Source: Corallochytrium limacisporum Hawaii
Lineage: Eukaryota; Protista; Pluriformea
Length of the DNA stretch: 50,219 nucleotides
Assembly (NCBI GenBank): GCA_002811645.1
Contig: PDIP01000146.1
Coordinates: 1 to 50,219, forward strand
Direction: 5' to 3'
The notes below the pieces were generated by a model. It was not told the origin of the DNA and ran no database searches. It saw only the letters and a list, made by a program, of their open reading frames with translations. Position numbers and translations under genes: made by a program. This document shows positions 1-50,219 of the stretch, piece by piece (positions within the stretch are counted from its first letter, which is position 1; every line of letters begins with the position of its first letter).

Positions 1-561
1 TTTGTACGACTACGATGTGTTCAATGTCAAGCCAAAGTCAAAATAGTCCTTTTTTGAGAGTAGCAGGGACTCTTCGTTTGAATCAGCTATTGAAATATTT
101 TTTTATGATTGTTAAAAAGAGCAAAATATAATGAAATAGAATGGAATCAATATAAGTTATTATACAATCAAGATTAAAAAAGATCCTCGGGAGTCAAATT
201 TTTCGGAGTTTTGACCCTAACATACCAGACAGAGGGTGGTACCAGGTACCCAAAAAAAAAGTAAAGAAAAAAGCAAAGAAAGAGAAGGTTGGAGGGAAGG
301 GGGCCTCTTTCCCGGGAGTCAAGGCCCTTCCTCTCCGCCTTCTCTCTTTCAGCACGGGGTAACCGAGTGCCCCTTGCGCAGGGGGCAGCCGCACTGAAAG
401 CCCGTGCACCCGACAAATCTCGCCTGAATGTCGGTCGTTCGTTGATCGTTAGACCCTAAGGGAGCGCGAGAGAATGACGAAAAGAGAACCGAAAAGCGAA
501 GGCAACGCCGTGACGAAGAGCGCAAATAAGTGGTATGGCACACACATTCACATTCACGAGC

Positions 562-579
562 GAGAGAGACACACGACAC

Positions 580-610
<31 letters not shown>

Positions 611-614
611 GAGA
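562..614. repeat. Imperfect (GA)n/(GACA)n microsatellite
   Basis: gagagagacacacgacacagagagagagagagagagacagacagacagagagag read directly. Confidence 0.85.
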
Positions 615-857
615 GCATCGGCAACGATGCCCGAAGCTATGAATAGAAAAACGGGAGGATGAGATGAGGAGGATGACGACAACTCTAGGAAGAATAAAAA
701 GTTAGGAAACAAAAGAAAAACGGGGCAGAATCAAATACCAAAGAACTTTCAATAGAAATAGCATAACAAATTGCTCGCTGTACTGCATACCACGAAGCAA
801 GGAACAAAAGAGATATCCTGCTTACCAAGCGATGCTCGTGCCGTGCTTGTTCTGAAC

Positions 858-891
858 ATCGTTCTGCAGGGGTGATCGTTCTGCAGGGGTG
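858..891. repeat. Perfect 17-bp tandem duplication (ATCGTTCTGCAGGGGTG x2)
   Basis: Two adjacent identical copies at 858-874 and 875-891. Confidence 0.9.
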
Positions 892-3800
892 TTTATGTTG
901 GATGATCCCGTAGATGTTTTGTGGCATTGTTTGTGCCGCGGGTAGGTGCAACGATCCGGGTCTGCCTGCGAGCATAGGGGGCTCACCACAGCAGCTGGCA
1001 CCATTAGGTTGCAATCGATCCAAGAAAGTTTGATCTTTCCTATGATGCAGAAAGTGATCGAAAGAAACGGAGTCATAGATCACTTTCAAGCGACGGATTC
1101 CTCCTGCAGGTGCCATAGGAACTATGAACTGGGACAGTGCCAAGGTACGACTTAAAGAAGCAAAATTATAACGTTATCTGCGCACGGATGACATGCGAAG
1201 CTTAGATCGGCGCAGCAGAAATAGAGTGCATGCATTTATATAACTCTTCCTTCTTTCATTCTATTTTCATTTTGTTGTATTCCCTTAAGACCACACGCAT
1301 CGATGGAAGTATCATGCCATGTACCCTCTTTATGGCTTCTGCTTCTCTTCACTAACCCCCTTGTTTTTTCTTTTTCTTTTTTAATTTTTTCCCAAGTTCT
1401 CCCAATGTATCGAACTATGGCGTTTCAAACCCAAATGTATTTATCGAAAACACCCCGCACCCCCTCCGCAAAAATTTGGTCTGATTTAATTTTGATTTTT
1501 ATGTATCGTATTGATTATAAATGTATTTTGGAATATATCGGCATATCCTGCGACCAGCCACTCTGGGAGGAGAACGATTGTACCCGCAATATGGTCGTGA
1601 TGGGTAAGCCTACGTGATGGCGGGACAATCCAGGTACGCGGCGCTATCACTTCATGCATGATCATTGTACAACTGGAGCCCAGACAGTAGAGGGAGAAAT
1701 GTGGGGGGTTCACTGCGTGTGAACCCTGATTAGATCACGGGGGTGACATGACGTTGGGGACACTGCCAGACGACCAGTTCGGAGGCAGGATCGGCGGACA
1801 GAAACAACTGCGAAGATCAAACTCTCCACTTACGACCGCATTGTCATCCATCTAACTTCATCTCTTTGGAACTTACGAATCTTCATATGACCGCCAGCAT
1901 GATACCTCAGGTCCTCGTTCCTGAGTGCTCGATCAATCTTCCACTAACCACCAGCAAGGCGCAATAGCCGGACCGACTGAATATGAGTTTGGCATACTTA
2001 CATGTGCTCACCTAATCTCATTGTTGATCACTAGGAGAATCCCAGACGATACCTATCCTGACGGCCACATTGTTCAAAGATCGGAAAAGCGATGCCCTTT
2101 TCCGGAAGATCCTACTCAAAGCAAATCCCGTGGCAAACCAGTAATTTTCAACACATGCAGTGCAGATTTAGAGTCACAGAGCCAACCTTCGCATACAATA
2201 TTCATTTTCATACAATGTAAAAACCACAATATACTAATTTGATATTGACGCAAGTTGTACTTATAGTATTCCCGGCGGCGAAGGGTCCTGTAAGATCTGG
2301 TCATTCATTTCTAGCAGTTGTCTCTTCAGTTTCTGGGGACGTTCTAATTGATGCATCTGAACATACAGACATTTCATTATTCTCACACCCTACCAACCAA
2401 CATGTCATGCCCAATATCACGATGTCTTGACATGCAGACTAGAGTTTCTACATCTGCAGCGCACAAGCAATAAACTAGACTTGGTTCCGTCGACCTCCCT
2501 CCGTCCCCTGCCCCTCCCGCCCGACGTAGTCTGTCCGTGGTGTCCTCCCTTTTGCAGCGGTGATTGGTCTGCGCGATTGACGCGCATTTTCTATATTTGT
2601 AGATGCAGTGAAGAGCCGAAACCGTGGTTTCCAGTTCCAAACAAATTGGTGGGCAGTACCTAGCCGTGTCCGTCTAGTAGTGCAACCTACGGCATAGCGT
2701 GGCACCCGTGTCATACTTGCGCACTTGAGGGCCCGCGTTGGGCATGATTGAATGATGAAATTCCCCCTTCAATACGGTCAATTTCAATAACCTTAGCGAC
2801 ATCAGGGGTGCTCGTTCGTTACCCACCAAGTCGCTGGCCGGGTGCGGTTGTGGTAGTGCCGATGTGAAAATTGTTGTCACGTATCCAGCCCCCAGCCCCC
2901 CCCGCACCCCCCGGGCCCTAGTGTTTTCGGTCTGCTGTCGCTTTCCAGCACAGTCCATTTTCTTACCGTGACGATATATGTTCGTACCTCACTGGTGCGT
3001 GTGACACGTATAAAGGAGGATGGGATAGGATTTCAAGTACTGCGTCCCAACAGAACGGGTGTATAACCCACAGCCAGGTGGTATCATCAGTGAGCGATAG
3101 TGACTGCTTGGTTTCTTCAGCATTGCTCTTACCTTGCTTCTAATGCCGTCACTCTCGCACATAATACTGGCGCCCGTCAATTGTTCCTGAGTAAGTTGCG
3201 TTGGGCCAGTTCTTCCGGTGGACCAGCATGTTGCTGTAGTGCATGCCTGTTGTGTGTCTTCGGGAGTCTTTGCATGATGCGGTTCGGGGGTTTACGACCT
3301 CGGAGTTTGCGTTTCTCACACCAACGTAGAATAGGACTGCTTTACTCGTAACGGGGGTCAATAACGTCATGCTCGGGAAAATTGATGGCATGCTAAGTGG
3401 CACCAAGGCAAACAGACAAAACAAGACTGATACCACTGAAGCAAACACTTGCCAATACCAAGAACAACCACACCTCATACAGTCATGCATCCCCTTGACT
3501 TTGATTCTAATATAATCAAGATTTATATTTGTAGAATATATTGTGAACTCAAACGTATTTCTTCACTCTTCAACCTTGCTGACAACTGCGCTTCGTCGTC
3601 CTCTTCATCGCCAGGGCACGAAGGGTATACAGACTGCGATCTACGAGACTAGATACTTCAGCAACACTATTCGGACACAGTTTCGTCAGCTTCTGTCCAA
3701 AACCGCAAATAGTTAAAATTCCACGACACGCAGCTGGAACTAGCAGCTCGTGCATTCTTGAGTTCCTCCCGTATCCCTCCTCCTTCAAAACGAAAACACG

Positions 3801-3896
3801 CAAATCTTCATCACACTCGACGAGGCTCCTATTTATTACATCAGGGACTTGACGCTGTTCCCAGCAACTAAAAGTATCCACAGCCCTCGTCACTAA

Positions 3897-4241
3897 GTGT
3901 ATTACCACACTACAGCCCACAGAGCGACCGCACCGGCAATGGACACAGACGCGTTGGAGGCACAGAAGGCTTCTATGCAAGACGCATGTCCTAGGCATGC
4001 CAGCATGCCAAAATGCCACAATTGCGTCCACCACTACGAAACATGCGAAACCTATACCACGGCTGACAATATCCCCACTCCCTTTCCATCCAAACTGTGG
4101 CAGCTCGCCGAGAATAATTCCTTCTGTGTGCCCGTGGCCCCCCGACCAAAGAGAATCAGCGGTCTCCACCGACCTGCAAGAGTGGGTTGGCAGGAGAATC
4201 CTCACATGCCAACATCACGTCTCGGAAAGTTAACTTTTTGA
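3897..4241 (+). mobile_element. Possible degenerate Ty3/gypsy-type integrase fragment (zinc-binding region to start of core)
   Basis: RHASMPKC...ETCETY...PTPFPSKLWQLA resembles gypsy GHxGxxKC...CxxC...PTPxPxxPWQxV. Spacing is shortened, and no DDE core, RT or LTR was seen. Confidence 0.25.
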
Positions 4242-4379
4242 ATAGTGAATGGCTCAACGATGGATTGATCATGGACTGGAGGGGTGTACACCTTGCCACA
4301 CAGCTCATGACGTCTCCCGGCGGTTGAGATGATCCATTATTGCCCTTGCGGGATCAGGAAAGAAGAAAAGGTATGGACT

Positions 4380-4720
4380 GGTGGTATAGCGACATGATTT
4401 GCCACAAACTTCTTTCCTTCTCCTTCGTTTGCTGGCCTTATTTGCAAATGTTGACAAGGTTGTGGAATTGCGCCGTCTTTACGTCTAAACAATGACTTTC
4501 CATGTCTATTTGCAAATGTTGCAACTCTTAAACCGTGTAAGCACATCCCTCTGACATGCCAACGCGTATCGAACATCGCCATTAAGAAGGTTTCTTCCCC
4601 ATTTGACAGGGGGTTCAATTGTACAAGAATTTCCCTCAAACTCTTCCCGCCCCCTGCCATGTGTCCAACATTCCTTCCCTTTGGGATGTCACCATTTAGC
4701 ATAAAAACCCCGAAGTAGGG
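4380..4720 (-). pseudogene. Degenerate ankyrin-repeat gene fragment
   Basis: KGRNVGHMA / SNGEETFLMA / CLHGLRV..ANRHGKSLF: three GxTxLHxA-like motifs about 27-32 aa apart. The 5' side runs into a homopolymer patch. Confidence 0.35.
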
Positions 4721-6353
4721 GAAGGAGAAGAAGAAAAAAAAATTTCGATGCAGCTGGCCAAAGAGGCCTTTACGTCGCCCCCCCCCCCCGGGGCGCGGCC
4801 TCTCTTCCCCAGCCCCACAAGGAAGCACAGGGCCTCAGAGAACAGTCGCTGGTATCTTTCCTTTCCTCGCTCCCCCCCTTCCTCTGCCGGGCGTGTTGAG
4901 GGCGGAGCGAGCAGAGGAAGGGAGACGCGCTGGGTGCTTTTCACTGGGGATTTATGGCCATGGAGATTCAGTGTGGTTGGAAAGGGGGCAAGACTTGGTC
5001 AGTCATTCAATATCAAACAGATTCCTCGTGTTTTGGCCTCTTGGGAGTGAGGAATTCTGTCTTGCACAGCAAGAATTCTGTTTGCAGTTTCATAATGAGT
5101 GATCATTGCACGGCGGCCGCACTGCCAGTGGTTTTCCTTAATGTCATCACAATAGAATAGCTTGTACAGCGTCCGCAAACCACACACGCCCAAGCAGTAA
5201 TTGACACAACACCAACAAAATCGGCAAGCCGCCCCAACGTGAACAAGAGCACTGCTATAGAAAACCCACTAGACCATGGCGGTTGCAACGTGTGTGTGTA
5301 GGTAGCGGAGTTCATATTGCTGTTTGTACCATACTCGCGTGTACGGGAACATCTTCTGAATGGAACTGCGGAAACGGTCAGCACGTCACTGCCCGGTGCT
5401 GGCAGCTTATATATTTGTATACAAAGTACCACGGCAACATTCCATCAGGTCTCGAAAACGGCGCTCGCGGACGCGAGAATCTTTTCACCGATCGCCCTGT
5501 CCGCGCCGCGGTTCCTGGTGTGGCACTACATGGCCATGTGCAGTATAGGCATTACGTGGTGATCCAGCTATGTAAGTAGTGCACAAAGTTGTACCGCACG
5601 AGATCTAACCACTAGAGCGGTTCACGCTGTTTTAGTTTTTGGCAAACATAAACGTTAGATCTTAAGGTTGAATAGCTATTGAACGCTCCATCTAGCTGTG
5701 TCCTTTGAGAGTGGGAAGTGAAATCGACGACTTGGATACTACAGGGATCTTCAATGTGTCAAGCAATTTGATGAAACTTTCGTGGTGTATAGACATGTTG
5801 CAGTACCCATTGGTACTGTGTCTTCTGCCCCTACCAGCACCGCTCGTGCATGCTTTCCCAATCAAGGTTTTTTGTGGTATATTATACGTCTTCAATTGAG
5901 GTCACATTGGTGGCGAAACAGGGCAGCCCTGCGCTATGAGGGGGGCAACGACGAGTGTGTGCCTCCCCGGAAACAGGGCTCCAATCAACAAATTTGCGCA
6001 CTTCCAACCACACATGAAGGCTGGGCGAAATGCGAAAATGGCACAGGCCGCTCATCATGACATATCCCATAATAGAAAGTTCTGCTCTGGGTTTGGTCGC
6101 ACTTGGCATTGGCTTTCAAACGGACCGCAGTGACAAGATTGTTGCACAGTCTCGCCATGGCCCCACTATTAGACTGCGATACCATTGACTGAAGTGCAAA
6201 TGGCGAGAACATGCTCGAGGAAGCTCGAGAAGCCGCTGCCGCCCCCTGCCCAACCCACCCCTCCCCCTGGTGCTCTCGTGAAGTATGATCGTTGGGGGTG
6301 GTGGTGGATGGTGGGAAGAGGGAGGGGGCCTGTACTCCCCCCCTCCCTCCTTC

Positions 6354-6573
6354 NNNNNNNNNNNNNNNNNNNNNNNNNNNNNNNNNNNNNNNNNNNNNNN
6401 NNNNNNNNNNNNNNNNNNNNNNNNNNNNNNNNNNNNNNNNNNNNNNNNNNNNNNNNNNNNNNNNNNNNNNNNNNNNNNNNNNNNNNNNNNNNNNNNNNNN
6501 NNNNNNNNNNNNNNNNNNNNNNNNNNNNNNNNNNNNNNNNNNNNNNNNNNNNNNNNNNNNNNNNNNNNNNNNN
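6354..6573. other. Assembly gap (220 N)
   Basis: N run flanked by G/C homopolymer-rich sequence. Confidence 1.
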
Positions 6574-9500
6574 CCCCCACTCTCCTCCCCTCTCTTCTGC
6601 AGACCGGCGTTGCTTTCCTCCATCTCCCCCTCGTTCGGGAGGCCACCACCATTCTCAGCCAATTCTTTTTTTTTTGCGGGTATGCGCCCCTGATTGTACG
6701 TGGCCAAAAGAAGTTATTCCTCTGGCACGGTTTCTTGTTCTAGGTGCTAGTCACGAAGAAAAATGCCGCAACACAGGGGACGAGCATAATTTATTAAAGA
6801 GCGCACCAAAGCAAACATACATAGCCACCACTACGACATTCATCGGCTCTGTGGATTTCGGGTTGGTTCAACCATCACTACCATACCAAAGGGTTGCTCG
6901 AAAAAACCGCAAACTCTCGTTCTTTGGTGATTTGGGTACGTTAGGAAAAGTCTGTCTTTAACGTTGTGGAAAGCAAGCACGCCACCCTCAAGTGGCTTGC
7001 TCGCTAGTCTCATGTATCTGTCCCGCTTGTCCACAACACAAGTTGTAGGTGTGGTTATGTCCCATGGGATTAGTATGTCCATCACAATGTGTGCCACGGA
7101 AAGATAAAGTGTGATACATCAGAAGCGCTGAGTGGCGTGAACAACAATAGTGTACGTGCTCGGGCTGAGTGAATGGTAGCAGCTGGGAAGGCACAAAAGA
7201 AACTATTGCAGGTCACGGAAGAAGCACACAGTCACCGACGGCTTCGTTGTACGTTCTCCATCACTCTCTCTGTGTGTTCAAGTTCTTATTCCTTGGGTTC
7301 CCTCTGCATCTAGCAGGAGGAAGGTACCATGAGTGTGAGATCGTTTACGAGACAGTATCTTGGTGATGGTGACGGATGTTAACTGATTTTGTGGTATATG
7401 GGCAAGATTCTCTTTGGATCCACCACCATGTTTGTGATCTGGTTTGCCAGAATGTGTTCGATCGCACTGTCGGAGAGCAACCATATCATGCCGGATGCGC
7501 TTTGTTTACAACACTGGCCGCCGTTTTGCAAACATCCTTCCCGATAGGCGGATTGGATACAATTCTCATCTGTGAATGCATTTGTTTTTGTTCCTCCTGC
7601 CAAGCCTTTATAAGACGCATCTATTGCACAACATTCGAACTGACCGTATTGTCGAGCGAATTTTGTGATTTCAGTGTCTTCACCCTGGTAGGGTACCATC
7701 TCTGAGTATCAAACCTTCTCAACCCTCCCGTTCCGGCAGCGAATTCTCCAGCCTTCCTTCTTTGAGGTAATTTTTTTTTGTATCGGCCATAGAAGTAAAT
7801 TCGACAGGGGCAAAAATTGACTGCAGGTATCGGTAGTCAGGCCATTAGGTCTCCAACCAATTGAGGAAAAGGTTTGGGACAGAAGGGAAGGTAAAGTGGG
7901 CGCCGATGGTATGAATGTATGACTCTCGTTGGAGACTATGGGATTTATTGGGCCAAGGTATTTTTTTAAAAAAAAAAAAGATTTCTCTCGGCGTGTGTAC
8001 CCCTTCCCGTTTTTGTCTCAAGATTTACCTTTAGATGCGGATGTACCGTCTCCCGCCCATGCCTCGTGGACATAGTACAAACAAACTGAACATCGGTCAC
8101 AGATCTATTTTCACAGTAATTGGAATTACTCTTCAAATGATCTTGGCACGCTTTTGGGCAATCGGTCAGCTGTCAGCCAGGCAACATGGTTAGAAACACA
8201 AAAAATGAATGGATGTATCCTGGACAGAGTGAGGCAGGGTACTTCCTTGTGCATGTGAAGTAGTGAAGCTGCATGTTCTATGTATTGTACAGTCTCCAGG
8301 CGTGTATCTGCGGGCATTGGGCTCTCTCGATTTCATCATTTCATTCTTCATTTGTTGTTCAAAGATGTGGTAAATTCCCCTTGAAGAATTTTCTTCATAC
8401 ATTCTGTCTCAACCTGTACTGGGGTTCTAATTGTAACCGGGTAGAATTAAGGATGAATTGTTGATGTCGTTGAGGAAGTAACAAAGAGTACCTTGATCTT
8501 ATCTGCCACGGCAGAGGAAAATGTCGATGTGTTTGTACCTTGATGGCTTACTTGCGGTCCTGCAGCGTTACCCATACTTGCTCTCTACGATGCTGTCGCG
8601 ACGGTGGAATCACCAGCAATGCTAGAACAAAGATGAAAATCTGCATGTCGAATCCATTATGGACCATGCCGTAGTCCCCCAATGAAGTACGTCGCCTACC
8701 AGTTCGAGAACCGAGTTGCGGGCACTCCAGCATACAAGGCCTCTCCACGCTACAGCCATTATACAGCAATTAATATGGCTTAGCAGGCGGCAGTCATCGA
8801 TGTGCTTGTAGATTCAATATGTTGCTGCTGCTCTATTTGTTTCTGCAAAAGTAAACGACCATACGCGGTTCGTTCACGTACCAAAGCAGCATCGAATCCA
8901 AGAAACATCTCTTTCCGGAATCACTGAAAAAGAAGCTGATTGGATCTTTGTGTGTACTAGCAGATGTCAACAATAACCACAGAAACCTTATTTTTTATTG
9001 ATAGTAAACATATTGTACCAATTGCCGCGGCAGTTGTTCATCCCCCCAACCACAACCTTCCCACTTGTGTCAAACGAATCATTCTGAACGTGATGGTGGT
9101 CTACGTGGCTGAGAGTTTTTTTAGTGAGTTGTGGTAAGGTGAGCTAATGATAAATACTAAGCACCGTCCTTCCTGTGATCACAAACCCGGGAGTTCGACC
9201 CGTGTCGAACAATGCAGAAAATTGCTGGGAACATTTTCAATTTCTTTATATGAAACTCACATTTTTTTCGCTTTCAATGGAACTCTCTCGCTACTGCAGT
9301 GTTTGTCAATTTCTTTGTACGGTGGGCTGCGGATAGATTTCAGAGCGTCGGATTGCGTCGTTTCATTGCGTACGCCCCAGTAAAGGGAAAATAGAGAAAT
9401 AGTCTTAAGGTACACAGTGGGCGAGAAAAAAACCCCAATTTATACTCCCTCGACTGGGTTGCCCCTCTGCGTCGTTTCTCTGAGCACATCCCTCCTTGCG

Positions 9501-10677
9501 CCTGGGTGAGGCCCCTCAATTCGTCCAAACTCTCTCTGCTCCAAATATCAGAGAGTTTTTCCTTCCCATGATTTCTGTATTGACATTCTCCGTATATATT
9601 CGCGCCGGCACACAACACAGATGGTAACACAACATTTGTATAATTTTCTCTCTATTATTATTTCTTCCTAGCTTTTGCGGTCGGCAAGGTGGCGGATTCT
9701 CATAGTAACTGTTCCTAACACCAAGAAAAGTCTCACAGGCGGTAGAGGGACATACACACGCCACCCCCATTGATCAACATTCTTCAGTTGATTTTGTACC
9801 ATAGTCACAATCGGGCCGGCACCATCATCGTCTAATGAGCAGGGTACCGTGATCGCAAATCTGCCCTAATTTCCCCTTGCTTTTTTTTCTCCTCTACTCA
9901 TTGGGGTGTCTGATCCTTATGGCCCCATTTCCTGCAAATTGGCCGCTTTTGACAACCACATTAGCATCAGTCCTTTAAGTACTACATGAGACCATATCAT
10001 TCATTTACTGTTGACCAGAAGGGACAACCTAACACCGACTGTGTAATAGCAGGGAAAGGAAAGATCCAAACAAAAGTTTTTGTGTTATTTTTCCAGTGAG
10101 TACGGACCTTCTTCTCCACGCTCACGAGGATACTGCACTGGAGGCATCCTTCCGGTTCATGAATTAACTATAGAACTCCTTGGAGGAGTTTCACCATTGA
10201 AGCGCCAGTATTGGGGCTTATGTTAGTTGGGCCACTCTGTCGTGAAATTCACGCAGGGAGACCAGCTACCGCTGGTAGACGAAATGTGCTTTGGCGCAGT
10301 GAAGGAAAACTAGCACATACCGCACGCAAAACTTGCAGACACCAATTCGCTAGCGCAACTGCAAAATCTCTCCGTCCAGTGTGGAGAACGTGATACTCAC
10401 AGAATTTGTTGTCCCTTCCCAACTCCTGTGAACCCCTGTGTACCCCGTGTTGCCAGTGTACGGTATATTGTTGTGGCTGCGAAATTTCCCCACTCCGGAC
10501 GGCCACCGGAGTGTATCATTGATCTGAAGGTTGGTATGGTGTGAGAGGTTCGAGCAAAAATTTGCAAGTAGACGTACAGCTTGAGGCTAAATGTGTCATC
10601 GCACTCAGCACGGCATACTGAAGGTCAAGCCTTAAATGACGATTCCCATCCCGCGCCCCTGAATCACTCATTTTTGC

Positions 10678-12040
10678 TCACACACTTACACCTGGAGATG
10701 ATCCCATATGCTGTAAATAGAATACCACCATAAGGAAGTTTTTATTGCATTGGCGCAGCAGGAGGATGAACCCGCTTGCTGGCTCCAGCATGAGACGACA
10801 ACGGAGCTCCCATCCCACACCCACATCGATCCATCCAGCGTATCGGCCAATACCTGCAACATATACCAAGGGACTTCTGCGCAATAATGCTGCAGTGAAT
10901 TGGGAATCAGGCGGGCGCGCTCTGCAAAGACCCCCGCAGATTCTCACCTAATCGATATCCCAGCATCGTCAAAGCAACTACCACTCATCATCCCAAGTCC
11001 TTACGAGACGTGGATGAACAGTTTCTGCGATAGTACGTAATAGCTTTGGTAAAGTGTGCACCTGCACCGGTGCTCTTTACCCGATGGAGGATGATGCAGA
11101 TGGACATGAATAAAGCCACCTGTAAAGGATAATTTCGTTAAGCCACGGTGCGATCGATTGCAGGTACATATTGCACCATGTACCTAATTGCACCCTGAGG
11201 GAACCTTTTGGATTCATCAAAATTTGTCAAGTGCTCAGGGACAAAGGTTTCTTCAATTCGTCAAAAGTGTGCCCAGTCATTTTGGTATACTACACGGGGC
11301 ATTTCATCTGCGTGGAAACACACCACCCTGAAACTTGTTGTACAAGAGATTCGAGCGAGCTTCACACCGGTGGTGAGATTGAGATAGGAAGCGGCGGAAG
11401 CAGGCCTCGAAATCCCCCGTGCGTCGGCCTTTCTCCACCTTCCAGTCGTCGAGCTGACTCCGAGACCTCCTGAGTAGTACTTTGAGTGACGGCACCGAAA
11501 GGCCAGGCAATTGTCAATAGATGAAGATGGTGATGGCGATCAAGAAATCGTGTAGCGGAGGATGGATATCGATTCCTTGGTTGCATGCGTGTTCCACAGG
11601 TCCTTCACACTGAAGTTCAGGCCCTGATTCAAGAGCACATGCATCGACCTGAATCCCGTTGACAAAGATGCCGTATTTACAACATCGGTTGTTAACAGAG
11701 AAATCAGCACGCGGTAGAGACACATAGAAAGGATACAGGACCATCCGAGGGACATAACATTACGCGGCGTTTTCTTGCTTGTTCAGGCATAACAGTGCTC
11801 TTTCCTCGCTCGTTTTACACGGGAATTCAACTTTGATGCTGGGGCTGCTATGGATGGACATGTGTATGTGACGTGAGCGGTCATTATAGAAGTCGAGAGC
11901 GGGCTGATTGGCTGCCAACTGGATCCTCCGATGTGGGACGCATCTGCGGCTTTTGGTTTCGAAAGTGCAAAGACTGCAGTAGGACCTAGGTCTGCTTGCA
12001 TAGCGAGAGAAGGGAAATTCTGCAAGCATGGACCGACCAC
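10678..12040 (-). pseudogene. Fragmented ankyrin-repeat pseudogene
   Basis: Minus-strand pieces in different frames: MQADLGPTAVFAL, RADFSVNN, VLLNQGLNFSVKDLWNT, RRSPLVYVAGIG, MVVFYLQHMGSSP. These match parts of the ankyrin consensus (DxxGxTPLxxAxxxG..vvxxLLxxGAdvn), with many stops and frameshifts. Confidence 0.45.
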
Positions 12041-13191
12041 ACATCATTTTACACATCCACAGACAAACTCCCCGCATACGAGCAACTCACCTTTTTCAAC
12101 CTTACAATCGTTCCGGCTCCATTTACAACTCATCCTCGTTCGGTTTTGGGTCCGGGCCACAAAACCCGCGGCGAAAACGCTGCAGTCCGGAGAACTGCTT
12201 TAGGGTAGCAAAGTCTTAGTTTTCTGGAAACAGTGCCCTGACTATGAATATTGTCCAGGAAAAAAATAAGGTCTGTGGTCGCTGATGAAGTGGATTCTAA
12301 TGCTCCAGGGACGTTGCAGTGGCATCACGGCATTTTGACCCCGGTGTCGGCTACTAGCAACTTAAACGAAGGCGAAAAAGCAGCACCTCAGCCAAGGGCA
12401 ACGGGCACCCAACGAGTGCCCGTTTTGCGTCAGCAATAGGGTCAGCTGGTGCCCCAAAACACTTGCTATGGAGCCGAAGGGGAGCGGCAAAAAAGCCCCT
12501 CAGTCTTTAAGCCTGCTTTCCCCCCCCTCCCCTTCTCCTGCTCTCCTCGTTCCTTTCTCTCTTGCGCTCTTCGTGACTCTCTCCATTGTGGTGGAAAGGG
12601 AAGGGGAGGGGTTGGGATTGAGGGGGTGTGCCGCGCGGGGGAAAGGAGAGAAGGGAAAGGGATGTGAGAGAGCGAGGGGGGAAAAGAAAAGCGGGTTTTC
12701 CGTAGGGCACGCTAAAACGAAAAAAAAAGCCTGATGTTATTGTGTGTAGCAGCGGTGGACCCTTGTATATTTATATACACACCCAGTGTATACCACAACA
12801 TCAGGGAGGACCGCCCCCCCCCTTCCTTCTTCCCTCCTAAACCGCTGTGCGGTGGCCCCTTTCCCCCCCCCCCCCTCTCCCCGTTCCCTTCAATCCATAC
12901 CCTTCTATGGAGTCCCTGTGCAGTAGGCAAAGGAAAGAGAAACAGGCTCTTCGTTCTGCCCCAAACGGCAACAAAGGGAAAAGGAAGAGGGAAAAGGGGA
13001 GAAAGGCGAGAAGGGGGAGGGGGTGGGGAGAGGTGGAGCGGTTTGGGGAGGGGGGTAGAGGGGAGTGCTGGGATGACCGGTCTCGACTAGACAGATTGGG
13101 TACAGGTAATGGTATGAGAAGCATGATAGCATGAAGGTAAATCAGGAAGCGTAGAAGCAGACCAATAAGAAAAATTACAGACATTGACCAA

Positions 13192-13428
13192 ATGGTGAAC
13201 ACGGACAGACTCAAAATGGTGTCAACGCAGCACGCACAGGTTGATCTAGCTGAAGCGATCCTCAAAGACTTCGACGTGACCGTCGGCGAGGCCGTCATTG
13301 ACGACGCTGAGGATTACTTTTGCGACTTTTGCCACTACAACACACTTCTGAAGCGACGCGTGCAGAAGAACAACGCTCAGCGGAGATCTTCCAACAGTGA
13401 CACATCATCAGAAACCTCTACACATTGA
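13192..13428 (+). CDS. Small hypothetical protein (78 aa), or 3' remnant of a larger gene, with CxxC / degenerate C2H2-finger-like motif
   Basis: ATG-started ORF with protein-like composition. YFCDFCHYNTLLKRRVQKN fits YxCxxCxYxTxxKxxLxxH except for the His ligands. Confidence 0.45.
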   Translation: MVNTDRLKMVSTQHAQVDLAEAILKDFDVTVGEAVIDDAEDYFCDFCHYNTLLKRRVQKNNAQRRSSNSDTSSETSTH

Positions 13429-13468
13429 CTGGCGGTGGCTGGTCCATCTCTGCTAACTATTCGTGACA

Positions 13469-13972
13469 ATGACGGTTCACTCCCGTCAACCTGTCGCCCC
13501 CAAGTCTGGCGAAACTCGAGTGCCAGTAGGAGTCGCGGCCTTCATCACTAAGCAAGATGATGACGGCTCTGAGCTCTTGCTTGTCGGCGTTCGTCGAGGA
13601 TCCCATGGCAAAGGAACATACGCCCTTCCTGGAGGATGGTTGGAGGTCGGCGAATCCTTTGAGGATGCTGCCGTCCGCGAGACACTGGAGGAGACTGGCT
13701 TGAAGGTCTCTGCCGAGACCATGCTGGCTGTCGCCAACAATGCAATGCCAGAGCTGCACAGTGTCACTGTGTTTATGCGCTGTCACCGTGATGATCCCAG
13801 CGCAGAACCAGCCAACCTGGAACCTCACAAGTGTGAAGGTTGGGAATGGATCAGCTTGACCACCATGAAAGCGATCGCCAATGAACCTGAGACGCACAAG
13901 GTTGGAATCTTTCCGCCCTTGGCGTCCTTGCTCAGTGGCTCTGCTAACCTTAGTGTTGGCACCGGGCTCTAG
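13469..13972 (+). CDS. NUDT15: Nudix hydrolase, NUDT15/MTH2-like nucleotide triphosphate diphosphatase
   Basis: Nudix box GGWLEVGESFEDAAVRETLEETGL, N-terminal VGVAAFI..RRGSHGKG and C-terminal NLEPHKCEGWEW typical of the NUDT15 subfamily. First ATG is at 13469 (the ORF track starts at GTG 13463). Intronless. Confidence 0.9.
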   Translation: MTVHSRQPVAPKSGETRVPVGVAAFITKQDDDGSELLLVGVRRGSHGKGTYALPGGWLEVGESFEDAAVRETLEETGLKVSAETMLAVANNAMPELHSVTVFMRCHRDDPSAEPANLEPHKCEGWEWISLTTMKAIANEPETHKVGIFPPLASLLSGSANLSVGTGL

Positions 13973-14071
13973 TCATCTCAGCTCGCAATCCTTTTCGCAT
14001 ACTTTTTCCATACTTTTAGCATACCCCTTTTTTCCTCCATACATACACATTTCCATAATTGTTCCATAAAA

Positions 14072-15776
14072 CTATAGAAATACACCGGAACTTTTTCCTG
14101 TCCCTCTACTTAATACACACTTTGGCAGTTTTTCGATAATTCCCCCCCCCCTCCTTCTTTTCAACTTTTGACATTTTAACCACTCGCGTCCCCTTGTCAA
14201 AAGCCTCTTTGGCCACTTCCGTATCTTTGCGTCGACACAGGCTGTGTAGACAAAATCAAACAATACCTCAGAACGGTCAGAGGTCACAAACTGACCGACC
14301 GATACCAATGCACTCTCACTGCCCTTCCCCCCTCCCCCTCCCCCCCCCTCCCTCCTCCCCCTTCTCTTTTCGGGTTGGGAAGAGGGGAGGTCGGGTGTCG
14401 TCCCCTCGCCCCTTCCCCCGCAGTGCTGGTGGTAAACTAGCCCGCCGGGGAGAGAGAGAGAGAAAAGGAGACGGGGGAGGGGAGGGGGGGGAAGGAAGGT
14501 TTCCCCCCACTTGCCCCCTCTCTCTTTTTTCTCTTGGGTTGCGGGTTTTCGGGATTCCCTCACCGGGTCTCAACTCCCTCTTTGGTGCGCCCCTTCGTGA
14601 CCCACGGACCATTCCTCCCCGACCCACCTAACGGCAAGGGGAACTGCAGGGCGGGAGGGGAAGACCTGCAAGGGAGTTAGGGTCTAATTGGGGCCGAGAT
14701 CCCACAGAACCACAATGAAGCACACAATACACTCAGCAACTATTCCACGGCACTGCCTATACCACCGCATGCATTGCCCATGTTTGCCCAGATCTTTTGG
14801 TGGGTTCTCATACGGGTTGAGCATGCTTGGTTGGTGAGTTGGTTGCTTCCTGCTGCGATGTGCCGGTGCGCTTGGTGGCTCTGTGAGAGATCGAGGTCAT
14901 CATCCATTAAACCTGTAAACGATTGGGTTGGTCCATTTTGTGGTGACTGTTGGTGGATAGAAAGGCCGTTTCGCTTCGGTTCGTTCCATTTTATGCATTT
15001 CGCAGTTATTGTTTTGATGGTATGCGATGTACGGTGATGTCAGTCGTTTGCGAGCTCCGTACTGCAGAGCACTCGCCTCTTGCCGCCCACCTAAGATAGA
15101 CTGGACCGGAGGTGGGTTTTGTATTCATATCAGTGCGAGCCACTCCACGTATTGTTATCACACCCACACACAACCGCAAATGTATCGAACATGCAAGAGC
15201 AACATGCTCTGCTGTGCAGGCATTGTACTTTAACTGCCGATTGGGACCAGCTCGCGAGTTTGGTCCGAAGGATGAATGATGATGCAATGGTTTATAGAGT
15301 GTATTTGCGTACGCTTGCTGCAACCAGATCGGTGGCCAGTCATAGCCGGCAAGTACGCGATAGGTGGTTCAGTATGGGTGGCAATAGGGAAACCCACACC
15401 AATACTGACTGATCCCTTCGCCCTCCCCTCCCCCTCTCCTCTCCCCCATTCTGAACTCCCTATCCCAAAGAGGCAGAGCTCGAGCTCGATAAAGCAAGTT
15501 GCCTGTTGCCGAGAGCGTTTGCGGCGCCTTGTTCTCCATCGTGCCGTGCTGCACGCTTGCAAGTTGGTACACTGGTCCATTCATCTTCATAAATACTGTA
15601 GTCAGCAACTTGCCATCGCCAACAGCAAGGCATGCATCCTCGTCCTCACCATCGTCACCATCATCGTAGTGCGTATAGCGTCCTTGTATCCAATCGCATC
15701 CATACGAACACCCCATCAAACTGTTGAACTGGTGGTGTACCTCGCCAACAACATGACCAGAACATCCATCGCACAT
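14072..15776 (-). pseudogene. WD40-repeat pseudogene
   Basis: Colinear minus-strand WD40 pieces across frames: DGKLLTTVF..GPVYQLA; KGSVSI; MTGHRSG..IIIHPSDQT; VVCGCDNNTW; TSGPVYL; IVVLWDL..PLQVF..LAVRW; MVRGSRRGAPK; FVYTACVDAKIRKW. Interrupted by stops, frameshifts and a homopolymer patch. Confidence 0.6.
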
Positions 15777-16111
15777 CCATCGTCATATGATGTGCACCTG
15801 ATGACACACACTCTGTACAGACCCTGGATGATGATGATGAATGAATGAATGAATTTAAACGTATGTATATCAGTGATGCAAAGGACAAAACAGAGAACTC
15901 CGCCACATGGTCCAATTGTTGGACGGTTGAGAACATCAATACGCCATGTCTCATACTGCTTCTAAGGGTAGCTATAATTATCATCAGCCGGCAACTTCCC
16001 CTACCTCATCATGAACGCCCGATCGGGGGGGGAGACATCCCTTGAGTGTGTCTCTCCCCCCCTGAGTATGATTTTGTAGCAAACGTACTGTTTCTCACAG
16101 TGGCGACGTAA

Positions 16112-16297
16112 ATGCAGTACTTGGTAAATGGAAGCGATTGTAAAGGAGGTCCCAACCAAAACCGAAGCCCGACGAGAACATGGGCTGAGGGCATGGTCAT
16201 GCGGAGGTTTCGGGAACTAGAGACTGGCTCGTGGAGCAGAATACCACACAATTATACACGCACACCCACTGTAGAACGAACACCGACAATTTACTAA
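16112..16297 (+). pseudogene. Degenerate SHAQKYF-class Myb/SANT domain
   Basis: RTWAEG...ETGSWSRIPHNYTRTPT resembles WTEEEH...GxGxWxxIxxNxVxTRTPTQVASHAQKY. The recognition helix is lost and a stop follows, with P/S/T-rich remnants downstream. Confidence 0.45.
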
Positions 16298-19200
16298 GCC
16301 AAAGAAAAATCGACGTTAAAATTCTTCGCTCGGGCGCGCAGGCTTGCCTGATCAATTTTGCAATCCCCTTGCGCGCCTCTTGCATGTCACACCCCACGCG
16401 GTTTTTCTTGTTTGCACGCATTTCATTCCTCGGTGCTTCTTCAGTTTACGGTGTGTTACTATTGCTACAACTACCAACATTGCCCCGTGCGTTTGTGGTT
16501 AGTACTACCTATTCGCTGTATTTTCTATTTGGCTCATCACACAGCTATTGTCACGGTTCTCCACGATCTCCAACAACCGCAACGAAAACGAATCCAAATT
16601 TATGTCCCCCCCCTTGCCTGCGGCATCTCCCGGCGTCTCTAACACGCCCCACAGCAAAAATGACGGTACCGAAGAATGATACACCAACTGCAGAGATGAC
16701 GGGGCAGTGTCAGTCCATCGACTCTCTTCCCCCCCCCTTCCCTCCCTCTCCTTCTTCTGGTGGTTTTGTGTAGGAAGCTCGTCGTTCCAAAATTCGACTC
16801 CTACAAAACCAAACCTCTGACACTTCTCTACTTTGCAGCAAGAGTTTAAGCCGAAAACCGCACGACGTGAACGAAAACTGCACACCAAATATGTTAGCGA
16901 TGTCATTCAACTGCAACATGGATCCATACCGGGCACATGTGCGCATCGAACCGAGGGTATGTATGGTCGATCGGCTCCCTTTTAAAGTTGAGGAGTGTCT
17001 GTGTGCGGCTTTTGTTGTGCGCTCGGTGTTTTTGTTTTGTTCTTTTGTTTGTGTCTTTTAATTTGCCGCGCTGATATTTTCTCGGAGACCGTTTGCATAC
17101 ATCGCGGGCCTTTTTTCTTGCGAGTGCGCTCTTCTGTTTCTGAGTAGACACGTGCATTCATGGCCATGCATGGAAAGGTAATGCTTATATTGGGCCGCGA
17201 TCCATCGAGTCCCCCTCCCTGACGGTCATTCCTTGACGAAGTATTGAGTTAGTTCGAAGAAACAAAAAATTCGGTGGCCCACTGACCGAATTTTCTATGA
17301 GTAGGAATGGAAGATGTCTAGTGAAGGGCTTGGGCCGATGGCAGAATACTTTTTGGCCCTCTGTGACTTTGAGGCGGCGAGTTTGGCCACCACCAGCCTG
17401 GGTTCTTTGTCGCTCTTCTTCTCCCGCCGAGTGTCATCGTTCCGTCTTTGTATGACCTTTAAGCATGTATGCATCGTAAGGTAGGGTCGTGACGACTGCA
17501 TGTACCGTAGGGCAATAGCTATGAAAAAGGAAGCAGGGCATTAAAATTTAGGATTCGTCTGCTAGCGGATCTGGTCCTGCACTGCTCTTTTCCTGACTGC
17601 TGTACTGTTTTGATGACCAGGCCGATCTGCTAATTACATGGGCCCTGAAGCGGAGAGCCTTACCGCGACTTACCGGTGATTGAATAGGGCCCGTTACTTA
17701 CTGCCTACGATGGAAGAAAGGCGAAACCAAAACAACTTTCGATTGTCAAGAATGGTAGCAGTAAGAAACGCGGGGGTGTTGGGCAAGTCTCCTATTGGAA
17801 CTCCGTCCTCCTCATTTGTTTTTATCAGCACGCAGTAGTCTTGTAGTAAAAGTTCATTCTTGGTGCGTGTGCGGTTCGGAACCTTTGCGGGTTTCTGAAA
17901 TCACATACAATGGCATGAAGCTTACCCTACGACAACAGATGGATCGCTCGCCCGCTGCCCCCCCCCTCCCTCCCGAAACATGGTTTGGTTGGTGGGGGGA
18001 CACGAAGGAATGTTCGACTGTTGTTTGCTGTCACAGAGTCGTAGTATGGGAACGCATCGAGGACTTGTTTGGTTGGCCCAGATGTTTAGAAGGGAGAGGT
18101 TGGATAGAACTATTTGAGGCAAGGGGACGAAGGAGTGGACAGATGATTTATCGAGTATCCCCACACCTTCAGTATTTCTGGACTTGAAGAAAATTTTCTC
18201 TACTGTATATGTATGGAACCTAGACACACCCGATCCAACGACAATACTCTTTACGTCTTTAAAACGCTCCCGACGTCTGCATAATTAGCAACTGGTGCAG
18301 TCCCATGTTCTCTTATCAACACCTCTGTGTTGGTGTTTGATTTCGCCAGGATCAGATTGTATACTAAATGTATTCAAAAGTACGAAAAACATCGTACCGC
18401 CCCAGCGAAAACCCGAAAGTCAAACACCCACAATTCGTCATTATGATGTTCTTGTTGGGCCTGCCCGTCTGACCCTCCTCGCCTTTCCACTGGTGTCCTC
18501 GTTTACCGCGAACCCATGGTCACATTGGTCAGCCTACAAGGTATGGAAACAATCATGCACACTACCAGCAGGTGTTACCACCAAACAACATCGGCGTAGA
18601 ACGAGGCTCCACCCATGCGGTGCTGCCCAGCCCGTCGTCGTCTACCCACAGAATTTTATCATTTATTCACTATAGAGCTCAAGGCATTGGCGACAGGCCG
18701 GCAAGACACGCCACACGTAGCCCTGCCCGATGTCAAGACTAAGTGGAGGAGCTCACAAGACACTCACATACTTAGCGAGGAAATTGGTGGGTTTTCCATC
18801 GCAATACTAGGAGAGGCCCGTGTGCGCCCGTTGTGCCCTTCGTGGACTTTTAACCAAGGGTGAAAGGTTTGTACAAACCTTGCGCCTGGGTAGCTAAACA
18901 CCCCTCCCCAAGGAGGTGAATTTGACTTTAGTCATATTGAAAAGTCATTGTTTTTGTATACAAGACACGAGTAGACGATCTCTATGTCAGTTGTGTGTTT
19001 GTGTTTCCGCTACTTGTTTTTTTTCAGCATTCATATTATCTTCTTGGTATTGCGCCTTACCTTCCCATGTGCAGGAGCGCTGTTTCAGTTTTTCTCTCCA
19101 AGGAAATGATCGTGTTCCCAAGTCAATATCATCACTCTTTCATTATTAAATGGTATTCGTTCATGAAGAGTAACGTCCTAGACATGAATGTGGTGTGGCG

Positions 19201-20557
19201 CTCCTTTGGCATGGTTGCTCACAAGAAAAAAAAGTAAAAGAGAAAATTGAAGAAGTTGAAAAAAAAAGGAAAAAGGAGGAGTTCCTTCGTAACCCGCAAG
19301 GAAGTAGGTTCTATGCGCTGATTGCCACAGTTTTTTTGCGGCTTTCAGCAGGCGGTTGTGGTCTGAAACATTGGTTATGGGTGACCGTGCCTTTGTATTA
19401 TCTCCGCCCCCTACCTCACATTGTTTCCTCGCTCGCTCTGAGAGACTTGTTTTTATCTACTTACATTCGCCCCCAAATGGCGCCATCTACAATTTTTTCC
19501 GTTTCATCGGCCCGCGTACCAAACCCACACTCAAGTTTGTTGCGGTAGACTGCGGGCCACATTGCGCATGAGACCAATTCGAAGATTGGACAGGAAGTGC
19601 AAAGTTGCGTTAGCAAAATGAGAAAGAAGGAAAGCTCTCCTCTTTTTTTTTTTGCGTGGCACGGGGCGACGGGTTGACCGACCAAGTTCACAAATGACCA
19701 AAAGGGTTTATCCAACGGAAGGGCCTGAGTATTTTGTTGGTAGATGTTAAGTGTCCCTCCCCGCTTTCCCTAAACAAGGTCTTTACTTGCGGTAGTATCT
19801 AAAGTCCTTGCCTGACCTTTGCCAAAATAATCAGTTCCCTGAGTATTGGAAGCTGAAAACAGGACCCAGGACAAAATCCAAACGACAATACGGCGAACCC
19901 AAAAGAAATCGAAGTTGTTGTGGGTTCGCGTTGGCCAATGTTTCTTATGTTTCTCATAGTTACATGCCCACACAGAGAGAATAGTTTTTATGAATGATGA
20001 TAAAAACCCAAACGAAAATCATGTGCTATTTTACGAGTGTGGGACTAGCATACTCGGACTATAGTAACGGAATTTCCTTGGAAGTGCGAGGAAAGAAGAA
20101 AGGGGAGGACGAGGAGTGCCAGTGGGTTGGTGTCTGTGTGCGCCCGGTGCCCTAACTTGACCCGTTTGGACGAGGAAGGCGAGGCTGTGTTCCCGTTCCG
20201 TACTGATTTTCTATGAACGGCCTCCTCCAGCGAGGACCGACTCCGCCCGCTTTTGGAGAAACACCCAACGCCCCTCACTGGTTTCGAGGGCGGTATGTCC
20301 GTTGAACAGGGAGATGGAAAGAAGAGATTGCCCCAGGCTACGTATGATAAGTAGCACACTCTCCCAGTTTTTGCTTTCGTTTGGTGTCCAAAACAAAAGA
20401 TTGAAAGAGAATGCGAGTCTTAGTGTTGAAGACGAAGGAGAGGAGGGTACGCATTCGCACTCGCGAAAAGGGGAAGGTTGAGTGTATGTGCATGTGTATG
20501 TGTGCGGACGGCGGGACAGCGAGCAACCCGTCACACTTTTTTTGCTGGAACGGCCGC

Positions 20558-20662
20558 TGTGTGGTGTATGTGTGGTGTGTGTGTAGGTGTGTGTGTGTGT
20601 GTTTTGTGTGTGTTTGTGTGTGTTTTGTGTGTGTTTGTGTGTGTTTGTGTGTGTTTTGTGTG
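20558..20662. repeat. Imperfect (GT)n / (GTGTGTTT)n microsatellite
   Basis: Direct reading. Confidence 0.9.
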
Positions 20663-23354
20663 CGAGTTTCGTTTTTTGGACCCAGGGAAGAGGCGCGCGC
20701 GCGCTCGGCGAGGAGATCTGAAAGTACAAATGTCGAAGTATCAATATATTTAGTATTAACATTCTTGAGAACAAGCTTTAATTTTCTAAGGTCTATGATA
20801 AATTGATTGTCTCTGGGTTATGACACCATAACCCGCTGTCTGGTCTTTTGGTCTCCTTTTGCGGTTTTTCTCACACTTTGCAACGTATCAGGAGATGACT
20901 CCATAGTAAATGTATGTAAATCATTGGAAGCAGAGCAAAAAACGTTATACCCCATCACGTACCACACACAAACACACACATACACGCACGCAGATCCGTA
21001 CGTAAACAGGGACATGCATGGCCCCTCCATATATTTTCTTCGGTTTTCACTGACTTCGTACCCATAATTTCGTAAGGGGTGTTTGAGATCATCACCAACA
21101 TGGACATTTTGCTTTCATAATTTCAGTATTAAAGTGTCCCATCTCTTACTGGGTGTTTTTGTACACCAATGGATAGGTAAGTTTGGACTAGACGGGCTGG
21201 TGAAGAATTTTTTGGCCCATTCATTGATTGCTGCAATCTTTGGTCTACGTCTCTCCCACCAAATGGGTTTGAGGTCGAAGCTTATAAGGTCAGTTTTTCT
21301 GCAGTAGTTGCAATCGGTAGACAAGTCGGTTCACTTCCTGTGTGTTGCGGTTTTCTGGTGTTGAAACATACAAGTATGCTCATTTACCGCGTTGCCGGTC
21401 AGGGAGAGAAATGGAAAAACCTCAAGCACGTTGAGGGATCTAAAGGCAGGTGTCTCAATATTGTACATTACCCCAACTTACATGGCACCAGAGCGACCCG
21501 CAAAACACACACGTCCGTTCTGTATTTGTCTCGGTAATCGAAGTCTAGAACTCTTATCTCATTACTGTCCCCCTCTTGTGGTTGTCCTTTGATATGTTTC
21601 CAGGAACGTTTTATACGGAAATCAAACTGTAGAAAGATGTGGTGGCAGTGCGTTAGGCCATCTAGTCCGCAAAATCCCATCACCTCATCATCCGTTCCCG
21701 TACCGGCCTCCGTGGCTGCTGTCGGTGCCAAGAGGTATACGTCTGTGTGCTCTCGTGCTTGGTCAAGACAAATTTTTCGCAAAACATTCAGTACGGTTTC
21801 ACCGAACTCTTCCTTTCGTTTGCCGCGTCCCCTGAGCGCGGTTTAGGCGGTGAAGCACTGCTTGCTGGTAACTCCTAAACCATTTATTCGGACCTCAGGA
21901 ACTTCCTGCTTCTGCGCGAGGCAAAAAAGCAATTATGAGACTCCCATACCGGAAGTGTGTTTATTTTGTGCCAACAAGGAAAGTTGATAGCTTAACTGAG
22001 CCGTTTTGTGGTTGCCGCTTGTCTTTGTATGGCGTCTCCCACTAAGCCTTTCGATGATGGATGGACTCGTTTGTTATAACCCGCAAAAACCTCAAAGCAA
22101 TCCGATGCATTCAAGACGGGTTTTCTACGGGATTTGGTGTGTTTAAGACTATTTCATGTTACACCCAATGCTTGCTGCTGCTTGCTCGCTCCGCAAAAAA
22201 CCCACGGCGTCCATCCCACATCCCCCCTTTTTTTGAACACCCCCCCAACCATACATCCCCACCCACTCGCGGGCTCCTCCAGCCCAAGAAAAAATCACAA
22301 ATTTTAGATTCTACGGTTTTCTCTCTCGGGGACTGTGTGCGGGTCTTAGGGTTCGTTCCTTCTCCATACAGAAAACAAAAAAATAAAACCCAGACTGGCC
22401 ACGGCCGGGGATCAGGAAGGAGAGTTTCCCGCCGGCCCCCCTCCCCTCTCTCGGGGGGGGGAGTGGTAGGGTGGGGGTGGCAGCAATCGTGGGTCCCTGG
22501 CGCGACCCCTCCCGCCAACCTTCCCTTGCTGCCGAGAGGGGCGGTTTTGGCTTTGAAAATTACCAAGCACTGCCTCCCCCGGACCCTTCGGTGGAGGGGA
22601 GGAGGGGAGAGGAGAGAAGCCCCGCGGGGGGGGAACGAAATTGTGAAAACCGCGACGCAAGTTGGGAAAAGAGGAGCCGCCAACCGGTCAGGTGTCGGGG
22701 GCAGTATAGAAACCATTGCCACGTCCACCCAGTTTTATAGAAGCGTTAATGATGAGTTGATGGTGGTGGCGCTGTCTTGGTCCGCGTACCCAATATGTTT
22801 ATGTTCATGACATGATCCATCAGCAGATGGACATAACTATGTTGCGGTGGGTTTCCGCCACTATGGCTATCCGTATCATCGCCGCGCGCGCCATCGAGGA
22901 TGCTGTGGCTCTCATGTATCATTGGACAGTATGCTATACCGCGGTACCCCTTGAACGTAAATACATTCTCTGGCGTTAAGAGAACACAGTGATTAAGAAT
23001 ACGCTAAGGATAGAAGCCGCACAATACCGCAGATGGCTATCCACCACACACAGATACACAGAGCGCGCACATCTCTACTCAAACGGGTAGGTCGCCGCAG
23101 CGGTTTGTTGTGTGTAGCGAAGACAACGAGGAATGATGATTGGGGTTGAGATGATCCGGAAAGCGACGTTTACACAGCGAAAGATGGCGAATAGAATTAG
23201 CGCAAACAAGGATGAGCGGTAATATACCCCCGGCAAATACTGTTGAAACCATCATCAGTGACCATTACATCCAATAAACCCCACACAGGCGCACCGGCCT
23301 TCCCGACGGAGATCCCACATGCATATCCATTCCCAACGATCATCGTTTGACATG

Positions 23355-23360
23355 CACACA

Positions 23361-23426
<66 letters not shown>
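23355..23426. repeat. (CA)n microsatellite, about 36 units with one interruption
   Basis: Direct reading. Confidence 0.97.
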
Positions 23427-23428
<2 letters not shown>

Positions 23429-25329
23429 ACTTTGTCCTTACGGAGGGCGGTTCTTCTTGTCCTTGGAGATGATGAGCAAATTTATGGACGATGCCAGGTA
23501 GTTAGCCAGAAAAGCATGGTCTCTTGCGGGAGAGTCAGTCGGTATTGCAATTCTGAGGTCCAATCTGTGCGCAGTCCAATCCGTGACGGAAGCCGTCGAA
23601 CGTAACCGGCCTCGGCATTCCAACGGGCCCAACCCAGCGCTACAACACAGACTCCGATGTATCCCTCCGGACTTTCGGTCCCTTTGGCCGGGCACAGTTT
23701 CGTTCGTTTTTGTGGCTGGTTTTCTCAGACGTTGCGGACTTCATTACAGTGTAACGCACCGCACAATAACCGCAGTATGGGGAACTGAATGTGCCGCCTT
23801 CCGACTCCGGCGTCTTCCACGATGTTTTTTTAACGTAGTTGTGGTCGTCTCCGTGCGGGTGTTGACACACGCCGGCGCGGATCCTCAAGCGTTTGCGGTT
23901 GCTGGTCTCTGTCCCCGTGTGTGTCTCCGTTTGTCCGTATTGTGTACTAGAAAAGGACCTGTGTGTGGTTCTCTGGTGGTTTCTCTTAGCAGGGCCTGTC
24001 GCCGAGGGAAAATGAATTCGTTTGTGGGTCAGACACCGCACTTTTTTTTAGACCAATGAATTGATCCCTCGAATGTAATTGGTGACACAGTCGCTCCCGC
24101 GCGTGTTTTGTGGTGGACCTTAAATGTGCGCAGACGCGCATATCACGGACGTGAGCAACGGACAGACACAGCCACACCCGGATCATCTGAGTCTGGGTGA
24201 GTTGAGTTTGTAAGCCCCATTCGGCATCGGAAGAACATGTCCTTAGGGAACCGAACAAGCACCCAAATCATCCTTCTCACTAGCTCGCCTGTGGCATGCC
24301 GACCGACATTCCTCGGGACTGTGCATGGCACTATACTCATATACTCCAGGTGACCGGTCGGTCGCACTAGCCTCCACATGCATTCCTTCGCGGCTGTCTC
24401 CTGCCCATCCGCATTCTGCTATTGTTTCTGTATGTCTTAGGTATTGCGAGAAGCAATTTCAGTCGAATCGGTCGAATGTGAACATTTAGGTGTGGGTGGT
24501 TGCGTGTTCGACAGGTACTCGAGTGATTCGAAAGTGCGGCGCATTCTAGTCCGGAAGCAGCAGACATAAAAAGCCACACTTGCGTGCACGCACGGGTACC
24601 GGTATCCAGGAAGAAGTCCAAGGTTAGCATATCACCACCAATACGTTGGGCACCACACGAGGCATGGTAGTAATTGTCACGCACGATGCTTCGCGGATCT
24701 ACTAGCGTCGTGGCATGCAAGGGAGCGTAGGCGGGTTTTGGTGTATGCCGAGTACCATCACCTGCCCAAACAGAGAGGCCAGACTCTCCTGACCGGTATC
24801 TAGAAATCTGCCCACAACCACAGATCAAAAGAGAAAAACTTCAGCCAAACCGCATGGAAACGTCCCGGATCCCCGAAACCGTTCATTACTTCACTCTCTC
24901 ATTATTTCCCGATTGTGCGGAGGTCAGAATGCAAGGGTTGGTTTGGTAGTGAGTGAACGATCGCATGGTCCCCACGTACGAGGTCCGAAGCTGAGCTAGC
25001 TGGATGTCTGAACACTTCGAAAATGCTCTCCTGCTTGCGAGGCATTGGTGCACACCGGGTCTGCGTGTCTATGATTTAGGCCAACACAAGCAGCGGCACA
25101 TGATCTACCATGCCTAATGACCCATACAACATGTCTATTTATCCTGCAGACGTACCAACTTGTAAAGGTGGCATGCAGGAAACTCGGGATCCGCATGACA
25201 ATAACTGCTTGGCGGTACATTCCGAAACGCTGTCCATAAATCGCGAACCCAAACATCACAAAAAATATGGAAATAGAAACCAAAGCCGGTTCGGTTCGGT
25301 CAGCTGTCCACCCGTCGTCAGCACCGGAC

Positions 25330-25564
25330 NNNNNNNNNNNNNNNNNNNNNNNNNNNNNNNNNNNNNNNNNNNNNNNNNNNNNNNNNNNNNNNNNNNNNNN
25401 NNNNNNNNNNNNNNNNNNNNNNNNNNNNNNNNNNNNNNNNNNNNNNNNNNNNNNNNNNNNNNNNNNNNNNNNNNNNNNNNNNNNNNNNNNNNNNNNNNNN
25501 NNNNNNNNNNNNNNNNNNNNNNNNNNNNNNNNNNNNNNNNNNNNNNNNNNNNNNNNNNNNNNNN
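25330..25564. other. Assembly gap (235 N)
   Basis: N run. Confidence 1.
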
Positions 25565-25795
25565 TGCGTTTGTATGTTTCACTTTGCGGCTTTTGCAGTT
25601 TGGTACGCTGCCGCAGTTGGGTAATTCGAGCGTGCCGTAGTTCCCTTTTTTGATTTCATTGCACTGTGTCGTTTTCGGTTTTCCTTGTGGCCGTGTGTGT
25701 GTGTGTGTGAATTCTGCTTTAAAATGTTTTTCTGAAAGCGTTCTCTTTTCCTGGTCGTGCGGAAATTAACCCCCTCGAACCCCCCTGCCTCCCAC

Positions 25796-25871
25796 CCTTC
25801 CTTCCTTCCTTCCTTCCTTCCTTCCTTCCTTCCTTCCTTCCTTCCTTCCTTCCTTCCTTCCTTCCTTCCTT
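25796..25871. repeat. (CCTT)19 tetranucleotide microsatellite
   Basis: Direct reading; pure polypyrimidine mirror repeat. Confidence 0.97.
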
Positions 25872-25980
25872 GCCTGTGCTGCGTCTCCCGGTCACTTCCG
25901 CGGGCCCGCCTCGCGCTCTCGTGCTGGCTCCGCAAAGGTAAACCCATACAAAAAAAAAGATAGGAATTAAAAAGAAAAGT

Positions 25981-26001
25981 GAGAGAGAGAGAGAGAGAGA
26001 G
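25981..26001. repeat. (GA)10 microsatellite
   Basis: Direct reading. Confidence 0.9.
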
Positions 26002-27065
26002 GGAGCGCCAAAAAGTAATTGGTGCTTGCGCATCTCCCCGCCGGGGGGGGGCCTTTTTTGCGGTTCCCATCGCGCGCTTGGTGGTTTCGAACACGAGTGT
26101 TTGCCTTTGGTTTCTCACCGTTTTCTCGCTTTCTTTGTCTTTTATTTCCTTTGGTTATTTTCCCCCTTATCGTTCCTTTTCTTTTCTTTCGTTCTTTTCT
26201 ATCTTTCTTTTTCTTTTCTTTTTGCTTAGCCCCCTTTTTTTCCTTTCTTTCCTGGGCCTCAGTGTATTCGCTAACCGCGGCCTTCCGGTGCCCCATCAGT
26301 TGAGAGGACGGCCGCTGAATTTGGCACGGCGTTAGATGCAAATGGTAGTAGCTAACCGAGAACTCTGAGGGCTTTTTCAAACCCCCATTACGCAGCCATG
26401 ATAAGATTCTCGATGCGGGGAGCGTATCATGCAGATACCGTGGCATGGAATCGTCGTGCGCAGGAGGCATAATGTCCATACGCCCTCACAGAATAACGCA
26501 GAATATGCGGCAGTTGGCACAAATCAACATACATCGCTCCCAACCTTACACCATCATGGAAGAAGAAGTGCACTTAAGGTGCTTCCATTCGCTTTCACCA
26601 AACGAACACTGGCTTCACATGCGTGCACCAGTGTGGCCAATGAGCATCATGGTGACTCTTTTGCGATCCGACTGAGGCGCGTCGAGGAGGCTGTCACTTC
26701 ATGGGCCTTGGACGGATTCTCATCAAGCATGTCGCAGTTGCAATCGTCAAGATTGTGGTATTGTTCCACCAACCTGCTCGCGAAGGACCCCAGAACATCT
26801 AATTAATTGGGAATTTCATAGTAGCAACATATTCCTTTTCATGTGCGTAATGTCATTCTTTATTCCAAACCCTGAGCGTCACACTCCGTCCCCTTCCTCA
26901 GCAGCTGGCTCCTGTCACGGACGGGAGGCGGGAGGGCGAGCAAGCCGCCCAAAAACCCCAATTTCTGGGCCGGCGGAAGAAAAAGGGGGGGGGGGGGGAT
27001 TTTTCGTGCACATGCCCCAAGCAAGCGCTGCTCTCAAGTGGAAGGCCCCCCCCCCCACACAAACA

Positions 27066-27382
27066 NNNNNNNNNNNNNNNNNNNNNNNNNNNNNNNNNNN
27101 NNNNNNNNNNNNNNNNNNNNNNNNNNNNNNNNNNNNNNNNNNNNNNNNNNNNNNNNNNNNNNNNNNNNNNNNNNNNNNNNNNNNNNNNNNNNNNNNNNNN
27201 NNNNNNNNNNNNNNNNNNNNNNNNNNNNNNNNNNNNNNNNNNNNNNNNNNNNNNNNNNNNNNNNNNNNNNNNNNNNNNNNNNNNNNNNNNNNNNNNNNNN
27301 NNNNNNNNNNNNNNNNNNNNNNNNNNNNNNNNNNNNNNNNNNNNNNNNNNNNNNNNNNNNNNNNNNNNNNNNNNNNNNNNNN
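27066..27382. other. Assembly gap (317 N)
   Basis: N run flanked by G/C homopolymer-rich sequence. Confidence 1.
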
Positions 27383-27718
27383 ACACCACCCTCCCCCCCC
27401 GGAGGAAGAGAGGGAAGGAGGGGGGGGGGTAGTTTTTGGTTACAGCGGTGGGCAACATCGCGGGCGTATCAGGCGGGAGCCCCGGGCCGAATTTTGGCCA
27501 AGTTAAAGGAAAAGGGACAAAAAAAAAAGAACCGGTCGACTCCGATCCGCGCGGTTGCGGCCAGAGACGAGAAAAGCTTCCGCAGCACAGATTTCTCCGC
27601 CTTTGCGATGAAGGAACAGAAAGTGAGCTGGCAGCGGGAGCCGGTAGGCAACCCCCCGGCCTGCGACCGATTTCACCGCAGCAGGCTTCCAATAGATTTT
27701 TCGACACTTTCTGCCTGC

Positions 27719-30700
27719 TCAGGACATGGCAAGACCGGTGGCATCAATCGTGTGGGTGAAATCTGCCAGATGGAGTCGGTCGGACAGGAAGAGTACTTCC
27801 GCCTTCAGTGCAGCATTGACTGCCTGCAGATCCTGCAGTGTTGGCGCGGGCTCAACCGAGTTGCGGAGCTGTTGGCATTCGTTCCGCAGGTCGCGAATGT
27901 GCTCAACAATCTGCTCCCCAACCGTGTCCTGTGGTGACCGCTCCAGAGCCGTGTAGAGGTCATCAGCCATGCAGCACAAGGACCGACCACAGGCTTCTAC
28001 ATTACTGGCATCCAGACCAAATGCCTGTGCAATGTCCGTGATTACAGCAACGAGACGGGAACGCTCGGCATCAAAGTTTGATGCACGAGAGGAGTGTGTC
28101 GCCTGTAGCTGAGCCACTGCGTCCTTTAACGAGTCAGCAAGCCGCTGCTTTTGCGCGGTGTGAAGATTCTGCACCTCCTCCTTTTGATTCTCGAGCGCGG
28201 TTTCTAGATCCATACAGTACGTCTCGAGTGAAGACATCGCCTCCTGCATTTCGGTGATGTCATTCGTATGGTCCTCATTCAATTGCAACGCAGCCGATTC
28301 ATGGACGGCCGCTGCAGACTGATCACTATCCTTGGATGCTTCTAGCGTGACTAGATCATTTCTCAATTGGTCAAGCTTTTGTCCCAATTCTTCATTCATA
28401 GCCACGGCAGTCTCTAGGCTCTCCTCCTTCCTGCGCACTTGTGACCTCAGCTCGGATGCTTCCGCCTCAACAATCTGCAGACGCTTCAGGGTTTCAGTGG
28501 TGTCCTTCTCGACCGTTGTGGGTGGTGCTGATGTCTCCGACGCAGAGTTCTTCAGCGCATCCTTGAGCAGCTGGTTCTCCTGCTGCATGAGGTCAACACG
28601 AGTGCGTATACCTTGGAGCTCTAGATCCTTGCTCTGCAGGTCCCCGTGGGCTGACTCCAGCTCCCGAGAGAGGTTCTCTAAGGCTTCCTCATTGTCCCGC
28701 TTGGTTGCCATAAGCTCAGCCAGATCCTTGCTCGACTTGTCCTGCGCTTCCTGTATCTCCACCGTGAGATCATGCCCGCGGGTCTGCACGTCCACAAGCT
28801 GTGCTTGAAGCTCATCAGCATGGGCAGTCTTGGCATCCAGTTTCTTAGACAACTTTTGGCACAATTCTTCCTTGGCCGCAAGCTCTCCCCCTAGTTTCTT
28901 TACTTCTGCAGCCGTGGACGCCTCTGCAACTCCTGATTGGGTTTCCGCCACCTGAGCAGCAAGTGCCGCCCTGGCCTGATTGGCTTGCAACTCTGCTTGC
29001 CTCAGCGCCGCCTCCAAATTCGCAGCCTTGGTATCGCTCTCTTGGACAAGTTCCTCGAGGTCACGCATCGCCTGGTTGGCCAGTTGAGCTTCGGATCGCG
29101 CTCTCTCCAATTCTGCCCGGGAGTCTGAAGCGATAGTTGCTGAATCACCCAAGGTCCGCAAGCTTTCCTCCTTGGTTGCCAGTTCAGTCCGTAGACGGCT
29201 GATTTCCTGAGACAATTCCTTCTCTCGGGACTCATTACCAGCCTTAGTCTTCTCCATCTGCTCCATCATTCCGGACAGATGGTTGATCTTTTCTGAAATA
29301 TCCTTCTCACGAGCCTCGCTGTGCGTCTTGATATCCTCCAGCTCCTGAACCTTGCTCTGAAGGCGGTCAATTTCCTCAGAGAGTTCCTTCTCTCGGAATT
29401 GGCTTTGGACTTGTGCCTCCTCTGCCTGCTTCCGCCAGTTGCTGTCCACGTCACCCTGGACCTCGAGGGCCTTAGTGTGCATCTCCTTTAGGGACACATG
29501 CTCCTCCTGCAACTGGATCAGAGTCATCTTGGTGGTGTTGGTCTCCGCGAGGGCTTCCTGCAGCTGCTGGCCCATTGTCTGATTCGTTGCCCGCGCTTCC
29601 CTAAGTTCCCCTTCCAACTTCGAGAGATGGCCATCCGATTCGCGAAATCGTGTGAGCTCGTGTCCCAGGGCTTCCTTCTCCTGAGTTACCTCGGTCAATC
29701 GTTCTTGGACATCCAAGATATCCTGCCGGAGCTTTTCTGTTGTCTCTGCGCTTTGCTCCCGTGTCTCCTGCCGATCATTCAGGGCATCCTCGAGGTTCCA
29801 CACCTTGGTCTCCAGCTCATCCAACTTGCTGTAGGCGTCCTTGACTTCGTCCTGGGCTGTATCACGCGCTTTCTCGGCCACAGCCAAGTATTGTCTTGTC
29901 TCCACAAGATCGGCTTTCTCCCTTTCGTAGTCACCAGCAAGATTCTCCACGCGGCTCGCCAGTTCTTGCACTTGGACGCTGAACTGGTGCCTCTCCTCCA
30001 GGGCGCTTGTCAGTGCCTGCTCCGCGTTAGCCTTGTCGGTTTGCAAACTGGCGAGCTGGAGCTGGAGTTGCTCAGCTGCGTCAGAGGAAGAAGACATCTC
30101 CACCAGTCTGGACTGCAACTCATTGAGTTGAACTTCCTTTTCGTGAGAGCTTGTTTTCTCACTTTTCAGCATTTCAACCACGTGCTCCAACTCACGTACT
30201 ACTTCCTTTTCTCGTGCTTCCGTTTCGTTGAGCTTGCCTCGCGTTCTCAGCAGCAGCTCTTTCAGTTCTTCACAGGCATTCTTTGTACTCTGAATGTCCT
30301 CCTCCATCTGTGTCTTGTCCTCCTGGGCAGCAGTCTCTACACGATCCAGCTTGGCCGCCCACACCTGTTCTTGTTGCTTGAGGACACTCTGTGTGGCCTC
30401 AATCTCGCTTTCCAGTTCATTGATGCGGACCGTCAGAGCAGTTCTGGTCCTTTCGTGGTCAACTTTAGCCTGGTCTACGTCCAGTGACACCTTGCTCACT
30501 TGTTCTTCGTAAGCAGCCGAAGACTGGATGAGGGACTGGTTGCTTTCCTTCGCCAACAAAAGCTCATTGCGTGTATTGCTCAGCTCGGATTCCGCAGTGG
30601 CCAATTGCTGACGAAGGTGTCCTAGCTCCTTCTCTGAAGTACCGTACTGCTGCTGGCTGTCGCTGAGAGCCCTCTGCAGCTGTTCCAGGTCGTGACCACT

Positions 30701-33265
30701 ACTGGACAGCCGAGCTTCAATCTCCTGTTGCTGCGCCCTGACCTGCTCATTCAAGCTCTGAATTTCCGAATCGTCCTTAGCGAGACGCTCGTGCAGGGCT
30801 GCGTTCTCATCTTCTAACTGAGAGACCCGGCTCTGCAGTGCAGACAACTGTTCCACATGTCCTTGAACCAGAGTTGTACTCTGGGTATGGAGACTACTCA
30901 GTTCTGAGATCTGTGCTTCCTTGGCAGCGTGATCTTGCTGAAGGCGTGTTACCTCAGTCTGCAATTCTTCGATGCGTGTTTGCGAATTAGTTGTTCCCAC
31001 ACCCACGGCGGCTGCCCTCGAGCTAAGCCGCTCCAAATCTTCCGCAATCTCATCGAGCAGGTCGTGGTTCATCTCAATCATGCCATGACTACTGCTCGTG
31101 GGATAAGAATGGGATTGCGCCATGCCATTTCGGAGTTCAACTTCTTGGTTCTGCATCAGAGCACTCAAGAGTTTGAGACTCTCCTGGACGACACCCTTGC
31201 TGGATTTCAGATCCGTTAAGGCTTTCAGAGACTGCTGGATTTGATTGTAGTTCTGGGCCAACATCGTCAACAGCCGCGCATTCTTTGCCTGAGCTTCCGA
31301 AAGTGCGCTTTCGCATTCGATGAGTTTGGTTTGCAGGTGTTCTTCGCTGCTTCGAAGGGAATTCTGAACACCTTCTTGTTCTGATTGCACAGTCTGCACA
31401 ACAGTTTCTATCCTGCCCTTGAATTCATGATATACAGATTGAAGGCCCCTCTGTTCCTGGCGCAGGTTATCCATTTCTGTCTTGAAACTCTGAAGCTCCT
31501 CAATAGCACGGGTTCTTTCCGTCTTGGCCAGGTCCAGGTCTAGTAGCATGCGGTCCAACTGGTTCTTGGTATCTTCGGATTTGGATAGGGTCGTCTCAAT
31601 GACATCAATATACGCCTGCGTAGTCTCTGGCAGCTCTGTTCCGGTGGCAACCTTTTTCGCCCATGATTCCAACGTCTTATCCAGAACAATCTTCTGGCGT
31701 TCCAATTTGGTATACTCCCTGCGAATCTGGTCGACGTCCTGCTCTTTCCCATCGACCGCAATCTTCACTCCATCCAGTTGCCTGGACAGGACCCTCGAGT
31801 ACTTCATGACCCGTTCCGCGAGTTCATCCGTGGTCTCAAGGCTTGCGTAATCGTCGGGGATAGCACCCTGCACTTCCGGACTAGCTTCTTCAACACCTGC
31901 ACTGGCGATTTGGACGCTCATGTCCCGCAGCTGATCCAGTCCAAAGATTAATTGCTTCCGTACTGCCCATGAGGACGAAGCAGGATCAGTGCCCTGGGCT
32001 CTGGAACGCCAAATCTGCTTCTCTGTTTCATATTCTTGGCAACGACGTTGGAGCAGCTCAATGTCGTTCTTGTACGAGGATTCCTGTTCCTCGTACTCCG
32101 CGCACAGTTTCTGCAACTCCTGCAATTTATGGATCGTTTCGTCTAAGTTGCCGAATGCTTCATTGTAAGCCACAGGCTCGGAACCATTCGAGACCCTTCC
32201 CACAGCGGACTGGGTAGGCATTCTCACAGGTGAGGATCCAGGCATGTGATCAGACTCCATTGACATATCCATTTTCACTTTCACTTCTTCCTGGATACTC
32301 TGCACTCGCCTTGCCATCTTCATACTAAGCTCATCGCTGCGATGTAAGTCGTACGCAACGTCCTTCACAACCCGGAGAGTATTGTACGGTACAAAGAGTC
32401 CGTGCTTGGGCTGACAGGTAAAGTATCGAACGTGATCGATGCTTCCATCGTTCCGCCCCTGTGCAGTTGCAAGTTCGATTCCAGCCCAGACTACCCCTGG
32501 ATGGAACTTTGTTTGTCCAACATACCTCAAAATTCCGCGCAAATCACGATCTGTAACCACCATATCACCGACGGTTGGATGTTCACTTCTGGTCTTACGT
32601 GCCAGAGCCTCTGGGTCCAGGGTTGCAGGAACACTCTGCGTGCTTTGTGAACTAGTCCGTCTTTCTAATGGATACGAATTACGGCCCTGCATAGTGTCAG
32701 TTAGTTGCGCCAATGAAGAAGCTCCCTTTTGGATCACGTCCCTCAGCGCATCGATAGACCTCGCTTGTCGGACTTCCTCGATGGATGTTCGCGGTTGTGC
32801 CATGGACCGAGTGCTCAGCATCCCACGGTAGTCTGGAGATCCACTACGACTCCGGTGAGTGATCTCCTTCTCTACCCGAAGCCGCTGACTGGACTGAGAA
32901 TGTGCCTGTCGACTTCCTTCAAACCTGCCCTGACGGCTCCGCTGCGTGGTTTCTATGGGTTCCTGCCTTTCGGCTGGCGTCGGTCCCTCTTGGAGGTGCA
33001 AGGGCTGTTCTGCTAGAGGCAGTATGTGCACATTACCCAACATAGTCATTGCTCCATGGTTTGGTGCGCATGAGAAGTACTGGTTACCGCCAATCGTTCC
33101 ATTGTTCTTGCCTACAGGCTGATCATACTCAACGCCGACAAATGTCCCCGGCTTGAGGTGAAAAGCACCCACATACCTCACTGTTCCGAGTTTGGAAGAC
33201 GCCCGATTGGGGCCCACGTAGACTCTGTGGCCTACTTGAACTTTCTTATTCATTGTTTGTGCCAT
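27719..33265 (-). CDS. CLIP-170/restin-like protein: two CAP-Gly domains plus very long coiled coil
   Basis: CAP-Gly 1 (GTVRYVG..FVGVEYDQPVGKNNGTIGGNQYFSC) and CAP-Gly 2 (GILRYVG..WAGIEL..GRNDGSIDHVRYFTCQPKHGLFV), then >1300 aa of heptad-rich E/Q/L sequence. First ATG is at 33265 (the ORF track starts at GTG 33313). Intronless. Confidence 0.88.
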   Translation of the reverse strand: MAQTMNKKVQVGHRVYVGPNRASSKLGTVRYVGAFHLKPGTFVGVEYDQPVGKNNGTIGGNQYFSCAPNHGAMTMLGNVHILPLAEQPLHLQEGPTPAERQEPIETTQRSRQGRFEGSRQAHSQSSQRLRVEKEITHRSRSGSPDYRGMLSTRSMAQPRTSIEEVRQARSIDALRDVIQKGASSLAQLTDTMQGRNSYPLERRTSSQSTQSVPATLDPEALARKTRSEHPTVGDMVVTDRDLRGILRYVGQTKFHPGVVWAGIELATAQGRNDGSIDHVRYFTCQPKHGLFVPYNTLRVVKDVAYDLHRSDELSMKMARRVQSIQEEVKVKMDMSMESDHMPGSSPVRMPTQSAVGRVSNGSEPVAYNEAFGNLDETIHKLQELQKLCAEYEEQESSYKNDIELLQRRCQEYETEKQIWRSRAQGTDPASSSWAVRKQLIFGLDQLRDMSVQIASAGVEEASPEVQGAIPDDYASLETTDELAERVMKYSRVLSRQLDGVKIAVDGKEQDVDQIRREYTKLERQKIVLDKTLESWAKKVATGTELPETTQAYIDVIETTLSKSEDTKNQLDRMLLDLDLAKTERTRAIEELQSFKTEMDNLRQEQRGLQSVYHEFKGRIETVVQTVQSEQEGVQNSLRSSEEHLQTKLIECESALSEAQAKNARLLTMLAQNYNQIQQSLKALTDLKSSKGVVQESLKLLSALMQNQEVELRNGMAQSHSYPTSSSHGMIEMNHDLLDEIAEDLERLSSRAAAVGVGTTNSQTRIEELQTEVTRLQQDHAAKEAQISELSSLHTQSTTLVQGHVEQLSALQSRVSQLEDENAALHERLAKDDSEIQSLNEQVRAQQQEIEARLSSSGHDLEQLQRALSDSQQQYGTSEKELGHLRQQLATAESELSNTRNELLLAKESNQSLIQSSAAYEEQVSKVSLDVDQAKVDHERTRTALTVRINELESEIEATQSVLKQQEQVWAAKLDRVETAAQEDKTQMEEDIQSTKNACEELKELLLRTRGKLNETEAREKEVVRELEHVVEMLKSEKTSSHEKEVQLNELQSRLVEMSSSSDAAEQLQLQLASLQTDKANAEQALTSALEERHQFSVQVQELASRVENLAGDYEREKADLVETRQYLAVAEKARDTAQDEVKDAYSKLDELETKVWNLEDALNDRQETREQSAETTEKLRQDILDVQERLTEVTQEKEALGHELTRFRESDGHLSKLEGELREARATNQTMGQQLQEALAETNTTKMTLIQLQEEHVSLKEMHTKALEVQGDVDSNWRKQAEEAQVQSQFREKELSEEIDRLQSKVQELEDIKTHSEAREKDISEKINHLSGMMEQMEKTKAGNESREKELSQEISRLRTELATKEESLRTLGDSATIASDSRAELERARSEAQLANQAMRDLEELVQESDTKAANLEAALRQAELQANQARAALAAQVAETQSGVAEASTAAEVKKLGGELAAKEELCQKLSKKLDAKTAHADELQAQLVDVQTRGHDLTVEIQEAQDKSSKDLAELMATKRDNEEALENLSRELESAHGDLQSKDLELQGIRTRVDLMQQENQLLKDALKNSASETSAPPTTVEKDTTETLKRLQIVEAEASELRSQVRRKEESLETAVAMNEELGQKLDQLRNDLVTLEASKDSDQSAAAVHESAALQLNEDHTNDITEMQEAMSSLETYCMDLETALENQKEEVQNLHTAQKQRLADSLKDAVAQLQATHSSRASNFDAERSRLVAVITDIAQAFGLDASNVEACGRSLCCMADDLYTALERSPQDTVGEQIVEHIRDLRNECQQLRNSVEPAPTLQDLQAVNAALKAEVLFLSDRLHLADFTHTIDATGLAMS

Positions 33266-34027
33266 AATGAACAAGTCCCCCCTATTGACTTTGTCTATGA
33301 TCTTCCGGTCCACTCCCTACGATACCATCATAGTGTTCACCAGTATCGTGTAGCGAAATTTGCACACTAGTACGTCTATCGACCAGATGATATGGTCCGA
33401 GTACTCATTCAAATAGCCCTGATAGAGCCCAATGTCCATCGTCCTCAAAACAACATCGAAAACGTGAAAGTTCACCAACTGAAACGGTCGTCCCTGAGAG
33501 CCTAAATAAAGAGCCGAAAAAGCCAGCCCCTTTGGTCCCTACGCAGGCTTTCGCTTGGCTGCAACCTCTCCCCTATCCTATGGGTCTGGCAGGATAAAGG
33601 GCCGAAGGAGTGACACATAAGACTACACTCAAGCGAGAGGGGAGCCACCCAAGGCAAAACAAAATCGCAGCTGGAGAAAACGCCCGGAGGGTGGGGGGGG
33701 AGGGGATCGAGGAAATCCCGAAAAAATGCACTAATTAGATTCCCGTATATTGAAAAGAAGGGGTCTGTGGCAGGTGATAATGAATGGCCCTTGTAAGCCA
33801 AGAGTGGAGTGGCCTAGCGAGAAAGGCCCCAGCTGTCCCCTCGGGTCTCATGGGGATCGCGGTGACGGTGTGGGACGTGCACGGCAGTTCGACGGAAACA
33901 AGGTGGACAACGCCGAACAAGCTATATCAAAGATCTTGGCGTGTTGATTCGGGTTGTAAGGAGTGACTTTTTCATGTACCTATCACGATTAGAAGCACAC
34001 AAGTACATCAGTTGCTTCTGAATCAGC

Positions 34028-37000
34028 ATGAATCCGTTCAGGTCTGCGAAGGCCGTGTCACGGGTCGTAGCCGGTGGACAGCGGATAATCCGCCCATACA
34101 GCAACAATGTTGCTGCTGCTACAGTCGGCAAGGCTGAAGATCCTGTCCGCATTGCGGACCATCGGGAGGCTCTGAAGTTATATAAAGAGGGTGACAATGT
34201 GGGTGCGTACACAATTACTGGTGTCCAAGAGGTTCCGGAACTGCAACTGACTGCGATCACGGCGAAGCATAATACCACAGGCACGGAGCATCTGCACGTG
34301 GCACGTAAGGACTCAAACAATGTATTTGCAGTGCGTTTTCGCACCACACCAACCGATAGCACCGGTGTTGCACACATCCTGGAACATGTGGCCCTGTGCG
34401 GATCCAAACAGTTCCCGATCCGTGACCCCTTCTTTAAGATGCTCAGTCGCAGTGTTAGTACGTTCATGAACGCAATGACCGCGAGTGACTGGACCATGTA
34501 TCCGTTTGCAACCCAGAATGCCAAAGACTTCGACAACCTGCTCAGTGTGTACCTGGATGCCGCGTTCTTTCCACTGATCAACGAACAGGACTTCCGGCAG
34601 GAAGGATGGCGCTTAGAGAACAAGGATCCCAAGGACATCAATAGTCCTTGGATCTTCAACGGTGTGGTTTACAATGAAATGAAGGGCGTGTACTCCGATG
34701 TCGAGAGTTTGTACAGCCAGCAGGCACGCAATGCATTATATCCCACATCAACTTATGGATGGGTCAGCGGTGGTGACCCCAAGTTCATTACGGACCTGAG
34801 CTGGGACAATCTACGTAAGTTCCATGCAGACCACTACCATCCCAGCAACTCACAGTTCTTTACGTACGGTGACTTGCCTCTGGAAAGGCATCTAGAAGCC
34901 ATTGAGCAAAAGGCCCTGCGGCATTTCCAGTTCAATCCTGTTGATACTACTGTGGGACCGGAGCAACGGTGGACCGCTCCGCAGAGGAAGTCCGGTACTT
35001 GTCCTGTTGATGACATGAGCGGGGCGCCTCAGGATCAGCAGTCCAAATTCAGCGTAAGCATTCTGCTGAATCCGTTGACGGACACGTATGGCACGCTTAA
35101 GAACCAAATCACTTCGAAATTGCTCTTGGATGGGCCGAACAGTCCTTTCTACAAGTCCCTCCTTGCAAGCAACACTCTTGGACAGAGCTACAGTCCAAAC
35201 ACAGGATACGATACTTATGCCTTCGAAACAAACTTTAGTGTAGGTCTACAGGGTATGCAGAATACAAGAGTGGACGAAGTCGAGTCGGTTATCATGGACA
35301 CCTTCAATGATACAGTCGATAAGGGATTCAATCGCCGAAGGATTGATGCCATCTTGCATCAAGTTGAGTTGAGCCAGAAGCACCAAAGCAGCAGTTTTGG
35401 TATTTCACTCGCTCTTGGTGTTGCTTGTCCTTGGAACCACGGTGCAGACCCCTTCGAGCTGCTGCAGGTCAACCGGTCAATTCAGCGCTTCAAGGATGAC
35501 CTGGACAAGAACCCAAGGCTTTTGAGCGACCATCTTCAAGAGAATTTTGTCGACAATCAGCACAGACTAAGTTTTGAGATGCATCCTGACACTGAATTCA
35601 GTGCGAAGCTAAAGGCTGAAGAAGATGCCCGGCTACAGAATATCGTAGGTGCACAGGACAAGGAAACTCTGTTCAAGATTCATCATGAAAATCTGGACCT
35701 CTTGGAGGCTCAAAAATCGAAACCAGACTTGAGCTTGTTGCCCGAGTTGTCTCTAGCAGACATTGAACGGGGTATCGTTCGCAACAAGATCACTCAACAA
35801 GAGTTCAGCGATCCGCTTGTGAAGGTCAACTTTGTCGAGGCGCCCACAAACGCCGTCGGTTACTTCCGTGCTGTCCTGGATGCGAGTCGAGTTCCCGAAG
35901 ATCTCCAGGTGTATTTGCCCCTGTTTAGTGGCATGCTGACAGCCATGGGTACCAAGGAAACCGACTACGAAAAGCTGAGTTTGATTGCTGAAGAGAATAC
36001 CGGTGGCCTAAGCTGTGGCACACACATCACTGGTGCCATTGATGATATGGACAGGTTCGAGCATGGCATTACCATTGGCGCACACTGCCTTCAGGAAAAG
36101 ATTCCAAAGATGCTGTCAATCTGGTCTGAGATTATTCGCGACTTCAGTATCGACGATGCCGATCGTCTACAGACTCTGTTGGGAATGATGGCCAATGATG
36201 CCACGAACAGCATCGCTGGAAGTGGCCATGCTTATGCGATGCGCAACTCTCGTGTTTCATTGGGCCCTATGTACCGTCTCGCCGAGCAGTACGAAGGCAT
36301 TGAGCAGGTCTATTTCCTGCAGAAGCTTGCCTCCGAAATGGACCTGCCTATGATTCAGTCCAAGATTGGTGAAGTGAGCCGCATCCTGCTCAATGGTCAC
36401 GATATGGGTGGCCACATTCGCTGTGCTGTCAATGGCGACGAGGTCACACTCTCCAAGGCTAAGAGTGAGCTGAAGAAATTCCTATCTTCCATTGCAAAAG
36501 ACGCTGGAGCCGCTGCCAGCAGTGGCGCACCGCAGCCCATGAGCTCTCTGGGCATGATCCCCAATAACTACCACGTCATGCCCTTCGATGTGAAGTATTG
36601 TGCCAAGAGTATCGTGGGTGTGCCGTACGCAAGTGAGGACTACGCTCCTTTGCAAGTCCTGGCCAAGGTCATGACCGACAAATTCCTGCACCGTGAGATC
36701 CGCGAGACGGGTGGCGCCTATGGTGGTGGTTGTGTTATGCGTAGCGGTGTCTTCTCATTCTACTCCTATCGCGACCCGAACACGGTACAGACTCTGCAAC
36801 GCTTCGATGCTAGTATCGACTGGGCCACTGACAGCTCCAGCTACGGCTCTGCTGAAGTAGATGAAGCCAAACTGAGCGTGCTCGGCGACCTTGACAAGCC
36901 CGTATCGCCCGGCAGCCAAGGGCTCAGCTTCTTCCTCAGCGGCATCAACGATGAAATGCGCCAGAACCATCGCGACCGCATCTTTGCGGTTTCTGCTGAG

Positions 37001-37171
37001 GATTTGCGTCGGGTTGCCGGCCGGTACCTGGCATCCGCGATTGCTGAGGATAGCAGTGCCGCTGAAGGCAAGGTTGGAATGAGCATCATCGGTCCTGAGG
37101 ATGCTGCTGAGGAGTTCCGTGGCCAGCGGGGATGGAATATTGTCACTGGGGGCAAGGATACCAGTGCTTGA
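34028..37171 (+). CDS. PITRM1: Mitochondrial presequence protease (peptidase M16C, PreP/Cym1)
   Basis: Inverted zinc motif HILEH in TGVAHILEHVALCGS..RDPFFKML; FMNAMT, QEGWRLE, GVVYNEMKG, IRETGGAYGG, FYSYRDP; Arg-rich, acid-free N-terminal presequence. Confidence 0.96.
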   Translation: MNPFRSAKAVSRVVAGGQRIIRPYSNNVAAATVGKAEDPVRIADHREALKLYKEGDNVGAYTITGVQEVPELQLTAITAKHNTTGTEHLHVARKDSNNVFAVRFRTTPTDSTGVAHILEHVALCGSKQFPIRDPFFKMLSRSVSTFMNAMTASDWTMYPFATQNAKDFDNLLSVYLDAAFFPLINEQDFRQEGWRLENKDPKDINSPWIFNGVVYNEMKGVYSDVESLYSQQARNALYPTSTYGWVSGGDPKFITDLSWDNLRKFHADHYHPSNSQFFTYGDLPLERHLEAIEQKALRHFQFNPVDTTVGPEQRWTAPQRKSGTCPVDDMSGAPQDQQSKFSVSILLNPLTDTYGTLKNQITSKLLLDGPNSPFYKSLLASNTLGQSYSPNTGYDTYAFETNFSVGLQGMQNTRVDEVESVIMDTFNDTVDKGFNRRRIDAILHQVELSQKHQSSSFGISLALGVACPWNHGADPFELLQVNRSIQRFKDDLDKNPRLLSDHLQENFVDNQHRLSFEMHPDTEFSAKLKAEEDARLQNIVGAQDKETLFKIHHENLDLLEAQKSKPDLSLLPELSLADIERGIVRNKITQQEFSDPLVKVNFVEAPTNAVGYFRAVLDASRVPEDLQVYLPLFSGMLTAMGTKETDYEKLSLIAEENTGGLSCGTHITGAIDDMDRFEHGITIGAHCLQEKIPKMLSIWSEIIRDFSIDDADRLQTLLGMMANDATNSIAGSGHAYAMRNSRVSLGPMYRLAEQYEGIEQVYFLQKLASEMDLPMIQSKIGEVSRILLNGHDMGGHIRCAVNGDEVTLSKAKSELKKFLSSIAKDAGAAASSGAPQPMSSLGMIPNNYHVMPFDVKYCAKSIVGVPYASEDYAPLQVLAKVMTDKFLHREIRETGGAYGGGCVMRSGVFSFYSYRDPNTVQTLQRFDASIDWATDSSSYGSAEVDEAKLSVLGDLDKPVSPGSQGLSFFLSGINDEMRQNHRDRIFAVSAEDLRRVAGRYLASAIAEDSSAAEGKVGMSIIGPEDAAEEFRGQRGWNIVTGGKDTSA

Positions 37172-37257
37172 ACATGCATCACTAAAGAAATCGAGCGGAA
37201 CACAAACCCGTTCTCTGGAAATGTTATAGACATACATCAGCATTTTAATGATACATT

Positions 37258-39999
37258 TTACAGTTCTTCGTCATCGTCGTTTGAGGCAGCATTGGCCGCC
37301 TCCATCTGCAGCAGTCTAAGGGTAACCTCGTCCGTGGCCGTAGCAACTCTCTTCGCACTTTGTGGCTGACCAAAACTCGTCGCTCGCTTGGAGCGAACGG
37401 TGGCCATTGTAGCAGTCCGCGGTGGTGTTGCCACCCTCCGCTGTGAAGGTTGGTGAACGGCTGCTAGCGGCGGTCGTTGAGCCGTTCGCTGTGTAGACGG
37501 TTCAGCAGGAGGAGCTGGTGGCAGAGCGGGCGATGGGCGAAGGTTTTCTCTCTCCGAGTCTGTGGTTTTCGCCCGGGACGAGGGAGGCGCGGCCGTAGGC
37601 CTCGTCAATGCATATGGTCGTTGTTTCTCACTTTGCTTTGTCGTTGTCCTGATCGCATTCGGTGTGGTCGACAGTGCATTGGAAACTGTGGCTCTTGGAG
37701 TGACCACTGGTGATAAAGATGTTTCCCCGCACATGTCCGGGGCATCAGGAGCAGATCCTACCACAACTCTTTTCGTCGGTACCGAGGAAGTTGGAGGTCT
37801 ACTGGAAGAGTTGCCAACGAGAGAACCAAAACTGCCAGCAGCCCGCCTGCGGGTCGCTGCATCTGTGGTGAGGCGTTCTTCAAGCTCTGTCGTGTTGATC
37901 TCTGCATCTGGTCCGAGAGGGCTTCCTTCTCCAGGGCTGGCTTCGTCCCATCCACCATCGTCATCGTCAGAGACCAGATTCATATTTAGGAGGTTGCCAA
38001 TGATCTCCGCAATACTATCGTAGTCTCTCTGGGCGTCCATCGGGAATCCTAGCTTCAGAGTGTCTGCTGAGTTGGTACCCTGACTGCTGGCCATGCTGAT
38101 CTCCATCAGGAAGAGAGTGACCACGGCATCTTCCTGGGTGACAACATCTCGGAACATGAGCCTGGCGTGAGCCTGTGCGATACGAACCATGGACTCTAAG
38201 AGACGGATGGTGGTGCGTGCTGCGCTCCTGGCGCGATTTTGGCGCTGTACAGAGTAATACCGCCGCAGAATCTCATCGGCCTCATCTGATAGTTGCGGGT
38301 TGAATGCTTCTCGCACGACACTAATGTAGGCCTGCAGTTTCTCCATGTCCCAGGAGAGGTTTTCAAAGCGTTCCTGACTAGCGAGACTACTCTTGTCACC
38401 GGTCTCTGCCTGAGGCAGCCGTGCACGTGTGTTTGCAGTGGTGCCGTCTTTGGTGTTGTTTCTTGCTGCGTCGAGAATGTGTTGCGCCACATTGGAGTCC
38501 CATTCTTCGTCGTGATTGTCAAGCAAGAGGAAGATTAGATCAAACCGACTGAGCAAGGGCGATGCAATGCCAATGTTAATATCCAAAGGCTCGGTGGGAT
38601 CGTAGCTTCCTTTCGGATTGCTCGCAGCGATGATGGCACAACGGGTATTGAGCTTGCATACTAATCCTGCCTTAGCCACACTAATGGTCTGTTGCTCCAT
38701 AGCCTCATGGATTATACTACGATCATGTTCCCGAATAGTACCAAACTCGTCTATGCAGCATAGACCACAGTCTGCCAAAACTAGAGCACCAGCTTCAAGG
38801 ATCCAATCGGGTCCCTCCTTGGTGGCCGATACCGTAAGTCCTGCGCTAGTGGTACCAACGCCGCTTGTGAATACGCTTCGGGGGACAAGTTTGGATGCAT
38901 ACTTCAGAACCTGCGATTTACCACATCCAGGATCCCCAACTAGTAAGATATGAGACTCCCCTCTGACACCCTCTGACCGATCTTTCGCTCTAGCAACGCC
39001 CCCGATGATGGCCAACAGGACGGCCAGCTTGACGTTGTACATTCCATGAAGTTGAGGAGCGAACTGTTTTAGGATTTCATTTCTACAATGGAATTGGTTA
39101 CCTGCGTGGTGCTTCCAAAGGGCCTCAAACTCACGACGAGCCCCATCTGTGACATTGTGAGTTACTCGTCGATCACTGCTCACGGTAATCGCATTGGCAA
39201 CGATGAAGACCTCTATGTCGCACCTTTCATGGTGGCGCACTGCTCGCCAACGGCGACGGACTATACCAGTGAGTCGAATGTCATCACCTGCCGTACATTT
39301 ATCTGTGAGATCATCTGTGAGCACCACTGGCATTGCTCGTGGCAGGGTGCCGACTGCGACCTTTGTGATCTGTTCTTGCATGCGGATCTCCTGATAATCA
39401 TGCATTACTTTTGTCCCAGGCACCTCACTAAATTTCTTCCCTGGACACGGCTGTGCTGCACCGGGATCTTCAGCCTCGCATCTTGTTGGTCGTGGAAACT
39501 CATTGTATCTATCCATATCTGCGTACACATGAAACCTTTCGTGACAAGTGGAACATGAGTATGTTGTGCGAACAGCTAACATCTTCGGTTGGCTTGCCCG
39601 TACAACTGTGCCACTGAGTTGAATGATTGAACTCACATCTCCAGAAGTGGGCAACAGATGTCTCTGGATATCGGGTACCTGTGGTAAATGACTCAGTCGG
39701 GCGTGGATCCTGCTCTTTATATACAGACGTTCGTTGCCGTGCCTTACAAGATCTTCTGCAATTCTCGTTTGAACTTCCGTGAGGGCGTCATCAAAGATTT
39801 GCAGCGCCAGCGTTGGAGATTCAAGAATTACGTTACCTGCCATATTACTGAAGTCCAGAAGTTCTGCAAAATCAATGACGACACCCCAATGGTCCTCATT
39901 GTTGCCTGATTTCAATATATTATCCAAGTCTGCTCGATGCTTTGCGACTGCGTACTCAGTAAAGATCCTCTTCAACTCAGACTGCTGAAGAGCGTCCAT
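37258..39999 (-). CDS. MCM9: DNA helicase MCM9
   Basis: Walker A GDPGCGKS, Walker B CCIDEF, Arg finger SRFD, zinc finger CSTC..C..C. MCM9-type WILEAGALVLAD, EHDRSIIHEAMEQQTISVAKAGLVCKLNTR and ARTTIRLLES, followed by a disordered C-terminal tail. Confidence 0.94.
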   Translation of the reverse strand: MDALQQSELKRIFTEYAVAKHRADLDNILKSGNNEDHWGVVIDFAELLDFSNMAGNVILESPTLALQIFDDALTEVQTRIAEDLVRHGNERLYIKSRIHARLSHLPQVPDIQRHLLPTSGDVSSIIQLSGTVVRASQPKMLAVRTTYSCSTCHERFHVYADMDRYNEFPRPTRCEAEDPGAAQPCPGKKFSEVPGTKVMHDYQEIRMQEQITKVAVGTLPRAMPVVLTDDLTDKCTAGDDIRLTGIVRRRWRAVRHHERCDIEVFIVANAITVSSDRRVTHNVTDGARREFEALWKHHAGNQFHCRNEILKQFAPQLHGMYNVKLAVLLAIIGGVARAKDRSEGVRGESHILLVGDPGCGKSQVLKYASKLVPRSVFTSGVGTTSAGLTVSATKEGPDWILEAGALVLADCGLCCIDEFGTIREHDRSIIHEAMEQQTISVAKAGLVCKLNTRCAIIAASNPKGSYDPTEPLDINIGIASPLLSRFDLIFLLLDNHDEEWDSNVAQHILDAARNNTKDGTTANTRARLPQAETGDKSSLASQERFENLSWDMEKLQAYISVVREAFNPQLSDEADEILRRYYSVQRQNRARSAARTTIRLLESMVRIAQAHARLMFRDVVTQEDAVVTLFLMEISMASSQGTNSADTLKLGFPMDAQRDYDSIAEIIGNLLNMNLVSDDDDGGWDEASPGEGSPLGPDAEINTTELEERLTTDAATRRRAAGSFGSLVGNSSSRPPTSSVPTKRVVVGSAPDAPDMCGETSLSPVVTPRATVSNALSTTPNAIRTTTKQSEKQRPYALTRPTAAPPSSRAKTTDSERENLRPSPALPPAPPAEPSTQRTAQRPPLAAVHQPSQRRVATPPRTATMATVRSKRATSFGQPQSAKRVATATDEVTLRLLQMEAANAASNDDDEEL

Positions 40000-40258
40000 G
40001 ATGGAGGTTTGAAATCAATCTATTTCCTAATTTGTCCTACATTATTCTATCAGACTATCTACACATCCTACAGTACATACCTGGAGGTCTGTCATATGCC
40101 CGGTCGTGGCCTGGGATCCATTGTCACTGCGGGTCTCAAAGTACCTGAGCTCGGACCCTTCATGTTGAACCCTTCGCGCCAGAACCAAAAGGGGGGGGGG
40201 AGGGGAAAGGGTAGCCCTCAACAAATCAATACCACCAAATCCCAGTCGTTTATAAGGT

Positions 40259-41872
40259 CTACTCATCATCGTCGCTGTCGTCGTCCTCATCAGACGACGA
40301 CTCCTCACTGCCGGTTTCGTAGGCGTCCATGCTCTGCAAGAGCTTCCAGGATTGGAAGTTTTCCATGTCGATGGACCAGAGATCAGAGTAGGTGACGCTT
40401 CGGTCGGCCTTCTCATAGTATCCGCTGTAAAGGTATAGAGTTTTCCCGATTGTAGTTAGACCGGCGTTGGCCCGCGGGCTTGGCCATTCCTCGGGCTTGA
40501 CTTCTTTCGTCAGCTCCTTGACTTCTTCCTTCATAGCCGCGTCCGCATTGGCAGCTTTGCGTTCCTCTGCTTCCAACTTTTGTGGTGGGACGGCTCCCTT
40601 CTTGCTCTTGCCCTTTCCCTTACTGGCCTTCAGTAGATTCCTCCTATCTAGCGCCGCTTTTTGCTTTCTACTGTGGATTTCTTCAATTTTCTCCATGATC
40701 TCCTTGGTCTCGACACCTTCCTTGACAGTTATGTCATATACCAATGATCGGCCAAAGTTCACACCCTGAAAACCACACTGAAAGTGTCCGCGGAGACTTT
40801 CTTCATTTTCCATGTCCACGACCCCACCGAAGAGCAGAAGATGTCCTCGGTGACTGATGGACGAGGCAAATCCACTGCCTTTGGGAAATGCACCATGAAG
40901 CCGCACTGTCTCCCACTTGAATTGATTCTTTAGCTCGTCGCCCAGACTTTGATCAAAGACTAGTCGCCAAACATCAGCATGAACCTCACCCTTTTCAATC
41001 TCACCCTTGACGCGCTTGCGACTGTACCCACCGAGTAGATACGCACTATTCATAGGTTTCTCCGACCTGGCATCGCGTTCTGTGACAAAGTGCATGGCGC
41101 TACGAGGGCTAGGTACAAATATAGTGGTGCCAAAATCGATCTTTGTCCAAGAATAAGTTTCCAGATTCAAAGCATACAAGTCATTGAAATATTTGGGTGT
41201 CCCCTTGCCATCGTCATGAAAGCCTCCGAACAGTACAATCGATACAGGGGGGCCAGGGATGAGGATCATTCGATGACCACTCCGGGGTGAGGGGATATCC
41301 CCCTGTTGTTTGATTTGTTCCCATTTGCGATCTTCCACATGGAAAAGCCAAAGATCGTTGTAATGTCGGAATTGTGATCCCGTTGGTGATGTGAATTCTC
41401 CGCCGAAGACAAAGATCTGACCGCCGAAGACGGGTCTCACTGCTCCATGGTGGCCGCACCGTGGCTTTGGTGCATACGATGACATGTGGATGCTCCACTC
41501 ATTCGTGGAAGGCTTGTAGGTTAACAGTTCATTGTTTACATGGTGCTTGTGATTTTCCATTCTTTCACCCCCAAATACGAACAACTGCTCCACAGATTGG
41601 CTCGGCCAGCTGTTCATAAGGAAATTGATCCTGTGTTTCGGATGCTCCGAAAGCGTGCGCGTTATACACGCCGGGCCTCTACCCAATTCATCGAGTTCTA
41701 CTCCTTCAGTCTCTAAGGCATCTAACTCCGCAATTATTGCGTCTAAGTCCTCCTCCTCGAAGTTTTCCGCCCTGGCCGCTTCCTTTCTTGCTTCCTTCAA
41801 TTCTTTGATCAGCTTCTTTTCTTTGCGCTGCACGCGCTTCTTTCGCCGATCCTGTGCGTTCTCCCGACCCAT
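40259..41872 (-). CDS. KLHDC4: Kelch domain-containing protein 4 (Kel3-like)
   Basis: Basic N-terminus then EEDLDAIIAE; kelch repeats with FGGEFTSP..QFRHYNDLW, PSPRSGHRM, FGGFHD, PSPR..LYLYSGYYE; acidic tail. Confidence 0.9.
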   Translation of the reverse strand: MGRENAQDRRKKRVQRKEKKLIKELKEARKEAARAENFEEEDLDAIIAELDALETEGVELDELGRGPACITRTLSEHPKHRINFLMNSWPSQSVEQLFVFGGERMENHKHHVNNELLTYKPSTNEWSIHMSSYAPKPRCGHHGAVRPVFGGQIFVFGGEFTSPTGSQFRHYNDLWLFHVEDRKWEQIKQQGDIPSPRSGHRMILIPGPPVSIVLFGGFHDDGKGTPKYFNDLYALNLETYSWTKIDFGTTIFVPSPRSAMHFVTERDARSEKPMNSAYLLGGYSRKRVKGEIEKGEVHADVWRLVFDQSLGDELKNQFKWETVRLHGAFPKGSGFASSISHRGHLLLFGGVVDMENEESLRGHFQCGFQGVNFGRSLVYDITVKEGVETKEIMEKIEEIHSRKQKAALDRRNLLKASKGKGKSKKGAVPPQKLEAEERKAANADAAMKEEVKELTKEVKPEEWPSPRANAGLTTIGKTLYLYSGYYEKADRSVTYSDLWSIDMENFQSWKLLQSMDAYETGSEESSSDEDDDSDDDE

Positions 41873-42040
41873 AATATATGTCTAATCGATTTCAGCGACA
41901 AAGTCTTTTCCTGTTCATACATCCTGGCTTGCATGTCAAGCAAATCAGAGGGTCTCGAGTACCCTCCGGAACGCCTCTGCGGTTCGCTTGCGCAGTACCC
42001 CTTCGCTTTTGTCACGCGGGTCTTTGACTCCCTCACTCCC

Positions 42041-42084
42041 TGGGGGAGGGGGTACCCTCCTCTGGGGGAGGGGGTACCCTCCTC
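42041..42084. repeat. Perfect 22-bp tandem duplication (TGGGGGAGGGGGTACCCTCCTC x2)
   Basis: Identical copies at 42041-42062 and 42063-42084, each with a GGGTACCC palindrome. Confidence 0.9.
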
Positions 42085-42290
42085 TCGTTGTGGGGAGGAG
42101 TTGAACCCGGCAGTTCGGGGCGCGCACTTCTCAGACAGGGTCGGTCATTGCCAGTGCTGGTATTTCCGGCATTGTGGGCATAACAGTGTGAAACGAAATG
42201 ATACTTCGATCTGGAAAAGGTAAATGCTGTAAAGGAAGCACATTGATAGATATGATTAATGCATATTTGAGTGGGTCGTAGCAGAAAGCC

Positions 42291-43760
42291 ATGTCCGACG
42301 AGTTGGCTCAATTGGCGGCAGATCTTGACGACCTAGAGGATCTGACAGCCGACACTGAACAAAGAGGAGGAGACCATGATATGGACATAGATCATGACGG
42401 AGTGGATAGTAAGTACATACGTGTTTTTGACACCGCAGAGCTGGCAAGTCTGCAAAGACAGATGGACGCCGTGGAGGAGGGCAAGGCAGATATTCCAAAT
42501 GGCACCGAAGGGTCTACCGTTGTTACGCAACTTAGTCAGCAGACGAAGTCTCTAAGGGATTTTCTTGAGTACACATATGAAAATTTGAAGTCAATTATTC
42601 GGAAACAGCTTCCTGATCTCGAAGTTTTAGTTCGGGATCCGGTCCAATACGCAACCGTCGTACATAGTCTTGGTTACAGAAGCTCAAAGAGTGTTTCCCA
42701 GCGGACCCTTGAGTCTGTGCTCTCGACGCAACAGGCTATGGCAGTTAATCTGGCTGTAAGCGCAAGAGCAGATTGGAGCTTTTCTAGGGATGAGGTGGCT
42801 CGGTGTGAGTCCATGGTAGATGATATGCTTCGGGCAGATTATTTGATCCAGAACATGGTTGGATTCCTGTCTAAATGTGTTGAAGGGCTCTGTCCGAATC
42901 TAGTGGCCTGTGTGGGCACATCACTCGCCGCTGAGCTGCTCTCGCAAGTTGATGGAGGAGTTGAGGCATTGGCTACTATGCCTGCTGATAACATGCAACT
43001 TCTTGGTTCCAAGTCAGCTAGTGGTACCCTAACACGTTCTGGCGAGAGTCCTGGCAGCAACGTCAAGCTACCACCCAACGCTGGTTTCCTGTTCCGATCA
43101 CGAGTTGTCCAAGGCGTTGCTCCAGAGCACCAACGCAAGGCTCTCCGAATTCTTTCATCAAAAGCTTCTCTGGCAGTGCGATGCGACGCTACTGGCGGCA
43201 GCCCGGATGGCACCCTTGGTCGTAAATTTCTGGACGATGCGCAGCAAAAGATTAGGAAAGCGACAGAGGATCGGAAACTGAACAACACTGTCAAAGCATT
43301 ACCTAGACCAGAAGATGCGCCCAAGAAACGCAGAGGTGGAAAGAAGGCTCGCAAAATGAAAGAACGTATGCAGCTGACCAACCTACAGACGGCTGCAAAT
43401 CGGATTGCCATGGCTGGGGAACATGATTATGACCTGGAGGATGACAGCAACGTACCGGGAACGGCCGGGAACATCGTCTCACTCGCGCGAGGTATGGATA
43501 GATCAGGGGTCAATAGCCGTTCTCATGTGTCGAGGACAATGCAGAGGCGTCTTGCCCAAGATCACATTGTGTCAGGGCTGAATAGTATAGCACGGCCTCA
43601 TGCTGACAGTCTTCATACGGCGCTTCTCAATCCTGGTTCGCAGCCTCAACAAACAAGTGGGACACAGAGTGTCATCTACAACGCTCAAGGAGGCATTGAG
43701 GTTGCAGCCAGCAGCGCAAGAGATGACACACAACCAAAGAAGAAGTCAAGATACTTTTAG
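42291..43760 (+). CDS. PRPF31: U4/U6 snRNP protein Prp31 (divergent)
   Basis: N-terminal DELAQLAADLDD; Nop domain CPNL..VG..LAAELL..GG..LA.MPADNMQLLG, KA.LAVRCD; KALPRPE..KKRRGGKKARKMKER..LT.LQ.AANRI; C-terminal SGTQSV..QGGIE. Confidence 0.9.
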   Translation: MSDELAQLAADLDDLEDLTADTEQRGGDHDMDIDHDGVDSKYIRVFDTAELASLQRQMDAVEEGKADIPNGTEGSTVVTQLSQQTKSLRDFLEYTYENLKSIIRKQLPDLEVLVRDPVQYATVVHSLGYRSSKSVSQRTLESVLSTQQAMAVNLAVSARADWSFSRDEVARCESMVDDMLRADYLIQNMVGFLSKCVEGLCPNLVACVGTSLAAELLSQVDGGVEALATMPADNMQLLGSKSASGTLTRSGESPGSNVKLPPNAGFLFRSRVVQGVAPEHQRKALRILSSKASLAVRCDATGGSPDGTLGRKFLDDAQQKIRKATEDRKLNNTVKALPRPEDAPKKRRGGKKARKMKERMQLTNLQTAANRIAMAGEHDYDLEDDSNVPGTAGNIVSLARGMDRSGVNSRSHVSRTMQRRLAQDHIVSGLNSIARPHADSLHTALLNPGSQPQQTSGTQSVIYNAQGGIEVAASSARDDTQPKKKSRYF

Positions 43761-43835
43761 CGCCTCGAAGATAGCTATAAACAAATCCATGTAGGCTTAT
43801 GTACAAAGCTAAGATTCTATAAGATAGATAGTATT

Positions 43836-46800
43836 TCACTCTACATAATTTGACGGAAACATTCCAACTCGACCATTGACCTCGCCCTTCCACCATCCAT
43901 TATCAGCACGCTCAAGGACGATTACAACATCACCTTCATTGAAGCTGACCTCATCCTCCTGCTGAGCAACCCAGTCGTACACTGCAGTAAAAGATTCACC
44001 CTTGGAGGATGGTTCACTGAGAGGTACAGATGCGGGTGTCATGTCCTCACCAGTGTTCGCACGACTCCGGTTGTCCTTCTTTGGCAGGAACTTGATGCAG
44101 CGGGTTGGGAAGCGTCCACTTACCCTCTGCTTACCGCGCACCTGCAGAGTACCTTCACACCATTCGTCGCCCTTGCTAGTGATCTGAATGATTTGTCCCT
44201 TCTTGATAGACAGCTCGCCATCTCCCTGGGCCTTGTAAGCCTCAATCACCTTACCAGTCTCGTCCACTGGAACCAAACCAGCTCCCTCTGGGCTGGTGTC
44301 CCGGGGAAACGCTCCAGCATCACCACCACTGGGTGCTTGGCCTGTGTACTCCTCAACGTAGTTCTCCGGGAACCACCCTGTACGACCATTGAGCTCACCA
44401 GCCCACCAGCCGTCATCACTGCGCTCGGTTACGACAATCACGTCACCTTCCTGGAATTTCAAATCATCCTCGCGGTCCCCAGCGAAGTCGAACACAGCAA
44501 TGACCTTTTTCTCGTCGCTGGAAGGTGCGGGGGTTGTGTCGACCGGAGGCGGCGGTCTAAGAGGCGGCGGTTCCTCCACTGGTTCTGGCTCAGGCTCTGG
44601 CACTGGCACTGGTTCTGGCTCAGGCTCAGCGGTAACTGGTGTGGCAGGGGCTGCAGGTTCTGCTGCAACTGGTGCGCCAGTATCTCCTGCAGACTTATCC
44701 GTCTTCGTCACATATGACGCAGGGAACCAACCAGTCTTCGTTCCCACCTGTCCTTCCCACCAACCACCCTCTGGCGCCTGCAAGACGGTGATGAGATCTC
44801 CTTCGTTGAACTCCAATTCGTCTTCCTGTTGTGCTTGGTATGGGAAAATGGCTTCATAGGCCACCGACGTATCGACAGCTCCAGTATCGTCCGCGGCAGC
44901 CATGGAGACAGTGCTGGGCCGTGCTGCCTCAGCTGTTGCACTATCTTCGGCGTCCCCAAAGGGATTAAATTCCGCAGGAGCAGCCTCAGTCTCGTCAGCT
45001 ACAGCAGCCTGCTGAACAGTCATGTTCTCAAGCTTCTCCTTGCGCTCCACAAAGTTGGCAGGGAACCATCCTTCCTTGCCATTGATTTGGCCGAACCACC
45101 ATTCATCAGCATCGTTCCTGACTTCAATGATGTCACCGTCCTGGAAGGTCAGTTCGTCACCCTCTGTGCCCTTGTATTCGTACAGAGCGACAGCCTCGAA
45201 TAGGACCTCTCCGACCCCGCCCATGTCCATCGCAGCAGTGGCCCCAAGAGCAGCAGTTCGTGCTTTGTCCTCTTCCAGGCGGCGCTTGTGGGCCTCCTCT
45301 TCGCGCTGACGCTCTGCCGCCTCTTGAGCTGCCCGATTTTTTCGAATCTCTTCCTCACGCTTGCGCAAATCCTCTTCCTCGCGCTTCCTGCGTGCTGCCT
45401 CTTCTTTTTCAACCTGCTCTTTCCGCGCACGATCTGTCTTCTCCCGGCGTGTCTTGTCGAGACGTTCTTGAAGAAGCTTTTTGTAGTTACGAGTGTGGTT
45501 AAGATTTAGATTTGTCTTGTGGTAGCGCTCTTCCATCCGCTCCAGTTGCTTCTTAGCTTGTTGCAGCTTCGAACGCATATCTGCAACCTCCCGAGAAGCA
45601 TGGGCGAGGGCGCGCACCATGTGATCCTCCGCCTCTTTTGCGGCACTGCCGTCCTCGTTCTGCATGAACATGTTCCGGCGGTCGATCTGGAGTTTCCGAA
45701 TCTTGTCATCTGCACTATTGACATCTTTTTGCTTGTCATGCACCTTGGCTTTGGCTGCCTGCAGCTTCTTCTGTTCCTTTTCCAGAACGTCGATGTAGTT
45801 CTTGCGCTCTCGGCGGGTTTTCAAATACTCCGCGTAGTTGTCACCATTCTTCTTGATCTTCCCCTTGAGACCATTGATGTCAGTATTCAGAGTATCAAAA
45901 CGAGACTTGTAGATATCACGGATCTCCAGCAACTGCTTAGCAAGGGCCTTCTTGCGCATGCGCATTTCCTGCTCGCGACGCTCTTCCATGAGACGCTGTT
46001 GCCTCTCTGCTTCTTCACGCTGGCGGCGTTCCATTTCAGCATACGCGAACTGTTGCCGTTCCATCTGTCGCTGGTACTCTAATTCCTGTCGCTGTCTCAT
46101 CTCCAGCTCCTGCCTCATGCGCATCTTTTCCTGCGCTTCACGCTTCTTGCGCTCCATTTCCTGACGCTCCATTTCCCGCTTCATGTGCGTCTCCTTCTCC
46201 TGTTCCTGCATACGCCGCATTTCCTCTTGCTTCTGCCGAAGGAATTCGTTTCCAGCATTCGCATCAGGAGCCAGATTGGTCAGGGACGAGGATTTTTGGG
46301 GAGTGTCATCACGCGGAGACAGTCCCGTCATCTGCTGCTTCATTGCCCGAGACATTAGGACAGGAGGCAGGTAAGAAGGAGGGGGCCTGCCCTGCTGCAC
46401 CTGTTCACATAAGTGCATAACAGTCACGAATTCGTCCTGAGACATACCGTACTCTGATGGAGGTCTGACAAGTCGCCACAGGTGCAATAAAACGTCTTGA
46501 TGCAAACCTGTGGTGAGCATATTTCGCTTAATCTCTTGCATATCCATGCGATCCCTACGACGGGCACGGGAGTACTCGGAGAAAATTTGATTGTACTTCA
46601 AACGCGTGCTAGATGGGATGGACCAATCCCCGGAAGGCTGAACAGGCGCTGCCATCACACCTGCACCGTTGCTGTGAGCAGCCTGCAGGTTGAAGTTAGG
46701 ATCGTTCTCCTGATTCCGGATTGTGCGGGAGTTTAATTGCATCGGCAACGTCGAGGGCAGCGGTTTACCTTGCTTCGCCACAGCAGCTAATTTACAAGAC

Positions 46801-47480
46801 GCAGCAAAAGCGTAAAAATCGATAGCAGCATCACCACCACCTACCAAAGTCCAAACCTTGTCAAATTGCACCTTGGTCAAACGCTCCCGGGACATCAAAA
46901 ATCGACGCACCTTTTCCTTGTCAAGCTTTGCGCGCAAGGGAAGGCATTCTTGAAAACTCTTCCTGTAGGCCTCACGTTCCTCTGTGGAAATATTGTACTC
47001 CCTAGAGTCAATAGTTGCAGGTGCATGGAAAGCAGGAGGTCTCGGTACAGGACCGTTGCTCGTGTTGCTCCCCATGCTATGCAGACTCGTCATACTGCTC
47101 ATGCTGCCTATGCCACCATAGCCACCAGCTTGTTGAGCATTGAGCATTCCTGGTTGAGGACCAGGGCCCATACTCATCATATTGTTGCTCATCATACCCG
47201 GTCCCCCCATGCTCTGAGGACCCATCATTCCGGGTCCACTCATACTTTGGGGTCCCATCATGCCACCAGGGCGCATTCCTCCGTACATTGGCTGACTCAT
47301 CATGTTGGGTTGACCCATCATGTTGGGCTGACCCATCATGTTGGGCTGACCCATCATATTCGGCTGTCCACCCATCATGCCCATACTCTGTGGCGCACCC
47401 ATCTGCCCATACACTTGGGGTCGTGTGGGTTGCCCGTACATACCGGTAAGACCCGGAGTAATTGGTCGTTGGTTGCTCAT
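43836..47480 (-). CDS. ITSN: Intersectin, short-form architecture (2 EH, coiled coil, 5 SH3; no DH-PH-C2)
   Basis: EH2 WSIPSSTRLKYNQIF; E/R/Q/K coiled coil; five SH3 domains (ALYEY..DELTF..WWFG..GWFPANFV etc.), the fourth carrying the intersectin-type insert LQVRGKQR. The ORF ends right after the fifth SH3. Confidence 0.9.
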   Translation of the reverse strand: MSNQRPITPGLTGMYGQPTRPQVYGQMGAPQSMGMMGGQPNMMGQPNMMGQPNMMGQPNMMSQPMYGGMRPGGMMGPQSMSGPGMMGPQSMGGPGMMSNNMMSMGPGPQPGMLNAQQAGGYGGIGSMSSMTSLHSMGSNTSNGPVPRPPAFHAPATIDSREYNISTEEREAYRKSFQECLPLRAKLDKEKVRRFLMSRERLTKVQFDKVWTLVGGGDAAIDFYAFAASCKLAAVAKQGKPLPSTLPMQLNSRTIRNQENDPNFNLQAAHSNGAGVMAAPVQPSGDWSIPSSTRLKYNQIFSEYSRARRRDRMDMQEIKRNMLTTGLHQDVLLHLWRLVRPPSEYGMSQDEFVTVMHLCEQVQQGRPPPSYLPPVLMSRAMKQQMTGLSPRDDTPQKSSSLTNLAPDANAGNEFLRQKQEEMRRMQEQEKETHMKREMERQEMERKKREAQEKMRMRQELEMRQRQELEYQRQMERQQFAYAEMERRQREEAERQQRLMEERREQEMRMRKKALAKQLLEIRDIYKSRFDTLNTDINGLKGKIKKNGDNYAEYLKTRRERKNYIDVLEKEQKKLQAAKAKVHDKQKDVNSADDKIRKLQIDRRNMFMQNEDGSAAKEAEDHMVRALAHASREVADMRSKLQQAKKQLERMEERYHKTNLNLNHTRNYKKLLQERLDKTRREKTDRARKEQVEKEEAARRKREEEDLRKREEEIRKNRAAQEAAERQREEEAHKRRLEEDKARTAALGATAAMDMGGVGEVLFEAVALYEYKGTEGDELTFQDGDIIEVRNDADEWWFGQINGKEGWFPANFVERKEKLENMTVQQAAVADETEAAPAEFNPFGDAEDSATAEAARPSTVSMAAADDTGAVDTSVAYEAIFPYQAQQEDELEFNEGDLITVLQAPEGGWWEGQVGTKTGWFPASYVTKTDKSAGDTGAPVAAEPAAPATPVTAEPEPEPVPVPEPEPEPVEEPPPLRPPPPVDTTPAPSSDEKKVIAVFDFAGDREDDLKFQEGDVIVVTERSDDGWWAGELNGRTGWFPENYVEEYTGQAPSGGDAGAFPRDTSPEGAGLVPVDETGKVIEAYKAQGDGELSIKKGQIIQITSKGDEWCEGTLQVRGKQRVSGRFPTRCIKFLPKKDNRSRANTGEDMTPASVPLSEPSSKGESFTAVYDWVAQQEDEVSFNEGDVVIVLERADNGWWKGEVNGRVGMFPSNYVE
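47298..47369 (-). repeat. Coding 18-bp tandem repeat x4 (GQPNMM) in intersectin N-terminus
   Basis: catcatgttgggYtgacc units; translation GQPNMMGQPNMMGQPNMMGQPNMM. Confidence 0.9.
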
Positions 47481-48603
47481 GATTCACTGCTTCCACGGTC
47501 TAAACAGTGAGTCTTTCAATTCCCTTCGAAACCAGATCTAAGTCCACAACATTCTGCGACATTTCCCAGTTATCTATTGAACTCGAGCCGGGTCTATTTC
47601 GACGAATTCTGATCACGTTCTTCTCCAGTTTTCAAATAGCCACTGCAAATGCGACTGCCCTAGCATATGACTTGAGGGACTAACGCATAGAAGAACAAGA
47701 ATAATGGCTAATGAGACATACAAGTTCTTGAATCCAGTGTGACAACATCAGTTCATGATTCTTGAGTGTTAAAAGCCTCACAAGGCATTCGCACAACATC
47801 AGCGGTGGATTACGATCACCCCATACGTGACTCTCTCCCCCGCTACCGACCGTCGATCCTCGGCCCGCCGGGAGAGTCATAACAGAACCAGCCTCACGTA
47901 GTGAATGTACCAGAACCCTGCCCCAAGGTGGGACAGGTGATGATTTGTAGTGCCTTTTGGTCCCCCCCCCCTTTTTTTTCTATTTGCCCCTTGCTTACTG
48001 GGGGGTCCATAACAGTGTGATTATTTCCCAAATGTTCGGACGTGTGCTGCGAAAACCATTATTACTTGCTCGGAGTTGGATGCTTTGTGTGCCATATCGG
48101 CCGCTGTCGTTCAGGTTGCTCCGTGAACCGCGATGCGATCGTTAGCCCCCAAGCGGAGCCGTGCAAATTGAACAAGGGCTGCAGTTAAAAAACGCCAATT
48201 CCCTTCAAGATCTGGGACACGCCTAAACAGTGAGTTGTGTCCACAATGCAGGAGCTCGTGAAACCGGAATCACCAGCAATGAAAACATTACGACGCGCCT
48301 CGTATTGTACCTGCTTGTTGTATACGTTTATCCTCAACCCTTTCCCGCTCTTCGTCCGCTACCTCTCCCCCCACCAACTCTATCCGCCTCCCTGTCTATT
48401 TGGACGACCTCCGGTTGCCTCTGTTGTGATACTGAAAGTGCCTGTGTATTGGCAAGACACACAGGGAATAATCGATGTCCCTCTAATACTGAGAAAATGT
48501 GGGATGGACCACCACAGGGTATACGTGTTATATCAGCATGTTCATGCTGTACAAGGGTGTGGGGTTGCGCATTAGTACTATGCACAGACCCAGTAGGCCA
48601 ATC

Positions 48604-49357
48604 TTATGTAGTTTGATCAATCACACACCAAGTTTGGGAGCCCATTGACCAAACTCGCACTTTCTGCTGCAGGTGAGTTCTGGTCGTTCGGTTGTACAAT
48701 TCGCCTTGGTATCGAATTCTCCTCCCATAGGTCGGCTTCTCAAACGGGCCGGCCAACCAAGCAAAAGGCAAAACAAAACAGCACCTCCGGTAGCCAATGT
48801 ACGACAGAGCAGGAACCATAGACATTCGCAGTGAAACCGGCAATCGGAATCACCCTTGCTCGCACTTGAGGCTGGTGCCTTAATGCGTTCCGTTGGCTGC
48901 TTCGGGGACTGTGTCAAAAGTGGCCACCGTTCTGGAGAAGCACCGGGACCACTACTCCTTCGTGGTCCGTGTGTCGGCCAGTTTCTCAAGTCGAAGTCAA
49001 AAATGGGACCTGTATATTTGTCACCTGCCACGCGCGGTCATCTCACAAAAGCTTGCGGGGAAAACATTGAAGGGTCCCGGAATGTTGCACCGATAGTCCT
49101 TGTGCATCTGTCTCGTGCACATACGCACTATCCGGATGTTTAAATAGAGGTGCGTATCTGAATCCGTCGCGTGAACATGCCAGCGTCATGTTCACCTTTG
49201 CAATAACCCGCTCCGGCAAGGAGTTAAAGAACAAAGTGATTGTGGAGACGACGTCTCCAATCCCCCGGCCCTCCCCTACGGGCGGCCGAGCGTGGGGGAT
49301 ACTGAATTCCTCCTCCCCCTTGGCGATGTGTTCTAATTTCGCGGGGCCCGCAGTCAT
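48604..49357 (-). pseudogene. Second WD40-repeat gene remnant
   Basis: Minus-strand fragments in different frames: TLACSRDG, GPIFDFDLRNW, RTLATGGA, KVRVWSM, all WD40 strand c/d-type motifs. Confidence 0.4.
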
Positions 49358-50219
49358 TCATTCACCCACTGGCGCAGGCCTTTCCCTGATCAGAGAGAGT
49401 GTAATGGGTGTCCCGCCTCAGCTGGGCCTCCACTTTCCCAATTGACCCGCCCCAGCCCCCCGGGGGGGGGGCCTCGGCCCTGGGGGGCTCCCTTCCCGGA
49501 GTGAGGGGATCTCCCGCTTTGCCGGTGGTCGCAGTGCATCCCACTTTGCTTCGCAGACGGGCCAGTACTGTGTTTTTTTTCACGCTTTCAATATTTTGAC
49601 CCTTCTTTTCCCCTTAGGCGAGAACTCTGGTTGGTTGTCCACTCGCCAGGGAGGAGAGGGGGTTAAGGAGGGTGTGCTGGCTGTGTTGATGTGCCTCTTT
49701 CGACACACACACGGCAACCAGGCACAGAGCGAGTAGGGACTGAGGAGCTCCTTCTACCAAAACACCCCGGTTCCCAAATTAATGAACGTTCAGTACTTGG
49801 TCATCTCTCGTCTCCCCCAGCAGTTTTTCAGTCTTCAACGGTTTCTTTCTAGTCCACCACCACCGCTCGCTTGGTGGGGGACACACGGGACTACCAACTA
49901 TCTCTTCCGTCTGGGTCTGCCCCGTGCCTTTGTGATTCGTGGCCTGTTTTGAAACGGGGTCCCGGGGACCCCCGCTCTGAAACGAGAGGTAGGCCCACGG
50001 TGGCGCTGAATGGGAGCGGCCTGGAATCGCGAGCAAAAAAAGAAAAAAAACGCCGGACCCGGGGAGAACGGCGGGGTTGGAGGCCTTCAGCAGCAACATA
50101 GATTCAATTTCCTGGTCAATATAATTTGTACCACCCTCTGTCTGGGAATATTGTATCAAATCTACTCTTTTTGATTTAGCTCTGCCGTCGCTTGGGAGAG
50201 CGGGAAAATTTTGACAGAT

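What the first reader, a model, noticed from the sequence alone, without database searches (positions are those of the whole stretch)
170..50100. Discrete 'homopolymerised' patches that avoid all intact CDS: candidate focal neighbour-copying mutational process
Seen: about 20 patches (e.g. 190-420, 4700-4990, 6230-6700, 7720-8010, 12480-13080, 14000-14680, 19220-19790, 22190-22700, 25640-26300, 26880-27540, 33500-33860, 40170-40240, 41990-42130, 47950-48010, 49250-50100) where ordinary-complexity sequence grades into runs of G, C, A and T and back. They share no obvious sequence with one another, so they are not a repeat family. None falls in the ~18 kb of long intact ORFs, yet the three larger spacers in the gene block each contain one. 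Inference: a random sequencing defect should also break ORFs, so exclusion from CDS suggests a real localised process purged by selection from functional genes. Candidates are slippage or misalignment synthesis that copies the adjacent base, for example at break-repair tracts, origins or open chromatin. Caveat: out-of-phase short reads give the same texture, and two patches flank N gaps.
Basis: partly seen in the sequence, partly recalled or inferred. Interest (0 to 1): 0.8.

Follow-up and report, generated by a model that had tools for sequence, protein, structure and literature searches.

The report
Homopolymer-rich islands in non-coding DNA
The run-rich patches are real DNA, not sequencing debris: they are ordinary slippage-type low-complexity islands that fill about an eighth of the non-coding DNA of a single-celled relative of animals. 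They are unusual only for their many long G/C runs and for C-run/G-run palindromes that occur in one orientation only.

Summary
Confirmed. I patches (3.9 kb, 12% of the window's non-coding DNA, none in its seven coding ORFs). In them 38-46% of bases repeat the previous base, against 27% for the window. Markov simulations give only 0.2 kb of such sequence.

- **Real DNA, not read tails.** Contigs built independently from two Illumina libraries cross the two largest patches with 0-2 differences.
- **Genome-wide.** The genome is Corallochytrium limacisporum by earlier notes and by size. In 250 kb I find 111 patches, and 192 runs of 8 nt or more in non-coding DNA against none in coding DNA.
- **Fits replication slippage ('cryptic simplicity'), not plain neighbour copying.** Short motifs recur locally 2-7 times more often than dinucleotide shuffles allow. 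Run lengths show a shoulder at 8-11 nt.
- **Repair genes look intact.** Mismatch-repair and translesion polymerase genes are present as open frames.
- **Location.** Patches favour promoter-bearing spacers (31/39 against 4/22 convergent) but also fill gene-free DNA.
- **Gap edges are less reliable.** Two of 14 gaps are false: their flanks overlap and differ by run length and by neighbour-matching substitutions.
- **Unexplained.** G/C 12-mers outnumber A/T 12-mers fourfold. C6G6 occurs at 819 sites and G6C6 at 9.

Many first-stage notes on other windows of this genome reported the same islands.

The parts
193..349 (.). patch (A/G runs, then C/T runs)
   Evidence: same-as-previous 0.44; read
   Evidence: 0.42
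4579..4838 (.). patch holding a C12G4 junction at 4778-4793
6230..6700 (.). C/T-rich low-complexity flanks of the N gap 6354-6573. Below my patch threshold. Continuity across the gap is unknown.
   Evidence: (0.38/0.35)
7926..8042 (.). patch with T7A12
12448..13076 (.). largest patch: pyrimidine-rich halves followed by purine-rich halves, with a C14 run. It ends about 155 nt upstream of the 5' end of the RNA contig of the Nudix gene.
   Evidence: (contigs of X1 and X2 cross it; one 1-nt difference at 12863)
14085..14223 (.). patch, C/T-rich, just 3' of the Nudix gene
14294..14585 (.). patch, C-rich then G-rich
   Evidence: (one X1 contig is collinear across 12861-18000)
19192..19316 (.). patch
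19643..19725 (.). patch
22181..22670 (.). patch. The 249-aa ORF 22061-22810 that overlaps it fails my coding filter (codon score and at most 30% patch) and is taken as a low-complexity artefact.
25717..25882 (.). patch built around a perfect (CCTT)19
26008..26296 (.). patch, T/C-rich, with a 37-nt degenerate tandem
26908..27065 (.). patch at the left edge of N gap 27066-27382 (A5G14, C11). The detail is less trustworthy here.
27383..27565 (.). patch at the right edge of the same gap
33636..33766 (.). patch in the divergent spacer between the CAP-Gly gene and the PreP peptidase gene
40132..40265 (.). patch (A4G10 and following) about 190-215 nt upstream of the MCM gene ATG
42031..42122 (.). patch with a 22-nt tandem quasi-palindrome in the Kelch/Prp31 divergent spacer
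47900..48045 (.). patch (C11T8) upstream of the SH3/EH gene
49394..49542 (.). patch holding a C6G10 palindrome at 49456-49471
50006..50116 (.). patch
25330..25564 (.). N gap with ordinary-complexity flanks (0.33/0.28). It is not part of a patch.

Best explanation
The patches are real islands of 'cryptically simple' DNA. They are purine- or pyrimidine-rich tracts made of homopolymer runs and scrambled 2-6-nt motifs. They make up about 12-13% of the non-coding DNA of this compact, intron-free genome.

Inferred mechanism: ordinary replication slippage. Short motifs and runs duplicate locally. Once a run passes about 7-8 nt its slippage rate jumps and it drifts to 8-12 nt or more, so simple sequence breeds more simple sequence and forms foci. 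Selection removes such frameshift-prone sequence from coding DNA and from the very short 3'-to-3' spacers. It survives in all other non-coding DNA, most densely 400-900 nt upstream of start codons, where it may secondarily serve as nucleosome-disfavouring promoter DNA.

Shown: reality of the sequence, genome-wide occurrence, exclusion from CDS, higher-order repeat structure, the run-length shoulder, and an apparently intact repair gene set. Inferred: slippage as the cause, selection as the filter, and any promoter role.

At the edges of assembly gaps part of the texture is technical, because contig ends there carry 'homopolymerised' versions of the true sequence.
For: **Reality of the sequence**
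- Logan contigs of two DNA libraries (contig-mean word depth about 660-860 and about 160) cover 12001-18000, including both big patches. They show 0-2 other letters and one 1-nt difference in a C14 run. No alternative-letter rows were reported.
- The libraries were MiSeq paired-end and HiSeq 2000 Nextera mate-pair, both four-colour chemistry. The assembler was SPAdes plus GapCloser.

**Exclusion from coding DNA**
- 192 runs of 8 nt or more lie in 153.6 kb of non-coding DNA, and none in 96.6 kb of coding DNA.
- Patch cover is 11% of non-coding DNA.

**Higher-order structure**
- Local non-homopolymer 6-mer repeats: 1182 observed against 528 in whole-patch dinucleotide shuffles and 824-876 in 25-40-nt block shuffles.
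- 8-mers: 470 against 64 (whole-patch) and 149-182 (block).
- Runs of 9 nt or more: 107 against 20 (whole-patch) and 42-56 (block).
- TRF finds (CCTT)19 and other short-unit arrays inside patches.

**Run lengths**
- In non-coding DNA successive-length ratios are about 0.3 up to 6-7 nt, then 0.8-1.1 for 8-11 nt. In coding DNA the decline is geometric and stops at 6-7 nt.
- Published thresholds for the onset of mononucleotide slippage are 7-10 nt (PMC2940325).

**Repair genes:** six MutS_V, two MutL, four Y-family polymerase and four XPD/FANCJ-family open frames without stops.

**Not a repeat family:**

**Gaps sit in patches:** mean same-as-previous in gap flanks is 0.387, and 8 of 14 gaps are flanked by a patch against 23% expected. 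This is what hard-to-assemble real low complexity would give.
Against: - All read evidence is Illumina and comes from one sample. Contig depth is a per-contig mean, so local depth and strand balance inside patches were not seen.
- Two of 14 gaps are false. Their flanks overlap by 41-50 nt and differ by a 2-nt run-length change, a lost interrupting base and three substitutions. In each substitution one version carries the base of the neighbouring run, for example C12G7 on one side against an interrupted C8-A-C4-GG-T-GGG-A on the other. Some 'homopolymerisation' at contig ends is therefore technical or allelic.
- Slippage is inferred from statistics only. No polymorphism or mutation data were available.
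- Plain insertional slippage does not explain the one-way order of abutting runs (C6G6 819 against G6C6 9).
- It does not obviously explain why G/C 12-mers outnumber A/T 12-mers fourfold. Eukaryotic mononucleotide repeats are normally A/T-dominated (PMC12699852).
Confidence: 0.6

Rival explanations
1. Selected promoter or origin architecture. The islands, and above all the long G/C runs and C-run/G-run palindromes, are kept by selection as nucleosome-excluding or bidirectional initiation elements. Slippage only supplies the variation.
For: - Promoter-bearing spacers hold a patch in 31 of 39 cases, against 4 of 22 convergent spacers (Fisher p = 7e-6).
- 47 of 62 genes have a patch within 1 kb upstream.
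- Patch cover is about 0 in the first 100 nt upstream of the ATG and peaks at 400-900 nt.
- Runs of 6 nt or more upstream peak at 200-600 nt.
- G-quadruplex-type motifs occur at 3.9 per kb in patches, 0.24 in other non-coding DNA and 0.02 in coding DNA.
- The CnGn excess is about 90-fold over its mirror image, which looks like a specific element.
- Patch 12448-13076 ends about 155 nt before the 5' end of the Nudix RNA contig.
- Homopolymer tracts flank nucleosome-depleted regions in other protists (PMC4194402). T. brucei origins lie between oppositely oriented poly(dA) and poly(dT) (PMC13179062).
Against: - The association is confounded by spacer length. For spacers of 150-1500 nt it is 13/20 against 2/10, p = 0.05.
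- In tandem spacers the shift towards the downstream ATG is not significant (n = 17, p = 0.53).
- About 26 kb of the window (1-27.7 kb) has only one coding-like gene yet holds 15 patches.
- CnGn density per kb is similar in divergent (0.18), tandem (0.30) and 'convergent' (0.15) spacers of my sample.
- G and C runs show no sense-strand preference upstream (53 against 52).
- No chromatin or transcription-start data were available.
Confidence: 0.2
2. Mostly technical. Out-of-phase Illumina read tails and GapCloser extension wrote 'homopolymerised' letters into difficult regions, so the texture overstates what is in the cell.
For: - The assembly was gap-closed with SOAP GapCloser.
- Gaps lie preferentially in patches.
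- Two false gaps carry overlapping flanks in which one copy is the smoothed version of the other.
- Contigs of one library break in the C14 run at 12861-12882, and the other library differs there by 1 nt.
Against: - Interior patches are crossed by long contigs from an independent assembler that uses no gap closer, in both libraries, with no alternative letters.
- A random technical defect would also hit coding DNA, yet no run of 8 nt or more occurs in 96.6 kb of it.
- Both instruments use four-colour chemistry, so there is no dark-cycle poly-G.
- Smoothing keeps the order of runs and cannot create the C-then-G polarity. An interior junction also needs reads that bridge to unique flanks on both sides.
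Confidence: 0.1
3. A genuinely new focal, polar mutational process. A polymerase or repair pathway rewrites a base to match its neighbour in a base- and direction-specific way, for example G runs advancing 3'-wards. This would make run junctions one-way.
For: - A G run has another run at its 5' end at 1087 sites, against 70 for the reverse order.
- The asymmetry holds only within 20 nt.
- In the two false gaps all three substitutions change an interrupting base into the base of the flanking run.
Against: - No single direction rule fits all four junction classes. T6A6 is commoner than A6T6 (28 against 5), which breaks the 'A/C then G/T' rule. A pyrimidine-then-purine rule does not explain A6G6 (176) over G6A6 (25).
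- First-order models fail.
- The substitution sample is three events in G-rich context and may be sequencing error.
- The repair gene set is ordinary.
Confidence: 0.07

Closest known systems
Cryptic simplicity / slippage-generated simple sequence (Tautz et al. 1986 and later work, as cited in PMC2940325)
   Same: Clusters of scrambled short motifs and runs, over-represented against composition, confined to unconstrained DNA. Over-representation of mononucleotide runs starts at 7-10 nt.
   Different: All four bases contribute equally at 8 nt or more, and G/C dominates at 12 nt or more. Abutting runs have a fixed order.
Over-represented intergenic homopolymer tracts as nucleosome-exclusion signals (Apicomplexa: PMC4194402; yeast poly(dA:dT), Segal and Widom 2009 as cited there)
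   Same: Overlong tracts enriched in intergenic DNA near gene ends and absent from most coding DNA. Patterns are lineage-specific.
   Different: There the tracts are mainly poly(dA:dT) and lie immediately next to ORFs. Here G/C tracts are at least as common, the first 100 nt upstream of the ATG are free of patches, and nucleosome data are lacking.
Polar homopolymer arrangement at Trypanosoma brucei replication origins (PMC13179062)
   Same: Initiation zones lie between oppositely oriented homopolymer-rich sequences with strand-specific G4 motifs and low nucleosome occupancy. This is a precedent for one-way run pairs.
   Different: That case concerns poly(dA)/poly(dT) at mapped origins. Here the runs are directly abutting C and G runs, and no origin or transcription map exists.
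Illumina phasing errors and gap-closer artefacts at contig ends
   Same: The texture is the same. It was seen here at two false gaps, where one flank is a smoothed copy of the other.
   Different: Interior patches are reproduced by an independent assembly of two libraries and avoid coding DNA.
Dislocation (transient misalignment) mutagenesis at runs (Kunkel; from my own knowledge, not checked here)
   Different: It is not known to build islands of hundreds of bases. Nothing here measures it.

Membership tests
Slippage-generated simple sequence (cryptic simplicity, mononucleotide microsatellites) | Local recurrence of short motifs above what base and dinucleotide composition give | tested here: met
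   6-mers 1182 against 528 (whole-patch shuffles) and 824-876 (block shuffles). 8-mers 470 against 64 and 149-182.
Slippage-generated simple sequence (cryptic simplicity, mononucleotide microsatellites) | Runs over-represented above a threshold length of about 7-10 nt | tested here: met
   Shoulder at 8-11 nt in non-coding DNA. Thresholds from PMC2940325.
Slippage-generated simple sequence (cryptic simplicity, mononucleotide microsatellites) | Length polymorphism between individuals or strains | tested here: inconclusive
   Only a 1-nt difference in a C14 run between two libraries of one sample and run-length differences between overlapping gap flanks. No second strain was reachable.
Slippage-generated simple sequence (cryptic simplicity, mononucleotide microsatellites) | Depletion from coding sequence | tested here: met
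   Runs of 8 nt or more: 0 in 96.6 kb coding, 192 in 153.6 kb non-coding.
Nucleosome-excluding promoter tracts | Enrichment on the promoter side of genes, independent of spacer length | tested here: inconclusive
   31/39 against 4/22 overall, 13/20 against 2/10 when length-matched (p = 0.05). The tandem-spacer shift is not significant.
Nucleosome-excluding promoter tracts | Fixed position relative to transcription start sites; nucleosome depletion | not testable with these tools
   RNA contigs were seen for one gene only. No chromatin data.
Sequencing or assembly artefact | Not reproduced by an independent assembly or a second library | tested here: not met
   Both libraries' Logan contigs match across two patches.
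Sequencing or assembly artefact | Hits coding and non-coding DNA alike | tested here: not met
Sequencing or assembly artefact | Absent on an independent platform | not tested
Interspersed repeat or transposon family | Patches share non-trivial sequence with each other | tested here: not met
   One marginal 30-nt hit among 111 patches with the filter on. Stretch 12400-13150 is unique in the genome.

The most novel reading that the evidence does not exclude
The abutting C-run/G-run palindromes (C6G6 at 819 sites against 9 for G6C6) may be a discrete, undescribed element of this lineage. More generally, a G run carries another run at its 5' end at 1087 sites against 70 for the reverse. The element could be a minimal bidirectional promoter or origin signal made of two outward-facing G tracts. 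Alternatively it could be the footprint of a strand- and base-specific mutational process acting in open DNA.
Probability: 0.25. Interest if true: 0.7.

Novelty: new variant of a known kind. Interest (0 to 1): 0.4.

Why it matters
- **For users of this genome.** The islands are real, so they are not a reason to distrust the assembly as a whole. Sequence within some tens of bases of N gaps should not be trusted letter by letter, and some gaps are false.
- **For biology.** A 50% G+C eukaryote in which long G/C runs outnumber A/T runs goes against the usual A/T dominance of eukaryotic mononucleotide repeats. So does a genome in which C-run/G-run junctions are almost strictly one-way.
- **If the junctions prove functional.** They would give a simple handle on promoters or origins in a transfectable close relative of animals, provided they mark start sites or nucleosome-free DNA.
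- **If they reflect a polar mutation bias.** They would be a clean natural read-out of it.

Tried and rejected
All genome statistics rest on 250 kb plus whole-genome pattern counts.
- **Second strain or transcript contigs** via the Prp31-like protein: nothing on record.
I found no evidence that patches overwrite genes.
- **GGGTCTC-like motif** that I thought recurred near patches: not enriched in non-coding DNA.
- **Patch-scale 'pyrimidine half then purine half' order:** only about 1.4-fold at 100-400 nt and none closer.
- **'A/C runs precede G/T runs' rule:** refuted by T6A6 being commoner than A6T6.
- **Broad GC-skew switch around CnGn:** weak, n = 21.
- **tRNA and Rfam scans** of the window: nothing.
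- **Literature:** no paper holds both 'Corallochytrium' and 'homopolymer' in a relevant sense. One literature search found nothing. Three paper-tool calls failed on syntax.

Full report
**What the window is.** It is eukaryotic and intron-poor. Six long uninterrupted ORFs at 27.7-47.5 kb encode a CAP-Gly protein, a PreP-type M16 peptidase, an MCM, a Kelch protein, a Prp31/Nop protein and an SH3x5/EH protein. Earlier notes of this scan name the genome Corallochytrium limacisporum. I did not test that by phylogeny. It does fit the assembly size of 24,109,830 bases in 286 contigs against the published 24.1 Mb and near-zero intron density (PMC5560861). It also fits the run metadata: DNA runs of 2017 from a multi-species study and RNA runs of 2015. 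The first 27.7 kb hold only one ORF with coding-like codon usage, a Nudix hydrolase at 13469-13972, plus a small ORF just upstream. No tRNA or Rfam family is present.

**The observation.**
- A simple caller (80 nt, at least 0.44) gives 20 patches. That is 3919 nt before merging and 4046 nt after, against a mean of 187 nt (maximum 734) in first-order Markov simulations.
- Runs of all four bases are lengthened. AA, CC, GG and TT are enriched 1.6-1.9-fold, transitions-type neighbours (AG, GA, CT, TC) are neutral, and purine-pyrimidine steps are depleted. The patches are therefore purine-only or pyrimidine-only tracts full of runs.
- They are unrelated in sequence.
- None lies in a coding ORF. The three promoter-bearing spacers of the gene block each hold one, and the two convergent spacers hold none.

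**Artefact or DNA?** The published assembly used SPAdes on MiSeq paired-end and HiSeq 2000 Nextera mate-pair reads, followed by SOAP GapCloser. The only runs offered were Logan contigs of two DNA libraries of what is probably the source sample, and two RNA libraries. I laid them on 12001-18000, which holds the two largest patches.
- One library (contig-mean depth about 660-860) covers the stretch with two long contigs that overlap in a C14 run.
- The other (about 160) covers it with five contigs that overlap at 14334-14368, 14740-14769 and 15437-15466; no listed contig bridges 14325-14334.
- Differences from the window are 0-2 letters per contig and one 1-nt difference in the C14 run at 12863. 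No alternative-letter rows were reported.
- Logan uses neither SPAdes nor a gap closer. The patches are therefore not the work of the assembler or of a few poor read tails.
- The limits: both libraries are Illumina, they come from one sample, and contig depth is a per-contig mean.
- The RNA contigs cover only 13231-14088. Patch 12448-13076 lies upstream of that transcript, and 14294-14585 was not seen as RNA.

**Gaps.**
- The three window gaps have non-overlapping flanks. I could not lay reads on them, so their continuity and length remain unknown. Nothing below depends on them.
- In the 250 kb I could examine, gap flanks are run-rich (mean 0.387). Eight of 14 gaps touch a patch, against 23% expected.
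- Left flanks end C-rich and right flanks begin G-rich.
- Two gaps on another contig are false. The last 40-48 nt before the gap and the first 41-50 nt after it are the same locus. They differ by a 2-nt run-length change, a lost interrupting base and three substitutions, in each of which one version carries the base of the neighbouring run.
- This is either late-cycle phasing error kept at contig ends or allelic variation. The gap-flanking patches 26908-27065 and 27383-27565, and the flanks of 6354-6573, should not be trusted letter by letter.

- It holds 91 patches at the same density, 11% of non-coding DNA.
- Over both pieces there are 192 runs of 8 nt or more in 153.6 kb of non-coding DNA and none in 96.6 kb of coding DNA. 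They are shared almost equally among A, C, G and T.
- Many first-stage notes on other windows of this genome describe the same islands.

**What process.** A neighbour-only (first-order) process should be fully captured by dinucleotide frequencies. It is not.
- Non-homopolymer 6-mers recur within 40 nt 1182 times, against 528 in whole-patch and 824-876 in 25-40-nt block dinucleotide shuffles.
- 8-mers recur 470 times, against 64 (whole-patch) and 149-182 (block).
- Runs of 9 nt or more number 107, against 20 (whole-patch) and 42-56 (block).
- TRF finds short-unit arrays in patches, including a perfect (CCTT)19.
- The non-coding run-length histogram declines geometrically (ratio about 0.3) to 6-7 nt. 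It then flattens (ratio 0.8-1.1) for 8-11 nt. Coding DNA stops at 6-7 nt.
- That is the classical signature of length-dependent slippage, with published thresholds of 7-10 nt (PMC2940325).

I therefore read the patches as slippage-generated cryptic simplicity, filtered by selection out of constrained DNA. This is an inference from pattern, not a measured mutation spectrum.

**Promoters?**
- Spacers that contain at least one promoter hold a patch in 31 of 39 cases, convergent spacers in 4 of 22 (p = 7e-6). Convergent spacers are short, with a median of about 160 nt. Among spacers of 150-1500 nt the contrast is 13/20 against 2/10 (p = 0.05).
- Patch cover is nil in the first 100 nt upstream of start codons and highest at 400-900 nt.
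- 47 of 62 genes have a patch within 1 kb upstream.
- In tandem spacers the bias towards the downstream gene is not significant.
- The gene-poor first half of the window carries 15 patches.
- G-quadruplex-type motifs are 16 times denser in patches than in other non-coding DNA.

A promoter or nucleosome-excluding role is plausible by analogy (PMC4194402) but is not shown here.

**What is unusual.**
- Genome-wide, G12/C12 windows number 5130 against 1323 for A12/T12. Eukaryotic mononucleotide repeats are normally A/T-dominated (PMC12699852).
- Abutting runs have a fixed order:

| Junction (6+6 nt) | Sites | Mirror image | Sites |
|---|---|---|---|
| C6G6 | 819 | G6C6 | 9 |
| A6G6 plus C6T6 | 176 | G6A6 plus T6C6 | 25 |
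| C6A6 plus T6G6 | 92 | A6C6 plus G6T6 | 36 |
| T6A6 | 28 | A6T6 | 5 |

- The common rule is that a G run has another run at its 5' end, at 1087 sites against 70.
- The excess of C run before G run exists only for spacings under 20 nt.
- From run densities I estimate 8-75 chance C6G6 sites. The feature is therefore an excess of CnGn, not a lack of GnCn.
- I argue that a technical origin is unlikely. Smoothing preserves run order. An interior junction needs reads bridging to unique flanks. Extending contigs with degraded read tails would, if anything, give the opposite order. Several gaps sit exactly between a C run and a G run, which suggests that long CnGn are under-counted.
- No CnGn site was checked at read level.
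- Plain slippage does not predict this polarity, and no single direction rule that I tried fits all four classes.
- In my 250 kb, CnGn density per kb does not differ clearly between spacer types. The promoter specificity proposed by first-stage notes is not confirmed here.

**Verdict.** The sequencing-artefact rival is rejected for interior patches and accepted for gap edges. The proposed new mutational process is not needed for the patches themselves, because ordinary slippage plus selection suffices. The G/C-run richness and the one-way run junctions remain unexplained and are the part worth following up.

Noticed in passing
whole genome G000; window 4778-4793 and 49456-49471: C-run/G-run palindromes are one-way. 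C6G6 occurs at 819 sites and its mirror image G6C6 at 9. Other run pairs are also ordered (A6G6+C6T6 176 against 25; C6A6+T6G6 92 against 36; T6A6 28 against 5).
   Followed up: partly
whole genome G000: G12/C12 windows (5130) outnumber A12/T12 windows (1323) in a genome of about 50% G+C. This is the reverse of the usual eukaryotic pattern.
   Followed up: partly
L005 (C239:48444-48616) and L019 (C239:189650-189778): Two N gaps are false. The sequence before and after the gap overlaps by 41-50 nt. The differences are in run length, plus substitutions that match the neighbouring run in one copy.
   Followed up: yes
window 1-27700: About 26 kb with only one coding-like gene (Nudix, 13469-13972) and no tRNA or Rfam hit. 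It is ordinary-complexity DNA of unknown origin between the patches.
   Followed up: partly
window 25796-25871, 23355-23426, 20558-20662: Perfect (CCTT)19, near-perfect (CA)36 and a degenerate (TG)n array of about 105 nt.
   Followed up: no
window 42036-42085: A 22-nt unit repeated 2.3 times, each unit a G5-A-G5 / GTACCCTCC quasi-palindrome. It lies in the divergent spacer between the Kelch and Prp31 genes.
   Followed up: no
Eight ORFs there give no credible Pfam match.
   Followed up: yes
window 12863: The C14 run differs by one base between the two DNA libraries of the same sample. Contigs of the deeper library break inside this run.
   Followed up: partly
window 5985-6961 and 26841-27937: The 'ORFs' of 221-299 aa listed across the N gaps exist only because N is read through. 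They should not be annotated.
   Followed up: yes
L001 (C239:3823-4062): Four CnGn sites lie within 240 nt in a 1156-nt spacer between convergent genes. Two of them have near-identical flanks 85 nt apart (a local duplication). There may be an unannotated transcription unit.
   Followed up: no
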